IMG/VR virus record: IMGVR_UViG_3300045806_000152
Span: 1-59,969 of that record
DNA length: 59,969 bases
Reading direction: 5' to 3' (one strand)
From: a virus
Lineage: Duplodnaviria > Caudoviricetes
Shown here: positions 1 through 59,969 of the stretch, piece after piece
Layout of the letters: each line of letters opens with the position of its first letter
How positions within the stretch are numbered: the first letter of the stretch is position 1
Made by a program: the position numbers and the translations under genes
The notes under the pieces: model-generated
The model's database searches: none
The model's input: the letters and a program-made list of their open reading frames with translations, nothing else
Told to the model about the DNA's origin: nothing

Positions 1-53
1 TATTTAATAGCTGGGGGAGGGGGAAGTATTCATTAATTTAGAGGGTTCTGTCA
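1..53. repeat. 53-bp inverted repeat, copy 1 (may extend beyond the window start)
   Basis: Exact reverse complement of 52149-52201. Confidence 0.95.
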
Positions 54-707
54 TAACTTAAATAAAATGTTTTATTGATTAAAAATTATATGAATAATTA
101 TGTAATTAAAATAAGATAAATTTTTATGTTATGCAAAATAAACCTGAATAATGAAACCTTTGATTATTTATTGATATTCCTTTTATAATTAAACTAATGG
201 TTAGCCTCCAGATAATAGATATACACTATATTCCTACCGGAATCCTGTAAGTCTTATCTGGAGGATATTACTTAATCTATAACTTTAATTGGGAGGTGTT
301 TTTGTGCTCCGCAATAACCCGATCATCCTAATAAGTCAACTAACAACCTATATAGGTTATTACTTGAGTAGAAGTTAGATTGAAGTCAGAAATAGATAAT
401 GATTAATACATATTGACATATAGGGCCTTTTAATATGATGCCATTGATATTATGTATTAGCAACTACTGCTTAGTAGACTAAAACCAAGTATATTCATCA
501 TGCAAATGTGCTTGAATAAAATAATCTACTACCCCTTTCAGGGTTAATTTAGCGGCTTCCTCACGGGTGCGACTTACTGAGTGGCTCAGGTTGCAGTTTC
601 TGGTAGGGTAGCGGCAGTTTTCGGAATTTTTGATGAGTGGGTCATGCGGGTAAAATTTCACTCGGATAATCTTTGAATATTTTTGGTGCAGTATCTTTAC
701 ATGAAAC

Positions 708-797
708 AAAAAAAAAAAAAATAGGCGGCCCTCCAGCTACTCTCCATAACCAACCCATTTAAGGGAAGATTATGGAGAGTAGCTGGAGGGCCGCCTA
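708..797 (-). terminator. Long hairpin with poly-U tail; intrinsic terminator ending the minus-strand gene block
   Basis: 28-bp perfect arms at 722-749 and 770-797, followed on the minus strand by a 14-nt T run (A run 708-721). Confidence 0.85.
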
Positions 798-859
798 AAT
801 TATTTTTTACTTATAAACAAGTTTAATTGGATTCTTATAAGAATTTCTTTAAAGCCTCA

Positions 860-1222
860 TTAAAACATTCTTATACAATTTCTTTCTAATACTCTCAATA
901 ATTTAATCATATCATCCTTACTATGATCATACCAAAACTCATCATCGAATTTTACAAAAGGAAAACCACCTTCTGGATCAGGGTAAATATTCGCATGAAA
1001 CTTGCAAGATCTCCCTTTAACATAATCCATACTAATAACATCATGATCTGCTGGCTTATTAAATTTAGATACCCCTGGGAAGATACATTGCTTCGCATCC
1101 TCTATACTTAATTCACCATTTTCTGCATGAAGAAATCCCATACCTTGTGGGTTAGAAAGGTCATATACTGTTTGTATTACAATTACCGGAGATATTTTAA
1201 AACTTTTCATTTTATTTTCCAT
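860..1222 (-). CDS. Hypothetical phage protein
   Basis: ORF in tight minus-strand operon; contains MDYVKGRSCK. Confidence 0.7.
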   Translation of the reverse strand: MENKMKSFKISPVIVIQTVYDLSNPQGMGFLHAENGELSIEDAKQCIFPGVSKFNKPADHDVISMDYVKGRSCKFHANIYPDPEGGFPFVKFDDEFWYDHSKDDMIKLLRVLERNCIRMF

Positions 1223-1857
1223 TCCCCTAATTTTTGTGAATATTCTAAAAGAGATCCTTCATAACCTTTTTCAATAATTTCATTTCTCCAAAAACTGTAA
1301 ATAAACACCTTTAACCTTTCTTTTAATATACCTAATGCTAAAGGCTCCATCAAATATACTAATAGTTCATTTGTGCCTTTTACAGGTGTTATAAAGACAC
1401 CTTCATTTAAACCAGAGTTATACTGCATAAATGATAGTATAAAAGAAGTTCGGCCAATATATACTATTGGATATTCTTCAAGTATTTTGTAGTTTTCCAA
1501 TGGGCGATTAAAATACCAACCTTTCTTAAAACTTTTCCATTTACCTTCATCAAATATAACAATATGTAAACCAGCTTCATGTGCATTATCTAGCTTACTG
1601 CGCAGTGTTATCTGTTCATTTGTTTTTTGGTATAGGTCTTTTTCCATTACAGCAACCACATCTGTATTACCTGGAAGATAACAAAGATTACCTGAATTAA
1701 GGTATACTACTAAAGAGTCTCCTCTCTCAAGGATACCAGATAATACCTTTGAATTATTAAGAAAGCCATTAGGCGCAATTTTTATAAACAAGGAAGGTTT
1801 CTTTGCATTAGTTACATGTTGTAATTGTATACCATAAGGTGCTAAATTAAGTTTCAT
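1207..1857 (-). CDS. Hypothetical protein
   Basis: 216-aa ORF with AGGAG Shine-Dalgarno upstream. Confidence 0.75.
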   Translation of the reverse strand: MKLNLAPYGIQLQHVTNAKKPSLFIKIAPNGFLNNSKVLSGILERGDSLVVYLNSGNLCYLPGNTDVVAVMEKDLYQKTNEQITLRSKLDNAHEAGLHIVIFDEGKWKSFKKGWYFNRPLENYKILEEYPIVYIGRTSFILSFMQYNSGLNEGVFITPVKGTNELLVYLMEPLALGILKERLKVFIYSFWRNEIIEKGYEGSLLEYSQKLGEWKIK

Positions 1858-1999
1858 TTCTATTCTCCTTTATTGAAGTATATCTATTAATGTTTCTTCC
1901 AGAACATCCCAATTAATACCTACTTCTGCATTATGGTATCTTTTGGATTCATCACAGTATTTCCAAAAGGGCTAAGAAAACCCCTATTAACAATGAAAA

Positions 2000-2233
2000 C
2001 TAGTATAGCTTGCCCTCCGGTATATTTAAATTAAATGTCCAATGTGTAGGTACTAGACCATAATCTATAAGTCTATCATTGCCTTCAGTTATCCAGTTAT
2101 CACTTTGATATTCTTTATAAATCCTAGCTGTCCTGAAAACATAAGGCGTAGTAATATACCCTGAGGGGCATGCTACTAAAACAAATTCACGATCTTTTGG
2201 TAATCGATCATTTACACTTATCCAATCAATCAT
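2000..2233 (-). CDS. DUF551-like phage protein
   Basis: N-terminal WISVNDRLP and C-terminal PTHW pattern. Confidence 0.75.
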   Translation of the reverse strand: MIDWISVNDRLPKDREFVLVACPSGYITTPYVFRTARIYKEYQSDNWITEGNDRLIDYGLVPTHWTFNLNIPEGKLY

Positions 2234-2342
2234 AATTTATAGTTATTCCTTTCAATTAATAGGTTATATTCATCAACTTGCGGTTTACTACCTTTAGTTT
2301 GGATTGGTTGCTTCTTTAAAAGTACTATATCATGCTTAAAAA

Positions 2343-3026
2343 TTAGTTATTCAAATTTGACACAAATTTACCGCTAGCATCAGTTTTAAATCCTTGATGA
2401 ATCATTGCTATCCCAAGTATTAATTGCTTATTTTCTTCACAAAATGCTGTGGCATCAGCTTCCATTTTATCAATCTCATCTTCGGAGAAATTTGTCCACT
2501 CTTCGGTTGAGTAAAACTTACAACCTATTTTAATATGGGTATCAAAGAAAAATACATTCCACCTCAAACCTGAAAGCTGTTTAAAACCTAGATTAAATGT
2601 AGCTTCCCCATAAGTAGCTCCGGACAAATCAGCTCTGGACAAATTAGCTCCGGACAAATAAGCTCCGAACAAATCAGCTTTGGACAAATCAGCTCTGGAC
2701 AAATCAGCTCCGGACAAATCAGTTTCGGACAAATCAGCTCCGGACAAGCTAGCTCCGGACAAATCAGCTTTGGATAACTTAGATCCATACAAATTAGCTC
2801 CGGACAAATCAGCTCCGGACAAATCAGCTCTGGACAAATCAGCTCTGGACAAATCAGCTCCGGACAAATCAGCTCTGGACAAATCAGCTCCGGACAAGCT
2901 AGCTCCGGATAAATTAACTTGTTGCGAAGCTGCAAGGCTTAAAGTAATTGCAATAGTATTATCTACATGATGATACGAAAAAATAACATTACCTGTAAAT
3001 CTATTTTTAATTTCTATGGTGTTCAT
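2343..3026 (-). CDS. Pentapeptide repeat protein
   Basis: Tandem A(D/N)LS(G/R) repeats encoded by 15-bp DNA repeats at ~2615-2915. Confidence 0.92.
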   Translation of the reverse strand: MNTIEIKNRFTGNVIFSYHHVDNTIAITLSLAASQQVNLSGASLSGADLSRADLSGADLSRADLSRADLSGADLSGANLYGSKLSKADLSGASLSGADLSETDLSGADLSRADLSKADLFGAYLSGANLSRADLSGATYGEATFNLGFKQLSGLRWNVFFFDTHIKIGCKFYSTEEWTNFSEDEIDKMEADATAFCEENKQLILGIAMIHQGFKTDASGKFVSNLNN

Positions 3027-3096
3027 TTGCTACTCCTCTTATGTTTAAAAATTAGTTACGCCAAGCATCACGTTATTTATAGTTATCACCAGAATT

Positions 3097-3489
3097 TTAT
3101 ACATTGTCCTCGTCTTGCTTATATGTAAATGTTTTTGATCCTTGTCCTTCAACTTTTACGGTTAGGACAGCATCCCTAATATTATGTTCAAGATCTCTAA
3201 TAACCTCATTCCACCACCTCTCAATTTCATCTACATTAGAGTAATTTCTAAGATCGCCCCAAATAGCTACAACCATCCATGTAAGACCCTCCCCATATTC
3301 GATAGTACGATACTGAAGTGTACCCTCACTACCTCCTGGTAACTTTGTAGGGATACTCTCGTCACCATCCCAATCATAATCTCTAATTTCTCCAAGGATA
3401 CCTTGTATAACACCTGAGTCACAAATCGGACTTATACCTGGAATACCATCTACACGAATACAACCTACTACATGCGTCCATATGCTCAT
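3097..3489 (-). CDS. Hypothetical phage protein
   Basis: 130-aa ORF with LPGGSEG and WGDLR motifs. Confidence 0.7.
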   Translation of the reverse strand: MSIWTHVVGCIRVDGIPGISPICDSGVIQGILGEIRDYDWDGDESIPTKLPGGSEGTLQYRTIEYGEGLTWMVVAIWGDLRNYSNVDEIERWWNEVIRDLEHNIRDAVLTVKVEGQGSKTFTYKQDEDNV

Positions 3490-3494
3490 TATTA

Positions 3495-3755
3495 TTACTC
3501 CTTGATTAATTTTAGAAGTTCCTCACATGTTGGGAATTTTTCATGACGTGTAACAACAATATCTGCCTCAACTTCTGTTAGATTATTTCCATCACATTTG
3601 TCAGCAAAATATATACCATCAGAATGCTCTTCATTATCTATCTTCCCTGATGAAATCCCCGCGTATACTAGTTTACCACCTGAGTATTTCTTAACAACTG
3701 CAGGTTTACCAAGATTCTCAACTGCAGCCATTTTTGCATCTGAGCATCCATACAA
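3495..3755 (-). CDS. Hypothetical protein, possible lipoprotein with frameshifted signal peptide
   Basis: GCSDA lipobox-like start; the hydrophobic stretch FIVCLVVV lies one base out of frame just upstream. Confidence 0.5.
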   Translation of the reverse strand: MYGCSDAKMAAVENLGKPAVVKKYSGGKLVYAGISSGKIDNEEHSDGIYFADKCDGNNLTEVEADIVVTRHEKFPTCEELLKLIKE

Positions 3756-3825
3756 CTACTAAACAAACAATAAAATGTGGAGCACTTGGTGATTTATAAT
3801 ACATTTTAGTTATTCCTTATTCTAA

Positions 3826-4917
3826 TTACGATCTCCAATCTTTTGCAAGATCAATTATACGTGGGATAATATTAATACAATTCTTTTTCACACGCCCAGT
3901 TTTAGTTAAAAGATTTTCTTTCAAAATCTCTTGTGGAGATTTAATAATTACAGTAGCTCTAGACGATTGGTAGTGACTACTCGATGATATAAGACCATAA
4001 TATGAGGGGCTAACTATTACTGGTTTAGCTTTAGGATTTATCTGATGTAACCTATCCATATCATACTGTGATACAACGGGATAGGCATTATCTCCATTTT
4101 CTCTTTTAAATTCCAATAGTGCATTTATAGAATGCTCTTCATTATTACCTTTTGTTACTTTATGGTCTATATATTTAATATCTGATACATCAAGTTTTGC
4201 CATCTCTATTAAACGAAGACTATCTTTAGACTCAAGCCATGCCCCACTAGTTAGCCATATTAAATCAAAATCAGCAATAAGTTTGCGATCACGATCAAGG
4301 TTAATATATTGTGGTTTAATATCATACCCAAAAGCCATCTTCTCATCTTTTGAAACTTGTATTAGTAATCCACTGACAAATATATGGCCTTTGAATTGTG
4401 GGTCTATAAGGATATTACATTTAGAAGTCTTGATAATATCTGTTGGGTATGAGTTAAGATTAAGATTTATTTTTTGTAATTCTGAATACATCTCGGGTGT
4501 AATTCCACCTATACTAAATTTTACATGGTCAGCAATGTATTGGGGTGTAGCTTCTATATGGATACTTAGTACATTTTGCTGGTATTCCTCTGAGTACTCC
4601 TCTACTGGATACCACCTTTCACAATGACCAGTATCTACTGATACCTCATGGTTATTTCTAACAAGCACTAAAAGACCAATCTTATAGCCCTCACCATATT
4701 TTCCAATAGTTGTATCATCCCCTCTTTTTGTAGAATTACCAATTATTAAGCTACTACGTGCTATAAAAGAATCACTACTAGTAATCGTTATGTATTGGGC
4801 ATCTACATTGTAGTGATATGACCAATCACTAGTTGGATTAACAGTCCTTCTATCAATAGCATTTTGGAATATTTCCCGAATTGCTTCTTTGTAAGTCCAA
4901 TCGGGGACATAATCCAT
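3826..4917 (-). CDS. GHKL (HATPase_c / rIIA-MORC-like) ATPase domain protein
   Basis: EAIREIFQNAID (N box), GNSTK and IGKYGEGYKIG (G boxes). Confidence 0.8.
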   Translation of the reverse strand: MDYVPDWTYKEAIREIFQNAIDRRTVNPTSDWSYHYNVDAQYITITSSDSFIARSSLIIGNSTKRGDDTTIGKYGEGYKIGLLVLVRNNHEVSVDTGHCERWYPVEEYSEEYQQNVLSIHIEATPQYIADHVKFSIGGITPEMYSELQKINLNLNSYPTDIIKTSKCNILIDPQFKGHIFVSGLLIQVSKDEKMAFGYDIKPQYINLDRDRKLIADFDLIWLTSGAWLESKDSLRLIEMAKLDVSDIKYIDHKVTKGNNEEHSINALLEFKRENGDNAYPVVSQYDMDRLHQINPKAKPVIVSPSYYGLISSSSHYQSSRATVIIKSPQEILKENLLTKTGRVKKNCINIIPRIIDLAKDWRS

Positions 4918-4967
4918 TGAAAGACTTAAATTTATTTTATCTATTTTATCACCTCAAATTAATTTAG

Positions 4968-5189
4968 TTAGAATTCCTTTAGAACATACTTTTTATAGGC
5001 ATTCAGCCAAGCATCCCAAGAACATTCTACATTATAGCTCTTATAGCTACCAGGCCACTGTCCTTCTACTGTATATCTATCCATAGGGAAATCAAAAGGT
5101 GCAATTGAAAAATGATTCTCAAAATCTCTACGAACTTCTTTGAATGAATCAATGAAACCTATTTCTTCCTCTTCCAAATCTTCAGCCAT
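4968..5189 (-). CDS. Hypothetical protein
   Basis: Short ORF in operon. Confidence 0.6.
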   Translation of the reverse strand: MAEDLEEEEIGFIDSFKEVRRDFENHFSIAPFDFPMDRYTVEGQWPGSYKSYNVECSWDAWLNAYKKYVLKEF

Positions 5190-5207
5190 TTGTTTCTCTC
5201 ATCCTTT

Positions 5208-5504
5208 TTAATTGTCTATATGCACATTACCGATTTTCTCTACAGGTGTTTCCCCTACAGGCTCTTCTATTGCAGCATATCTGAAATTACCTTTAAGCTT
5301 TGTTGCCACAAATGATCCTATACTTTTGTTCTCAAAAGCTTCCACAAATAATTTATGAGGAACATCGAAATAACGATATCTATTAGAATTTTTCCGAAAT
5401 ATTACATCCATAGTAAATTGTTCTTTATCATAGGAAATTTCAAGAATAGTTGAAGACTCTTTCTCTGAGTAAACACGACCAATTGGTGTAGCTTCAAGGT
5501 TCAT
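5208..5504 (-). CDS. KTSC domain protein
   Basis: SSTILEISYD...YRYFDVP...SIGSF pattern typical of KTSC. Confidence 0.85.
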   Translation of the reverse strand: MNLEATPIGRVYSEKESSTILEISYDKEQFTMDVIFRKNSNRYRYFDVPHKLFVEAFENKSIGSFVATKLKGNFRYAAIEEPVGETPVEKIGNVHIDN

Positions 5505-5911
5505 ACTTTATCCTGTTTTTGAATTATTACTTGTTTAGTAGTGATAATTAACTTATCTCCTCTGGATACTATTATTGGACTATCTAAAGAATATCCGTTT
5601 ATTATATCTATTCGAATTGAAATTTGTTCAGCTACTTCTGGAAAATTTATTGTTTTTAAAACATTAGTTACAGAATTGCTAAAACCACAAGTTTCATAAC
5701 CACATTCACACAAATAACCTTCACCTTTTGGTATTGGAGTAGCTAGCTCTTCGGTCATTTCAGTCTCCCCCACTTTTAATTCTTGATGGACTAGAATGGC
5801 AAACTGTTTCAACTCATCAAGCCACAGGTTCAAATCATCTACATCCATTAAACCTGATTCCTTCACTGCGTTTCTGACAATTTGCTCGAATTGCTGCGCG
5901 TTTGTAGTCAT
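5501..5911 (-). CDS. Hypothetical protein
   Basis: 136-aa ORF with SD upstream; stop overlaps the next start. Confidence 0.65.
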   Translation of the reverse strand: MTTNAQQFEQIVRNAVKESGLMDVDDLNLWLDELKQFAILVHQELKVGETEMTEELATPIPKGEGYLCECGYETCGFSNSVTNVLKTINFPEVAEQISIRIDIINGYSLDSPIIVSRGDKLIITTKQVIIQKQDKV

Positions 5912-5937
5912 TTCATTTCTCCAATAAAGTAGTACCG

Positions 5938-6018
5938 CAATTAAGACGTTAATCCGACCGCTTCCACAGGTCGCGGCACCTTATAGACACCGATTAAGGT
6001 GCCTAAATTACGTTAGGG
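5938..6018 (+). mobile_element. Degenerate attC-like site interrupted by a phage-type hairpin
   Basis: Ends in TACGTTAGGG (R' GTTRRR) and has a GC-rich gaccg..ggtc inner stem; left R'' box decayed. Confidence 0.45.
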
Positions 6019-6019
6019 C

Positions 6020-6197
6020 TTAACGTATTCCGCCGTATTCAAGCCCAAGAAATATCGCCCGTGCAGATTTTGCATACTCCTTTTTCGTTGCTAGTTCAGT
6101 ATTTTTTTTTTTCGATCTCGGATTGCAGAATCCTCACTTCAGCATCAAGCTCATCAGCCAATATTTGCATTTCTTTTTTATCTATCTTACTTTTCAT
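6020..6197 (-). pseudogene. Cassette ORF (~58 aa) frameshifted in an A11 tract
   Basis: MKSKIDKKEMQ...EIEKK; removing one A restores a frame ending in TAA at 6020-6022 next to the R' box. Confidence 0.55.
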
Positions 6198-6204
6198 GGT
6201 TCAA

Positions 6205-6227
6205 ATCCCCTCAACTCTACGTTAGAA
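6205..6227 (+). mobile_element. Right half of an attC site (L'/R')
   Basis: cccctcaactctacGTTAGAA closely matches the 3' half of attC 6932-7000 (cccctcaactaaacGTT). Confidence 0.7.
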
Positions 6228-6446
6228 GTCTTTTTGCTGAGTACCGGCGCTGATCCCCGGTTTATGGTTATTTCACGCATCAAAATCGTTTTGCTCATCC
6301 GGCTTGGTGTCAGGGAAATCCGTATGCCTACGGCTCGCTTCATCAACCTCACGGAACTATTGCCCACAACATCCTGATGCCACTTATTACCCACACGCGG
6401 AATACACCGCGAACGAATCAGCATTTCGCAACCTCAGCAAAAAGAC

Positions 6447-6529
6447 TTCTAACCCTACAATCAACCAGACCGCCGAAGCTGCCTGTGCATCTAAATCATC
6501 CAGCGCGGCGGCTCAACTATACGTTAGCC
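6447..6529 (+). mobile_element. Integron attC site
   Basis: TTCTAAC ... GTTAGCC ends with imperfect internal palindrome; R'' is complementary to upstream GTTAGAA (6221). Confidence 0.8.
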
Positions 6530-6604
6530 ACCATTGATATTCACGTCGAAGCGGTTTTGTTTCGCGCTTCTTGTTTGCTATCCATTTCTCTCCTTATCTC
6601 AATT

Positions 6605-6668
6605 GTGTAACCCATCATTCAAGCGGGACTGTGCAAAAGCGCGCAGCCCCTTAATTCAAACGTTAGGC
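6605..6668 (+). mobile_element. Integron attC site
   Basis: gtgTAACccatcattcaagcgggactg...cagccccttaattcaaacGTTAGGC: classic 59-be-like layout. Confidence 0.88.
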
Positions 6669-6905
6669 GTCAACCAGGTTGTAGTCATAAGATTCTTCAT
6701 CATGGTTATTTGGCGGCGCGATACTAATTTCTGCCACGTTCTGGCGCACACTCCCCCAGCAAACGCCCTCCACCTCTTCCGCCCACCCTTCTGCGGCATC
6801 ATCGCGGTATAGATCAATCGCACTTTGTGCGCGTGTTTTCGCTTCGTCTTCCGTTGCGTGTAATTGGAAACCATCGTCTGGATCATAACTAAAAAATTTC
6901 ATCAT
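6663..6905 (-). CDS. Acidic phage-type hypothetical protein carried as a gene cassette, antisense to the attC top strand
   Basis: 80-aa ORF with GAGGTG SD; its TAA stop lies inside the R' box; GC-richer than the flanking phage genes. Confidence 0.8.
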   Translation of the reverse strand: MMKFFSYDPDDGFQLHATEDEAKTRAQSAIDLYRDDAAEGWAEEVEGVCWGSVRQNVAEISIAPPNNHDEESYDYNLVDA

Positions 6906-6931
6906 TCACCTCTTCGTTGTAAGAAAAACCA

Positions 6932-7000
6932 GCCTAACCCATCGTTCCAGCAGGACTGCCGCGAAGCAGCCCGCGTCAGCCCCTCAACTAAACGTTCTCC
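6932..7000 (+). mobile_element. Integron attC site with non-canonical right end
   Basis: GCCTAAC (complementary to GTTAGGC at 6662) ... cagcccctcaactaaacGTTctcc. Confidence 0.85.
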
Positions 7001-7106
7001 TTCTTTGACTTCTGGGACTACGTTCATGCTTTCGTTCTCCTTCGGTTATTCTGATAACCTTGTTAGTTCTTTTGATGCTTCAATATAATCGAATTTCTTA
7101 CTCATA

Positions 7107-7403
7107 TTAATATCCTTTATTATTGTAACCCATTAATGTATCATTTGCTTCCATCGCCTTTATTAACCATTCTGCCATTTCTTCAGAAATCATTTTAGCC
7201 AGTCTCTTTCGTTCCATTCTTACTTTACAAACAGTTACCACATCTGAACAAAATATACGACTTACAGTTGGAGAACCCTCTTTAAATAAATCAAGAGGTT
7301 GTATTGCATCTCTGATTATACTTTCAGGTAATTCTTTATCTATAGCTACATCTCTATTTGAAGGCCATTGACCTATTTGAAGGACAATCTTTAACTTAGA
7401 CAA
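7107..7403 (-). CDS. Hypothetical protein
   Basis: TTG start immediately after the upstream stop, with SD. Confidence 0.65.
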   Translation of the reverse strand: MSKLKIVLQIGQWPSNRDVAIDKELPESIIRDAIQPLDLFKEGSPTVSRIFCSDVVTVCKVRMERKRLAKMISEEMAEWLIKAMEANDTLMGYNNKGY

Positions 7404-7862
7404 TTAAATCTCCTTATCTTCATGACCTAGAATATAATCAGGTCTCCTTGAATCATTGCTTGGGCAAACTGCAAGAATACGCCAACCCTTGTCTAACATG
7501 CTTTGTAACTCATCAGTGCATGCATCATTTAGATTAGTTACCTTCTTAGTCATGTATAAATTATGATTAGGAACTGACACATTAGTTATATTTGTAGAGT
7601 TACTTGCTCGTTGCTCAAGGTCTCTTGGGTAGTTTAAACCTTTTACTTTAGATATTAATGGTTTAATTCCAAGTTTAGTGAGGTAATCTATTTCATTAAC
7701 ATCTGCAATTACCTCACCTATATTATAATAACTAAATTTTTCAGGCTCTTCAGGTATATCCCAATCATCAAATTTAGCCCTTAATTCTTGATAAACCTCT
7801 ACAGTTAAACTTTGTACAATACTGTTTGATTCATATGGTAAGGTTACTCTAAATATTATCAT
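7404..7862 (-). CDS. Hypothetical phage protein
   Basis: C-terminal DACTDELQ..LDKGWRILAVC...RRPDYILG block. Confidence 0.75.
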   Translation of the reverse strand: MIIFRVTLPYESNSIVQSLTVEVYQELRAKFDDWDIPEEPEKFSYYNIGEVIADVNEIDYLTKLGIKPLISKVKGLNYPRDLEQRASNSTNITNVSVPNHNLYMTKKVTNLNDACTDELQSMLDKGWRILAVCPSNDSRRPDYILGHEDKEI

Positions 7863-7957
7863 ATCATCTCACTCGTTTATATTCTTCATTAGCTCTCTCA
7901 ATAAACTTCCAGTCCAGTGCGAATTCTTCTTTACAGACTGCTGGCTCATGCTCCATT

Positions 7958-8737
7958 TTAATTTTCCTCCAATTGATATCCGAAAGGTATTTTACCATCT
8001 ACTATATCTTGCCAATGCTTATAAACTGGACTCGTTGCATTTATTGGTTCATAAGGTTTAGATGGAGCGAATTCAAATCCAGCTTTCTTTTTAACGTCTT
8101 CGACTTCCCAATCATTACTTGTACCCATACTTAGATGATTATAATACTCAGGTCGCTCTAAGTAGTCAGGGAATTTCTGAATAAACTTATCGATATCTAA
8201 TGAATACTTTACTGCAGCATGTGTATAATCAGCATATTCTATATCTGCATTATTTATTCTATCACTAGCCTCCTTTTGTAGAGCTTTCCAAATATCCTTA
8301 CTAAGATTTCTGTCATTAAAATAGTAATCATACTGTGGGTAAAGCATTTTATCATAATCAATGATTTCCATACCTGTTTTATTACTGCTATAATTCCATT
8401 GATGAATAAACTGCCACATAACAGCACCTGCCTGGAATCCTGTAATTCCACCTTGCTCTGATCTGTCTAAAGCCACAGCACCAGCCTTAGCTGCTGCAGC
8501 CATAGCATGACAAATAGTACCATAGTCATGTTTGTAGCTGTTTGAAAGTTTATCAATAAAATACTTTAATTTATTTGAGTCAATTTCTGAGATTTCTTTA
8601 TCCCATTCCTCAAGCACTTCTTTAAATCTATCAGTACCTTCTTCTAATATTTCTGGCTCTATTATCTTTTGTTTAGTTACTAGAAATAACGTTAAAATAC
8701 ATAATACAATCAATACGATAAATATAATTGTGTCCAT
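7958..8737 (-). CDS. Hypothetical phage protein with N-terminal membrane anchor
   Basis: Hydrophobic N-terminus; HDYGTICHA and GGITGFQAG motifs. Confidence 0.75.
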   Translation of the reverse strand: MDTIIFIVLIVLCILTLFLVTKQKIIEPEILEEGTDRFKEVLEEWDKEISEIDSNKLKYFIDKLSNSYKHDYGTICHAMAAAAKAGAVALDRSEQGGITGFQAGAVMWQFIHQWNYSSNKTGMEIIDYDKMLYPQYDYYFNDRNLSKDIWKALQKEASDRINNADIEYADYTHAAVKYSLDIDKFIQKFPDYLERPEYYNHLSMGTSNDWEVEDVKKKAGFEFAPSKPYEPINATSPVYKHWQDIVDGKIPFGYQLEEN

Positions 8738-8747
8738 TGCTACTCCG

Positions 8748-8802
8748 AAAAAAAAAGTGAAAATAAACCCATTATTAACCTTTAAAAGGCTTATAATGGG
8801 TT
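8748..8802 (-). terminator. Intrinsic terminator-like hairpin
   Basis: aacccattat/ataatgggtt arms plus A9 run on the + strand. Confidence 0.65.
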
Positions 8803-8971
8803 GTTAAAAATTTTATCTATTGCAGCTCCTTAATTCTTTCTCTAAGATACTCTATTTCTTTATTAGCATCTTTTAAAGCTTCTGATAGGGTCTCAAATGT
8901 TGCTTGTAACTGCCTATCATTAGTTTCATATTCTTTCTTTAATTCACTTAGCCTTTTTTCTAAGGCCATTG

Positions 8972-9334
8972 CTACTTGGTTATAGCCTGACATATTCCTC
9001 TTTCTAATATAAGAGATCTTAAATTTTCTTTTGAAACATGTACAATAACATTTGCAGACTCTTGGAAAATGCAACCACCTGTAGGAGACCTTTTTGTACC
9101 TTTTGGAATAGGTGTTGGCTGACCAATATTAGAAGGTACTAAACCAAGATTCCTAATTTTACCTAAAAGACTTGAGTAGCTTCTTTTCATCTTTTCAGCA
9201 ATATCCCTACTAGGAATTTTATTAAAGTTATCTATAAGAAACTCTTCCTCTTCTTTTGAATACATACCTTTATTTAAACCATCTTCCCCAATACTTGGTA
9301 TTGCATTACCTACAGCTCTCTTAGCTTTTGACAT
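8972..9334 (-). CDS. HTH/Myb-like DNA-binding protein
   Basis: YSKEEEEFL...DIAEKMKRSYSSL...RNLGL pattern. Confidence 0.65.
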   Translation of the reverse strand: MSKAKRAVGNAIPSIGEDGLNKGMYSKEEEEFLIDNFNKIPSRDIAEKMKRSYSSLLGKIRNLGLVPSNIGQPTPIPKGTKRSPTGGCIFQESANVIVHVSKENLRSLILERGICQAITK

Positions 9335-9340
9335 TTAAAA

Positions 9341-9592
9341 TTAACCTTTAATAATTTTTTTACAATGATGTTGTGCTATATTATATCTCATCATATCCAA
9401 TATACCTTCAAATACTGGCTTTCCTTCTTCAGATACTTCATTCAGATAAAATCTAAAATCTGGGTGTTGTTTACCAGACTCCAATGAAATATACGCTTTA
9501 ATATGATTAATATTTTCTGGATTAAATTCAAATGTTTTTGCCTCTAATTTACGTTTGAAATTTGCCAGATGTGTGCTTCCTGAGTTGATCAA
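9341..9592 (-). CDS. Hypothetical protein
   Basis: TTG start with strong AGGAGG SD. Confidence 0.6.
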   Translation of the reverse strand: MINSGSTHLANFKRKLEAKTFEFNPENINHIKAYISLESGKQHPDFRFYLNEVSEEGKPVFEGILDMMRYNIAQHHCKKIIKG

Positions 9593-9662
9593 TTATTTCC
9601 TCCTTTATATAAGTTATTGAATTATCCACCAAATGAATTGAATCAAATGGTGGATAATTCAT

Positions 9663-9992
9663 TTACGCAGTAGCAACATCCCCAAATTTCTTACGATTGA
9701 ATGCTGTTTTCTTTGGTGTAAATATTACCAATGTGTTCTTCTCACCAATGTCTTTACCACTCTCTGCATCAACTACTTTAACACGATTGCTATCAGTAAC
9801 ATTTTGGTCATAGAATGCAACACGCTTTACAGCCTTATCATAGCGTGTATGAATTGAAGCCTTGTGTGCAACATCTGCAGCCTTAGAGAAATCATTAACT
9901 GCTTTGGAAGCAAAACGAGGATTAAGCTTGCCAGCAATCATGAGTTGTGTTGTGGCAATCATTTGAGATACGAGAATATCAGCTTGTTTCAT
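9663..9992 (-). CDS. Hypothetical protein, paralog of 10040-10309
   Basis: Shared MKQ.D.L...GK(L/I)NPR layout. Confidence 0.7.
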   Translation of the reverse strand: MKQADILVSQMIATTQLMIAGKLNPRFASKAVNDFSKAADVAHKASIHTRYDKAVKRVAFYDQNVTDSNRVKVVDAESGKDIGEKNTLVIFTPKKTAFNRKKFGDVATA

Positions 9993-10039
9993 TTGAGACT
10001 CCTTTTTAGTTGAATTGTACTACATGGAAAAAAAAAAAA

Positions 10040-10309
10040 TTATTTCTGCAGCTTGTCGGCTTCTTCATAGTCCATAACAGCAGCCTCTATCATTTTATTA
10101 TTTTCTTCATCACTAATATCTTTATCAAATAATGTAACATATGGTATCTTCTTTTGGTGTCTTTGATGTGCAGAATGTTCAGCACCTGCCTTAACAACTG
10201 AGTCAGTCATACTAGCTACTAATAGCCCATATCGTGGATTAATTTTACCTTTAGATATTGCCATTAATTGAGCATAAAGCATATTAGTTAGATGGTCTAT
10301 CTGTTTCAT
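10040..10309 (-). CDS. Hypothetical protein, paralog of 9663-9992
   Basis: See paralog. Confidence 0.7.
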   Translation of the reverse strand: MKQIDHLTNMLYAQLMAISKGKINPRYGLLVASMTDSVVKAGAEHSAHQRHQKKIPYVTLFDKDISDEENNKMIEAAVMDYEEADKLQK

Positions 10310-11459
10310 TTTTATTAGTCTCCTTCTTTTGTCTATTTAATTTTTCTTTTAATAGTAGTGAACATTTTTCCTCAGGTGATAAAGAAAGCCTTTTAAGTCT
10401 TTGCTTTTCTGATATAGCTCTTATCTCTTCATCCGTTTGGTTAGCTCTCCTTTTGACACGATACTCCTCTTGTTTCTTATTATCTACTAATTTTTGTTCA
10501 GGTGTTCTAAGAGATCTTCTAATGCGTTGTTTCTCCAACTCAGCTTGCCTTTTTTCAGCAGGTCTTTTTGATCTCCTCTCACGCTTATCGATATTAAAAC
10601 AAACTTTACATTTTGGTTCTAATCCGGTTGGATAAGCTTTATTAATGCTAAAATGAGAAATCTCAGTATCATTGCAGACCTTACAACAAACCTCATTCAC
10701 ATTAATTAGTTTTTTACATTCACGCTTTAATTGAAGAGCAGTTCTCTTATAGCTTATAAGCTCATTTGTAACGTCTTCCTTTAAAATTTTGAATTGTTCT
10801 ACAACTAGTTTTTTTACATGGTGATCCAATAGCCAAGGACCAGCTTGTATAGTAATACTCGTAGGTTTCCTATCATGTATCCTATAAAAATTACACCATT
10901 TATTTTTCTTGAGTTCTCTATCCAATAGAATAACTTCCCTATATGCTAAAATCTCTTCAGGTGTATGATATATGAATGGTAATCCCTTTTTCTTTCTCAT
11001 TACATTAAGCTGCGTATTAATATAACCATCAGGTAAGTCATCAAATCTCTTCTTATTTGCTAGGATATTAATCTTGCGTAGAGTACTATACCTAGCTGGA
11101 GAAGAATTTTTAATTCTTACTTTTTCATAATGGCAAATTTTGCATACACCATGACCTTTTAGAAATTCATCTGATGATTTAATCAAACCACAAGCCCCTT
11201 TACATTTTCTTTCTTTCTTTAGGTTTTCTTGGCATTTAAGACAGTGTTCCCCTTTTGCAGAATTCTCTCTAAATGCATTACGTGGTTTGATCTTTCCGCA
11301 ATTCTTACATTTCTTAGAATTTGGTAAAGGGTGATAGTGTTTCCTATAGCATATCTTACATCTTGTGTAGTATACTTTACTTTTTCCGTAAGTCCCAAAG
11401 TTAAATATTGGTAAGATTATTTTGCAATCAATACATATTTTTTCTTTAGTTGTTTCCAC
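10284..11459 (-). CDS. Basic multi-zinc-ribbon (CxxC repeat) protein
   Basis: Repeated CxxC...CxxC units and K/R-rich coiled C-terminus. Confidence 0.75.
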   Translation of the reverse strand: METTKEKICIDCKIILPIFNFGTYGKSKVYYTRCKICYRKHYHPLPNSKKCKNCGKIKPRNAFRENSAKGEHCLKCQENLKKERKCKGACGLIKSSDEFLKGHGVCKICHYEKVRIKNSSPARYSTLRKINILANKKRFDDLPDGYINTQLNVMRKKKGLPFIYHTPEEILAYREVILLDRELKKNKWCNFYRIHDRKPTSITIQAGPWLLDHHVKKLVVEQFKILKEDVTNELISYKRTALQLKRECKKLINVNEVCCKVCNDTEISHFSINKAYPTGLEPKCKVCFNIDKRERRSKRPAEKRQAELEKQRIRRSLRTPEQKLVDNKKQEEYRVKRRANQTDEEIRAISEKQRLKRLSLSPEEKCSLLLKEKLNRQKKETNKNETDRPSN

Positions 11460-11482
11460 ATATTACTCCTTCAGTTATTTAA

Positions 11483-11558
11483 TGGTGGAACCTACTGGGA
11501 TTGAACCAGTGACCTAATGATTATGAGTTGTCTGCTATACCATATGAGCTAAGGCTCC
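11483..11558 (-). tRNA. tRNA with CAU anticodon (Met or Ile2), encoded CCA, mismatched anticodon stem
   Basis: GGAGCCT/AGGTTCC acceptor, ACTGG-TTCAATC-CCAGT T arm, CTCATAA loop, ACCA end. Confidence 0.8.
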
Positions 11559-11797
11559 TAAATATAGTAAGACAGCTATCCATTGCGTTTGATATTTCTT
11601 TTAAGGCTCTATTTTCTGCTTGACATATTGCCCCCTAGTAAATATTGATCTCGTAATTAACAATGCTTTTTATGGACGTTTGCTTAAACGCTATTCACAG
11701 AAAGAATGAGTAATTGGGACAGTCTGTAGCGCATTACAAGTTTGATAGATGGGTTCAATAACCACCCGAAAAGGATCGAAGGAGTGTCCAACCCAAC

Positions 11798-11860
11798 AAA
11801 AAAAAAAAAAGAGAGAGTTATACTCAAAATGGTACCCAATTAAGGGTACCAAAAGGAGTT
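11798..11860 (-). terminator. Hairpin with poly-U tail
   Basis: ggtaccc-aattaa-gggtacc (11831-11850) with A13 run at 11798-11810. Confidence 0.65.
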
Positions 11861-11863
11861 ACA

Positions 11864-12118
11864 CTAATTAGATGTTTTAAGTGCCTTTTTCAATATTCTG
11901 GATAGAGCAGCAAATGATTTTATTTTCTCTTTAGTATTTCTTAAATCATTTCGCATACGATTCATATAAACAAAATCGTCGTATGATTCAGCGATTTCTG
12001 GGTCACAATAAACGTATACATCCCTAATACGTTCTTTCAATTTAAATGCATACTCTTCATTCTTGCAAATGTTAGATCGAACCAACTCTAACAGTTTTTG
12101 TTTCTCTGATTCTTTCAT
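11864..12118 (-). CDS. Hypothetical protein
   Basis: 84-aa ORF with SD. Confidence 0.6.
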   Translation of the reverse strand: MKESEKQKLLELVRSNICKNEEYAFKLKERIRDVYVYCDPEIAESYDDFVYMNRMRNDLRNTKEKIKSFAALSRILKKALKTSN

Positions 12119-12368
12119 TTTTGTACCTTCTTTAATTAATAATCGGTTGAGGCATACACAACTACTTCTTCATACCTTGTCCTAAGAACAGCTACTGCCC
12201 ATTTCCTGATATTTTCATCTGTTGTAAACTTCACAATACGTATTACTTCATATGTTGATAGTTCTTTTGCCATTTTACTCTCCTTGATAAAATTTAAAGC
12301 CCCACCAATATAACCTTTTAGGTCATAATAGTGGGGCGGGGTTTTAAAAATACTACTGCTACAATCTA

Positions 12369-12454
12369 AGGTTCATCACGGTAGGTACTCGAAACCTACA
12401 ACACAGCGTCCCCTTGGGGTTTATCGCCTCTCTGCCTCTTGAGTTACGTGATGA
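12369..12454 (-). ncRNA. tRNA-like RNA with atypical anticodon arm and T loop
   Basis: TCATCACG/CGTGATGA acceptor-like stem, D-arm-like ACTC..GAG, GTAGG-TTTCGAGTA-CCTAC T arm. Confidence 0.6.
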
Positions 12455-12458
12455 ATAA

Positions 12459-12527
12459 TGGTGTGCAGTCTTTAACTAGGGATTATTAGCCGAGGGAGGG
12501 CGGCTGTCCTAATAAGGCGTACTGCAC
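12459..12527 (-). ncRNA. Putative CCA-ended small RNA with CCCUCCCU loop
   Basis: GTGCAGT/ACTGCAC stem followed by ACCA; inner AGCCG-CCCTCCCT-CGGCT hairpin. Confidence 0.5.
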
Positions 12528-12740
12528 GAACCTATATCACAATCCTACCGGACTTGTCGGAGAGGCAAGCAGGATTGTAATTTAGAATAAAAGATGGTTT
12601 TTAACGTTAGGTATAATAACCGTTGTTAGGATAACCATAAACCTTTAATAAGTTAATACAAGGTGATTAAATTGGCATGTATTGACAGTAATTATAATAC
12701 TATATCATTATGCTTATAGATTCAACCACCTGTATTAAGA

Positions 12741-13334
12741 CTAAGCCTTAGCAGCAGCAGCCTTAGCAGCCTTCTCAGCAGCCTTCTTAGCAGTATAAGC
12801 TGCCAATGCTTCTGGGCCAGCAGCCTTAGCTGCACGATATTCATCCAGAGCAGCTGTTGTAGAAGCTGGAACAACACGCTTTACCAAACCTGCATCATAT
12901 GCCAATACGAGGCTATCCTTATTGGCAACCAACCATGCAGACATATCAGCATTATCTCCAGTCAGTACATTCAAGTTACCAAGAACGATAGCTGTCTGTT
13001 CCTCTTCCGCAACACGTTTAACCAATGGCCATTTGAAAGATTCTACAATTGCATCAGCATTGTCCTTCAAGAAGCCACTTTCAACCTTATCCAAAGCAGC
13101 CTTCAATGCCTTACGCTCTTGTTTAGTAACACGCCGTGATGCACCTGAATCCAATGCGGTCAGGATTTCTTCTTTCTTTTCCAAGAGCCAAGTAGCTGTA
13201 TCAGCATCCTTAACTAAAACCTTCAATGCGCCCAAAACTTGTGGCTGACGTTGGATATCAGCTACTTCGCGTTGAGACATAACTTCAGCTTTAACAAAAG
13301 AACCATCAGCGAGCTTAACGAATTGTTGTGCCAT
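12741..13334 (-). CDS. Probably abundant helical protein with Ala/Lys-rich (histone-like) tail
   Basis: Ends AKKAAEKAAKAAAAKA; GCT/AAG-biased codons; follows a promoter motif. Confidence 0.8.
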   Translation of the reverse strand: MAQQFVKLADGSFVKAEVMSQREVADIQRQPQVLGALKVLVKDADTATWLLEKKEEILTALDSGASRRVTKQERKALKAALDKVESGFLKDNADAIVESFKWPLVKRVAEEEQTAIVLGNLNVLTGDNADMSAWLVANKDSLVLAYDAGLVKRVVPASTTAALDEYRAAKAAGPEALAAYTAKKAAEKAAKAAAAKA

Positions 13335-13438
13335 TTTTATTTCTCTTTCTTACCTATTAAGGTATATTTAGAACTCTTGCTATATTGCAAGTTTATTCTT
13401 CTGGAAGTCTATTTCCATTTGAGCTTATCTTCCTGCTT

Positions 13439-13468
13439 CCATATAAGATACTGTTTATCGCGCAAATG
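13439..13468 (-). promoter_or_regulatory. Putative phage promoter TGCG-N11-ATCTTATATG
   Basis: Same bipartite motif and spacing as at 50559 and 51841; intergenic. Confidence 0.6.
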
Positions 13469-13914
13469 AAATGATACTAAACTACAAATTAATACTAAAC
13501 TTTCAACCCTTATTATACACTTACCCTTTCAGGGTTAATACAGAGGGGTTGACCTACTACAGCTGCACAGGTTGCTGCCACTGCTATACACCTAGAAGTT
13601 TCCAGTGCAAGGGTATACCCCTGTTCCACCCCACTAACAGTTGCCCCGCTTTACTTCACTTAATCATTAGTCCACATAAAATACTTTAGATATCTTTAGG
13701 TATTTTAAATTTAAGCAGAATATTATTGCTTGAATTTAATATTGGTATTGAAACCACTGATAATACATTAGATACCTTTGAAGGTACCCTTTTACAACAA
13801 ATACAGTACCTTCTGATAATAATACTTCTTTTTCTTCACCATTTCTCAATGGAATATCATCACCATTAATAGCCTTTTTAATATGTATTTCAAAACCAGC
13901 TTTGTAGTTAGCAG

Positions 13915-14355
13915 CTACTCTAATAATTGTCGTTCCTTCATACCTTCAATTATTGTGGTTAATCTATCTATCTCAGAAAGTGATTTCTTAAAAATAATAT
14001 ATAGAGCTTCATTATCAAATCCTAAAGGTTTTCTTATACCTTTAGTCTTTACACTAAAATCTTTCATAGATATACCTTTAGTACCTGCTATTTGGAATGC
14101 AGCCTTTGTATTATGAGCTACGATTATACAATCCGTTCCAAAAATACCATATTGCAATAGCTCAGTATGTCCTACACCTCTATTTTTGTAGTAAAGCAGT
14201 ATTTCCATTAATAGCTTTTTTATGGGTGCTTCTGCTACTTTGAAACCATTTAACTGAATGGATACGGCGGGCAACTTCGTCATTGGCAAGAATATACTCC
14301 TTACATTGTTCTCTAGAAAGATTATTAGTATCGCAGTAATCAACAAAATTCCCAT
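13915..14355 (-). CDS. Hypothetical protein (true start probably at MEILLYY)
   Basis: ORF in operon; 5' part overlaps the upstream gene. Confidence 0.5.
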   Translation of the reverse strand: MGILLITAILIIFLENNVRSIFLPMTKLPAVSIQLNGFKVAEAPIKKLLMEILLYYKNRGVGHTELLQYGIFGTDCIIVAHNTKAAFQIAGTKGISMKDFSVKTKGIRKPLGFDNEALYIIFKKSLSEIDRLTTIIEGMKERQLLE

Positions 14356-14449
14356 TAATCACTTTGTTAGCTTTCATTGAATTTGCACCTGTGGTAATTG
14401 GCAAACTTGAATAAAATAATAGAGATAATATTAATATTGTACGTACCAT
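14180..14449 (-). CDS. Hypothetical secreted protein
   Basis: Signal-peptide-like N-terminus and GGAGG SD. Confidence 0.5.
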   Translation of the reverse strand: MVRTILILSLLFYSSLPITTGANSMKANKVINGNFVDYCDTNNLSREQCKEYILANDEVARRIHSVKWFQSSRSTHKKAINGNTALLQK

Positions 14450-14802
14450 AAACCTCCCAACTTGTTAGTAGTTATCCGAAGCTAAAATACCTTTCTTCTT
14501 TCTAATAGCTTCAGCTAAAATACCCATTCCAGCATCTTCTATAACAGCTGCAATATCTACAAGTATTTCATGCTTTCTCTTCTTAGGGGCAGTCATACTT
14601 AAATTATTTAATCTGTCAATTAACTCGTTATAGTTAATTTTCTCCATCGTACATTACCCCTATAGTCAAAAATAAAAACTTAAATTCAAAGAAATACACC
14701 GTTACAAAAGGTTGGCATTCATCCATCTCTTCCTTTGCTAAAACTAATGTAGGTATAAAAAACATTTCATCTAAGTCTATATCAAAAAACAATCCCCAAT
14801 TC

Positions 14803-15018
14803 TCAAGTGCGTCTATAACTTTGCTCTTTAACATAATCATCCCTACATTCAGCATTACACCATCTTTGAAATGAATTATTAAAAGCAATCTCGCAAAATA
14901 AGCAATAACCAACGGGTTTATATTGCAGCTGGTCTTTGTTACGAGAGATTTCTTGTACTTTTTTCTCAACTAATAATTCTGCATTTTTTGCTGCAAGATC
15001 CCCATCTAGACTTTGCAT
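14803..15018 (-). CDS. DksA/TraR-like C4 zinc-finger protein
   Basis: N-terminal D.D.A helix plus GYCLFC...RWCNAECRDDY. Confidence 0.65.
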   Translation of the reverse strand: MQSLDGDLAAKNAELLVEKKVQEISRNKDQLQYKPVGYCLFCEIAFNNSFQRWCNAECRDDYVKEQSYRRT

Positions 15019-15031
15019 GAAACATCCCTTA

Positions 15032-15343
15032 TTATTTTAATGTGGAAATATTATTGAACTTTTTTAGGTTAATTACAGTAGGTTCATTAAATAGTTGTTC
15101 AATCGCTGCATTAATATAAACACCAGCATCATGCCACATTTGTGGTGATATAATATCAGTTTCATTAGCTTCACCTGGAGAACTATTTGCAATCTTCTCT
15201 GAGTAATACCTAATACTTTCTAGAATAAATACTGCAATTAAAGGGTCTTTATCTTCTAGTAATGCTTGTACTAATTGTTTTTGCTTATTCATCAGATTCC
15301 TCAGTTTCACATTCATCATATACATTTGAAACTTTAATACCAA
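15032..15343 (-). CDS. Hypothetical protein
   Basis: ORF in operon; true start probably MNKQKQ. Confidence 0.55.
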   Translation of the reverse strand: MVLKFQMYMMNVKLRNLMNKQKQLVQALLEDKDPLIAVFILESIRYYSEKIANSSPGEANETDIISPQMWHDAGVYINAAIEQLFNEPTVINLKKFNNISTLK

Positions 15344-15551
15344 TAGTGCCCTCTATATTGATACTCATAGCGTCTCCTGCATTTATAGGATTATTGATAC
15401 TTTCGTATACCACATCGCCTTTATACTTTAATTGAAAAATAGTATTGCCTTCATTAACAATTATTTTAATACCATCAAACTCTAAATGCTTTATCTTCCG
15501 AGACCTACGACGATTTCTAGCAATTTGTGCAGTACCAGCATCAGTAATCAT
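15285..15551 (-). CDS. Hypothetical protein
   Basis: 88-aa ORF with SD. Confidence 0.55.
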   Translation of the reverse strand: MITDAGTAQIARNRRRSRKIKHLEFDGIKIIVNEGNTIFQLKYKGDVVYESINNPINAGDAMSINIEGTIGIKVSNVYDECETEESDE

Positions 15552-15566
15552 TATATATCCCTTTAG

Positions 15567-16466
15567 TTATTGAAGTTCTTCAGCAGCATCTAGATCTAGC
15601 ATTGTAGCAAATGCATCTTCAAGAAACATTGCATAGTCTACTGGTAATGCATCATCATATTTCTCAGAGTTAAGTAAGTCTTGGAGGTACGCTGTATCAA
15701 CACCATGCAATTGTTCTTTTAATTGTTTATACGTCTTAATCTCTAGTCGAACAATTGAGAGGGCAATATGCATTAAGGTGCTGCCTGGAACTTTATATCC
15801 ACGTTCTCCATATTTCTTTGTACGGTATAATGCACATATTGGAAATAGGCTTTTACCACAAAATACTAGCTTACGTTTACCTATATCTGCTAGAAAACGA
15901 GGACCAAGGATAAAGCTACCAAATTCAAAGTCATATGAGCCTTGTGTGATAGTAAAGTCAAAATTCTCGTGTATTTTCTCAGCATTACCTTTAAAACGTG
16001 TTATAAGTTGTACTTGATACATCTTACGAGATTTGTCGCTCTTTCTTTTAAAGGTATAAGCATTATCAGTAATATAGGGTTTTTCATGGTTAAACCACTT
16101 ACTCAAGAATGCAATAGCTGCATCTAGATTAGCCTTATCCCCATACTTTAAATAGAAATCAAGATCGTTAATAGGTTGTCCACTAAAGATACTAGTAATA
16201 GCACCGCCACTTAATATTAAACCAAGCTTACGAAATTCTTCCATAATACCAGCAAAAGTATCTTCTCGTAAATTATTAATACAATCAGAGTAACTTTTAC
16301 TTCCATCTGAATTAATAATTTCTGTTCGATACATATCAGGCTTTGGGTTGAAGAAACGTTTTAAAACATTTACGAGTTCTGCATTTTCCTGTATTGTATC
16401 CAATTTCTTTTTCCTTCTAATAATAAATCTACAAACTCCATTGATGAAAGTAATTTCCAATTCCAA
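15567..16466 (-). CDS. Phage nucleotidyltransferase (Pol-beta / CCA-adding head-like); start probably downstream of 16466
   Basis: SGGAITS...NDLDFY and FDFTI motifs. Confidence 0.8.
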   Translation of the reverse strand: MELEITFINGVCRFIIRRKKKLDTIQENAELVNVLKRFFNPKPDMYRTEIINSDGSKSYSDCINNLREDTFAGIMEEFRKLGLILSGGAITSIFSGQPINDLDFYLKYGDKANLDAAIAFLSKWFNHEKPYITDNAYTFKRKSDKSRKMYQVQLITRFKGNAEKIHENFDFTITQGSYDFEFGSFILGPRFLADIGKRKLVFCGKSLFPICALYRTKKYGERGYKVPGSTLMHIALSIVRLEIKTYKQLKEQLHGVDTAYLQDLLNSEKYDDALPVDYAMFLEDAFATMLDLDAAEELQ

Positions 16467-16777
16467 TGATACGCTGTCCTTAAGGCTTCTACTGAATCGT
16501 TCCTATATTTCCCTTCTAGTCCGGCTTTAATTAACCTAAGTTGTAGCTCTTTTTCTTCAGGGAGTTGTTTCAAGTTATCTCCTAATTTGAATCTGTTCCA
16601 TAAATAATCATACCAATAGATGCTATAAAAACAACAACTGATAAGAAATGAATAAAACCTATTAATTTATGTATATGTCTATTATCTAATGTATATCTAT
16701 ATGGGAAAGGAATCCAAAAGGTAAACATAGAAATTAATAACGTTATGTATGGTAATTTTTCCATTAAAATTTTCTTT

Positions 16778-17584
16778 TCAAAATATATGTTTCCAAGTTT
16801 GCCTATTTACTATATTCCATACGGTACCTCTAGAAATTCCAAATTGTTTTGAAAGTTCACTATCTGTGGAACCTTTCAATGATGCATTTCTAATAAATAT
16901 AACATCTTCCTCATCTATCTTTGCACTAGGATTACCAGCACCTTTATAGTCTTTCCTGTTACTTAAATTTTCTTCAGTATATGGATTAAACCCTTCAGGC
17001 CACGGTATATGCCTCCAATTACGTTCAAATCTAATTCCTTGTACTGTACCATGGGATACTTCAAACTCCTCAGCAATAAGATGATCTCTAATGCCTTTAC
17101 TAATTAATTCTTTGATTAAAGACACATTATTGTCATCTAGTATAGAATTAAATCTATCTTCTCCTATAGATGCTAATCCATTGTCTGATGCATGCAAGTT
17201 TTGCTCTCTGTGTGTTGCCCATTCTAGGCTAGAAGCCCTATTATCTTGTTTGTTAGTTATACCATTTATTGTTTTATGATTAACAGTAGGTTTATCTTCA
17301 GGGTTTGGAATAAAGGCTATTGCAACTAATCGATGTACACTATAACTTTTATTGTATAGATTAACTGTTAAATATCCATTATTATTAGGTGTACCTATTA
17401 GTATCCTACCTGTATTATTGTTACATATATTCCCTAAAGTTGATACTGAATAGTTTGTATCTTCTATATTTTTCCAAATTTCTATATCATCTTTTTCATC
17501 TAAATTTTTATTGGAATTACATGTTATCAAAATATTTTTAAGTTCTTCCAAATTAAGGCTATTGTGAGGTACTTTAAATTTCAT
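16778..17584 (-). CDS. Free-standing HNH homing endonuclease (NUMOD4-HNH with tandem C-terminal HTH repeats)
   Basis: EIWK...YSVSTLG, HRLVAIAFIPNP, VNHK...DNRASSLEW. Confidence 0.88.
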   Translation of the reverse strand: MKFKVPHNSLNLEELKNILITCNSNKNLDEKDDIEIWKNIEDTNYSVSTLGNICNNNTGRILIGTPNNNGYLTVNLYNKSYSVHRLVAIAFIPNPEDKPTVNHKTINGITNKQDNRASSLEWATHREQNLHASDNGLASIGEDRFNSILDDNNVSLIKELISKGIRDHLIAEEFEVSHGTVQGIRFERNWRHIPWPEGFNPYTEENLSNRKDYKGAGNPSAKIDEEDVIFIRNASLKGSTDSELSKQFGISRGTVWNIVNRQTWKHIF

Positions 17585-17626
17585 ATTTACACTTCTTTCT
17601 GAGTGCTTGTTTAATAAATTAATTAA

Positions 17627-18589
17627 TTAAAAGCCTTTAGTCCTCCAACCGATATACCTTGGAATTCTTAGCTTATCTTTCATACCATGCGGGAAGAATC
17701 TACAAGTAAACCATTTATTTAAGTACTTGTCTTGGTTATTCCAAACAAGTTGTCTTTCATCATGCTTCATGGTCCCTAGAGCAATTTCACATAATTCACC
17801 ATTATACATTGAAATAAATTTACCAAGAGTTCCGGCATCTACCATACCTTCTTTAGCAGTGCTTCTTTTTGCACCACCAAGATTATCACGTACATCAACA
17901 TTAGTATTATGCTGTTGCTCAATAAATCCAAGAACTTGTAATTCAATATCTTCAAAACGTTTAAGCTTATAAATCAAACCCTCTTTCCAAGTACCTCGAC
18001 CATGTTTATAACGACCTTCGGGATTACGTATCATGAGACCTTCATAACCTATCGATAGCCATCTTTCTTCTATAGATAGTAACTCTTCTATGTTATGACA
18101 CATTTCATGATGCACTATTGTTACCTTTGGGTCATTAAGAAGAATAACTTGTTGTTCAGCTAATTGTAGACGAGTTTCAAAGGGAATATCTGCAAATTCT
18201 TCATCTGCTGTATCAAATACTCTAAACATAATGTTATCAGATGGTTTATTTTCAGACATAATGTAAGACTGTGTTCTATTAAATACATTCTTATCAGTCT
18301 CACAACCTTCAATAATTTCCCCGTCAAGTTCATAACATTTGCTAAATAATTGTTGAACTTGTATGCTTGGTAAATTAATAAATTCTCTTGATTTGCATAC
18401 ATAATCTCCAATAGTATGACTTACATCTAAATCTATAGACACTTCAGTAATTTCATCCGGCTTAACAATCATCCTAATACCATCAAGCTTTGGGCTTACT
18501 AGTAATGGAAAACGTTTTTCGAGATCCTTGAAAAAGTTTGGATAACTTTTAGGAGATTCTCTCGGTGATAACATAGGGCGAAAGCTCAT
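17627..18589 (-). CDS. ATP-dependent DNA ligase
   Basis: SPKLDGIR (motif I), LDGEI, FRVFD, YEGLMIR, KLK, LRIPRY. Confidence 0.93.
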   Translation of the reverse strand: MSFRPMLSPRESPKSYPNFFKDLEKRFPLLVSPKLDGIRMIVKPDEITEVSIDLDVSHTIGDYVCKSREFINLPSIQVQQLFSKCYELDGEIIEGCETDKNVFNRTQSYIMSENKPSDNIMFRVFDTADEEFADIPFETRLQLAEQQVILLNDPKVTIVHHEMCHNIEELLSIEERWLSIGYEGLMIRNPEGRYKHGRGTWKEGLIYKLKRFEDIELQVLGFIEQQHNTNVDVRDNLGGAKRSTAKEGMVDAGTLGKFISMYNGELCEIALGTMKHDERQLVWNNQDKYLNKWFTCRFFPHGMKDKLRIPRYIGWRTKGF

Positions 18590-19027
18590 CTAATCTCCAT
18601 TCTTATTAATATAAGCTCTTATTTTAGCTTCTAGTATTGCTAGTTGATCATTAAATTCTCCATCAGAAGCATTTCCAATTACACCAAACCAATTCTCTTC
18701 ATCAATACCTTCTAGTATTTCATTGAGTATTTCTAATGCATTATAAATAGGTTTTGCCAATTTAAACCTCCATTTTCTTAGATAATCCACAATATGGTAC
18801 AAAAGGGGCTTGTTGAATATATGATATAGAGTCCTCATTCTCAGCGTCTTCTCTACTATTATGACCCATTAACCAATAAGGGCTTTTAAATTTTGCCCAT
18901 AGTATTGAATCATTAACCTTTCTTAAATATAGCCCATCATAATCTGGATTTTTTGAAGTCACAATCCAATCAGTTACTAATCCAATTTCTTCAAATTTAA
19001 TATCAGGATGGTGCATTTTAGAATCCT

Positions 19028-19510
19028 TTAAATAATATTTACCCAATCTAATATAATCATACCACTAATTGCTTCACAGGTTTTTAAATACCAATGAACC
19101 CTAGATAGTGTTTGTTCATTACCCTTAATTGCAACAATAAAAATTCCTTGCAAGTCTGTAAATTGTACTCTTTCAGATTTCACTCCAATAATTGTTGCAA
19201 TATTATGCATTCTTTCTTTGTATTCCAATGTTCCAGGGAAAGTTACAATCATTATTTTTGTTGTCTCTACATCAGCTAATTGTCCACTATATGGACCTTC
19301 TTGAGGATCAGGGTCAGCCGATAAGACTTTTTTAGGCTTCACTTTAGCTACTACAATCAGGGTTTCTTTTGGCGGTAATTTTTCCTTAGGAGGATCTCTA
19401 TACATATTCCTAATTTCATTTTTAAGTTCCTGAGTAACTACCGTTGTTGGTACTTTAAATGGTACTTTTGGAGGTTCTTTGGTTGGTATCTTAAATGTTG
19501 GCAATGCCAT
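19028..19510 (-). CDS. Hypothetical protein with Pro/Lys-rich N-terminus carrying FKIP and FKVP
   Basis: 160-aa ORF in operon. Confidence 0.7.
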   Translation of the reverse strand: MALPTFKIPTKEPPKVPFKVPTTVVTQELKNEIRNMYRDPPKEKLPPKETLIVVAKVKPKKVLSADPDPQEGPYSGQLADVETTKIMIVTFPGTLEYKERMHNIATIIGVKSERVQFTDLQGIFIVAIKGNEQTLSRVHWYLKTCEAISGMIILDWVNII

Positions 19511-19660
19511 AATTATGCCGCCTCTGATCCATTATCGTTATCATTAGAAGGTATACCTTTTAAACTATAATTATTATGCATAATTATAATAAACTCCTTT
19601 TCTCTTATTACAGGTAAGGATTTTATCCCACAAAATACTATTATAGGATATTTTTTAGTT

Positions 19661-19969
19661 TCACTCGGAAGTAGAGATAACATCTGTTTTATTGTTTCCA
19701 TTATTTTCTCTTTGTTCCCATATGACTTCAGTTACTTTCCCTTCTTTATCTTGCTTAGTAACTCTTATGCAGTTACCCACACTATCTTCAGTAACTACAA
19801 TATTATCTTTTGTAATAACAGTAATATGACATTGCGAGCGTAATTGGCTAACTTCATTTCTTGAATTCATAAGCATTGTAGAAAACTCTTGTTGAGAGTA
19901 TTCCCGCCATTGACCATGCTGATTTTTAAACTGTATTACATTACTTACAATACGTTCTTCATGAAACAT
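19661..19969 (-). CDS. Hypothetical protein
   Basis: ORF in operon. Confidence 0.6.
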   Translation of the reverse strand: MFHEERIVSNVIQFKNQHGQWREYSQQEFSTMLMNSRNEVSQLRSQCHITVITKDNIVVTEDSVGNCIRVTKQDKEGKVTEVIWEQRENNGNNKTDVISTSE

Positions 19970-20198
19970 TTTTTATCCCATTAAATTTCTCAGATATGGT
20001 CGCGATTATTTCAACTTCTGCTACAAGTCTATCTAAAGGGTCTTTAAATATTTTCACTTTCATTGGTTTACTTATACCTAATGCTGTTCGAGCATGATTA
20101 ACTACTGCGTCTTTTATATCAGCTTCATTTAAAGATATTCTCATAGAGTAACTCCTTGTAATTATAAAATCGTAAATACCTCCCCTGAACTTTCAATA

Positions 20199-20245
20199 GG
20201 CATCTCAATGGAAGTTCTCTAATGAGAATTTACCTATGAGATGCC
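20199..20245. promoter_or_regulatory. Long bulged hairpin downstream of nrdJ (processing or termination site)
   Basis: ggcatctca/tgagatgcc outer arms with inner ttctc/gagaa stem. Confidence 0.5.
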
Positions 20246-20256
20246 CCTTTATTTAA

Positions 20257-23200
20257 TTACCTTACTGGGCAAACACCACCTGCGCAATCACTATCACCTT
20301 CATCAAAGTTTAATGAGGATATTTTTGTAATAATACGAGTCTTAGCTACAAGCTCATTGTATTCTTCTTCAGTTACTTCTTCATAGGGTGCTTGCTTGAA
20401 GCCATGATCAGAATGAAGAAGGAATGAGAGACTCTTATGATTATCTTTATAATTCTTAAACAGGTATTCCTTAATTGCAGGTAATTCTTCTTTCTTGTAG
20501 TATATTGTGCAGCTTACTGAATTATCACTCCACTCAGTTTGCATACGTTTAATCCAAGCAAGTTGATCCAAAGCAGTCATGTCTTTTGCTAGGATTGTAC
20601 CTTTTGGATAAGCATAGGGGAATGTTACAATGAGTGTATTACGATCTTCTTTACCATCAAATCCTACTTGGTATTCTATTGGATACCCATGATCACGACA
20701 TAGTTGAACTAAAGGATGTTCAGCTGCTATCCGAATTCTTCTATACATGAATTGAGCGTAACCGGGGTGGATACCAGGTGTTACGCCAGGAATTAGTGAT
20801 AAAGTATTATGGCTTACATAACTACCAGCAATATAACAATTATTTACTTTCACTTCTATATCAAAAGTGTAGTTTTCTGATTCAGTCTTATTAACTACAG
20901 TATCAAAACTAAAATTATCTAAACCAATTGAGTCTAATTGCTTCCAAGTACTTTTTACTTCATTCTTAATATACCTATCGTCTGCATACCTTCCTTTTCT
21001 CTCTGATATCCAATATCTCATCTTAGTACCAAATGAAGACTCTGTTGGAGGCATTTCACTAACTTTTGCGTCTATCCCTAAATAACGAAGGATTACAGGT
21101 AGCTGCTGCGCAAGTTTATATGAAACTGTAGTCCATGTTCGAGTATCTTTATTCTTATAACCATCTCCAGCAAAGAATCCCTCTAAAAATGACAATATTA
21201 TATTTTTAGGTGATTTTCTTATAATCAAAGGTATTTCTAGATTTTCAGATTTTTGTTTCAATAAACCATTAGCAGATAGCCAATTTAGAATAGGCTGGCT
21301 AGTTGCATAAAGGTCTAAATTAATAGTACCTGGACGTTCATATAATTTCGCCTCATAATTTAATTCAGATTTAAATAGAGATATAAGGTTATTCATATGA
21401 TTAAGTTTTGTGGTTGTATTACCTGCAATACGTATACCTTTTGTATGATTACTACCATCTGCAAAGTATGAACCCAAAATAAAAGCTAAGCCTTCTGAGA
21501 TAAACTCTGGTTGAAATATAGGTGTAGATCTACCACCAAATACTATTTTAGTTAAAGGTTGACTGGAACCACCATTATATCCACCAACTTTATATGGTAT
21601 CTTATCGCCTACTTCTATATCTTTCATCGCTTTCCAAATATACTCACCAGAGTCTGTCAATACACGATATTGATGATTATGTGTACTTTCTAAAAGTATC
21701 CCACCGTCTGTTACTATTTTAATAGTGTCTGCAATACCATTAACAAAGAACTTAGACGCCATTTCATTAGATCTCTCTTGCGCGATAGGTAATTCTATAT
21801 CTTGCCAGTCTTCGCCTTCAGTATCACCGATTTCATCTAAATATAATAAACCATTTTCAGTCAATAAAAGAGTCTCTCTTATACTACAACCACTAGGCTT
21901 GATCGTAGTAAGCTTAATAGACTCATTAATATTATGAATTTCACTATATCTTTTATCGAAATCACGTAAGTACTCATACCCTTCATTTAGCCAACTGAGT
22001 TGTTCTTCTGATGCCTGTAGTACACCTGTTAGCCCAATTCCCATGCGCATATTTTTGTGCACAATATCTTCTGTATCAGGTTGGTGGCAAGGTAATAGTA
22101 GTGAATGTTTGCATACTCGGTATAGCAATTCAAGTACATCAATAAATTCCTCCTTTGATTCAATATTTGGAAGGAATACCTCTGCGAGACAACATGTCTC
22201 ATACGAGGCCAAGCTTTGTTCTGCACCTTTATTTGTTACTCCAGATTTTAATCTGGGGTTAAGTCATTTCTGCTTAACTCTCTATATCCCTATAGAGAAC
22301 GGACTGTATCATCACCCATAGGTTGGCTTATGGGTTTCTTTGTCAGTCTCTCGCGCCTCTTTAAAACGATATTCCAGTATCGTTTAGGTGTTGCGTCGGA
22401 AGTTGTCTGTTCTAGAGTTTCTCCGATATTCAGATTTAATCGATATACATTACTGCATATAGCCGCTGGCATTCAACGGATTATAACCTTCTACATCAGG
22501 GTCTGGATAGTTGTCATCTCCCAATCGCCCATATTTACGGGAAAGTGGGAGATTAATTAATCCAAACGGTTCACCTTTGCCTTCGTAGCCCTCCCAAAAG
22601 TAGTCGTGAACATCTTCCATGTTATCTACAGCTACACTATTATTTGACATTGCACGCCAAGATGGTACATTTCCAAGAGACCAATGTTTACTAAGAAGAA
22701 ATTCAACATCACTAGGATCCCCTATAGCAATTTGAGCACTTCTGCGAACGTTTCCTGCAACAATAATATACCCAATAATATTCATGATATCTAAAGCATC
22801 AATTGAGCGTATCTTTTTACCACGGCGTTTCATTAGTATCTCCGAGATCTTTTGGATACCCCAACAAAGTTCTTCACAACCAGAAGCGACTCCGCCAAAA
22901 CCTTTAATAGGTTTACCTTTACTACGTATAGCTTGAGTAGAATAAGTAAAGGTTCCTTTTTCTTTCTTGGTGGACATGAAGGCTGCTTTAAGCGTTTTAC
23001 CAAGAAGCCGAACCCACCCTTCTCTTGAATCAGGCACAATAAAGTCAGCTCCGCCATCATCAAATCTTGTAGGGGCACTAAACCAATCACGAACTACTGG
23101 AAGCTTTTCCACATGCTTACGCTGAATATTATAACCCACACCTGATCCCAGAGCTAACATATCCATAGCCCAAATGAATGGTGTAATAGGATGATCTACA

Positions 23201-23529
23201 ACAGTAAAGGCACAATTTTGAAGAGAAGCTAGACCTAAATTATCAACTGTTTTTGTACCAAGCTGCCACCAGAATCTGCCTGCTACTGATCCTTTTAATT
23301 TCAACAAGTATTCTCTAAGACGATTTTCTTCATCTGCAGTAAAACCTATTTTAAGTTGGTCTTTGCATGCGTTTATTACCCGTGCTACTGTGTCTGGAAA
23401 CTCCTCTGTCTCTGCCGTATCTGAATAATCTTCAGGGTTTAATTTACGACTATAAGTGCGTTTATAAGTTAAATAGCCAACAGTACTAAAGGGTGTTTCA
23501 ATATTTTCAGGGTTATTTTTGTTATGCAT
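20257..23529 (-). CDS. nrdJ: Class II (AdoCbl-dependent) ribonucleotide reductase; exons 23529-22476 and 22226-20257; contains an intein
   Basis: TYKRTYSR, NCAF, VAGNVRRSA, spliced GYNP-C-AEQ, TTIKPSG/TLS, C-terminal CAGGVCP. Confidence 0.93.
20806..21888 (-). mobile_element. Intein (361 aa) with LAGLIDADG endonuclease in NrdJ
   Basis: KPSG|CSIRET ... YVSHN|TLS junctions; LGSYFADG and FLEGFFAGDG motifs. Confidence 0.92.
22227..22475 (-). mobile_element. ORF-less group I intron (249 nt) in nrdJ
   Basis: P1 CCGU/GCGG with U-G pair at the splice site, R-like AGAGACUG, S-like GAUACAGUCC, terminal G; splicing restores the TGT Cys codon. Confidence 0.88.
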
Positions 23530-23547
23530 ATTTACCTTTTATTGTTA

Positions 23548-24045
23548 TTATTTTATTACTGCAAGTTCACCATACAACTCTTTTGCCTTTGTGTTGTATG
23601 CTTCCTGTGCATCTTTTTGTTCATCAAAACAGCCCAGATAATAATTCTTTTTATATTTCACAACAATAGCCTCCCACTTATCTAGGTCTTTTCGATAGAA
23701 TATCCCCTTACTTATAATCTTACCTGATTTGTCCTTATTACGGAAGCATCTATGTTGTCTTTCAGTAAATGTTCTTAATACAAGATTATCTATTTCACAT
23801 ACTTTTGCTTTAGTTTCAATCATCGATACGACATGACCTTTAGGTATTTTATTATGAATGGCTATCCAAAGTACCCTAGGTAATGATTTTAACGAGCCTT
23901 TTACATATACCCTAAAGCAGCCATCTGTATCTTTTTTTCCAGCTATCTTTGCTATACCCTCGATGCTATTCTTATAGAGTATTCCATTTATTACAGAGAA
24001 ATCTTCTAATACATCTGATTGTTTAATATCTTTAATTTTTGACAT
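23548..24045 (-). CDS. HNH-AP2-type endonuclease-like protein with degenerate HNH core
   Basis: C-terminal AP2-like KGIFY..KWEA...YLGCFD...AQEAYN..AKELYGE; catalytic His/Asn not evident. Confidence 0.7.
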   Translation of the reverse strand: MSKIKDIKQSDVLEDFSVINGILYKNSIEGIAKIAGKKDTDGCFRVYVKGSLKSLPRVLWIAIHNKIPKGHVVSMIETKAKVCEIDNLVLRTFTERQHRCFRNKDKSGKIISKGIFYRKDLDKWEAIVVKYKKNYYLGCFDEQKDAQEAYNTKAKELYGELAVIK

Positions 24046-24057
24046 AACAATTCCTTA

Positions 24058-24603
24058 TTAATGCTTCCAAATAACCTCATCATTTTTATTAGTATATCTT
24101 GCCAGAATAAATAATAAATCACTAAGTCTATTAAGATAAACACAAATATTATCACTAGGTTTTCCAAGATATTCTCGAAAACCATGGATAGTTCTTTCAG
24201 AGCGCCTAGCTACAGCACGCGCGATATGCAGCTTAACACTAAGTACTGATCCTCGTGGTAAAATAAACTTCTTTAAAGGTGGAAGCAATTGATTATAATA
24301 TATAATATTTCTATCTAATTGGTTTATATATTTCTTAGAGAATGTCTTAGGTATACCAAATATATTAGGCTCATCTTGGGATAGTTTTGCACCAATAACA
24401 AACAAATCATCTTGAATTATATAAAGCAAATTTAAGATACTTATACTGTTTGTTTGATTAGTAACATCACCTATGAAACAATTTAGCTCATCAATTGCAC
24501 CAATAGCTTCCATTTGTAATGAACTCTTTGATGTACGAGAACCGTCTGCCCTTCCTGTAGACCCATCATCACCTGTTTTAGTTGTTACGATATTTTTTGC
24601 CAT
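24058..24603 (-). CDS. pduO: ATP:cob(I)alamin adenosyltransferase (PduO type)
   Basis: TKTGDDGST, GAIDELN, FILPRG, ARAVARRSER, YLNRLSDLLFILARY. Confidence 0.93.
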   Translation of the reverse strand: MAKNIVTTKTGDDGSTGRADGSRTSKSSLQMEAIGAIDELNCFIGDVTNQTNSISILNLLYIIQDDLFVIGAKLSQDEPNIFGIPKTFSKKYINQLDRNIIYYNQLLPPLKKFILPRGSVLSVKLHIARAVARRSERTIHGFREYLGKPSDNICVYLNRLSDLLFILARYTNKNDEVIWKH

Positions 24604-25316
24604 AAATCCTTCCTTGACTCACAGTCTCTATCTATTTCACCATTTACCCAAATCTCAAAAATAGTTTTTCTGAAGTCTTCAACAGTATCTATAGATATTA
24701 CTCTTGACTCATCAATATTATATTTCTTTAATAAGTTGTTTACTATATGAACTTTTTGTTGTGAATAGAATCTCTCATGTCTATCACGATCTTCAATAAC
24801 ATAGCTTATACAATCAATCATACTAGTCTTTCCTTATTTTACTATGAAATATTGGTTTATTTAAACCTAGTGAATTAACTAGATACTCATGTTTCTCTTG
24901 AAGTTTTTCTATATGATGTACTAATGCATGTATTAAATCGGTATCATTCTCCACATTATAAAAATCATAAAGTTTATGAGCTTCTATACCTGCATTAAAT
25001 AACCTTGTTTCTTCTGCTGCTACAGCAAGTAACTTTTCTTCAATAGTTTTTAACACCACCTTGCCTTCTTTCTATCAGTCAATTGTTTTAAATCTTTCAT
25101 TTTATTTTTATTCTTCTCAGCCTTAGTAACTTCTTTTTCAAATTTTTGTAAGAAGCTTGAGCCATAGGTATTAAAAGGATCATCAACTATAATTTTTGTA
25201 CATGTAGCCCCATATATATTGTGTTGTATATACTATGTGCATCTGCAGTTTCTACCACATCTTTAGCAAGATTGTGTCCATGTAGGAATGGTGCCATTTG
25301 GAATCATAGTTAACCC

Positions 25317-28300
25317 TCATAGATCTGTAAATTCCTCTTTTGGTATTTCATCTGCAGCTGTCAATCTACCTGTAGTATTATCATATCTAGCTCCTAAACA
25401 TGGACCAGTTAGACCTGTTGTACGACTCTTTAAACAACTAATTTTTATTAGATTTCTTTTATATTCATCTTCATTTGTCATATCTCGTGAGAAAGCAATA
25501 ATATCAAAACTAATCTGCTTAATACTTCCAGAGTTATGTGTTACTATATGGTTATCTAATAAAAACCTACCGTTACCACTTAATGTAAAACCATAGTAAT
25601 CTTGAATGTCTAGCTTTTCTATGATAACTCCTCTCTTTAATGGATTAGTATACCTGCTAGTATAATTAGGTTTTTGTGTTGGTATTTTATTGATATCACC
25701 TGATATTAGTACTTGAAAAATTATACTTCCATTAGAAGAGTAATACCCAGATATTAATTGTGATCTTATGCTACTATACAATCCAACAGACCTAGCTATC
25801 TTTTTAACATCATTAGCTAATTTCTCATCTTTTTGATAAAAACAAAAAGTTTTATCTCTAGTGGAGTACGACCCATCTGTGTCAATTAATCCAGCTAGTA
25901 ACTCCAATCTGTCTTCAATAGAACTATACTTATAACTAGTGGGTATGTGCTTATTTTCATAAACATTTAAAGATTTAAGTTTATTTAGCATCTCTCCTTT
26001 TTCAGATGTTACAAAGTTAAAATATTCATGATTTTTATCATTAGGGGGTGATAGCTTTGCATTAATTTCTTTGGCAACTCTATCCACTATACCTAAAGTG
26101 CTAGCATCCATAATCCTAAATGCAGATTTAGAGCCATCACCTAACCAAACACCTAATGAATAAGGGGGTATTAAAAGCTCTTTTTTAGGAAGTTCATACC
26201 CCACTGAGTAATGCTGTTTACATCTAAACCTATAGCTATCACTTGTTTTTAAAAAAGCTTTTACTGAAATATCAAACATTTTATCATTATATGATAATGT
26301 TAGTATATGATCCTCATTACAAATAAATTGGTCGCCAGATGTTTTCATAGTAACTCTATACATTTGTTGAGATCCTCTAATTAGATTTAAAACCTCTCTA
26401 GGTGTTCCATCATCTCCTATCAATACATCTCCAACTTTTATGTCTTGTACAAGTTTTACATTACCATCACTAAGTATAACACCAGTGTTAATGGCTAAAC
26501 AACCTTTTATATCATCAATGGTTGGAAGCTTTCCTTCTTCAAAACTTTGCTTACCGTTTGGAGCTTTACGCAAATGAGAGACTAGCCCTATCCATACTGG
26601 GTGTTTCTTTACTAGCCTTAAGAGATCATTCATAATCTTATCAATAGCGGCGTTACCCTCAAGCTCACCAGAACCTTCTGATACCAAAATTGTCAAATGA
26701 TCTAAGAAAATTTCTTTGCATCCCATTAGGCACATATACTCAAGCATATCTACAATAGAACCATCATCGATTGAACCTTGATGGTCTAGTAGTAATACCC
26801 TATCTTCACCAAATACTGCATCAAAACCTACTTTTAAGTCCTCTAAAGAGACCTCCTCATTAGCAGGGTTTCTGTTAATATACATCCCTGATAATTTACG
26901 AGAAGTTTCTGCAGGAGATTCTTCTAAGGATACAATACCTACTTTGTAATCTTTAGAGGTGTTCTGAAGTGTATCAAGAATAATTTCTCTAAGGATTGTG
27001 CTTTTTCCGCTATTATGAGTAACTATAAAATTACCTAAAACAAATCGACCATTACCATCTACCTCAAAACCATAAAATTCATCAATACCTAGCTTTGTTA
27101 TTTCTGGTTTAAATCTTAATGGATTTTTTATTTGCTGCCTTGGTTTAGCTTTCTTTCTATTTAATGCAACTGGAATTTCTTCTAAACCATCACCACTAAC
27201 CCAAACTCTAAAACAATTACCAAATTTATTATTTTGCTGTTTTCCTTTTGTAGCTTGAAAACCTAGTGAATTTACTAATCTAATAAATTGATCAGTAATG
27301 GTTTCACTTTTTTGCGAAAATTCATAACCATTATTATGAGAGTCATAGCTACCATCTGTATCAAGTAACCCAGCAAGTAATTGTAATCTGTTTTCAATAC
27401 TAGAGCATAAATAACCTTCGGGGATATGTTTGTTATTTATTAATCCTAAAGAGTCTAATTTAGACTTTAAACCACCAAAATTACCATCTGAAAGCCCCCA
27501 TGAATATTCGGTTTTATGGTTTATAACAGATACACCATATGTTTCTAATCTAGCTAATATTTGATCACCTTCATTGGATAATCTAGCACCTGCTGAGTAT
27601 CCATCACCCAACCATACACCTAACACATACGGATGAATTATTGATTCATAATCATTAACAAACTCAACTAAACCCACTTTAAAAAGTTTTGATAGATGCT
27701 TTCTTTTATCTGACCATTTTAAGTAATCTGATAATTTTACATCGACTATTTCATCCTTAGAAAGCCCCCAACGACCTTCCCCATCGTTATTAACTAAAGA
27801 AAGTATATGAGATTCATTGCAATTAAAGTATTCACCACCTCTTATTGAAATCCGATACATCTGCTCCATACCTCTAAACAATGTTAAAACATTTCTAGGT
27901 AAGTTATCATCTCCCATAATTACATCACCAATGGAAATATCTTCTACTTTCTTTTTACTGCCGTCAATCATAAGTATTTCAGTTCCCTTGGTAAAACAAC
28001 CTGTCCCAGAAATGAATAAAGCAATCTCACCTTCCCTACGTCCTTTTATTTTAGTATTTAAACCAGCTAAACATGCAGGGTATGGCACGGCTATCTTATC
28101 ATTATATTCAGAAAGCTGTTTCCAAAGTTCTTCTTTACCAATAATACCTGCTGGAGTCCATGCCTGTGCATCCCAAATACAATGTAGTAAGGTAGACCCA
28201 CCATGCTTTAATAAGACTTCATTAGGATCTTTATCAGGTAATTTTGCTATCTTAACCTTGTCTACACCGATAATACGAATCGCTTGACTAGTAGCCTCTT

Positions 28301-28976
28301 GCCCAGCTTTATCATTATCAAAACATAAGATAACTTCGTCGAAACTTCGAAGCCACTCACGATCATCTAATAATTTCTTTACAAGAGTTGCTGAAGGGAT
28401 AGATATAACAGGGTAGAATTTTTGATACTTATCATAGTAAGCCTTAGCTATAGACATAGCATCAAGCTCACCTTCAGTTATTACCAACCTTTTACCACCA
28501 CCAGGAAACTTATTTTTTCCAAATAAGCCTTTAAGACCTCCAATATATGAAAATATTTTTGGTAATTTTCTTACCTTATAACTTACATGGTCGCCATCAA
28601 TATAAGGATAATAATGTGCATCAATTTCACCTGCAGAATTATATGTGACTCTTACATCATAAAACTCACATACATTCTTGGTGATATCTCTTTCTTTAAA
28701 ACCTCTTATAGGGTAAGTAAGAATTTCTTCAATTTTTGAATTATCACTTTTAGCTATCCCTTCTTCAACAGAAACATTTTCTGTTTCAACTTTAAAGAAA
28801 TCTTCTGTATTAGGATCCTTTTTGGGTTTCATCTTAGGCGCAAATTTCGGTACATTAAAAGGTGTATTGCATGAGAAACAAAAACTTGAACCATCCTCAT
28901 ATATCTGCAGTGCATCGCTACTACAACATTTAGCTTGATCTAAACATGGTTGTGCTGCTTTAACTATCTTGCCCAT
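25317..28976 (-). CDS. T7 gp4-like primase-helicase (567 aa after removal of two inteins)
   Basis: Zn ribbon (SSDAL..FCFSC), TOPRIM ITEGELDA and FDNDKAG, Walker A GTG/SGKS, LDHL, VSHLRK, DIKG/SGSIKQ. Confidence 0.95.
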   Translation of the reverse strand: MGKIVKAAQPCLDQAKCCSSDALQIYEDGSSFCFSCNTPFNVPKFAPKMKPKKDPNTEDFFKVETENVSVEEGIAKSDNSKIEEILTYPIRGFKERDITKNVCEFYDVRVTYNSAGEIDAHYYPYIDGDHVSYKVRKLPKIFSYIGGLKGLFGKNKFPGGGKRLVITEGELDAMSIAKAYYDKYQKFYPVISIPSATLVKKLLDDREWLRSFDEVILCFDNDKAGQEATSQAIRIIGVDKVKIAKLPDKDPNEVLLKHGGSTLLHCIWDAQAWTPAGIIGKEELWKQLSEYNDKIAVPYPACLAGLNTKIKGRREGEIALFISGTGCFTKGTEILMIDGSKKKVEDISIGDVIMGDDNLPRNVLTLFRGMEQMYRISIRGGEYFNCNESHILSLVNNDGEGRWGLSKDEIVDVKLSDYLKWSDKRKHLSKLFKVGLVEFVNDYESIIHPYVLGVWLGDGYSAGARLSNEGDQILARLETYGVSVINHKTEYSWGLSDGNFGGLKSKLDSLGLINNKHIPEGYLCSSIENRLQLLAGLLDTDGSYDSHNNGYEFSQKSETITDQFIRLVNSLGFQATKGKQQNNKFGNCFRVWVSGDGLEEIPVALNRKKAKPRQQIKNPLRFKPEITKLGIDEFYGFEVDGNGRFVLGNFIVTHNSGKSTILREIILDTLQNTSKDYKVGIVSLEESPAETSRKLSGMYINRNPANEEVSLEDLKVGFDAVFGEDRVLLLDHQGSIDDGSIVDMLEYMCLMGCKEIFLDHLTILVSEGSGELEGNAAIDKIMNDLLRLVKKHPVWIGLVSHLRKAPNGKQSFEEGKLPTIDDIKGCLAINTGVILSDGNVKLVQDIKVGDVLIGDDGTPREVLNLIRGSQQMYRVTMKTSGDQFICNEDHILTLSYNDKMFDISVKAFLKTSDSYRFRCKQHYSVGYELPKKELLIPPYSLGVWLGDGSKSAFRIMDASTLGIVDRVAKEINAKLSPPNDKNHEYFNFVTSEKGEMLNKLKSLNVYENKHIPTSYKYSSIEDRLELLAGLIDTDGSYSTRDKTFCFYQKDEKLANDVKKIARSVGLYSSIRSQLISGYYSSNGSIIFQVLISGDINKIPTQKPNYTSRYTNPLKRGVIIEKLDIQDYYGFTLSGNGRFLLDNHIVTHNSGSIKQISFDIIAFSRDMTNEDEYKRNLIKISCLKSRTTGLTGPCLGARYDNTTGRLTAADEIPKEEFTDL
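25533..26501 (-). mobile_element. Intein 2 (323 aa, LAGLIDADG) in helicase motif H4
   Basis: DIKG|CLAINT ... IVTHN|SGS; LLAGLIDTDG. Confidence 0.93.
27012..27998 (-). mobile_element. Intein 1 (329 aa, LAGLIDADG) in the helicase Walker A
   Basis: SGTG|CFTKGT ... IVTHN|SGKS; LLAGLLDTDG. Confidence 0.93.
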
Positions 28977-29152
28977 AAAATTCCTTTATTCAATTTCCCT
29001 AAGTATACCTAGAGCTATGAATGAAACAATTGCTATAATAAAGTAGTCTATTGGCTGCGCATTAATTCCAATTTTTTCAATCGCTGTATAAGTGGCTATA
29101 CCTGCGAATAAACCCCCAGATATTAAAAGAATAAATATTATAAATAATTTCA

Positions 29153-29593
29153 TTAAAAAGGTACCTTCTCAAATATTATCTCATCAACACCCATACCACA
29201 ACCTTCTTCAAAATGGCTAGCTACTAAAACAGCCTCTCTAGCAGATTTGCCAAGGTACATTGCCGCTAATGCATAGTCTCTACCAGAACCTGTGGCAAAA
29301 ATAGAATCTTCATATACAATTGGGCAATGTGTGTATCCATAGGTTATTACACTGTTTCTATCTGCAACAACTAATATTGCATCATCTTCACCTTTTTGAA
29401 ATTCAGGATAATCATTAGGGTTACAACCTTTTTTATACCATTCTAATAAAGCTAAACCCTGAGATATATACCCGGCAATTCCAATACCTTTTCCTTGATA
29501 TTCAAACACTTTCGTAACAGTTCTTCTTAAACCATTACTTGTACATTGTTTATCTGCAGCTAAAGAATCTCCATCCCATGCTATAATTGTAAT
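29153..29593 (-). CDS. HslV/proteasome-type Ntn hydrolase; probable ATT start
   Basis: TIIAWDG..LAAD N-terminus and ATGSGRDYALAAM. Confidence 0.75.
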   Translation of the reverse strand: MTIIAWDGDSLAADKQCTSNGLRRTVTKVFEYQGKGIGIAGYISQGLALLEWYKKGCNPNDYPEFQKGEDDAILVVADRNSVITYGYTHCPIVYEDSIFATGSGRDYALAAMYLGKSAREAVLVASHFEEGCGMGVDEIIFEKVPF

Positions 29594-29594
29594 T

Positions 29595-29813
29595 TTAATT
29601 CCTTTCAATTGTTTTAAGTTCACTGAAGTCATCTTCAAATCCACATTCTGGACATATCACAGTATCTCCAGGATCCATACCTGATAACTCTTGTATAATC
29701 GCATCCTCTCCATAATAATCTTTTAAAGCATTATACCACTTCTCACTATCTGAAATTTCTTTACATGAATCACATCTATAATTGGTATAAACTTTCATTC
29801 CTAAATTCTCCAA
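29595..29813 (-). CDS. Small zinc-ribbon protein
   Basis: CDSC...CPECG. Confidence 0.6.
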   Translation of the reverse strand: MENLGMKVYTNYRCDSCKEISDSEKWYNALKDYYGEDAIIQELSGMDPGDTVICPECGFEDDFSELKTIERN

Positions 29814-29832
29814 AATAAACTCTTATTATTTG

Positions 29833-30516
29833 TCATAGTTTCACCTCTAGATCATATACAACTAGATACTCACCAAGCCTTTCCTTGTGTAATGCTGTGA
29901 TCTTTTCGCGTGAACGCCAACTAACCTTGTTTATGAGAACATTGTACCACCTATCTGGATCAGTTGGAGCTTCTACATGAAATAGTGACCAAGACTCTGC
30001 ATAAGACAATCCGCCTTTCGTACTATATTCTTCAATACAAATAAATAAGAACTGATCTTTCTTGAGCCTCTTTATGTCTTCTGATAAGGAATCACTACTA
30101 GATATATACCACTTCCAATTAGATTCTTGGCCTCTATTTATCTTCCCAGAGCCTCTATAATTCTTTTTACCTATATAGCCCTTACCTTCCGGTATATTAT
30201 ATATTAAATAGATAAAACCAACCATACCTTTTTCCCCCATTACTGTAGGGAAGTCCCAATGCCCATTAGATCCATAATCACTACGCTTTACTCTAGACCC
30301 AATAACACCTTCTAGTGAGGTATATTTAGCAGCTCTTTTTATTGGAATATTTTTGGGTATGTTTTCTACAGGTTCTTTAGCTGGACTTTTTAATGCTTGC
30401 TTTAGCTCCTTTGCAGTCATACTAGCTTCTGGAACCTTAAAAGAAGGTATTGATAGTTTTATTACTTCGTCATCTTTAGGTAATGGTTCCGCTACGGGCA
30501 CTTTAAATGTAACCAT
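29833..30516 (-). CDS. GIY-YIG (Seg-like) endonuclease with low-complexity N-terminal extension
   Basis: GFIYLIYN...YIGKK, WKWYISSS, YAE, WYN. Confidence 0.8.
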   Translation of the reverse strand: MVTFKVPVAEPLPKDDEVIKLSIPSFKVPEASMTAKELKQALKSPAKEPVENIPKNIPIKRAAKYTSLEGVIGSRVKRSDYGSNGHWDFPTVMGEKGMVGFIYLIYNIPEGKGYIGKKNYRGSGKINRGQESNWKWYISSSDSLSEDIKRLKKDQFLFICIEEYSTKGGLSYAESWSLFHVEAPTDPDRWYNVLINKVSWRSREKITALHKERLGEYLVVYDLEVKL

Positions 30517-30727
30517 AATGATCTTATTATTTTATTTTATTAGTGTTTAATAAATGCCGTCTCTAGCTAAAGCTTCTTTATTAGCTTGATTAGCTGCCTC
30601 TGTTTGATAGCGCAGATTAACCATATTAATTGCACCAAGGATATCTGCGTATTCTGCACCTACTTCGCGATCTGATTCAATTATTTCACATATTTTAATA
30701 CGTAGGGCCTCTGCTGTACTATAAGTT

Positions 30728-31018
30728 TTATTTGACATTTTTATCTTCCATTTGTTTAATTTGATCATCCCATTGAAGCGATGACTTTCCATTCCACTTT
30801 TTAATTTTATCTAATACATAATCGTGTTCACCTTTTCCGAAACGTTTACGTAATAGCATTAGTGTAGTGCATTCAAAATCCGCTGCTCTTTGCTGTGAAT
30901 TCATCAAGGCTGATGAAATACCTCTTTGCACAAATGTAGCAATATTGGCAGCACATTCTGGGTTTTGTGAAACATAAGATTCAACATAGCTGTAAAAGAC
31001 GGAATGATTATTATTCAT
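30728..31018 (-). CDS. Hypothetical protein
   Basis: ORF in operon. Confidence 0.6.
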   Translation of the reverse strand: MNNNHSVFYSYVESYVSQNPECAANIATFVQRGISSALMNSQQRAADFECTTLMLLRKRFGKGEHDYVLDKIKKWNGKSSLQWDDQIKQMEDKNVK

Positions 31019-31221
31019 ATTAGCTTTTAGTGTTGTTTAAGAATCCATTCAGATACTGTATAACCACGTTTCTTTAATAATTCAATAGAACTGTAAGGTA
31101 TATGTTGAGTATCTGCAAGAAGCTTTTTCCAGGCATCTTCTTCTGTACGACTTTTAAGATGAATCAATGCTGATCCTGCTGGTGTATGTGGTACGAAACT
31201 CATTATTTAACCCTATTATAA

Positions 31222-31563
31222 TTAAACTTTAAACATTTTATCATACAAACTGTCTAGAATATTATTTGCTTCAGTATAATCCCTTTTTATAACTGCATGT
31301 TTTAATTTAATTAAATCATTACGGAATTCTCCAAATATATCTTCCGCAACTGCTAATCTAGCTTCTTTTCTTACACGTTCAATATCTCCAATATCTTCTA
31401 TTACAGCTCCATATGAAATTTTTAAACCAAGTTCAATTTCATATCCTAATTTGAAATCTATAGCATTTATACCCTCCCTCAATTCTACAAGATCACTAGG
31501 AGGTAATAACGAAACATTACGATAGTTTTGAAATTTATCAATTCTATCACAGAGCTTACTCAT
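31222..31563 (-). CDS. Hypothetical phage protein
   Basis: Starts immediately after the exonuclease stop. Confidence 0.65.
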   Translation of the reverse strand: MSKLCDRIDKFQNYRNVSLLPPSDLVELREGINAIDFKLGYEIELGLKISYGAVIEDIGDIERVRKEARLAVAEDIFGEFRNDLIKLKHAVIKRDYTEANNILDSLYDKMFKV

Positions 31564-32646
31564 TTATAGTTTCCTTTTCATAATAGGTAAACTAGTATTT
31601 GTTGGAATTTTAAATGATGGAACCTTCGAAGTAATTTTTTCCTTACTAGTTGCCACCGGAGTTTTGGGTATTACTGGGGCAATGGCTGCACTCTGTTCGC
31701 TTGCAGTAGCTACCACCTCGCTCGAACCCGCGTCAAATTCGGCGTCAGCTTTTGGCATAACTGGATAACTCGGAAATGATAGTGATACTTCCTCTTCTAT
31801 TTTATCATAGTTTTTAGTAAGCAAATCATCGCAATCATTTGAACTCTCGTATTCTGATAAGGCTTCATAGGCTTCATCAGGAATTATCCACTCATCAATA
31901 CTAAAAATATCAGTTGGATGTTTAAGCAAATACAGTAATCTACCATTAAGAATAAGTTCCTTCTTCCATCGATCTCCAAAATACTGGTAGTATTGATCTA
32001 CTATAACCATTTGCATCTCAGTTTCGTCTTCACAATCAGCTAGAAGATTTGTTGCTTTTACAGGCCCGATCTTAGGTATGCCTTTAATATTATCAGTGGG
32101 ATCTCCTTTGAGCAGTTGCTCATAAAAGAATCTTGCAGCAAATTCAGAAGTACTCTCAAAGAAAGCTCGATCTTTTGTATTGTAATGAGTACCAGGTATA
32201 CATTTTAAATCCTTGTCTACACTAAAGATTACAAAAGGTCTACCAACTGCTTTACACTCTTCACTCCATATGCGAATATAATCATCAGCCTCCATACCTA
32301 TAGCTTCTACAGCTAGTCCTGCATCTATTAACCAACGTCTAAGAATTGGGACAAAAGGGTTAATAGAGCTTGGATTTCTACGATGTTGCTTATATTCTGG
32401 GTAAATATCATCACGAAAATTTGTAGCTGATTTAACTGCCATTTTATGGTCATTTGTATAAATTAATTCTTTATAATCCTGAACATTTTTTTTAAGTCTT
32501 TCCCAGCACTCTTCTAAATACTTATCATCTTCTTCAGGAGTAAATTCTACTAATTCCTCTTTAGATTTACCATCAAATCTTGATCGACATGCTTGATAGG
32601 CTAAAACATCTCCATCAATTATTGCAAGTGTTGATTGATCTTTCAT
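31564..32646 (-). CDS. 5'-3' exonuclease (T7 gp6/FEN-like) with long disordered C-terminal tail
   Basis: IIDGD, YPEYKQHR, EADD, SVDKDL, GDPTDNIKGIPKIGPVKA. Confidence 0.93.
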   Translation of the reverse strand: MKDQSTLAIIDGDVLAYQACRSRFDGKSKEELVEFTPEEDDKYLEECWERLKKNVQDYKELIYTNDHKMAVKSATNFRDDIYPEYKQHRRNPSSINPFVPILRRWLIDAGLAVEAIGMEADDYIRIWSEECKAVGRPFVIFSVDKDLKCIPGTHYNTKDRAFFESTSEFAARFFYEQLLKGDPTDNIKGIPKIGPVKATNLLADCEDETEMQMVIVDQYYQYFGDRWKKELILNGRLLYLLKHPTDIFSIDEWIIPDEAYEALSEYESSNDCDDLLTKNYDKIEEEVSLSFPSYPVMPKADAEFDAGSSEVVATASEQSAAIAPVIPKTPVATSKEKITSKVPSFKIPTNTSLPIMKRKL

Positions 32647-32937
32647 TTATCTCTCCAATAGGCCTTTATCCATAGAGTATTCCATCCATATATTCATTCG
32701 ATCTTTTTTAGCCTTAATTAGAAATTCCTCTTTTTTAATATTAAAACCTAAATCTACTAGCATCTCAATTATAGCTGTAATATCATTAATCTCAACCTTT
32801 AAATCAAACTCATTTGAAATACCTTTAGATTGATGAATGTCTTCTGGACCAAATCTATTACACTTAGAGGCTGATTGAATTACCTCTGCGCATTCCTCCA
32901 TTAGACATTGTATCAAATACTCTTTTTTAGTTAGCAC
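32647..32937 (-). CDS. MazG-like NTP pyrophosphohydrolase
   Basis: LMEECAEVIQ..SK..RFG and EIND motifs. Confidence 0.75.
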   Translation of the reverse strand: MLTKKEYLIQCLMEECAEVIQSASKCNRFGPEDIHQSKGISNEFDLKVEINDITAIIEMLVDLGFNIKKEEFLIKAKKDRMNIWMEYSMDKGLLER

Positions 32938-33033
32938 ATTACCTCCATTTATTACTCTCCAACCAATCTATAATATATAGAATAGCAACACCAACACAAA
33001 GAATCCCTATAGATAAAACAAAGAGGTCACCTA

Positions 33034-33300
33034 TCATGGTATAAACCTCAGCTTAGTATTATCAGGTTGAATAGCCTCGGCTTTATCCCAAGCTATATCT
33101 GGGTTACTAGGTATTTCACCATCATTGTTTAGGGCAATTCCTAAGGCAATCATAAAATCATCACGCCTTACAATTTTTTCTTCTTCATCACCTTCAACAG
33201 AATCTGTTACCCTATATTGGATATATTCAGAGCCTGGTGCTAGTCTTTCATCTGAGAAACTAATAATTAAATCCTCAAGAATGATATCCCCTTTTATCAT
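33034..33300 (-). CDS. Hypothetical protein
   Basis: ORF in operon. Confidence 0.6.
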   Translation of the reverse strand: MIKGDIILEDLIISFSDERLAPGSEYIQYRVTDSVEGDEEEKIVRRDDFMIALGIALNNDGEIPSNPDIAWDKAEAIQPDNTKLRFIP

Positions 33301-33647
33301 ATAAGACCTCTTGTTTCTAGTAATTTTTCTCTAGTTTCTATTGACATCTTTTTTACCTCTTCTAGATCGGTATTCAACATTCTTTTGCAATAAGCGTGTC
33401 CACTATTACCCACTTTAACTGATTCAGATGCCGTAGTTTTATCTACTACATTACAGCGGATTAGCTTACTCCAAGATATTGCCTCGTCTACTACTTCGTA
33501 TACTTGGAAGGTTAATGAACCCTTATTTAAGATGACTTTCTCTATTAGACCATTAATGGAACGTTTTATACAAATTACATATAAACCTCTTAATTCTTCT
33601 CGGCTTCCTTCAACATATCCAAAAGCGTCTCTTATGATTACTACCAC
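33297..33647 (-). CDS. Hypothetical protein
   Basis: ORF in operon. Confidence 0.55.
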   Translation of the reverse strand: MVVIIRDAFGYVEGSREELRGLYVICIKRSINGLIEKVILNKGSLTFQVYEVVDEAISWSKLIRCNVVDKTTASESVKVGNSGHAYCKRMLNTDLEEVKKMSIETREKLLETRGLI

Positions 33648-33661
33648 GATTATCCCTTTGC

Positions 33662-33820
33662 TTATACTGTTGTGAATTTACGCTCAATCTTAGCACCACT
33701 ATAGCAACGTGGTTTTCCAAATTTATCCTTACGAATTTCTGCTTCTAACTTAGGTACATGGTGTACACGACCTGGACCTTTCTTTGTTGAATGAGGGTTT
33801 TTACCAAAAGACTTAGTCAT
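33662..33820 (-). CDS. Small basic protein (52 aa, not in the ORF track)
   Basis: MTKSFGKNPHSTKKGPGRVHH... with AAGGA SD. Confidence 0.55.
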   Translation of the reverse strand: MTKSFGKNPHSTKKGPGRVHHVPKLEAEIRKDKFGKPRCYSGAKIERKFTTV

Positions 33821-34184
33821 ATATTATCCTTAAATTGTAGTTGTAGTTTTATTGTCAGGTTGCATTACTATTCCAGCATTAATATAGCCAACACTATTTG
33901 TTGAATATGGTGTTTCTTTCATATCAATAATTCCTCTCCATTAGTTTATCACAATTATCTTTTGAAATAAGAAACCAAATATGCTCAGGTACTTCAAACC
34001 CTGATTCTTTCTGACCTAATGCAATACCTGATGTGAATAAATTAATACGGTGTAAATCCTCAAGAGTAACTTTTTTACCACTCTCAATACGACTCATACC
34101 TTGACTGAATTTGTATTTAATAATACGACCATAGTCTTCTACTTCTAATCTTTTAGTTGACATTGTTATCCTTATAAATAATTA

Positions 34185-34544
34185 TTAAGATATTCTAATT
34201 CTATATTCCATCATAAACCTATTATGCTCAGTTAAATCTAATATTTGTACGATCCATTTAAACTCAATCTTTGGATCCAATTCAGCATCTAATTTATCTT
34301 CTACTTCAAGTACCTTTGCTATAGCAGGTTTTTCTCCAGCAATAACTACTACATAATCACCTTTCTTGACAAGATATCGTGATTTGTAAGTATATCTCTT
34401 CGCAGTATATTTAAAACGAACATGAGCTATTACATATTCCTCAAAGTTATATTTAGGTATAATCTCTTCTGACACCTTAACTATTTTTGTTTCAGTTAAG
34501 GTGTTTTTCTTTTGTATACTTCCAGGTACTTTAAACATAAACAA
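34185..34544 (-). CDS. Hypothetical phage protein with N-terminal FKVP
   Basis: VRFK...YTYK....VKKGDYVVV...KWIVQ pattern seen in phage proteins. Confidence 0.7.
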   Translation of the reverse strand: MFMFKVPGSIQKKNTLTETKIVKVSEEIIPKYNFEEYVIAHVRFKYTAKRYTYKSRYLVKKGDYVVVIAGEKPAIAKVLEVEDKLDAELDPKIEFKWIVQILDLTEHNRFMMEYRIRIS

Positions 34545-34586
34545 TTAACCTATTTAGTTATCCTTTATTATTGTATTCAATTAATA

Positions 34587-35000
34587 TCACATACCTACTG
34601 CAAGAATTGGTAGGCCATTTGTTTTAATAATATCTACCCATAACGCATAGCTCTGTTGGTGATGTGTGTAGTTATAAAAGTGAGTTTGGTTTTTCTTCCA
34701 ATATTCTTTATCTCTGTAGTCATGCTTTATAGGTCTATACTTAAATGATATCTTTAGTGGTACAGTATCTCTGGTAAATACTAAATAAGCATGCTCAATT
34801 TTACCAGTTGGATAATATACGATACCTCTTGGTATATCATCTAATTCCAATAACTCTACCTCAGGAATTGAATTAAAGTTTTTTATAGATATATTCTTAG
34901 AGCTGACTAGGCTATCTCCAAATGGTAACCTAGGGGCTTTAACATTAAACTTCATTAGTTCAGTTTTTACACCATCTGTTTCTTCTATCTTATTTGCCAT
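34587..35000 (-). CDS. Hypothetical protein
   Basis: 137-aa ORF downstream of the DNA polymerase. Confidence 0.65.
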   Translation of the reverse strand: MANKIEETDGVKTELMKFNVKAPRLPFGDSLVSSKNISIKNFNSIPEVELLELDDIPRGIVYYPTGKIEHAYLVFTRDTVPLKISFKYRPIKHDYRDKEYWKKNQTHFYNYTHHQQSYALWVDIIKTNGLPILAVGM

Positions 35001-35011
35001 TTTGTGCCTTA

Positions 35012-36943
35012 TTAGTGTGTCTCATATAATGAATTCCCAATTTTCCCAGCGCCATCTAATATATTACATCCAAATACTTTAGCAGACTCTCTATATGCTT
35101 CTATACCAATTTCTAATGTTTTTTCAGCATATTGTTCATCTACCTCTACTTGAAATTCATCATGGTTCCAAAGTAAAGGGTCATATGGAATATTCTCTTC
35201 TTCCATTCTTTTCATAAAATATGCAATAGCAGCCTTGCAACTAACTGCTTCAAATGCCTGTAATAGGTAATTTAGTGATTTATGTAGACTATCACAATAA
35301 ATTTTCCTACCATCTAAACCAGGTATCCAAGCTACACCCCTTGATTCTGTTTTGTGGTATATCTCATTTATCTTCCTTACTAGAGGTTGAAGACCAGGTA
35401 CTCTTTTGATAAACTCATTTTTTAATTTATTACCAATATCAGGCATGTTCTTATTCAAAACAATCAAAGATAGTTTAGCCCCGCCTGCACCAAATAAAAA
35501 AGCATAGATAAATGTCTTAGCTGTCTTACGTTTCACTACTTCATAGCTATTGTAGACTTTCATCTCACGAAGAATATCTGCAAGTTTATTTGCATTATCT
35601 TGATGAACATCTCCATATATAACTAGTTTTGTATACTCATCATTCTTTAAGTAATGACATAATGCTCTGAACTGATTACCTGAGCTATCACAACCTACAA
35701 TCTTTCTACCTTTATTTGCTATTAAAAGACTCCTCATCTGTTCTCCCCAAATAGCATCAGGGGTAGGTATATTAGCAACTGTCTTATGTCTCGCACGACC
35801 TGTTGGTGTAGCAATGGTGAAACAATCCCCATGAAGATGGTTAGTATCATCCATACGCTCAAGCCAACCTTTAAGAATACCATAACGAGATTTAGTAGTA
35901 GTATAATCGTTTATAATTTTCCCATGTTCACCTAAGGCTAATAAACTTTCTTCTGATAATTTAGGTGAAGTAATCCTATAAGACCCATCCTCATTCTTTC
36001 TACGATTAAAATCATCAGGCTGCCAACCTATGCTAAATAGGTATTTCTTAACATCTGCCATATTAGCCATATCAGGTTGTATGAATTCTATTCTGCTATA
36101 TGGACCAACAATTAAACGATCTTCCTCTTCCTGTCCACACTCTGGAGGTATAAAGAACCAATTTGCGGTATGAGCATCATAGTTACCATTCTTTATAAAC
36201 TTCGGAGTCTTAAAAGGATATTCCCCTTGAGTGATCTTAGCATCTTTCGCTTTAGTTCTAACTTTGAGATAAGGGTTGATAATAGCTTCAGTAGCTTTCA
36301 TTTGATTGTACATTTCTAACAATAAATTCTCAGCAGCCCCTCGGTCTACTAACCAACCGTTTTCTTTACATCTTGATACGAATTTAGCAACAGCATGCTC
36401 ATTACGCAAGGAATCTTTGAAGGAAGGATTCTTAGCAGTAATCTCACGATATTCTGCAAGTAAGTATTGATAAACTTTAAAATTAAGCCGAACGTCTTGT
36501 ATACAATAATCAGTCATTGCTGGATGAAATTGTTGGAACTCAGCACCATCTGGAGAATTTTCTTCAATTAGTCCAAGTTGTATTGCATGTGCTCTCCAAT
36601 CAATTTTAGAATCACCTAGGAACTCGCCCCAATCATCTAGACGATGCCTCCCACTCTTAAACCTTTTATAGTTTTGAGATTGTGACATTAATAAGGTATC
36701 ATGGATATTACATGTTTTACTAGGTTCCCACTTAAACATCTTCTTTAAGGCACACAAATCAAAATTTATAATATTATGGCCAGTTAGCAATGTTGCTGAA
36801 GACATTTCTTCAATCCATCCTAAGTCACCCTCTAAGTACTGACGTTCTTCTTTTGTGTCAATATTAAAGAGGGCAACTATCCAGACTTTACTTATGGTAT
36901 CCAATAATCCGTCTGACTCGATGTCAAACAAATATCTTGCCAT
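35012..36943 (-). CDS. Family A DNA polymerase (T7 gp5-like) with 3'-5' exonuclease
   Basis: FDIESDGL (ExoI), GHNIINFD, YCIQDV, TGRARH, GCDSSG, AKTFIYAFLFG, NYLLQ, HDE. Confidence 0.95.
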   Translation of the reverse strand: MARYLFDIESDGLLDTISKVWIVALFNIDTKEERQYLEGDLGWIEEMSSATLLTGHNIINFDLCALKKMFKWEPSKTCNIHDTLLMSQSQNYKRFKSGRHRLDDWGEFLGDSKIDWRAHAIQLGLIEENSPDGAEFQQFHPAMTDYCIQDVRLNFKVYQYLLAEYREITAKNPSFKDSLRNEHAVAKFVSRCKENGWLVDRGAAENLLLEMYNQMKATEAIINPYLKVRTKAKDAKITQGEYPFKTPKFIKNGNYDAHTANWFFIPPECGQEEEDRLIVGPYSRIEFIQPDMANMADVKKYLFSIGWQPDDFNRRKNEDGSYRITSPKLSEESLLALGEHGKIINDYTTTKSRYGILKGWLERMDDTNHLHGDCFTIATPTGRARHKTVANIPTPDAIWGEQMRSLLIANKGRKIVGCDSSGNQFRALCHYLKNDEYTKLVIYGDVHQDNANKLADILREMKVYNSYEVVKRKTAKTFIYAFLFGAGGAKLSLIVLNKNMPDIGNKLKNEFIKRVPGLQPLVRKINEIYHKTESRGVAWIPGLDGRKIYCDSLHKSLNYLLQAFEAVSCKAAIAYFMKRMEEENIPYDPLLWNHDEFQVEVDEQYAEKTLEIGIEAYRESAKVFGCNILDGAGKIGNSLYETH

Positions 36944-37109
36944 ATTATACCTTTGATTTATTAATAAAATCTCTAATCTTATTCAAATTAGATTGATCCC
37001 CAATAATCATTTTTTCTTCCATTGTTAATGAATTATAATTGTAATTTATACTAATAAAGGAATACTCTAAAAGTTTAGCTACAACTCTAACTATATCCTT
37101 ATCCATTCA

Positions 37110-37415
37110 TTACCCTTTGCTTATATTTTGAGCCAATAAATAACCTTCAAGTTGCCAAATCTTATCTCTAGCATTTTCGAAAGCAATCTTCTTACCGAGG
37201 GCTTCATCAAAATTAGCTGAACTCACACATGAACTTTCACCAGTTACTGTAAAATCATTATTAAGGGTTATGCAACATACTGTAGTATTAGTACCAGGAA
37301 ACCTATAATACTGATTATTTTTAATATTAGCATCAATCAATGCAGGGGTTAAACGAGGTGCTGTTAGGCCTTTATCAATAATCTCTTGTTCAATTGCTTC
37401 TTCATCTTTACCCAT
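37110..37415 (-). CDS. Phage gp49/gp66 family protein
   Basis: APRLTP, FTVTGESSCVS..NFD..G..IA..NA..KIWQLEGYLL. Confidence 0.85.
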   Translation of the reverse strand: MGKDEEAIEQEIIDKGLTAPRLTPALIDANIKNNQYYRFPGTNTTVCCITLNNDFTVTGESSCVSSANFDEALGKKIAFENARDKIWQLEGYLLAQNISKG

Positions 37416-38148
37416 TTGTTAATTCCTTTATTTTAGAGATTTCTACTGGTTTATTATCATTCTCAATATAAGCAATTAAATAATTAGTATACCACCTAAG
37501 TTTCCTCAGCTCTTGTAAACCGCTATCTTTCCTATCAAGCCTAGATAAATACTTATGGATCTGCAACAGTACAGCAGCTTTAAAATTTTCAGGGTCTTTA
37601 AATTGAGGGATATGTGACATAACCTCCAACCATTGCATATCCTTTACAAAACCTTGATAATGTGCTGGATTAATTGCACCACCTATTGATTGAGTCTTTC
37701 CAATTGTAATATTTGGTTTATCGCCCCATTTTGGAGCAGGAGGCTCCTTAATAAGTTTACGACTCATCCCATTACTATCAATAACTTCTTCAAGTACTTC
37801 AATCTTTTTATCAGGCATTGGGAATCCCTCAATAGGGTTCCAATGGTGATCTCTAATTGTTTTAATTTGCTCACTTAGATTTGCCACACTAAGAGGATTT
37901 CTTAATTGTTCTAGTTGTTCCTTTACAGCATCTTTATCAGCCTTATCAGACCATGTAAAATTTCTTGCAAGCATTTCCATATGCTCATCAAATGCATCCT
38001 GTGTATGGAATTCTACAATATGGCCTGGGTGTAATCCATCAGTCATTCTTACCCATTTACCATCAGCAATATCATTGATCTCCATATGATTTGTTGTGGT
38101 ATCATAACGCTGATTATTCTCATTCATTCTATCAAATGTGTATCTCAT
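37408..38148 (-). CDS. DUF3310 (T7 gp1.7 nucleotide kinase-like) domain protein
   Basis: AINPAHYQ ... KYLSRLDRKD..LQELRKLRWY. Confidence 0.75.
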   Translation of the reverse strand: MRYTFDRMNENNQRYDTTTNHMEINDIADGKWVRMTDGLHPGHIVEFHTQDAFDEHMEMLARNFTWSDKADKDAVKEQLEQLRNPLSVANLSEQIKTIRDHHWNPIEGFPMPDKKIEVLEEVIDSNGMSRKLIKEPPAPKWGDKPNITIGKTQSIGGAINPAHYQGFVKDMQWLEVMSHIPQFKDPENFKAAVLLQIHKYLSRLDRKDSGLQELRKLRWYTNYLIAYIENDNKPVEISKIKELTNG

Positions 38149-38247
38149 TATACCCCTAAATAAATTTTGTGATCATTAATAATAGGCCAAAGCTCACCTG
38201 TAGCTGTATCTAAACAACCTATTATCCTTGCTAGCTATTGGTATTAA

Positions 38248-38508
38248 TTAATAAACTTCACCGTTATCAAATTTGTTCTGTGATTCTTCAGGAACTACAA
38301 AGTTATTTTGGAAATCAAATTTTACATTTTCCAAAGTACCCACTACTTTTTTAAATTTGGATTTATCAGTATTACCTTCTTCATCCTTAATATAATTATT
38401 AATAAGGCGCATAATGGTATAACTGAGTTCATCACTTGATTTTGGTGTACAATTAATTACAGTTGATACATCCAAAATTGAACGTTGCTTCTTAGAGATA
38501 TGTGACAT
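38248..38508 (-). CDS. Hypothetical phage protein
   Basis: ELSY...GTLENVK...NGEVY pattern. Confidence 0.65.
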   Translation of the reverse strand: MSHISKKQRSILDVSTVINCTPKSSDELSYTIMRLINNYIKDEEGNTDKSKFKKVVGTLENVKFDFQNNFVVPEESQNKFDNGEVY

Positions 38509-38519
38509 ATAGCCCTTTC

Positions 38520-39104
38520 TTAGAAGTCGTCATTGTTAGAATCACTAACCTTAGTAGAATCACCTTCAGTATCTTTTGGAATATTCACAATACGCTCAGT
38601 GGTACAAATATCAAAGTCTTCACCACCTGTTGGAGTATACACAATATGTTTAATAAGCTGTACGCCAGTTAGCATTGTGAACATACCCTTTGGATCCTCA
38701 CCTTTCTTAACTTTTTTCTTTTCATACTCTACTTGGAAGATCTTTAGATTAGCTATTGAGCCATTACCGATAGTTGTTGGATCTACATCTTTACGATTTC
38801 CATCAACAACTGTTACGGGATCAGCAGGGGTTCCATCTGATTTAGTTGATGCTTTACGTAAGCTACTAATATACTGCTTTTCACCTGCCTCATTAAGAAT
38901 TGGTTCTCCAATTTCATCTTCACTTTCTGTTTTCTCACGCAGCAGCTTTATAGCTATTTTTAGATCTTTGAATTCTTGAAGCTGAGCAGGGTCTGTAACT
39001 ACTACTTGTAGCTCCCATTGGAAGCCATCCTCATTATAATTCTTTGTTGGCTTCTTTGGATCAAGTTTAACCCAATTAATTAAGCAATTACGTAGAATAG
39101 CCAT
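38520..39104 (-). CDS. Single-stranded DNA-binding protein (T7 gp2.5-like)
   Basis: IGNGS and LTGVQL motifs; acidic C-terminus ending in F; position in the replication module. Confidence 0.8.
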   Translation of the reverse strand: MAILRNCLINWVKLDPKKPTKNYNEDGFQWELQVVVTDPAQLQEFKDLKIAIKLLREKTESEDEIGEPILNEAGEKQYISSLRKASTKSDGTPADPVTVVDGNRKDVDPTTIGNGSIANLKIFQVEYEKKKVKKGEDPKGMFTMLTGVQLIKHIVYTPTGGEDFDICTTERIVNIPKDTEGDSTKVSDSNNDDF

Positions 39105-39333
39105 TATAAATTTCTCTTTCTATATTTTAAGTGATTATTGTATTGTTATTTTCTACATATTAAAACATCTAATTAAAACCATTTTTTGAGTTGGTTCCAA
39201 TAAGACGAGTACTATGTACATTAATTTAAAGGGGTCTGTGATGGTTTACTTTGCTCTAAACTAAGTATTGAAATTTTTAATCAATATTGAAGAATTCTCC
39301 ATGAAGTTCTTCAGCTCTTCGAACCTTTTCCAT

Positions 39334-39534
39334 TCACCCCTCTTTTCCAAAAGTTTCCTCCCATTCTATCGGCGTCACTCCCGTCATCAAAAATTCTCGT
39401 TCATCAGCTGACAAGTTTGGCATTACATTTTGAATCAATCCACCATTTTTCCAATTATCTAATTGAGCTTGGGTAACATCAATTTCACAGCTATTAATCT
39501 TTCCAGAGAAAGCAGATCGACGCGTTATTAACAT
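39334..39534 (-). CDS. Conserved small phage protein
   Basis: LIQNVMPNLSADEREFLMTG. Confidence 0.75.
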   Translation of the reverse strand: MLITRRSAFSGKINSCEIDVTQAQLDNWKNGGLIQNVMPNLSADEREFLMTGVTPIEWEETFGKEG

Positions 39535-39820
39535 TTATTAACTCCAAATATAATCATAACAATAATGTTCTAAATACATATATGGTATCAACCTAAATTC
39601 AATTACAGTCTCCTCTATAAGTGACCCAAATCTATTCAATATTTCAAATTGGGCATTATGCATCCAAGAACCTTTTTCAAATTTAACAACTGAATCTTCG
39701 CCATATTGGTTCTTTGTGACCATCCAATAATGATTATAAACTATCTCAAAAAATCCTCCTTTTTGTGGAGGATACATTAATTTAGTAATTGGAATTAGTA
39801 TATATTTTCTTACCATACTT

Positions 39821-40726
39821 TTAACTCATCAAATTTATATCTGATATAGATTTTTTAATACTAAACCCTGATGCATGCTTATGTCCACCACCTCCATATT
39901 CTTCAGCTATCTTTGCTACATCTATTCCATCAGATTTTGATCTTAAACTAAATACTCGTTCTCCTGGTTTATCATAAAATGTTGCGCCAAATGGCATACC
40001 CTCAGATAGCTTATTAGCACCCTCTGAAGCAAACATATAGGGCAAATTAGCTGCATAAACCTTATGACCACCAATTAACATTTCTCTTTTTAGCATTGGT
40101 AGAAGTTCATTTAAATCTTTATCAAATTTCCTCTGAATAGCTTCTCCTTCTATCTCTAGCATATTCATATCAGCAAACTCAGTATCAGGGCAAGTCAAAG
40201 AATCCCATAAACCGAAATCATATTGATATGAAAACATAGCCATATTAATATTCTTTGAATCCGACATTGAGAATTTCCATAGATCACGATCTTGAATATG
40301 AAGTAATAAATGTGGTGTATTAATTTGATTACCATGGTCAGCCGTATTTTGCTTACCATAATTGAAGAAATACTCCCAAGTTAATACACAACCTGATTGT
40401 TCCATATCAAATACAGTCTCTACATTCTCTGGTAAATCATGGTAACCTTCCAGTTTACGTTTCAGATTTTCTTCAGCTGATTGGTGATGGTCAATAATAA
40501 GAATGTTCTTAGCCTTCTTTGCCATTTCCAATATCTTACTACGCTTGTAACTGAAGTCCACCATGATAACACTACGATCAGTTACTTCTGGTTCTGTACC
40601 ACCATAAGATGCTGGAAAGAATTCTACATTGTCTTCTCCATAATACTTACGAACAACCCATGCTGCCGAGAATCCATCTAGGCAATTACCATGATATATA
40701 CATAATACTTTTTCTTTAAGTTCCAC
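39821..40726 (-). CDS. DHH/DHHA1 phosphoesterase
   Basis: YHGNCLDG, VDFS, IDHH, FSLRS, GGGGHKHASGF. Confidence 0.92.
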   Translation of the reverse strand: MELKEKVLCIYHGNCLDGFSAAWVVRKYYGEDNVEFFPASYGGTEPEVTDRSVIMVDFSYKRSKILEMAKKAKNILIIDHHQSAEENLKRKLEGYHDLPENVETVFDMEQSGCVLTWEYFFNYGKQNTADHGNQINTPHLLLHIQDRDLWKFSMSDSKNINMAMFSYQYDFGLWDSLTCPDTEFADMNMLEIEGEAIQRKFDKDLNELLPMLKREMLIGGHKVYAANLPYMFASEGANKLSEGMPFGATFYDKPGERVFSLRSKSDGIDVAKIAEEYGGGGHKHASGFSIKKSISDINLMS

Positions 40727-41152
40727 TAAATACCTCCTTTCTTACCTACATAAATTACTGGCTCATACCATGAGAAATTTAAACTATTTAAAATTAATGG
40801 TTTAGATTTTGTTGAGTATTTAAAGTCACCTTTATTAGTTTCTCCATATTTCTTTATAATAAAGGTACCTTCTTTTAAAAGTTTATCTAATTTATCATGA
40901 TATTCTCTATGAGTATACATGCTATAGTAATCTTTTATTAATGCATTAAGTCTATTATCAAACACTAGGATCTCATAGATTCTATTACCTGCTCCATTAT
41001 TTCTAGCAAAGCCACCTTCAATAAACTCATCAGATTTTTTAAATTGTACCATTTTTCTTTTTCCTATAAATTAGAGTCAAAGCAAAACCACTAAAGATTC
41101 CTAAGAAATAAGCATCTGAATAACATAGTAAATAATCAATAGCGTTCTGCAT

Positions 41153-41578
41153 CTAATAACCCCATTTCTTTCTATCACTCATTGATATAATTTCATTTAA
41201 AGGTCCTTTGAAATAAACTACACGCTTTTGAGGTAAGTATACATCACGATATTTTCTAATAATTTCAGACCCATTTGGAGAAGTAAATCTAAGTTCTAAT
41301 TCTGCCCATTCTCCATTTGGATGTCCACTACCTGTATAACTTGCTAGATACACACTAGAGCCATCGCTATAGCTAGCTATACTCTTATTAAAGGATTCTG
41401 TTGGTAAATGTGCCCAAAAATCTACTCTATAATCCTTAAGGATAGCATCATTTAGGTTATTATACCAATGTCCTTTTAGATAATGCAATTCTCTTAACCC
41501 ATGTATATAAGACCATGTTACATATAGACCAGGGATATCAGGTTTTAATTCTAACTTATTCCACATTTTTAGTCTCAC
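41153..41578 (-). CDS. Hypothetical protein
   Basis: ORF in operon. Confidence 0.55.
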   Translation of the reverse strand: MRLKMWNKLELKPDIPGLYVTWSYIHGLRELHYLKGHWYNNLNDAILKDYRVDFWAHLPTESFNKSIASYSDGSSVYLASYTGSGHPNGEWAELELRFTSPNGSEIIRKYRDVYLPQKRVVYFKGPLNEIISMSDRKKWGY

Positions 41579-41712
41579 TAATTTTAATCATTTCGTTAGC
41601 TACTAGATAAGACATTCTAGCTGCATACTCAATATCATCCATAAAGAGTGTTTCTGACTTATTTAGAAATACTTTCATAGCCTCTATTGCTATATAATCT
41701 TTCTTAGACAAG

Positions 41713-42087
41713 TTAATCATTTAATAATTCCAATTTAACTAAAAGCTCTCTCATAGCTTCCCAATCAACATACTTCCTACCATTTGGTTGAGAGATAGTG
41801 GGGCAACCTGCTGCGGCATCGTCAATATAAACATGTGCATATGCTTTAGGGGAATTAGTCCAATGGTGTTGTGTTGGGTTATTGTTTATACCATATAATT
41901 CCACATTATATCTTTCAAATAGGTCTATAGCTGCTTGTAGTTCTTTCCCGCTACGCATTGTATATAGAATTATTTTATGATTAGCATCTACAAGTTCCTG
42001 CAATACTTGCCACGCTCCAATATTATCTCCAATTTCTGGATAAGCATGTGTACATACGGTTCCATCAAAATCTACTGCTATATACAT
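41713..42087 (-). CDS. HAD-superfamily hydrolase
   Basis: IAVDFDGT, ILYTMR, K..A..YIDD. Confidence 0.88.
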   Translation of the reverse strand: MYIAVDFDGTVCTHAYPEIGDNIGAWQVLQELVDANHKIILYTMRSGKELQAAIDLFERYNVELYGINNNPTQHHWTNSPKAYAHVYIDDAAAGCPTISQPNGRKYVDWEAMRELLVKLELLND

Positions 42088-42181
42088 ATAAACCCCTATT
42101 TAAAATATAACATACCTTTTGTCTACTACTAATCTTTCTTGAATAATATCATCTTTATTTATTTTAAACCCTTAAATAAAA

Positions 42182-42931
42182 CTAATAGTAATAACCATAA
42201 TCAATCAGTTCATATCTAACCACATCTATATAGATACTATTAGGTGTTGGAGAGTTAATTATATCTTCTACTTTTAAATACAAAGTAATTAGCTTTGGTG
42301 CATTCAAATTAATCTCAGAATCACCTTGGATTAAATCGCCGAGATCAGCATCTTCACCTATTTGATTGTCATCTACAGGGATATCAATCTTAAAGAATGA
42401 ATCCAAATCAATACCTTGTACTATAGAATCCCTTAAACCAGTTATATTTACAACAATAGCTGAACTTAAAAGTTTATCAACAGTTGTTATTGGTGAAGGA
42501 TCATCCTCAGCCTCTACAAATGAAACCATATACTCATTCTTAGAATTTTGGTAATATGCTATACCAAAATCTTTAGGGTAGTCTACTTTACCTCCCCAAT
42601 ACTCCATATTTTCTTTATACTTATAAGGTAGATTTGGTGCCTTTTCAAATATACCAAAACGAAGATTACTTGGGAATTTAATTGCAGCATACAAAGGTTC
42701 AATTACAAGAGACTCTTTAGGGATAATACCATATTCAATATTATCATAATTGAAATAATAACCTTTCTTTTCATTCAAAGCTATATCACCGCCTACAGAT
42801 TGTATACGCTCATAAAAATCTTTCGAACGAATCTGTGTGATTAAATCATGTTGCTCCTGATCCAGAAATACGCGGAACTTATTAGTAGCTACATATTGTT
42901 CATTCTCAATATTACCTTGGGTATCACTCAT
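42182..42931 (-). CDS. Hypothetical acidic protein
   Basis: 249-aa ORF overlapping the upstream stop. Confidence 0.7.
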   Translation of the reverse strand: MSDTQGNIENEQYVATNKFRVFLDQEQHDLITQIRSKDFYERIQSVGGDIALNEKKGYYFNYDNIEYGIIPKESLVIEPLYAAIKFPSNLRFGIFEKAPNLPYKYKENMEYWGGKVDYPKDFGIAYYQNSKNEYMVSFVEAEDDPSPITTVDKLLSSAIVVNITGLRDSIVQGIDLDSFFKIDIPVDDNQIGEDADLGDLIQGDSEINLNAPKLITLYLKVEDIINSPTPNSIYIDVVRYELIDYGYYY

Positions 42932-44078
42932 GTATAGTCCAACCTTTCTTTAATAATTTCAAGCGGTATGCATTTTCGATATCTTTTCTGCTTATATGAA
43001 ATAATGTTTGATCTTCTCTTGGTAACTTAGTTGCAATTTTATTTCTGATGTTATTTGCAATGGCTTCTTTATCAATACCTTCAGGTAAATATGTTTGGCA
43101 TTTATTTCTAAATACTCTGTCTACATCATATTGATTATTAAAAATAAACTTCTTAACCTCTTCGATATCATGAAGGTATACTACATGTATCTCTTTTGAG
43201 CACAATGGGGATTTACCTTTAAAGTATCTTGGATAGGAAGCACTATTACTCGATTCTTCAAATTTAAATTTAACACCTTCCCATAGAGTCTCAAGTACAT
43301 TAAGATTAGTAATAATTATATCAATATCATTAAACTCTATATTACCTATTGGATCAACGAGATGTTTGTACATACTTCCAAATAAGAAAATATCTGGATC
43401 AAAATTTAGGTACCTGTATAATTGAGCCATATCTAAAAATAACTCTGTACCTTTCATTTCATATTCGGTTAAGTAAATACTTTCTAAACAAGTATACTTA
43501 TTAACAAATACTATATTTTCATCTATAGGGTTATTATCATTGAATTCTCTAAAATTTATTTCAAAAATACTATTTAGATTTTCTCTAAGAACTAATCTCT
43601 TTTGGAGTTTTGTTTGTAAGGATTTGTATTGAGGTAATAGCTTTATTAACTCATTAGCTGGAAGTGGTGGAAGAACTAGAGAGTATTCCACTTCTATACC
43701 TCCCCATAGATGTTGATATCTAGATAATCTATCAAGTACATCATTGTCTAAAGAAATAGACACATAATCTAAATCTCTTAAGAAATGTATCCATTCAATT
43801 TCACGTGTAATTATCCTGGTTTTCTTTCCTGAAGCTTTTATATAGGATAATAGTTCAGAGAGTTCCCCATGATTGCTTTTAAATTTCCATAAAGGGTCAC
43901 CACCACCAGATATTGTGATAAATGTCTTATTACAGCCACTTATAAAATCACCTATATCTTCCCAATCTGGTAATCCATGTGGTAAATCTGGATGTTCTCT
44001 CCAATTGCAATAGCTGCAATTTTTAGCACAACCAAAAGCACGCTTACTCCAATTAACTACAATAGTATGATTATTCAT
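42924..44078 (-). CDS. Radical SAM domain fused to a nucleotidyltransferase-like domain
   Basis: CAKNCSYC and SGGGDPL in the N-terminal half; FLFGS...NDIDIII in the C-terminal half. Confidence 0.75.
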   Translation of the reverse strand: MNNHTIVVNWSKRAFGCAKNCSYCNWREHPDLPHGLPDWEDIGDFISGCNKTFITISGGGDPLWKFKSNHGELSELLSYIKASGKKTRIITREIEWIHFLRDLDYVSISLDNDVLDRLSRYQHLWGGIEVEYSLVLPPLPANELIKLLPQYKSLQTKLQKRLVLRENLNSIFEINFREFNDNNPIDENIVFVNKYTCLESIYLTEYEMKGTELFLDMAQLYRYLNFDPDIFLFGSMYKHLVDPIGNIEFNDIDIIITNLNVLETLWEGVKFKFEESSNSASYPRYFKGKSPLCSKEIHVVYLHDIEEVKKFIFNNQYDVDRVFRNKCQTYLPEGIDKEAIANNIRNKIATKLPREDQTLFHISRKDIENAYRLKLLKKGWTIHE

Positions 44079-44334
44079 TGGCTATCCTTAATAAGTAATC
44101 ACCATGACAACGTGCAGGTTTGCATGAACATTTTAAATCTTTTCCTTTTAGGTATTTCTTGATATCTGCTTTTAATGTTGGATGATTCTCTACATAAGCT
44201 ATAAACTTATTACATACATCATGTCTAGAACCATCCTTTCCAATTTCATACGGGTTTCCCCAAGGTGTATTTCTACCTATATAAACAGCATCTATAGGGC
44301 AGTTTTTATTATGTCTATTATAAATGTCTGGCAA
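44071..44334 (-). CDS. DUF4326 protein
   Basis: VYIGR.TPWGNPY...LKGKDLKCSCKP..CHGD. Confidence 0.9.
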   Translation of the reverse strand: MPDIYNRHNKNCPIDAVYIGRNTPWGNPYEIGKDGSRHDVCNKFIAYVENHPTLKADIKKYLKGKDLKCSCKPARCHGDYLLRIANE

Positions 44335-44661
44335 TTATTCCTCCATTGGAACTAGCTTTAATCTTTGTACACTGTAGTACCCCGTTACAAAAATAGAACC
44401 ATTACCATAGTTACCATATTGCCCATATCCAGGTGCTGTGCAATCCCAATATCCATTTGCTTTTTGTTTATTAATATCTTCTATATTTTTAGAATTCCAT
44501 TTCATATCAAATATTTGATCTGGATATCTAGTAGTTTGATAAAAATTAGGATCACCATTATGCTCAGATTTAGGTGGTAAACAATTTGGCCATTTCCCAA
44601 AGGAGTGATCTTGAAATATTGGAGCGCCTATATTAATCATACCTTTACATTCTTTTATCAT
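44335..44661 (-). CDS. Hypothetical protein
   Basis: ORF downstream of the RNAP. Confidence 0.6.
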   Translation of the reverse strand: MIKECKGMINIGAPIFQDHSFGKWPNCLPPKSEHNGDPNFYQTTRYPDQIFDMKWNSKNIEDINKQKANGYWDCTAPGYGQYGNYGNGSIFVTGYYSVQRLKLVPMEE

Positions 44662-44705
44662 AATTAAAAATTCCTCTTAATTGATACATTATCCATATTA
44701 CCTTC

Positions 44706-47700
44706 TTAACAAAATGCATATTCTGATTCAAGAATAGCTGCAACATTTAAATTACCTATTTCTACTTTTTCTAATGAACCTCCAATATCTTCCATCAACT
44801 TTTTCAATGGATCATTACTGTATAATTCTACAAATGTCTCCCTTACAATCAGAAATAAATCAGACATATCCCCTAATAAACAACCATAACTATCATGTAT
44901 CGTAGTCACTGGGAAATTAGCCTTGCAGACAGTCATTATTAAATGTGTGGCATCTAAACTGTGGATTGCATTTGGTGAAGCACCATTAGATTGCTTACCT
45001 CTAGATGGTTTAGTTATTTCCGTATGACATATTCTAAGCTGTAATGTATTTGGATAATAACCTGAACTAGTCCTTGTCATTCCCTCATGAGGACCATATT
45101 GTACCCAAATCTGCTTAACTTCCCCTTCTATATAATGCTGTACAACAGGGAAGTTAACTATTGGGGTATGCCAAGATAAAAACTCACCTTTGGCCTCTGC
45201 TGCTATTCCTGCCTCTGTAAAGACTGAAAGTAATCTCATTGGTTTAGCAATACTTGTTTTGCAGTCTTCATAAATTAAGCGTCCTAAGAAAACTGCCCAG
45301 GATAACTCTAAATATATTAACAGATCAAGTCCGTGTTTTCTAGCATCATCATACACCTGCGTCCCCATCCCATAGGGCGTACTTCCATCGTTTTATTCAA
45401 TCATAATCGTTAGTTATGATCCGTATTACCTAATTAGTTTATTAAGAACTTGCAAATTCGCCATGCAAGTCTTTTGCTTTAGCTGCATATGCATCCGCAG
45501 CCTCCTCTGGTGTATCAAACAATCCTATGTAAACCTTTTTATTAATCTTACCATCAAATATTCTAGCTTGGTATTTTCTGCTTGGAGTTATATGGACACC
45601 TTTAAAACCTGTAGTGCTATTCTTAGGTAGCCCTGTATTTGCACGCTGCTGACTTCTAGTTGCTAATCTTAAGTTTTCAATCTTATTGTTTAATGGATTT
45701 CTATCCTTGTGGTCCACTTGGTAGCCACTCGGTATTAATCCAAAATGCATTTCCCAAATAACATTATGAAGCATATAGGTTTTTATCTTATGTTCTAGCT
45801 GATAATATCCATTACTATTAATCCAACCAACTTCATAACTACCGCTTATAGCTTCTTTTCTAGTTAGTGTACCTTCCTGATTATATATAAAATAAAATCT
45901 CCAGTATTCCTCTACACTAACTTCCTTCTCAACTATTACGGGTATTTTAAAAACTCTAATACTTAGTGAATTATCTTTTTGATCTATATTTGTGTTACTT
46001 GTTGGTACTTTAAATTTTAACATTTTATTCTTATAATTTTATTCTTAGGTAATACTGCTACACATTACTATGTAGACTAGACTATATCATCATTCAATTA
46101 AAAATTAATTGAAGCTGGGCGCTTCCACTCACTTGAGTGTATGGAATTCATCTTCTGTTCTAGAAGGTATTTCCTAGTCGTTGCTCCTTCAATTCTATTC
46201 CTAGAAAAGCTTGGATCAGGATTGACCATGGCGAATGGTTATCCCCTGAGTTCACCCAATTTTAATATCGCAATTTTGTTTACGATATGGTCATCGTACT
46301 TCTTTTTACTATTTTTCTTCTATACTTATTATCTTTGACACGCATCCAAAATACTACAGACGAATTTTTTAATGTTTCAGTATTATCAGCTTTTAATTGC
46401 TGTAGTTCAGCTACTAAATTTTTCCTATGATCACTACGCTGTTCTGCAGCCATTATTTGCTTCTTTAATTCAATTATATTATCAATAAACTCTTCGTATA
46501 TCTCTGCTTCTGCATGGGGAATTTCATCATAGGTTTCTTGTAGATGTTCCCAGACATGTTTGGCCACATGTAGATAGATGTCTCCGGGGAATTCTGATGG
46601 AGTCAGATTAACATGAGGAGCTGTTTGACTATCTAGAGTGAGAGCCGACAAATGTTGTATTCCATTATTACTCAATATGTTCGAAATGATTCGTTAAATC
46701 ATTCCCGTTGTGTATTAGTCGTTAGCGGCGACGTGCTTCCATGTTGTTCCGGCCCTTATACATCTTAAGGCTCCACCTGATATATTATATTCTTTTTGTA
46801 ATAAGGCTATAGATACTCCATTTCTAAGTTTCTTTTTAATTTCAGCCACTCTAGATTCATCTAATTTAGAAATTACTAAAGCTGAACCTAACAAACGTGT
46901 TTCTTTTGTTATTTCAAATAATCTGTAGGGTTCTGGCCATGCTACATGCATCCAAGACTTATTCATAAGTACTGGCCGCTAACCAATAATTTTAATACAC
47001 AACTGCTATATATTACTATATAGTTCAGACTATCTCTTCTCCACCTAAAATAGGCTTCGTTTTGCACTTCCCATTCACTTGAATGGTACGATCTTTCGAT
47101 CTAGTCGTTACACCCGATTTAACTTGGCTCGGTATTGTCCCTAGACTCCATACTAGTAGGATGTTCACCGAATTCACAAAATTTTATGACAGCCGTAAAT
47201 TAACCGTCAATAAATACCTCTAAATTGCTTTCGTAAGAGTATATTGCATTTTCAATACAAACACCCTCCTGAGCTAATTTGAATTCTTCCAATTCAGCCC
47301 AAGTTTTAGCTTTACGCCATTCCATACATGCAGCCAGGAATTGCCACGGAGAATCTGCGTTTTGCCAACGAGTATTTACTTTAGGGTTATCAGCATACGA
47401 CAATAACACTTCTTCATTGTCAATACACCACAATACCCTATCATTAAGAGGTATCTTATCGGTTTTAAACCCATCATCTCTTCCCGCATCGCCTGCCCAG
47501 TTGCTAGCTATAGATATAAGTAGCCAATAAAATCCTTGTTCACCTATAGGTTTACTGTCTGCTCTTAATAACATACCCCTTGACATATCTGAGCCTTGTT
47601 CATGCATATAGGCTGTGGCTGGATAACGTCTTGATCTAAAATCGTAATAATATAACATTTGTTAAAATAAATCGTTAATTTATTCTTTCTAAATTATTAT

Positions 47701-49202
47701 ATGAGACCAATTTCTACCTGTTCTAATACAATTGATAGTGCCACTATGTACTCCAAATAATTCTGCTAACTCTTTATTTGTAGCACCAGCCAGCATTAAC
47801 ATTTTTATATCATATACAGATTCATTAGTTAATTTACTATTTATTGCTGTTTCACCTTTTGTCATTAATCCAGAATTTTTGGCATGAATAACATTATATA
47901 GTTGTGTACACCACTCTAAGTTATCCATATGATTATTCCTTTTATTAGTATCTTTATGATTTACTTTTGGTAAATTATAAGGATTTTCTATAAAAGTTAT
48001 TGCTACAAGACGATGAACCCTTTCTGTTTTATTTATACCATCAACACAAAGTTGTACTTGTAAATATCCTTGACCATTATCATTCTGCTTTAAGACACGA
48101 CCTTCTTTTATATATTCGCCACCAAAAGTGCTATTAACTATTTTAGTTTTACTTTTGATATTACCATAAGATGAAACTTCATAGTACTCATTAAAATCTT
48201 TCCAAATTTCCATTATAATTCTCCGAATTATTTAATTTAAAAACTGTATGTTACCATACATGATCAGACTATATCATAATAGTTTCCACTATTCCTTGCG
48301 CTTCCAATTCACTTGAATTGTACTCTACTAAGTTTATATCATATCCATGATTACTTTTCGATAGTCGTTGCCCCCGATTTAACTTGGGTCAGGATTGGCT
48401 TATGGACTCCATACCTATTAGCTATTTCCTGAGTTCACAAGGTTTACTACCACCTATATTAATGGTAGAATGTTTTACCAATAAATCTCTTGGCAATCCC
48501 TTGAATAGCTTTAGCTTCTCTAAGTTTAGATTGCTTTGCCTCTCTAGAGACCATTTCCCATATCTCACTAAATACCTCAGTTTTATTCCTTAATGCCCAT
48601 GCATATATATGATAAATAGGTTCATTAATTTTCCATCCAACCTGCTGTGCACGATTTACACATTCAAAAACCATCGGGCATCTTTCAGGTGTTAATTCTG
48701 CAAGTACATCGGTATTTGCAGTTTTTACAAGCATAGCCCCAGTAGGGTGCCTGGATGATACCCATGGCTCAAACGGGGTTTCTGATGGCAGCTTATCTGA
48801 CTTTTGTGTTGGAATAACACTCCAAAGCTTACTAATTTCATCATCATTCATAACTTCTAGAATATATGTAGCATGACCATTAGAAGCACGTCCTAATTTA
48901 ATTTCAAGCATTCCTAAGATTTGAAATGAATATAGAATGAATGCCCCAGCTCTAGCTGCAGTCCCAGAATCTCTCTTTAACTTAAATGCATTACGTATTG
49001 CATGGCCTATAGCTGTAATAACTTTAGCCATAAGAATTGTTTGCATAGAACCCTTACCAACACGAGTGTATAGGTATACTATTGAGATTGATAGATCTAC
49101 TATATCTTCTACAGGAAGTTCTTTTAGAAATACTACAGGGTTTTGTGAAACAATTTCAGATTCTAAACGATTTGTTATGGATGCAATTAATTTTTGTTTC
49201 AT
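44706..49202 (-). CDS. T7-like single-subunit RNA polymerase, 755 aa after splicing; exons 49202-48462, 47655-47203, 46672-46282, 45388-44706
   Basis: Spliced motifs FYH|LYYYDFRSRRY, FIDG|SNNGIQH (motif A), RKIVKRSTMTISY|GS (motif B, Tyr codon split), PNAIHSLDA, IHDSYG (motif C). Confidence 0.93.
45389..46281 (-). mobile_element. Group I intron 3 (893 nt) of the RNAP gene
   Basis: P1 AUAUCGU/GCGAUAU, R-like AACGACUA, S-like UGAUAUAGUC, terminal G. Confidence 0.9.
45442..46023 (-). CDS. Intron-encoded HNH-AP2 homing endonuclease
   Basis: VDHKDRNPLNNKIENLR and AP2-like GFKGV...YIGLFDTPEEAADAY. Confidence 0.9.
   Translation of the reverse strand: MLKFKVPTSNTNIDQKDNSLSIRVFKIPVIVEKEVSVEEYWRFYFIYNQEGTLTRKEAISGSYEVGWINSNGYYQLEHKIKTYMLHNVIWEMHFGLIPSGYQVDHKDRNPLNNKIENLRLATRSQQRANTGLPKNSTTGFKGVHITPSRKYQARIFDGKINKKVYIGLFDTPEEAADAYAAKAKDLHGEFASS
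46673..47202 (-). mobile_element. Group I intron 2 (530 nt) of the RNAP gene
   Basis: P1 GACGGU/GCUGUC, R-like AACGACUA, S-like AGAUAGUC, terminal G before AGT AAT AAT. Confidence 0.9.
46715..46966 (-). pseudogene. Remnant homing endonuclease (C-terminal HTH only)
   Basis: SKLDESRV.EIK...TWKHV repeat present, no HNH core. Confidence 0.7.
47656..48461 (-). mobile_element. Group I intron 1 (806 nt) of the RNAP gene
   Basis: P1 CUACCAU/GUGGUAG, R-like AACGACUA, S-like UGAUAUAGUC, terminal G. Confidence 0.9.
47689..48213 (-). CDS. Intron-encoded NUMOD4-HNH homing endonuclease
   Basis: EIWK..YEVSSYG, VHRLVA..FIEN, VNHKDTNKRNN..DNLEW. Confidence 0.92.
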   Translation of the reverse strand: MEIWKDFNEYYEVSSYGNIKSKTKIVNSTFGGEYIKEGRVLKQNDNGQGYLQVQLCVDGINKTERVHRLVAITFIENPYNLPKVNHKDTNKRNNHMDNLEWCTQLYNVIHAKNSGLMTKGETAINSKLTNESVYDIKMLMLAGATNKELAELFGVHSGTINCIRTGRNWSHIII

Positions 49203-49493
49203 TGTTCATCCTTAATTTTATTAAATTAGTTTTTACTATTTATCTTTTGTAATATTTCAGGGATTAAAGATATTAACCAGACACATATTACAAATAATAT
49301 TAATGCTTTCATTTAGTTTTACCATTTTTCTGTAAGAAGTATGCCAAGGCTGTTCCTAAAATTATTGCATCAAGAGACAGCTTGGTGAATATAATTAATA
49401 ATGCTGCAATTGTTAACACATGTACTAAATTTTCCATATTATATTTTTATAGTTATTATGGTTATAAGAAGGATTTCTATGAATCCATTATTG

Positions 49494-49551
49494 AAAAAAA
49501 AAAAAAGTTAAATAAAAACCTAACTACACCAATTAAGGTGTAGCTAGGGTT
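49494..49551 (-). terminator. Hairpin with poly-U tail
   Basis: ctacacc-aattaa-ggtgtag stem with A13 run at 49494-49506. Confidence 0.65.
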
Positions 49552-49936
49552 AATACAAATATATATCTTTATGTGAACATGTTATTATACTTTTAAGATT
49601 CTCTACTTGTTCTTCAGAAATAAAAAATGGTACAGTTGAGTCTTTTTCATCTAAACTATATACACCTATTACATATTTTGGTGACCATAAGCTGCCCTGT
49701 ATACGCTTCATATCAGATATTTCTAATACAGAAGGGTTTAATCTTCTTATAGATTTAATAAATCTTGGATTAAGTCTAATTCTATCTAGCATATATATAT
49801 TACAATCTTTTTCAGGACCAACAAAGAACCACCCTTCAATTCTAATAAAAGGTATTGATAGCTCTTTAGACTCAGCTGCCCTTGAGACAGCCGAGGTATT
49901 CATGATATTAAACAGCTTCAGGTGAGATATCTTCAC
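49550..49936 (-). CDS. Hypothetical early protein
   Basis: ORF in early region. Confidence 0.55.
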   Translation of the reverse strand: MKISHLKLFNIMNTSAVSRAAESKELSIPFIRIEGWFFVGPEKDCNIYMLDRIRLNPRFIKSIRRLNPSVLEISDMKRIQGSLWSPKYVIGVYSLDEKDSTVPFFISEEQVENLKSIITCSHKDIYLY

Positions 49937-50255
49937 CCTTCTTAAAACTGAAGAAATCTTTAAAGTTCTGCCAATTCTTTTCAGCAGCCAAACCTAAGAT
50001 ACCACTTTTTTGAAGCTTATAAACACCAAGAGCAGACAACAATGTTCCACCTACAAAACGAATTGCAGCAGAGCCTACACACCATTCTGTTGCAAGATGT
50101 ACTGCATGTGCACTGATAAATAAACCGCCAGTCATGGTACCTGTGGCTGTAATACATGCAAAGAATGCTGCAATGGCCAATACAATCAAACCAATGATAA
50201 GTGCATTCATTGCTTCTTCTGTCAACATACCCAATAACATAAATGCTGTTTTCAT
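49908..50255 (-). CDS. Hypothetical membrane protein
   Basis: Hydrophobic helices; SD upstream. Confidence 0.7.
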   Translation of the reverse strand: MKTAFMLLGMLTEEAMNALIIGLIVLAIAAFFACITATGTMTGGLFISAHAVHLATEWCVGSAAIRFVGGTLLSALGVYKLQKSGILGLAAEKNWQNFKDFFSFKKGEDISPEAV

Positions 50256-50555
50256 ACAATTTCCTTTATAGAAGTTTAACTACAGTTTTACAACAAATAC
50301 CATTTAAGGGTGCATCCTTCATATGATAGCTGTTAGTGGATCGTGGCGTACACACCTTTTTTGACAAGCAACAACTGTCCATTCACTACAGCAATACTCG
50401 GTACAATAGTAGCAGTAGAACACTCTTTAGTATCACCTCTAGCTATTGCTATTTGTTTCTGGAACTCTTTATATTGTAGTTGTGCAGCATTCATCTAAAT
50501 CTCCTTCGATATTTGTAGATAGCCAAAAATTGGCAGTTGATATTGGAGTATTCCT

Positions 50556-50588
50556 TTATCATATAAGATGGTTGTTTTTCCGCAGTTT
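50556..50588 (-). promoter_or_regulatory. Putative phage promoter AAACTGCG-N11-ATCTTATATGATAA
   Basis: Both boxes identical to the 51838-51870 copy; spacer sequence differs. Confidence 0.65.
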
Positions 50589-50672
50589 ATCTCACGATAT
50601 TTTCTACAGAATATTCAAACTCATCTCTCATACGATCAATAGTTTCCTGTGATACACCATGAATACTACCTT

Positions 50673-51050
50673 TTAGTTATACTTCGATATAATATTATTA
50701 CGACAGACATTATCAATACCATCTTCCATATCAGATATTATACCATGACCTTCTATTATAGTAGTCCATACCATAATAGGCTCAGCATACCCTCCATAAC
50801 TATTCTTTGCGCTGATTAAATTACAAACAAAAATATACCCATTGCTGCGTGTAGTATAAAAATTAGACCTTATTTGTAAACTATCTGGGTCTCTTAAATG
50901 ATCTTTTATAGATTGGATAACTGAATTAATTTGGTCATCCCTTAAATCATATACAGTACCGTTCTTAAGAGCATACTCCATTGGGCCTTCTGATTCCTCT
51001 GCAATAGAAACTAACGGTAGCAAGGTTAATAACAATAATAAAATACGCAT
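50673..51050 (-). CDS. Secreted/periplasmic hypothetical protein
   Basis: Signal peptide; LRDPDS and AKNSYGGY motifs. Confidence 0.75.
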   Translation of the reverse strand: MRILLLLLTLLPLVSIAEESEGPMEYALKNGTVYDLRDDQINSVIQSIKDHLRDPDSLQIRSNFYTTRSNGYIFVCNLISAKNSYGGYAEPIMVWTTIIEGHGIISDMEDGIDNVCRNNIISKYN

Positions 51051-51183
51051 TTTTATTCTCCAAAATTAAATATGACAAAATATAAGCCAAACTAACCAAC
51101 AGCTAAATACTACAATTCCAATTACACCAACCCATGCATCTACATGTGGTTGATCCAGCCATTTCCTATTCATACTATTCTCC

Positions 51184-51621
51184 TTAAGGGTACTGAGAAG
51201 GCAGCAAATAATCTTGTGGACGAAGGTGTCCATTAAAATCATCTGCATCATAATTTTTGATATTGATTGGAAGTAATGTACCTTCAACCAATTCTATTGC
51301 ATCACATACAAGGTTGAATACCTTATTTGTACCTGTAGCAGTACGGTGGAAATCTGAATCGGATGTGTATAATGTTTCCATATTACACCCATATTCTTGT
51401 AAGATACATGCTGTTTTCTTGGAATATACAGAGCTATCTAGGAATTCATACAGCTTAAAATTACCAAGTCTGAATCGGAGACATGGTGCTTTACTCCCAT
51501 CTTCATATGTAATGAATTTAAATTCTGAAGGTATATTTCTCATAAGAAATACTGCTGCAACTGCTGGCAACAAACCAGCTGATTTTACTGCGTTATTAAA
51601 GTTCATTTTAATTCCTTTCAA
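51184..51621 (-). CDS. Hypothetical early protein
   Basis: 145-aa ORF. Confidence 0.6.
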   Translation of the reverse strand: MKGIKMNFNNAVKSAGLLPAVAAVFLMRNIPSEFKFITYEDGSKAPCLRFRLGNFKLYEFLDSSVYSKKTACILQEYGCNMETLYTSDSDFHRTATGTNKVFNLVCDAIELVEGTLLPINIKNYDADDFNGHLRPQDYLLPSQYP

Positions 51622-51837
51622 AGTTAAGAATGAAATACCATTTCAACGTATTCCAGATTCATTTTATCATCACGGTATTCTTTTAAAACCGATATAAAAT
51701 ACAATTGGGTAAACCAATTCGTTTTTCTACCGATACAAATTGAGTATATATAACCCTTCATTTGAATCCGAATTTCCATTTTGTTCTCCTTAAGTTAGTT
51801 ACGGGGTTGTGATATTGTATAAAGCATATTGCTTCTG

Positions 51838-51870
51838 TTATCATATAAGATACCATAAAAATCGCAGTTT
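51838..51870 (-). promoter_or_regulatory. Putative phage promoter at the head of the early block
   Basis: ttatcatataagat-N11-cgcagttt on the + strand. Confidence 0.65.
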
Positions 51871-52148
51871 TATTATCAATATTTTGTATGAAATTTAATT
51901 TTATAAATAATGCAAACTATTGTGTTACCTAAAATTTTACACCATGCTCCCAGCCTGTACTACCCCGATTCTGTGTCGGCTTACCATGCAGGCTGGGCTA
52001 GAATTGACAATTACTCGGATCAGATTTCAGAAGAACTACTGAGGGCTTTTCTGGAATTTCTAAAACTAAGAAACCTTCCAAGTATTATCATGCAAGATTT
52101 TTGATCAAATTCGCGACTTTTACGCTCTGAAAACCTTCAAAGGTTTAT

Positions 52149-52201
52149 TGACAGAACCCTCTAAATTAATGAATACTTCCCCCTCCCCCAGCTATTAAAT
52201 A
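52149..52201. repeat. 53-bp inverted repeat, copy 2
   Basis: Exact reverse complement of 1-53. Confidence 0.95.
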
Positions 52202-52354
52202 TAAGTATTAAGAGTAGTAGAAGGTTTAATAATAGGATAAGAGTATTAAGGTTAGTATAAGGTTTAATATAGCTAAGAAGTATGATAGTTAATTAGAAGT
52301 AAGTATAGTAGGTAAGAGGACTAAGATTAGTTGTAAGTAAGTAGAATTTTAGAT

Positions 52355-52388
52355 TTTAAACCCCTAGGATGTTATCTAGGGGTTAAAT
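52355..52388 (-). terminator. Hairpin downstream of the holin-like gene
   Basis: cccctag/ctagggg stem. Confidence 0.55.
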
Positions 52389-52389
52389 T

Positions 52390-52938
52390 TTATTTGCTAC
52401 TAGGAAGCTGTGAATTTAATGTGCTATTTGCTATGATACTATCTTTACTACGATTCTGATTAGTTGTACCGTACCAATAAGCAAGCACTAACATAGTTAC
52501 ACCATCCATTAAGCCAAGAATACGACCAACAATTATATCATCTAATTCTTTAGGATAACCATAGAATAATACAAAGATTTCTGTACCTATAGTTATTGCA
52601 AGTATAAATATTGACATCCAGAAAAGTTCCATCTGAATACCACCTGCTACATTAGCATTTCTTGCTGAATCACGATCTTGAAAAGCTAAATTCTCATATT
52701 TGAATCCACGTTCAGCTTCATCATTCTGATATTGCATTTCAAGTTTCTTAATCTCAGAAAGCTGATCTGGGGTCATTTGTCCATTTTGAATAATACCTGC
52801 TATTTGTGTAGTGGTAGCATTATCTAAACCAAATACTTTACCTAATGCCCCTACTGCAACTCCACCCAGCGGTCCAACTAAAGCTGTAGCCACTGTTGGG
52901 GCAATACTCATAAGTGTGTCTTCCCAATTTGCCATCAT
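52390..52938 (-). CDS. Holin-like membrane protein
   Basis: APTVATAL.GPLGG, DRDSAR, two C-terminal TM helices ending YWYG. Confidence 0.7.
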   Translation of the reverse strand: MMANWEDTLMSIAPTVATALVGPLGGVAVGALGKVFGLDNATTTQIAGIIQNGQMTPDQLSEIKKLEMQYQNDEAERGFKYENLAFQDRDSARNANVAGGIQMELFWMSIFILAITIGTEIFVLFYGYPKELDDIIVGRILGLMDGVTMLVLAYWYGTTNQNRSKDSIIANSTLNSQLPSSK

Positions 52939-52964
52939 ATCCTCTTATAATATATGTTATAATC

Positions 52965-53693
52965 TTATAGTCTTTTCTCATTATCTAGGGCTTTCTTATA
53001 TTTTTCAAGTCTTCCACTATATAATTTATTAAAATCACCTATCCACTTGCGTCTACCTATATGGCCACATGTTATACGAGGGTCTAAGTAAATGGTATAC
53101 CCTAAAGATTGTAGCTTTCTACAGAGCAAGATATCTTCACCTACAAGCTGACCATCCACTACTTTTATCTCAAATATTGCCCTAGAATTCTTCTCTGTAT
53201 TATCTTCTTTAATTGAAGCATCACTGTAGGCTTCAGAAGTCTCCCATAGTTCTTTAAGCACTTTTCTAGACATTAATAAAAAACCAGTACCAATACTTCT
53301 TAGATGTATAAGACCTTCTTTATCGGGTAATAGCTTATTTAAATCAAGAACTACATTATATCTTTCTTTTTCGGATTTAATTACTACAGAACCTCCTATA
53401 ACGTCCTTCTTATAATTTACTAAGTTTATAATCCACTGAGGCTCCCATTCTTGATCAGAATCCACCCATATTAGATCGGTAGCATTAGATTTTAAAAAAT
53501 CGGCTACAAGATTATTCCTTACACGTTGAATTATAGAATCTCCAGAAATTATTATTGGTGTAAAATTAATACCATTCAAAATACCGAGTTTAACAGTTTC
53601 CATAAAAGATAATATGTATTCTGTACTAACTGTACCATCATAACAAGGGGTAGCTATGACTATATTACGCATAACATTATTCTTATTGGACAT
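52965..53693 (-). CDS. GT-A fold glycosyltransferase-like protein
   Basis: IATPCYDG, RNNLVADFL, WVDSD, GTGFLL, GEDILLC, CGHIG. Confidence 0.85.
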   Translation of the reverse strand: MSNKNNVMRNIVIATPCYDGTVSTEYILSFMETVKLGILNGINFTPIIISGDSIIQRVRNNLVADFLKSNATDLIWVDSDQEWEPQWIINLVNYKKDVIGGSVVIKSEKERYNVVLDLNKLLPDKEGLIHLRSIGTGFLLMSRKVLKELWETSEAYSDASIKEDNTEKNSRAIFEIKVVDGQLVGEDILLCRKLQSLGYTIYLDPRITCGHIGRRKWIGDFNKLYSGRLEKYKKALDNEKRL

Positions 53694-53741
53694 AAATAAT
53701 CCTTATAAAGGGGTGTACCATTTGATACACCCATATTATTC

Positions 53742-53990
53742 TTATAAAGTTGAAGTGGTAATAGAACCTAGGTCTGTACGTTTTAGAAGTTCATTATTTA
53801 GAGTTACTAAAGGATCTTCATTAGCTACTAATACAGTTGTCACACTAACACTACTAAAAGGTTGATTTGATATAGAATCAACACCTGCTAAAGTTGTTAT
53901 TCCATAAATACCAAAATTTCCAAATAGATTACCTGTAGCATCACCTGAAAAGTTTTGTAGTTTGATTATTGCTTTAATTTGTGAGGACAT
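53742..53990 (-). CDS. Hypothetical protein
   Basis: ORF in late operon. Confidence 0.55.
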   Translation of the reverse strand: MSSQIKAIIKLQNFSGDATGNLFGNFGIYGITTLAGVDSISNQPFSSVSVTTVLVANEDPLVTLNNELLKRTDLGSITTSTL

Positions 53991-54012
53991 TTTATTCTTT
54001 CTAGGTTAGTTA

Positions 54013-54372
54013 TTAATCAGTGATAAGGATTCCTTCAAGGGCTGCTAAATGAATAGGTTCAATCTCTATAGCCCCAAGTTCATCAATTGTTATCATTGTT
54101 AGCCCAGGTAAGCTTATTTCTTCATCAAGAATTGCTTGAATTTGTGTTTGAAATTTATTGAGGTTATCACCTGCAAAGTTATAACCTTTACCATCTTCAG
54201 ATTGTGTTCCTAATTCCTGAGCGAGCTTAACCCTTTCTTTATCATAGATCTCAAGCTCAGGTTTAATTATATTTAGTGCTTTAGCTATCCTATAGCTTAC
54301 CTTTGATGTAAGTTTAAGATTACTTAAAGTTTGTAGAGAAGGTGCTACTTCAACGAGTTTTGATAGTTTCAT
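54013..54372 (-). CDS. Tail-associated phage protein
   Basis: Family pattern L..KVSY.I.K....I..E commonly found after tail fibre genes. Confidence 0.6.
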   Translation of the reverse strand: MKLSKLVEVAPSLQTLSNLKLTSKVSYRIAKALNIIKPELEIYDKERVKLAQELGTQSEDGKGYNFAGDNLNKFQTQIQAILDEEISLPGLTMITIDELGAIEIEPIHLAALEGILITD

Positions 54373-54669
54373 TTTTATACCTATATGTTTAAATTATTCT
54401 GTATTATGCTATTATGCGTCTGGGTTAATATAGTTTGGGCTATCAGGATTAGATGTACTTACAGCCCAAGCTGCTGCTGCATCTGCTGCTTCTTTTGCTA
54501 CTCTAGCTGCATCATAATTTTTACTTGAAGGCTTCCTATAATCCAATAACCAAGCTGCTGCTTTTGCAGGCCTGGGCATGAATTTAAGAAAGCTTCTTAT
54601 TGTTAAAATAAAAGAATACCTCAATCATTAATACAACTAGTATACTACAAATCTCATTATTTAGTCCTT

Positions 54670-54954
54670 TCATAGACCTAATTTTATATTACCACGTATT
54701 GCATATGCTTCAACTGCTAGAACTATTGAATCAAGCATCAAATTTATATCTTTAGAAAAATATAAAAAAGCTACTATAATACCCATTATCCATATAGTAA
54801 AATATATGAATACTGTTGCATTATTCGGATGAGGTCCAATTATAGGATTAGTCTCATATATATTAGTATGGAGTTGAATCTTAAGTGTCTGAACAGTATC
54901 CCATATCAATGCTAAAATGACGATTACAAATAAAAATATGCCTATATTTTCCAT
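54670..54954 (-). CDS. Small membrane protein
   Basis: Three hydrophobic segments; ETNPIIG.HP motif. Confidence 0.65.
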   Translation of the reverse strand: MENIGIFLFVIVILALIWDTVQTLKIQLHTNIYETNPIIGPHPNNATVFIYFTIWIMGIIVAFLYFSKDINLMLDSIVLAVEAYAIRGNIKLGL

Positions 54955-55167
54955 GATAACCTCCTTTAGTATTTACGTGTATTATTATTCATTTGCATAA
55001 ATTTGTCAGCAAACACATTTGCAGAAAACAGTACCATCTTCTCCAGCTTCAAGTTCATGCCATTCACCTGCTACCAACAGAAGTTACAGTACATGTAGCA
55101 TTATTTGATATACCTGTGCCGCCTGAAGCTGGAACTAAGGTTACACTCAGTCCTGTGGCTGTACCAT

Positions 55168-55506
55168 CTATACAATGATGTTAATATTAGAATTCGGCTC
55201 ATATATAGAAGCATTATAGCTTTGATTATGAGTATCTATAATACTATTTAAAGTATAATCAAGAGAAGCTTCAATATTCTGTGCTATTGATATATTACAT
55301 ACAGAAGAAGCTACTGAAGCTATTTCTATAATACTGTTATTTGTACTAGATATACTAGCTACAATATTATTGTTTATTCTTGAAGCTGTAACATTAGCTT
55401 GTTTTAGAATACTTATAATTTTTAAGGAGTTTAAGGGTAAATAGTTTCTATCATAAGAGGTGGACGTATTTACCAATATATACCTAAAACTAGATAAAAT
55501 AGGCAT
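55168..55506 (-). CDS. Hypothetical S/N/I-rich protein, probable paralog of 55537-55872
   Basis: Similar length, composition and MP..S...NY.P start. Confidence 0.55.
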   Translation of the reverse strand: MPILSSFRYILVNTSTSYDRNYLPLNSLKIISILKQANVTASRINNNIVASISSTNNSIIEIASVASSVCNISIAQNIEASLDYTLNSIIDTHNQSYNASIYEPNSNINIIV

Positions 55507-55536
55507 AACATCTCCAATTAATTAATTTAGATAAAC

Positions 55537-55872
55537 TTATTGTGCTTCCACTATCTCTATACTATTACTACTAACTAAAGATACTACTGAATTAACATTT
55601 AGGTTAAATTTGTCTAAAACTATACTGCTATCCTTTAATGATATCCTAGTACTACCTATAGGTATTGCACTACAAGATACCATATTTATGTTATCAATAA
55701 CTGCATTACGCGATACAAAGTATTCATTAGTTGTAAGTTTACTATTGAAGACATTAGCAGAAATTGCAGCATTGACATTATTAAAAGTTATATTACTTCT
55801 ATTAGGTATATAATTACTAGCATACCTAAAAGGACTTGGTGTAAACAAATAAAATAATGATGCCAATGGCAT
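55537..55872 (-). CDS. Hypothetical S/N/I-rich protein
   Basis: See paralog. Confidence 0.55.
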   Translation of the reverse strand: MPLASLFYLFTPSPFRYASNYIPNRSNITFNNVNAAISANVFNSKLTTNEYFVSRNAVIDNINMVSCSAIPIGSTRISLKDSSIVLDKFNLNVNSVVSLVSSNSIEIVEAQ

Positions 55873-55881
55873 GCTAACCCC

Positions 55882-56889
55882 TTAAATCAAATTAGTTGGA
55901 CTAAAAGAAAATTCAATCAAACCTCTCATTGGTTTCCATGTTCTTTGGTAAGTTCCTCCAACAGGCTCAGTTACTCTTAATTCAAAAAATCCATATATAG
56001 AAGACTGTGTTGTAGGTTGTACTAACCATTGGGGTACTGTAATTGACAATCCAGAATCAGCTGATGTAATATAAATAGGTAATCCACCCGATATATTAGA
56101 TACTGAAAAAGATAACGAGGATAAATTAGTTTGTGTTACATAATATACCATCGTAGCTGTTCCAGTACCTACACCTACAGCAGTTGCAATAAATGTAGTT
56201 CCTATACTATTAGAAGAAGCACCAAGCTGTGTAAAATCAGTAGTACCTACAGTTAATATTTTATAGGTATTTCCTATAACGAAAGATGTAGCATTAACTG
56301 TTGATAATATACCTGTAGGAGGTGTTCCAGAAAATGTTATTGGAGTATTAGCACCAAGATTATGTATTGTAGTTGACGAAAATATACCTTGTATAGATCC
56401 AGCTGTCCAGTTACTTGTAATAGCAGTTGTACTTGAATTACTGAGTGTTCCAGGAAATTGAATATATACTATATTAGACCCACTAACTTGCACCCAATTA
56501 TTAGTATCCAAATTTGGTTGTACAGTTGATACTAAGGGACTACCACTTGGCGTGGATAGACTGTAATAGCTAGTAACTGCTGCTACATAAACTACTTCAG
56601 TTTGATTATAAGTAGCCCCTGATGTCCATTGACCTCTATATAAAGGTATTCTTACATTTAACTCATTATTTATACCACCAGCTCTTGCATAGGTAGGTAT
56701 ATCTGAAAAGCCTGCTATATTTGCTGCTTCCATAATAGCAGCTTCAAAAGTATATGCAGATGAAACAATATTTAAGAAACTTAAAGTTACAGGGAATTCA
56801 AGCTGTTCACCCTGAACTAAAGACCATAGTACTGCTCCACTATCTGATATGGGATCAATAGTGGGTGATAAGATTGAAGATCTCGCCAT
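55882..56889 (-). CDS. Virion structural protein (tail/baseplate-associated)
   Basis: S/T/G-rich beta-type sequence; start MARSSIL; late region. Confidence 0.7.
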   Translation of the reverse strand: MARSSILSPTIDPISDSGAVLWSLVQGEQLEFPVTLSFLNIVSSAYTFEAAIMEAANIAGFSDIPTYARAGGINNELNVRIPLYRGQWTSGATYNQTEVVYVAAVTSYYSLSTPSGSPLVSTVQPNLDTNNWVQVSGSNIVYIQFPGTLSNSSTTAITSNWTAGSIQGIFSSTTIHNLGANTPITFSGTPPTGILSTVNATSFVIGNTYKILTVGTTDFTQLGASSNSIGTTFIATAVGVGTGTATMVYYVTQTNLSSLSFSVSNISGGLPIYITSADSGLSITVPQWLVQPTTQSSIYGFFELRVTEPVGGTYQRTWKPMRGLIEFSFSPTNLI

Positions 56890-56958
56890 TTGAACCCCTA
56901 AATAATCGCTAAAATACATACCCTAAATTAATAGGGTATGTAATTAGCTTTATAAAAA

Positions 56959-57315
56959 CTATAATGAAATAGGTATATTGTTGATTATTGCTGCTGCCTT
57001 AATTCCTGAGTATTGTAATTCACTTATAACTGATTTTGCAAGTGCATCTAATAACAACACCTGTAGATCAGACCACTCATAAGCCGTAACCGCTGGAAAG
57101 AATGCAGGGTAGGCAACCATCAATGCGTTTGAAGCGAGAATTCCACCCATTGCTGTCTTAACGTCTTGAGCAAATTTAGCGACATTTGGAATTATTGGAT
57201 TAAAGAACTGTATTAACTCTGGACTTTCATTTGGCATATATTCCTCTGCATATCCGGATTGAGGGTTTGCATACATATCGATTATTGCCCCGCCTTGATC
57301 TCTTTGAACGTACAT
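56959..57315 (-). CDS. Tail fibre assembly/chaperone-like protein
   Basis: MYVQRD..G.I...YA.PQ pattern directly after the tail fibre. Confidence 0.6.
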   Translation of the reverse strand: MYVQRDQGGAIIDMYANPQSGYAEEYMPNESPELIQFFNPIIPNVAKFAQDVKTAMGGILASNALMVAYPAFFPAVTAYEWSDLQVLLLDALAKSVISELQYSGIKAAAIINNIPISL

Positions 57316-57324
57316 GATTGCGCC

Positions 57325-59964
57325 TTATGAGTCTGCTGGATCTACCCAGCCAATTGTCGTTAAATAGCAAGTAGATGATGTCAATGATCTGCGCCTGTAT
57401 TGCCCAGAAGTGTTTGTTGTAACTTCAAATCTGGCGGCGGAAGTGCTTACTGATGCTATTGGCGCAACTGTGGCAGATGGGGCCATGTCAACCGTAGACA
57501 GGTCAGATATATAGTTGATTGACCCAGATATACCGTTTCCGATCAGCTTCATCTTTCTACCAAGCGGAACTGACGCTGTTACTGTTACCGCCGTTGTTCC
57601 AGACGCGGCAGTTGAAACATCTAGTATTGGTGTTTGCCAGTAAAACTCACGCCCAACCTGTATAAATGGAGTCCATTGCGTAGACGCATTTGTTTTAGCC
57701 GCACCTATGTAACGAAAACGGGCATATCCTCCTGGAATTGTAGGGATTGTCGCGCTCAAGCTATATAAGACCGTTACAGATGTAGGATTTCCAGAGTTTT
57801 GTATTAAATAGAAATAGTACCAAGTGTTAGCCGCTGGAAAACCAGTGTCAAGACCACCGGCCCCAATAGATAATGTGCTGGTTATCTGTGTATAGGTTAG
57901 ATTTATGAGAGTTGTGCCTGTTGAATCCGCCGCAGAACCTTTTGCTATCTGAATCTGAGTGGTCGAATAAAGCGACATAGTTAAGCCGCTAATAAAACCT
58001 ACTGGCGTTGTAAACGCTCCTGTTATTATTCCTGAAAAGTAGTTGGTTAAGGCTGAAACATAAATGCCATTTCCACTTCCTGTACTATAGAAGCTTCCAC
58101 CAGTAATACCAGTACCTGATACCCCAACCCCAGTAGCTGAAGACGCTGATACCCCCGATCCAGAACTCGATATTGCAAGAACCCCATTGCCCGCCCCATT
58201 AGCCTGAGCAAGAATCCCACATCCCGTCCCAGTTGCGTTACCAATTAATCCGGCACCGTTATCAGTAGATCCAAAAACGCCAACCCCTCCCGTCCCTGTA
58301 GCTTTTCCATATATTGACGAAAACACGGTTGACCATCCGGATATGCTTGAGGAGTAAGTAGATGTCCCTTCTGCATACAGATAACCAGTTGTGCTTATAT
58401 CCCCCGCTGTGGAGTTTATGGTTCCAGATATGTTTGCCCCTGTTGCACTTAATGCACCTGATGAGCTAACATAAAACCCTGTAGATGCCGCACCTAAACC
58501 AATACCTGTGGCACCTATAAATACACCTGCATTGGCATCGTTATAGGAAGCTTTAAGGCCGTATGTTAAGTTTGTACCAATATTGAATCCACCAATTGTT
58601 CCACCAGTTGCGGTAATCAGTCCCGTTATCGCCAATGTTCCGGTTGATGCGATCCATGATAAACTTCCAGGGCTTCCACTAAGATAAAAGTTGCCAGAGC
58701 TATCCATGTACGTTTTCCACGCACTACCATTGTAAAAGCCAAGTTGCGTAGACGACAGATAAAGACCTGACGCCGAAACAGTACCAAGTGTTGCTGGTAT
58801 TGTCGATAATGGGCCAAATTGGATGTTGTTAACTCCGGTAGTTGATGTTTCTGCAGTATAGAAGCTAGACCCAAGGTACATCGTTTGGTTTGATGGCGCA
58901 GCTATTGGGCCATATATTAAAACTCCGTTCTTGTAATATCGGTAATACACATTGTCATAGGTTATAGACAGAACATCCCCTACCGTGTAGGCTGTGTACG
59001 AACCCATTATTATACTATATGAGCCCGGTGCAACAATTCCCGTTAATACCCCACCAGACTGCATATAGAATCCTGCATTGATAGCGTTGTATCCATTTAA
59101 GGTAACGGTGCCTGATGGGTTAGTGGTTATACCCATCATGGTATAACTTCCCGTTGAGGTGACTACCCAGCTCGCAAAGCAACCGCCTGTGTACCCATCG
59201 TTACTGTATACTCCATCAGTCCATGCACCATTACTACCATTCTTGTAGACCGAATTACCACTTAAAACCATGTTAGCAGTACCTACCAAATTGATGTTGG
59301 TAGTTGCGCCAGCGGCAATTCCTGCAAGTTTAGCCCCGTCTGTTGAACTGATTGCGGAAAGCGAAGTTGGCTTATCGGTTAAGTTTGAATAACCGGATGA
59401 GCTTCCTGTAATCGTAATGCTTCCTGATATATTTGCCCCAGTAGCACTAAGAACACCAGAAGATGACACTGAGAAAGTAACTGCACTACCATTTGCGGAG
59501 GATATACCATCTGTGCCTAAGTAAATGCCTGAAGCTGCACTCGCATAACTAACCTTACTTCCTGAGTATAAAGCAGTACTAAGATTCCAATTACCTATTG
59601 ACCCAGAATTTGCAACTAACACTCCAGCAGCGGTTACACTAAATGGGTTAGTTGACCCATTACCTATTGATATTCCATCACTTCCTATATAAATACCACT
59701 AACAACACTAGCTAATGTAGATTTAGTACTTGTATATATACCTGGATAAGTTCCGTTTTGAATAACCCACCCACTTGCACCTCCAATACGTCCTGTATTA
59801 GCTGTTATTACACCAGTTATAGTGGCTGATGTAGCTGTTAAATTACCAGAGGTATCAACTCTGAATGGGGCAGTAGCTCTAGATCCAACAATTGAACCTG
59901 CATAAAATGGATAATCAGACACATACATGCCAGCAGTTGTAGTATACAAATATCCAGCAGCCAT
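57325..59964 (-). CDS. Tail fibre protein (5' end probably outside the window)
   Basis: G/S/T-rich repeats (FSV.SSG.LSATGANISG) and a lectin/SPRY-like segment (GDVLSITYDN..YRYYKNG). Confidence 0.85.
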   Translation of the reverse strand: MAAGYLYTTTAGMYVSDYPFYAGSIVGSRATAPFRVDTSGNLTATSATITGVITANTGRIGGASGWVIQNGTYPGIYTSTKSTLASVVSGIYIGSDGISIGNGSTNPFSVTAAGVLVANSGSIGNWNLSTALYSGSKVSYASAASGIYLGTDGISSANGSAVTFSVSSSGVLSATGANISGSITITGSSSGYSNLTDKPTSLSAISSTDGAKLAGIAAGATTNINLVGTANMVLSGNSVYKNGSNGAWTDGVYSNDGYTGGCFASWVVTSTGSYTMMGITTNPSGTVTLNGYNAINAGFYMQSGGVLTGIVAPGSYSIIMGSYTAYTVGDVLSITYDNVYYRYYKNGVLIYGPIAAPSNQTMYLGSSFYTAETSTTGVNNIQFGPLSTIPATLGTVSASGLYLSSTQLGFYNGSAWKTYMDSSGNFYLSGSPGSLSWIASTGTLAITGLITATGGTIGGFNIGTNLTYGLKASYNDANAGVFIGATGIGLGAASTGFYVSSSGALSATGANISGTINSTAGDISTTGYLYAEGTSTYSSSISGWSTVFSSIYGKATGTGGVGVFGSTDNGAGLIGNATGTGCGILAQANGAGNGVLAISSSGSGVSASSATGVGVSGTGITGGSFYSTGSGNGIYVSALTNYFSGIITGAFTTPVGFISGLTMSLYSTTQIQIAKGSAADSTGTTLINLTYTQITSTLSIGAGGLDTGFPAANTWYYFYLIQNSGNPTSVTVLYSLSATIPTIPGGYARFRYIGAAKTNASTQWTPFIQVGREFYWQTPILDVSTAASGTTAVTVTASVPLGRKMKLIGNGISGSINYISDLSTVDMAPSATVAPIASVSTSAARFEVTTNTSGQYRRRSLTSSTCYLTTIGWVDPADS

Positions 59965-59969
59965 TGTCC

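Follow-up and report, generated by a model that had tools for sequence, protein, structure and literature searches.

The perfect inverted repeat at the start of this phage contig is probably, at roughly 60%, the cut-off end of a longer, two-copy non-coding repeat in which the assembly stopped, and we take it to be a boundary element and not an inversion switch. The window analysed here is the whole 59,969-bp IMG/VR phage record, and a repeat search of the window returned the following two sites as its longest inverted pair:

Positions 1-53, plus strand: left repeat copy, inner 53 nt, cut by the contig start; exact reverse complement of 52149-52201.
Positions 52149-52201, minus strand: the portion of the right copy whose partner lies inside the contig; exact reverse complement of 1-53.

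The two sites are identical at 53 of 53 bases. This is far above the level of block shuffles (20/20), in which the longest exact inverted match was 15-20 nt; after removal of bases 1-53, the longest inverted match left in the window was 28 nt. The 53-bp perfect inverted repeat of the original prediction was thus borne out, as was its sequence common to both copies: GCTGGGGGAGGGGGAAG occurs once in each copy, and these are its two sites in the window at up to two mismatches, versus 0.01 expected. The inverted match breaks at 54/52148; when the 250 bases beyond were compared without gaps, no more similarity appeared. It is also true that the window begins exactly on the repeat, but the window is the entire record. 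Because the contig end truncates the left copy, the repeat is at least 53 bp long, and any contig that ends inside a repeat copy makes the repeat appear to begin at base 1. IMG/VR classifies the record as linear, without end repeats. To our knowledge, 53 nt is not a k value usual for common assemblers.

Contigs assembled at k=31 from four runs (X1-X4) were compared with the window at the right copy. X2 is an independent peat run; X1 contains the identical sequence at 23x and is possibly the source sample. The X2 assembly holds the full exact repeat unit:

Positions 52149-52250, no strand assigned: full exact repeat unit in X2, a separate 102-nt graph node (record 4, depth 18.1).

The inner flank of this node (record 3, depth 9.4) ends at 52178 and the outer flank (record 5, depth 11.2) starts at 52221, which gives 30-nt overlaps with the node. 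An alternative outer flank (record 6, depth 8.3) diverges after 52250. The node has about twice the depth of its flanks, of which there are four, and its inner boundary at 52148|52149 is identical to the window boundary at 53|54. Past the 102-nt exact core, any continuation in the following ~34 nt is weak and diverged at best. The letters of the alternative flank have no site in the window at up to three mismatches, so this flank lies outside the contig. The double-depth node with its second outer flank indicates that the repeat is genuine, that it is at least 102 bp long in the X2 strain, and that the contig stops in the left copy, to which the second copy in X2 would correspond. An assembly break at the repeat, one of the explanations in the original prediction, is therefore supported. 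The record resembles other repeat-bounded contig ends of de Bruijn-graph assemblies in that it stops inside a sequence recurring in the genome, with a double-depth node in X2; it differs from them in that the node is unbranched in X1 and X4. A direct terminal repeat was considered as the cause of the double depth and dismissed, since it would not create an alternative flank. In the window itself, the copies are inverted and the second copy is internal: another 7.8 kb of phage genes lie past it. This is not the arrangement of terminal repeats in a packaged genome, which would lie at its two ends and, in T7-type phages, in direct orientation.

The same depths bear on a long inverted duplication, in which the late side from 52149 on would be present twice, inverted, around the 52-kb block, with the 53 bp as a graph overlap. 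The shape of the contig (a short overlap, a unique loop and a repeat running on) fits such a lollipop graph, and phiMatilda gave one with 127-bp inverted overlaps at its contig ends (bioRxiv 10.64898/2026.10.21.760668). This explanation is nevertheless extremely improbable: the depth of the late side in X2 (11.2) is not twice that of the inner side (9.4), the alternative outer flank diverges after 52250, X1 has no branch at 52148|52149, and the relatives contain no such duplication.

The right copy is continuous in two runs. One X1 contig (49490-59520) crosses it unbroken, and record 20 of X4 (51901-52264) also bridges it, both with more than 31 nt on each side. Record 12 of X3 spans 52133-52329 with only 16 nt on the inner side; the X3 pieces near the repeat were not counted as bridging, since they have less than 31 nt on one side. 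The single contigs of X1 and X4 across 52149-52201 show that there is no misjoin at the right copy, contrary to another suggestion of the original prediction. At k=31, neither X1 nor X4 has a second copy or a branch at the right copy, and both show the right junction in the contig's configuration only. A second exact copy at similar depth should split the contigs; thus, the strain that the window represents may have a left copy that is rare or diverged, or none at all. Alternatively, the left flank, which is very rich in AT, could have been under-covered and pruned from the k=31 graph:

Positions 54-190, no strand assigned: very AT-rich tract with 14% GC, directly inside the left copy (composition scan).

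The lowest-GC 120-nt window of the whole contig (58-177) lies here, beside the left copy.

These results leave some room for a left copy that is foreign to the window's own genome. Bases 1-53 would then come from an assembly overhang, from a read that is chimeric or has switched strands, or from a junction in a minor, co-occurring X2-type strain, and the dominant strain would have a single copy. The crossing of the right copy by one k=31 contig in X1 (23x) and in X4, which two exact copies of equal depth should prevent, argues for this, as does the position of the left copy at the very first base of the record. On the other hand, X2 independently has a two-copy node with the same inner boundary, so that this type of junction exists in nature. 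After the 53 nt, moreover, the contig runs on through 52 kb of ordinary phage sequence and shows no continued fold-back, and the flank of 14% GC could explain a branch lost from the k=31 graph. On balance, we regard a foreign left copy as rather unlikely.

The gene content of the window gives the two copies their context:

Positions 860-51621, minus strand: early/replication block, all on one strand (from gene content and synteny with the genome G001).
Positions 52390-59967, minus strand: tail end of the late module (from its position and one homologue beside the G001 tail-fibre gene).

The phage has a T7-supergroup replication module. The genes in 860-51621 include a split T7-like RNA polymerase, PolA, a 5'-3' exonuclease, a primase/helicase with inteins, ribonucleotide reductase and DNA ligase, and those in 52390-59967 encode a phrog_1544 membrane protein, a glycosyltransferase-like protein, small ORFs and an 880-aa repetitive ORF running off the contig. 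Gene order in the window from 49550 down to 15032 is the same as in G001 from 78119 to 21925. G001 continues on the same strand with terminase, portal, major head protein, a 2916-aa protein and tail fibre; all PHROG matches of the 2916-aa protein, which concern its N-terminal ~300 aa, are tape-measure families. Three complete relatives, with PolA 47-57% identical, were compared for the repeat and for orientation; closer relatives (PolA 66-67% identical) exist outside this comparison. All three are colinear, with the replication and structural modules on one strand. The relative orientation of the modules in relatives, which the original prediction proposed as a check, is thus co-oriented in 3/3, with no inverted replication module. 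These three genomes have no comparable long-range inverted repeat, only one 20-nt match at chance level. There is no cultured relative above about 40% protein identity. In single-protein locus searches, the two proteins flanking the repeat had no relatives, and PolA alone as the query found one locus, 28% identical; among 5.8 billion proteins, just one cluster is homologous to the ORF at 1207-1857.

The element was also sought elsewhere. In IMG/VR, GCTGGGGGAGGGGGAAG has matches in 10 contigs, all of them GC-rich (49-70%); these were rejected as kin because they are unrelated beyond the 17-mer. Among the accessible records, exact searches with a 26-mer of the repeat gave no hits in metagenome contigs or genome contigs, a 24-mer of the left inner flank gave none in metagenome contigs, and viral contigs had no match to a 30-mer taken from the outer portion of the 102-nt unit. 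As the element is absent from the three relatives, no function can be argued from conservation.

Both copies lie in ORF-poor DNA with hairpins at 336-367, 711-808 and 52359-52384, in agreement with the non-coding, hairpin-rich setting that had been described for them. On the left, there is no minus-strand ORF of at least 70 aa in 1-478; on the right, 51622-52389 (768 nt) is the contig's longest gap without one. The terminator at the end of the replication block lies ~650 nt upstream of the left copy. The other features around the copies are as follows:

Positions 711-808, minus strand: large terminator hairpin, with 46-nt arms and then T11 on the coding strand, which closes the replication block.
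Positions 52202-52345, plus strand: C-poor, purine-rich tract outside the right copy, with 2 C in 144 nt (composition).
Positions 52359-52384, no strand assigned: terminator-like hairpin with T-rich runs on either side, immediately after the stop (52390) of the last late-side gene.

The hairpin at 711-808 is conserved in G001, with 79% identity over 97 nt to G001 28829-28919. The G001 hairpin likewise has a T run after it, which is followed by a 440-nt intergenic region and then by further genes on the same strand. The C-poor tract contains a weak tandem repeat (period 18, 3 copies, 70% matches), and the alternative flank in X2 has the same C-free style as 52202-52345. Over the whole window, an Rfam scan found one tRNA and nothing else, whereas ARAGORN found no tRNA. 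The fold of 52180-52400 was not unusual (z = -1.3). An outward small RNA with GGA motifs was rejected, because the 3 GGA counted by eye in about 210 nt are no more than composition predicts.

The original prediction also proposed that the repeat bounds an invertible segment. A search with PF00239 and PF00589 (serine and tyrosine recombinases) gave no matches in six frames of the 59,969 bp; among the control genomes, PF00239 was positive in 13/14 and PF00589 in 14/14. Gin/Cin/Hin-type segments are similar to the repeat pair in that inverted repeats flank a segment of phage DNA. These segments (in Mu, P1 and P2-like phages) are a few kb long, encode alternative tail-fibre ends and have a serine invertase gene next to them (bioRxiv 10.64898/2026.02.14.705889). 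In contrast, the repeat pair flanks 52 kb of replication genes in a contig with no PF00239 match. Mu-like transposable phage ends were also considered; they were rejected because the replication module is of the T7 type and phage genes continue past the right copy.

Large invertible regions bounded by inverted repeats are now reported in phages (bioRxiv 10.64898/2026.02.14.705889; bioRxiv 10.64898/2026.10.21.760668). A-1(L)/N-1/Elbi-type cyanophages have an invertible region of ~30 kb with inverted repeats of 500-700 bp (bioRxiv 10.64898/2026.02.14.705889), and phiMatilda has bidirectional terminal segments (bioRxiv 10.64898/2026.10.21.760668); the inverted repeats of the A-1(L) group and phiMatilda range from 500 bp to 18 kb, and both isomers were detected by PCR and reads (10.64898/2026.02.14.705889; 10.64898/2026.10.21.760668). 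In these phages, as in our contig, inverted repeats enclose a block of tens of kb, and no dedicated recombinase is obvious. Homologous recombination between the inverted copies might turn the 52-kb early/replication arc around with respect to the late arc; the population would then contain both orientations, and the contig end would be a trace of that ambiguity. The X2 graph shows four flanks, as two inverted copies require, and because k=31 contigs cannot link flanks across 102 nt, X2 is silent on orientation. Against such flipping, X1 and X4 have an unbranched right junction in the contig's configuration only, there is no serine or tyrosine recombinase in 60 kb, the exact core is 102 bp versus at least 500 bp in the precedents, and the three complete relatives have co-oriented modules and no such repeat. 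Our contig also differs from those phages in its unrelated T7-supergroup replication module and in the one orientation seen. We therefore consider it very unlikely that a repeat of at least 102 bp, at both early/late arc junctions of a roughly 100-kb T7-supergroup phage, lets the arcs flip by homologous recombination, and the invertible segment of the original prediction is unsupported.

Several known types of control element were compared with the repeat. Promoter-like hexamers (TTGACA-18-AATACT) in the repeat are no commoner than in shuffles. The first 16 nt of the repeat have 3 matches in the window at up to three mismatches (the two copies and one coding-sequence site), versus 1.2 expected, and no intergenic 18-mer family (at least 3 members, at least 15/18 matching) includes the repeat. 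It thus lacks the pattern of promoters for a T7-type single-subunit RNA polymerase, that is, many sense copies ahead of gene clusters. PeSLs occur in many copies. The PeSLs of T4-like phages are composite promoter/terminator cassettes with an early promoter and a stem-loop (PMC4122927). Like them, the element is a short, conserved non-coding repeat between gene modules of a lytic phage, a kind of sequence that could serve both as a control element and as a point of homologous exchange. Unlike PeSLs, it consists of two inverted copies with promoter hexamers at chance level, and there is no hairpin within 1-53; the several copies of early promoter plus stem-loop typical of a PeSL-type cassette were not found.

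The reading that we prefer, a boundary repeat cut off by the contig start, may be set out as follows. The genome would have two copies of an exact core of at least 102 bp (52149-52250). The right copy would occupy the 768-nt gap that separates the last of the late genes from the start of the early ones, and the left copy would lie inverted downstream of the replication-block terminator. Short-read assembly would have stopped inside the left copy, which is why the record would begin on the repeat. Beyond base 1, synteny with complete relatives predicts the structural module (terminase, portal, capsid and tail), encoded on the same strand. If the map is circular or concatemeric, each junction of the early/replication arc with the late arc would then carry one copy of the repeat. 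Our best guess is a boundary element, cis-regulatory or origin-like, that lies between the early/replication module and the late one; it may be a cis-acting sequence such as a promoter-leader or an origin-like protein-binding site beside easily melted DNA. With regard to the paired replication or packaging signals of the original prediction, the position of the left copy beside the most AT-rich 120 nt would fit an origin or promoter context.

In sum, a perfect inverted repeat that starts at base 1 of a metagenomic contig mostly reflects an assembly that stopped inside a repeat, and its length is a lower bound. The non-coding element described here is exactly conserved, has sharp boundaries and sits at the two module junctions of an unusual phage. 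If arc flipping were true, the recently described phage "genome isomerism" would also occur in a new lineage and with a far shorter repeat; if both orientations were shown, this phage would add a third case, independent of the other two, of large-scale genome isomerism in tailed phages. If there is no second orientation, the element is a candidate control or origin element.

Direct comparison showed that bases 1-53 of the window are the exact reverse complement of 52149-52201, as the original prediction had claimed, and a repeat search found this to be the longest inverted pair of the window. None of 20 block shuffles gave an exact inverted match longer than 20 nt (maxima 15-20 nt), and with bases 1-53 removed the real sequence itself reaches 28 nt. 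The match stops sharply at 54/52148, and the next 250 bases agree at random level only. The claimed G-rich motif was likewise confirmed in both copies: at up to 2 mismatches the 17-mer has two matches in the window (0.01 expected), one in each copy of the repeat. A repeat and hairpin search of the window found no hairpin within the repeat itself. Since the window is the entire record, which IMG/VR classes as linear without end repeats (CheckV completeness 44%), the left copy is truncated by the record end. The window does start exactly on the repeat, but this is automatic for a contig ending inside a repeat copy.

All 69 ORFs of at least 100 aa that matter in the window lie on the minus strand. 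The main coding features are as follows.

860-51621, minus strand: early/replication block (PolA, 5'-3' exonuclease, ribonucleotide reductase, primase/helicase with Hint and LAGLIDADG inserts, DNA ligase, T7-type RNA polymerase assigned by PF00940)
48459-49202, 47200-47658, 46280-46675 and 44706-45368, minus strand: T7-type single-subunit RNA polymerase (PF00940), four ORFs

The right copy lies within 51622-52389, the contig's longest stretch without ORFs, which is bounded by a late terminator hairpin (52359-52384) and the first early ORFs. Past a big terminator hairpin (711-808), some 650 nt further on, comes the left copy; directly next to it are the 120 nt with the highest AT content in the contig (58-177, 13% GC). 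The inner flank of the left copy, toward the block, has 14% GC; the tract on the outer side of the right copy (52202-52345) is C-poor and of low complexity, with a weak 18-nt periodicity and no Rfam match to RNA families. Hairpin 711-808, which has 46-nt arms and a T run and closes the replication block, aligns with 28829-28919 of the complete relative G001 at 79% identity across 97 nt, although the PolA of G001 is only 57% identical; non-coding elements are seldom conserved this strongly. In G001 the hairpin is followed by a 440-nt intergenic region and more same-strand genes.

The four RNA polymerase ORFs (44706-49202) match end to end one 758-aa ORF of G001. HNH/NUMOD4 homing-endonuclease ORFs (47689-48213 and 45442-46023) and repeated elements of about 30 nt occupy the gaps between them, and Rfam detected no intron in 44706-49202. 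Either free-standing homing endonucleases or introns that escaped recognition could account for the split gene. The 1219-aa primase/helicase, with two intein-like Hint/LAGLIDADG inserts, and the ribonucleotide reductase, consisting of two ORFs of which the downstream one has an intein-like insert, fall in regions 25317-28976 and 20257-23529 of the minus strand. The block also contains the gene of a pentapeptide-repeat protein (2343-3026, minus strand), whose coding sequence has an array of about 20 units with a 15-nt period, and a tRNA (11486-11558, minus strand) scored at 47.7 bits by Rfam and not found by ARAGORN. Four intergenic copies of ATGATATAGT (minus-strand 5' coordinates 2333, 12708, 46090 and 48277) resemble an extended -10 promoter (TGnTATAGT), and early-region sites 50569 and 51851 both carry AAACTGCG-N13-ATCTTATATGATAA.

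Six public sequencing runs carry part of 50500-53500, and the Logan k=31 contigs of four of them (X1-X4) were mapped on 49500-54500. X2 is a peat sample whose strain has, in 5 kb, 16 substitutions and 2 indels relative to the window. In X2, a first contig breaks off at 52178, after 30 nt of the repeat; a separate 102-nt contig corresponds to 52149-52250 at a depth of 18.1, with flanks at 9.4 and 11.2; the next contig begins at 52221; and a 64-nt contig (depth 8.3) departs the repeat at 52250 into different sequence. This is the graph expected of a two-copy repeat, and on the inner side the repeat stops at exactly the nucleotide where it stops in the window. The alternative flank is absent from the entire window, and therefore lies beyond the contig. 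Thus, the repeat is real, with an exact core of 102 bp in the X2 strain, and the window keeps only the inner 53 bp of the left copy. The earlier suggestion of an assembly break at the repeat is supported, the record being cut within the left copy and the X2 node having about double depth and a second outer flank. The alternative flank can still be matched by eye to 52251-52284, allowing for mismatches and a 3-nt indel, which weakly hints at a longer, diverged repeat beyond 52250 in low-complexity sequence. To the left of 50293, the sequence of the X2 strain is completely unlike that of the window (2.7 kb of different continuation), and behind 50315 it has a 13-nt insertion; this points to early-gene mosaicism between near-identical strains.

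X1 (23x) shows no differences from the window, of which it is possibly the source sample, and a single contig (49490-59520) passes through the right copy. An X4 contig (51901-52264) also spans it; the X3 contig (52133-52329) extends just 16 nt past the inner boundary and was not counted as bridging. At the right copy, therefore, the contig is not misassembled, and a misjoin is refuted there. The k=31 graphs of X1 and X4 gave no sign of a second exact copy at comparable depth, so that the left copy may be an overhang or a minor-strain junction, which we consider unlikely. In the window's strain the left copy may be rare or absent; otherwise its AT-rich and low-complexity flanks would have been too thinly covered and lost from the graph by pruning.

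Among cultured phages, the best matches reach just 28-40% identity (DSS3_VP1/PM1, Roseobacter phage CRP-7 and Pelagibacter phage Kolga). PolA homologs with 54-58% identity occur on IMG/VR contigs of 74-79 kb, and three complete relatives (68-80 kb, CheckV 100%, PolA 47-57% identical) were compared. Read on the minus strand, the gene order of the window between 49550 and 15032 follows that of G001 from 78119 to 21925. In G001, genes for the large terminase, the portal, the major head protein, a 2916-aa protein (PHROG matches all to tape-measure families, in the N-terminal ~300 aa), tail proteins and a tail fibre come next, all on that strand. The DNA that is missing beyond base 1 would, by analogy, be a structural module on the same strand, and 52390-59967 would be the tail end of the late genes. 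The 44% completeness implies a genome of ~136 kb; ~95-100 kb seems a better guess, given relatives of 68-80 kb and a window without the roughly 37-kb G001 structural module.

Large invertible regions bounded by inverted repeats are a kind already known from other phages. In two recent preprints, PCR and read mapping showed a ~30-kb invertible region with 500-700-bp repeats in Anabaena cyanophages (bioRxiv 10.64898/2026.02.14.705889) and invertible, repeat-bounded terminal segments in phiMatilda (bioRxiv 10.64898/2026.10.21.760668). The window repeat, however, is much shorter than the repeats described there, and no second orientation was seen here. Flip-flop of the 52-kb block between the inverted copies, as originally proposed, is unsupported and improbable: six-frame translation of the window contained no serine or tyrosine recombinase domain, and X1 and X4 carry the right junction in the contig's configuration only. 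Module orientation in related phages had been suggested as a check, and replication and structural genes are co-oriented in all three complete relatives. Apart from a single 20-nt match at chance level, these relatives have no long-range inverted repeat, and the G5AG5 motif is absent from all three.

The repeat bears a sigma-70-like TTGACA-18-AATACT pointing outward from the replication block, although such matches occur at shuffle level. From the left copy it would run sense into the expected next operon, and from the right copy antisense toward the late terminator. Read in reverse, an AT-rich stretch followed by GGGGGAGG resembles the start region of T7-type promoters; the element, however, is not a multi-copy motif. 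The repeat would most likely serve as a cis-acting boundary element, promoter-leader or origin-like, and its copies may be the paired replication or packaging signals of the original suggestion; on a circular or concatemeric map its two copies would lie at both junctions of the early/replication arc and the late arc.

What the first reader, a model, noticed from the sequence alone, without database searches (positions are those of the whole stretch)
5938..7043. Integron attC cassette array in a lytic phage, with no integrase in the window and ORFs antisense to attC
Seen: three complete attC-like sites (6447-6529, 6605-6668, 6932-7000), a half site (6205-6227) and a decayed site ending at 6018, all in the same orientation in a GC-richer island. 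Two cassettes have a left box exactly complementary to the preceding right box (TTCTAAC/GTTAGAA; GCCTAAC/GTTAGGC), the signature of IntI-excisable cassettes. Known: attC sites are single-strand hairpin substrates of IntI, and cassette ORFs normally run on the top strand. Here the ORFs run on the bottom strand, matching phage transcription, and one stop codon lies in the R' box. No tyrosine recombinase is visible in the window. Inference: the phage acquires or shuffles small accessory genes using a host integron integrase, a possible phage-side cassette system.
Basis: partly seen in the sequence, partly recalled or inferred. Interest (0 to 1): 0.9.

Follow-up and report, generated by a model that had tools for sequence, protein, structure and literature searches.

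The report
Mirror-image integron cassettes in a phage
A small, partly decayed cluster of genuine integron recombination sites of the kind found in methylotrophic bacteria (Methylophilaceae) sits in an uncultivated phage, its genes pointing the opposite way to those of bacterial integrons, and one of its cassettes recurs in unrelated phage fragments, which suggests that phages swap small genes with a host enzyme.

Summary
They lie in a 45-50% GC island within a ~32% GC phage contig. The sites belong to the attC family of Methylophilaceae chromosomal integrons, which nominates the host family.

Cassette 3 (6663-6994, 80-aa ORF on the - strand) is a discrete unit. It recurs at 76-87% identity in at least six other phage or metagenome contexts, and in L104 and L107 homology breaks at the G|TT crossover points on both sides.

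ORFs are antisense to attC here and in most other phage-borne arrays of this family (22 antisense, 3 sense, 12 ambiguous). Bacterial arrays are the reverse (8, 184, 70).

No integrase was found in any of the nine viral fragments searched.

attC clusters without integrase (CALINs) in phages, virulent ones included, are already published (Qi et al. 2023), so the core claim is a new member of a known kind. The mirrored orientation and the phage-to-phage sharing look new. The array is partly decayed, and "lytic" is unproven.

The parts
5501..5911 (-). Left backbone gene (136 aa, AT-rich, no family)
   Evidence: ORF list. No PHROG or Pfam hit. Contigs of runs X2 and X3 run from this gene into the island without a single difference.
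5912..7000 (+). GC-richer island holding the cluster of attC sites (a CALIN). The attC top strand is the + strand.
   Evidence: GC 0.41-0.51 against about 0.32. All three model hits lie here, on the + strand.
5984..6018 (+). The left arm is not recognisable.
   Evidence: 29-33-nt matches at 85-86% to bacterial array loci L063 and L015. No model hit. A strong local hairpin at 5940-6030 has z -4.7.
6096..6197 (-). 33-aa ORF, AT-rich, starting 8 nt from the half site. Status uncertain.
   Evidence: ORF list; sequence. Not tested further.
6205..6227 (+). Half attC: right arm (L'-R', GTTAGAA) only. The crossover point is 6221|6222.
   Evidence: 6207-6225 are 100% identical to right arms of attC sites in L104, L105 and L045. 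Member of direct-repeat family D1 together with sites 1 and 3.
6222..6523 (+). Cassette 1 (302 nt). It has no credible gene. It is bounded by a 21-nt perfect inverted repeat (6221-6241 / 6433-6453) that contains R' and R''.
   Evidence: Inverted repeat I1. The only long antisense ORF (6194-6424, 76 aa) has no homologue apart from the window's own copy and a 50-aa fragment 95% identical over half its length. No PHROG hit.
6447..6529 (+). attC site 1 (R'' TTCTAAC, R' GTTAGCC), degenerate
   Evidence: R2 E 1.1e-3 with 5 non-standard pairs. R1 gives only a partial hit at E 9.8. The left arm is 84-91% like attC arms in L111 and L063.
6524..6662 (+). Cassette 2 (139 nt), essentially an attC with a short leader. 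Its boxes do not match (GTTAGCC against GTGTAAC).
   Evidence: Sequence. Read by eye: on the - strand only a 14-codon ORF behind an AAGGAG-like site.
6605..6668 (+). attC site 2. Both arms are canonical for the Methylophilaceae family; only the terminal loop differs.
   Evidence: R1 E 2.5e-18 and R2 E 8e-15, all pairs standard. The arms equal the consensus of alignment A1.
6663..6994 (+). Cassette 3 (332 nt), a discrete mobile unit carrying the 80-aa ORF in antisense
   Evidence: Homology to L104/L105 spans 6660-6996 at 87% and to L107/L108 6608-6996 at 76-78%. The alignments diverge right after GTT at the 3' end, and the upstream attC sites differ.
6663..6905 (-). 80-aa ORF (ORF80), phrog_21696, function unknown. 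Its stop codon TAA lies in the R' box.
   Evidence: PHROG E 2e-19. 11 full-length homologues at 67-90% identity plus one 52-aa fragment. No Pfam hit. Model pLDDT 78; no PDB match at E<=0.001; one uncharacterised viral protein at E 2e-5.
6932..7000 (+). attC site 3 (R'' GCCTAAC). Its R' reads GTTCTCC because the letters after G|TT are phage backbone.
   Evidence: R1 E 1.8e-8, R2 E 2.6e-8. Carries the compensatory change GTT/AAC where site 2 has ATT/AAT.
6994..6995 (.). Right junction of the array with the phage backbone, at the canonical G|TT crossover
   Evidence: Homology with other copies of the cassette ends here. An X2 contig bridges it with 0 differences. An X5 32.8-kb contig, 99% identical to 6995-7700, carries 59 unrelated letters before 6995.
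6902..7027 (-). 41-aa ORF that starts in the backbone behind a good ribosome-binding site and reads through attC 3. Possibly the head of a phage gene interrupted by the insertion. Uncertain.
   Evidence: ORF list. The 11-nt repeat CGTTCTCCTTC occurs at 6993 and 7033. No PHROG hit.
7107..7403 (-). Right backbone gene (98 aa, AT-rich)
   Evidence: ORF list. Covered by X2, X4 and X5 contigs.

Best explanation
Positions 5912-7000 hold a small, partly decayed cluster of integron gene cassettes with no integrase nearby (a CALIN). It sits in the accessory-gene region of an uncultivated, low-GC phage.

The recombination sites are genuine attC sites of the family used by the chromosomal integrons of Methylophilaceae, so the phage most likely meets, and probably infects, a member of that family.

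The cassettes do not look like borrowed bacterial cassettes. They belong to a phage-associated pool in which the gene lies antisense to its attC, the mirror image of bacterial arrays. Once inserted with attC antisense to phage transcription, such genes are read together with the phage genes.

Inferred mechanism: during infection the host integron integrase (IntI) folds the attC bottom strand, which here is the phage coding strand. It then recombines it with other attC sites, or with simple G|TT secondary sites in phage DNA. In this way single cassettes are inserted, excised and passed between unrelated phages that visit the same hosts. The junction at 6994|6995 is such a secondary-site insertion.

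In this phage the array has since decayed through deletions and point changes.

Shown: the identity and family of the sites, the orientation, the unit character of cassette 3, and the junction position. Inferred: that IntI did it, that the integrase is the host's, and that the cassettes are expressed.
For: (1) Three model hits, all in the island, from models built without window sequence.

(2) Covariation in the attC family: 13 of 18 pairs change on both sides and 96.3% of cells are paired, against 80.9% in shuffles (0 of 500 shuffles reach this). Caveat: the alignment was fitted to the model.

(3) Family and host.
- The 24-nt left-arm pattern occurs in 85 genome stretches. 62 of the 80 listed rows are named as Methylophilaceae genera.
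- Every one of the 50 aligned sites also carries the right arm, which was not part of the pattern and equals that of site 2.
- 4 of 5 such genomes have an integron integrase above the NCBIfam cut-off, against 0 of 14 control genomes.
- attC hits lie beside intI in 3 of 4 IntI loci.

(4) Unit character.
- Cassette 3 recurs in G304, G305, L104/L105, L107, L108 and L109/L110.
- Homology stops at the crossover points.
- G304, a 94-kb fragment with 33-36% GC, shares only 2 of the window's ORFs of 60 aa or more: this cassette's protein and a DUF4326 protein.

(5) Orientation.
- Phage-context arrays: 22 antisense, 3 sense, 12 ambiguous, of 37 cassettes.
- Bacterial arrays: 8, 184, 70, of 262. Fisher p = 1.6e-20.
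- 9 of 10 antisense ORFs but 0 of 10 sense ORFs have PHROG hits: RecE-like exonuclease, DNA methyltransferases, primosomal protein, glucosyltransferase.

(6) ORF80 was found in only 1 of 301 genomes of the family, and there too antisense to attC-like sites, on a 2-kb contig.

(7) Junction.
- G|TT fits the GWT core of IntI secondary (attG) sites (bioRxiv 10.1101/2022.09.11.507474, section read).
- A near-identical relative carries different sequence to the left of the same point.

(8) Not an assembly artefact. Contigs from X2 bridge both junctions and contigs from X3 bridge the left one, with 0 differences.
Against: - No integrase was seen, and no recombination was observed.
- The left end of the island is not a clean crossover. 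It is a decayed attC followed by a half site, so at least part of the structure arose by something other than IntI.
- Sites 1 and 3 have 3-5 non-standard pairs, and the boxes of cassette 2 do not match. This speaks for decay rather than current use.
- Thermodynamic folding of the bottom strands alone does not stand out from shuffles: z -1.1, +0.2 and -1.6.
- The orientation tally is not made of independent events. The ORF80 cassette is counted in several contigs, ORF length is a crude caller, and 12 of 37 cassettes are ambiguous.
- One IMG/VR contig (L116, from an isolate genome) has sense cassettes.
- The phage's GC (about 32-34%) is below that of most Methylophilaceae, so the host assignment rests on attC type alone.
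- In G304 the ORF80 cassette lacks its own attC at the backbone side. That junction is not an IntI junction.
Confidence: 0.6

Rival explanations
1. En bloc capture. The phage picked up a ready-made stretch of a host chromosomal integron array by illegitimate or homologous recombination, as described for Vibrio anguillarum phages. The block is passive cargo that is now decaying, and IntI played no part in putting it there.
For: The GC of the island (0.41-0.51) is host-like. The left boundary is not at a crossover point, and there are truncated and degenerate sites. Capture of fragments of chromosomal integrons by phages is documented (PMC9892861, section 3.1).
Against: The genes are antisense to attC, unlike 184 of the 192 classifiable bacterial cassettes of this family. 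ORF80 belongs to a phage protein family and was found in 1 of 301 genomes of the family. The right junction is exactly G|TT, and a close relative differs from that point on. No bacterial locus fetched holds cassettes 0-2 or the block, but only about 90 loci were searched, not whole collections.
Confidence: 0.2
2. The phage carries its own integron integrase in the unsequenced 56% of its genome. The array would then be part of a complete phage-borne integron rather than a parasite of the host enzyme.
For: The contig is only 44% complete by CheckV. Complete integrons in phages and prophages have been reported (PMC9892861, abstract and section 3.1).
Against: There were 0 integrase matches in all nine viral records that hold such arrays. 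PF00589 was run on G000 and G304-G306. TIGR02249 was run on G000 and G307-G311. Completeness of these records is 11-72%. No attI-like or intI-adjacent end is visible, and the array abuts ordinary phage genes on both sides.
Confidence: 0.1
3. Artefact. The island is a chimeric assembly of phage reads with reads from bacterial integrons of the same sample, or the 'sites' are chance palindromes or terminators.
For: attC repeats are abundant in the same metagenomes. The summed contig depth over 6920-7000 jumps to 277 in X5, and many contigs end or diverge inside the sites. Such repeats invite misassembly.
Against: Contigs of run X2 bridge the left boundary (5723-6012) and the right junction (6960-7317). 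A contig of run X3 covers 5777-6638. All have 0 differences. The same cassette sits in other phage contigs. Model E-values reach 1e-18.
Confidence: 0.03

Closest known systems
[quoted passage not shown]
   Same: There are at least two attC sites with cassettes in a phage genome that has no integrase nearby. Virulent phages are included in that paper, where five of six tested attC sites were recombined by IntI1. The authors propose that phages carry and spread cassettes, and that cassettes (for example orphan methyltransferases) may help phages.
   Different: That paper screened sequenced phage genomes and found 17 CALINs. Its main text holds none of the words 'antisense', 'opposite', 'IMG' or 'Methylo' (its supplements were not seen). 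Here the attC sites are of one host-family type, the genes are systematically antisense to attC, and the same cassette is shared by unrelated phage fragments with breaks at G|TT.
Sedentary chromosomal integrons of Methylophilaceae (Methylotenera, Methylophilus, Methylobacillus and relatives)
   Same: The attC family is the same. The arms of site 2 equal the consensus, with the same unpaired bases in the left arm. R'' and R' complementarity between neighbouring sites is also shared.
   Different: Bacterial arrays lie beside intI and their genes are sense to attC (184 sense against 8 antisense). The phage array has no intI, and its genes are antisense and phage-like. One search for integron, Methylophilaceae and attC found 3 papers. 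I saw only their listing, and none is about this family's integrons by title.
IntI-catalysed cassette insertion at genomic secondary sites (attG; isolated cassettes called SALINs): Loot et al., bioRxiv 10.1101/2022.09.11.507474 (abstract, section on site properties, and passages read)
   Same: A cassette is joined to non-integron DNA exactly at G|TT (GWT core). Small CALINs are proposed to arise by insertion rather than as remnants of integrons.
   Different: That work was shown for bacterial chromosomes. In that text 'phage' occurs only for lambda integrase. Here the target is a phage genome.
Effect of array orientation on cassette excision: Richard et al. 2024, Sci Adv, PMC13108822 (passages read)
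   Same: Which strand carries the attC bottom strand decides how easily the site folds. With the bottom strand on the lagging-strand template, excision rises sharply.
   Different: That work inverted a whole Vibrio cholerae array experimentally. Here the inversion is relative to the genes and is natural. The replication direction of the phage is unknown, so the link is an inference.
PeSL mobile regulatory cassettes of T4-type phages (recalled from memory; no call)
   Same: Short repeated stem-loop elements flank small accessory genes in plastic regions of phage genomes and are thought to mediate shuffling of those genes.
   Different: As recalled, PeSLs are promoter plus stem-loop units that recombine by homology. 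They are not integron attC sites and need no integrase.

Membership tests
Integron attC site | Inverse core sites R'' (RYYYAAC) and R' (GTTRRRY) at the two ends | tested here: met
   Site 1 has TTCTAAC and GTTAGCC. Site 2 has GTGTAAC and GTTAGGC. Site 3 has GCCTAAC and GTTCTCC; the last four letters lie beyond the crossover and belong to the backbone. The consensus definition is recalled and also quoted in PMC9892861.
Integron attC site | Imperfect hairpin (R box, unpaired spacer, L box, variable loop) with extra unpaired bases on the '' arm, which mark the bottom strand | tested here: met
   The structure was written from the bacterial alignment, with unpaired C, C and A in the left arm. Site 2 keeps all 18 pairs and the three unpaired bases. 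Site 3 keeps the unpaired bases and has 3-4 non-standard pairs. Site 1 has 5 non-standard pairs. Family covariation: 13 of 18 pairs change on both sides. Free-energy z-scores alone are not significant.
Integron attC site | Match to an attC covariance model | tested here: met
   The model used by IntegronFinder was not available. Two family-specific models built here from non-window sites give E 8e-15, 2.6e-8 and 1.1e-3 (R2), and 2.5e-18 and 1.8e-8 (R1). Strand specificity: L001 scores 91 bits on + and 13 bits on -. The Rfam search at gathering thresholds found nothing in the island.
Integron gene cassette | R'' of a cassette's attC is complementary to the R' that precedes the cassette (circular permutation at G|TT) | tested here: met
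   Met for 2 of 3 cassettes (cassettes 1 and 3) and failed for cassette 2. In bacterial arrays of the family it holds in 218 of 271 pairs, against 39 by chance.
Integron gene cassette | A discrete mobile unit found in different contexts, with boundaries at the crossover points | tested here: met
   Met for cassette 3 only. Homology with L104/L105 spans 6660-6996, the upstream attC sites differ, and the sequences diverge right after GTT. For cassettes 1 and 2 no other copy was found in the loci fetched.
Integron gene cassette | Promoterless ORF in the same sense as attC, expressed from Pc | tested here: not met
   ORF80 is antisense, and so are most cassettes of phage-borne arrays of this family. 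This is the main departure from the bacterial norm.
[quoted passage not shown] | Two or more attC sites close together, no integron integrase nearby | tested here: met
   Three attC hits lie within 554 nt. PF00589 and TIGR02249 find nothing in the 59,969-nt record. The two-site minimum is as used in PMC9892861.
Complete integron | intI gene with adjacent attI and Pc | tested here: not met
   No intI in the record. attI and Pc were not searched for. The record is 44% complete.
Integron attC site | Recombined by an integron integrase as folded bottom strand | not testable with these tools
   This needs an attC x attI or attC x attC assay. There is only indirect evidence from junction positions.

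The most novel reading that the evidence does not exclude
Phages of Methylophilaceae and related hosts maintain their own mirror-image integron cassettes. Phage accessory genes (methyltransferases, DUF4326, ORF80 and others) are bracketed by attC sites placed antisense to the gene. The host's IntI can then cut and paste them between unrelated phages, which would make a phage-to-phage gene exchange network run on a borrowed recombinase.

The mirrored orientation puts the recombinogenic bottom strand on the coding, non-template strand. If replication follows transcription, that is also the lagging-strand template, the configuration shown in Vibrio to raise excision sharply. On this reading phage arrays are built for fast turnover rather than storage, and phage genomes may be a place where new cassettes are born.
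Probability: 0.3. Interest if true: 0.85.

Novelty: new variant of a known kind. Interest (0 to 1): 0.62.

Why it matters
Integrons are regarded as bacterial gene-capture devices. Where cassettes come from, and how they travel between lineages, is still open. Phage-borne attC clusters were first reported in 2023 from a handful of sequenced phages.

This locus adds three things that can be tested directly.
- The attC type points to a host family for an uncultivated phage.
- One and the same cassette sits in unrelated phage genomes and is bounded at the crossover points. This is the signature of integrase-mediated exchange among phages, not just from host to phage.
- The gene-to-attC orientation is reversed in phages, which suggests a distinct population of phage-adapted cassettes.

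If confirmed, host integron integrases would be a driver of mosaicism in phage accessory regions. Phages would be both a vehicle and a possible source of integron cassettes.

Tried and rejected
- Nucleotide searches of 5400-7600 (near) and 5900-7100 (distant) against 50,697 phage records found nothing. A 69-nt canonical attC found one weak match at E 0.1.

- Rfam at gathering thresholds gave only a tRNA.

- Free-energy folding of each site on both strands gave no significant z-score for sites 1-3. Folding energy alone is a poor test, because in an array R' belongs to the next cassette.

- Close relatives of the phage backbone were sought in IMG/VR with two flank proteins (3826-4917 and 7958-8737). 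None was found. The locus could therefore not be compared among assembled relatives. Only the contigs of public runs gave a glimpse.

- DNA polymerase has its best match at 35% identity, to roseophage DSS3 and a pelagiphage. This gives no useful placement.

- ORF80 function. There was no Pfam hit and no PDB fold match at E<=0.001. One uncharacterised viral protein matched at E 2e-5. Function stays unknown.

- The 76-aa ORF of cassette 1 has no homologue beyond the window's own copy and a fragment 95% identical over half its length. It was rejected as a gene.

- Cassettes 0-2 have no nucleotide or translated match in any locus fetched.

- From: a joint 6668->6906 in X5 (side 23 letters) is too short to trust. 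Stretches without cover in X2-X4 (6677-6919, and beyond 7000 in X3) say nothing.

- My first orientation tally (and with 12-nt overhang) missed ORFs that end deeper inside attC. It was replaced: 30-nt overhang, ORF at least 1.3 times the longest opposite-strand ORF and at least half of the cassette. Cassettes under 120 nt or over 1000 nt were dropped. L095, L105, L109, L110 and L115 were left out because they are duplicates, partial, or weakly hit.

Supplements of PMC9892861, which hold the tables of phage CALINs and their boundaries, could not be seen and may bear on whether antisense cassettes were already tabulated.

Full report
WHAT IS THERE

The window is a complete IMG/VR record of 59,969 nt, linear, and 44% complete by CheckV. 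Of its 36 ORFs of 150 aa or more, 35 lie on the - strand. They include a family-A DNA polymerase, a primase/helicase, ribonucleotide reductase and an exonuclease. GC is about 0.28-0.35, except for a few patches. One patch is the island at about 5700-7050, with GC 0.41-0.51. The DNA polymerase is only 35% identical to its best match among 50,697 phage records. The island has no nucleotide match in those records.

ARE THE SITES REAL attC SITES?

A 24-nt pattern from the left arms of sites 2 and 3 occurs in 85 stretches of a collection with one genome per prokaryote species. Of the 80 listed rows, 62 are named Methylotenera, Methylophilus, Methylobacillus, Methylovorus, Methyloradius, Methylopumilus or Methylophilaceae. 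The rest are mostly unnamed Pseudomonadota and a few other Betaproteobacteria.

In those loci the pattern is followed by a terminal loop and a right arm ending in ACGTTAGNN. This part was not in the pattern, and it equals the right arm of site 2.

Four of five such genomes encode an integron integrase above the NCBIfam cut-off, against none of 14 control genomes. In three of four IntI loci, attC hits lie a few hundred bases from intI. These are therefore the attC sites of the family's chromosomal integrons.

I wrote the hairpin structure from the bacterial alignment: R box, unpaired spacer, an L box with three unpaired left-arm bases, and a loop. From it I built a covariance model on 50 bacterial sites (R1). 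A broader model was built on 88 bacterial, viral and metagenomic sites, none from the window (R2).

Over the whole window, both strands, filters off:
- R1 finds 6605-6668 (E 2.5e-18) and 6932-7000 (E 1.8e-8).
- R2 finds these two (8e-15 and 2.6e-8) and also 6447-6529 (1.1e-3).
- Nothing else scores below E 0.26.

The family shows strong covariation. 13 of 18 pairs change on both sides, and 96% of cells are paired against 81% in shuffles, on an alignment fitted to the model.

Site 2 is flawless. Site 3 has 3-4 non-standard pairs but carries a compensatory GTT/AAC where the consensus has ATT/AAT. Site 1 has 5 non-standard pairs. The half site is a true right arm, with 19 nt identical to arms elsewhere. 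The 'decayed' site is at best a right-arm remnant. Free-energy z-scores alone are unremarkable.

CASSETTE STRUCTURE

The crossover points (G|TT) are 6221|6222, 6523|6524, 6662|6663 and 6994|6995. They define cassettes of 302, 139 and 332 nt.

R'' is the exact complement of the preceding R' for cassettes 1 and 3. For cassette 1 the complementarity runs on for 21 nt. Cassette 2 fails. In bacterial arrays of the family the rule holds in 218 of 271 pairs, against 39 by chance.

Cassette 1 has no credible gene, and cassette 2 is little more than an attC. Cassette 3 carries an 80-aa ORF on the - strand (phrog_21696, E 2e-19). Its TAA is the TTA of the R' box.

CASSETTE 3 IS A MOBILE UNIT SHARED BY PHAGES

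Homologues of the 80-aa protein (67-90% identical) exist in metagenomes. Only 1 of 301 genomes of the family holds one.

Its DNA recurs in two other IMG/VR records and in five further metagenome contigs. Homology to L104/L105 spans window 6660-6996 at 87%. In the alignments of L104 and L107 the upstream attC sites differ, identity starts at ACGTTAGGC, and it ends right after the GTT of the cassette's own attC. Homology to G305 also starts at the R' box (6660) but runs only to 6957, inside attC 3.

G304 is a 94-kb, low-GC fragment. It shares only this protein and a DUF4326 protein with the window, and it holds the cassette in its own GC-richer island. Other contexts carry phage genes: RecE-like exonuclease, primase, primosomal protein, methyltransferases.

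THE MIRROR ORIENTATION

In every one of these contexts attC lies on the strand opposite to the gene. An unbiased scan of IMG/VR with a right-arm pattern found six more contigs with arrays of 2 to 8 attC hits.

One rule was applied to all arrays: the longest ORF must be at least 1.3 times the longest on the other strand and cover at least half of the cassette, and only cassettes of 120-1000 nt count.
- Phage-context arrays: 22 antisense, 3 sense, 12 ambiguous.
- Bacterial arrays: 8 antisense, 184 sense, 70 ambiguous.

In two balanced tests, 9 of 10 antisense ORFs and 0 of 10 sense ORFs matched phage protein families.

The tally is not made of independent events, since ORF80 is counted several times. 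One contig from an isolate genome (L116) is sense. The contrast is nevertheless large.

JUNCTIONS AND ASSEMBLY

To the right, attC 3 meets AT-rich backbone exactly at G|TT, so that R' reads GTTCTCC. This fits the GWT core of secondary (attG) sites used by integron integrases.

Contigs of other public runs confirm the assembly. X2 bridges the left boundary (5723-6012) and the right junction (6960-7317). X3 covers 5777-6638. All have no difference from the window.

In X5 a 32.8-kb contig is 99% identical to 6995-7700 and carries 59 unrelated letters before 6995. A close relative therefore has other content from that very point.

The left end (5912-6221) is not a clean crossover and holds truncated sites. 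In G304 the cassette lacks its own attC on the backbone side. Processes other than IntI recombination have also shaped these loci.

INTEGRASE

PF00589 and/or TIGR02249 find nothing in the window or in eight other viral records with such arrays. All of them are fragments (11-72% complete), so a phage-borne integrase is not excluded. The simplest reading is use of the host enzyme, which the candidate hosts have.

WHAT IS KNOWN

Qi et al. 2023 (PMC9892861; abstract, sections 3.1 and 3.4 read) reported integrons and 17 CALINs in phages, virulent ones included, and showed that IntI1 recombines five of six phage attC sites. The category is thus published. Their main text does not mention antisense orientation, IMG/VR or Methylophilaceae (supplements not seen).

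Two literature searches found nothing on mirrored phage cassettes or on shared cassettes among phages. These were word searches of open-access text only.

Richard et al. 2024 (PMC13108822, passages read) show that placing the attC bottom strands on the lagging-strand template raises excision sharply. In the phage the bottom strand is the coding strand. If replication runs with transcription, that is the recombination-prone configuration. This is my inference, not a result.

VERDICT

As filed, the finding is a new member of a known kind. The mirrored orientation, and the same cassette in unrelated phages, make it a new variant worth a systematic survey.

Confidence that these are real attC sites forming a CALIN is about 0.95. 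Confidence that host IntI moved at least cassette 3 into this phage is about 0.6. Confidence that a distinct phage-adapted cassette pool exists is about 0.3-0.45.

Noticed in passing
window 20257-23529 (-): Ribonucleotide reductase looks split. ORF 22450-23529 matches positions 25-369 of the phrog_367 profile (701 long). ORF 20257-22212 matches positions 520-697 at its C-terminal end and an endonuclease family (phrog_4645) at residues 239-352. This may be an intron or intein with a homing endonuclease.
   Followed up: no
window 44071-44334 (-): An AT-rich, apparently native 87-aa DUF4326/phrog_464 gene is 40% identical to an ORF that sits as an antisense cassette between two attC sites in the unrelated phage fragment G304 (L098 12350-12640). 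A phage gene family thus occurs both as an ordinary gene and as a cassette.
   Followed up: partly
L099 (= G305) 387-749 (+) and 7109-12521 (-): A 15-kb, 55% GC phage-like contig (RecE-like exonuclease, primosomal protein, DNA methyltransferase) has two divergent gene blocks. In both blocks attC sites lie antisense to the genes, so attC orientation follows gene orientation.
   Followed up: partly
window 25317-28976 (-): A 1219-aa primase/helicase ORF has additional regions (about residues 333-581 and 826-1066) that match PHROGs labelled 'terminase large subunit'. This is probably a shared ATPase fold or an inserted element.
   Followed up: no
window 11486-11558 (-): One tRNA gene (Rfam tRNA, 47.7 bits), next to a 391-aa ORF with HNH/endonuclease VII matches at 10284-11459.
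   Followed up: no
window 2551-3000 and 12751-13350: Two further GC-richer patches (0.42-0.46) have no attC model hit. They may be other horizontally acquired genes.
   Followed up: no
window 6993-7003 and 7033-7043: An exact 11-nt direct repeat CGTTCTCCTTC lies at the attC 3/backbone junction and again 40 nt downstream. On the - strand it reads GAAGGAGAACG, a ribosome-binding-site-like motif. Its meaning is unclear; target preference or chance are both possible.
   Followed up: no
window 5300-7700 in public runs: The laid runs that hold this stretch (X2-X5) are labelled permafrost and peat metagenomes. In X5 a contig also replaces 5493-5766 (inside the left backbone gene) with 162 other letters.
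   Followed up: no
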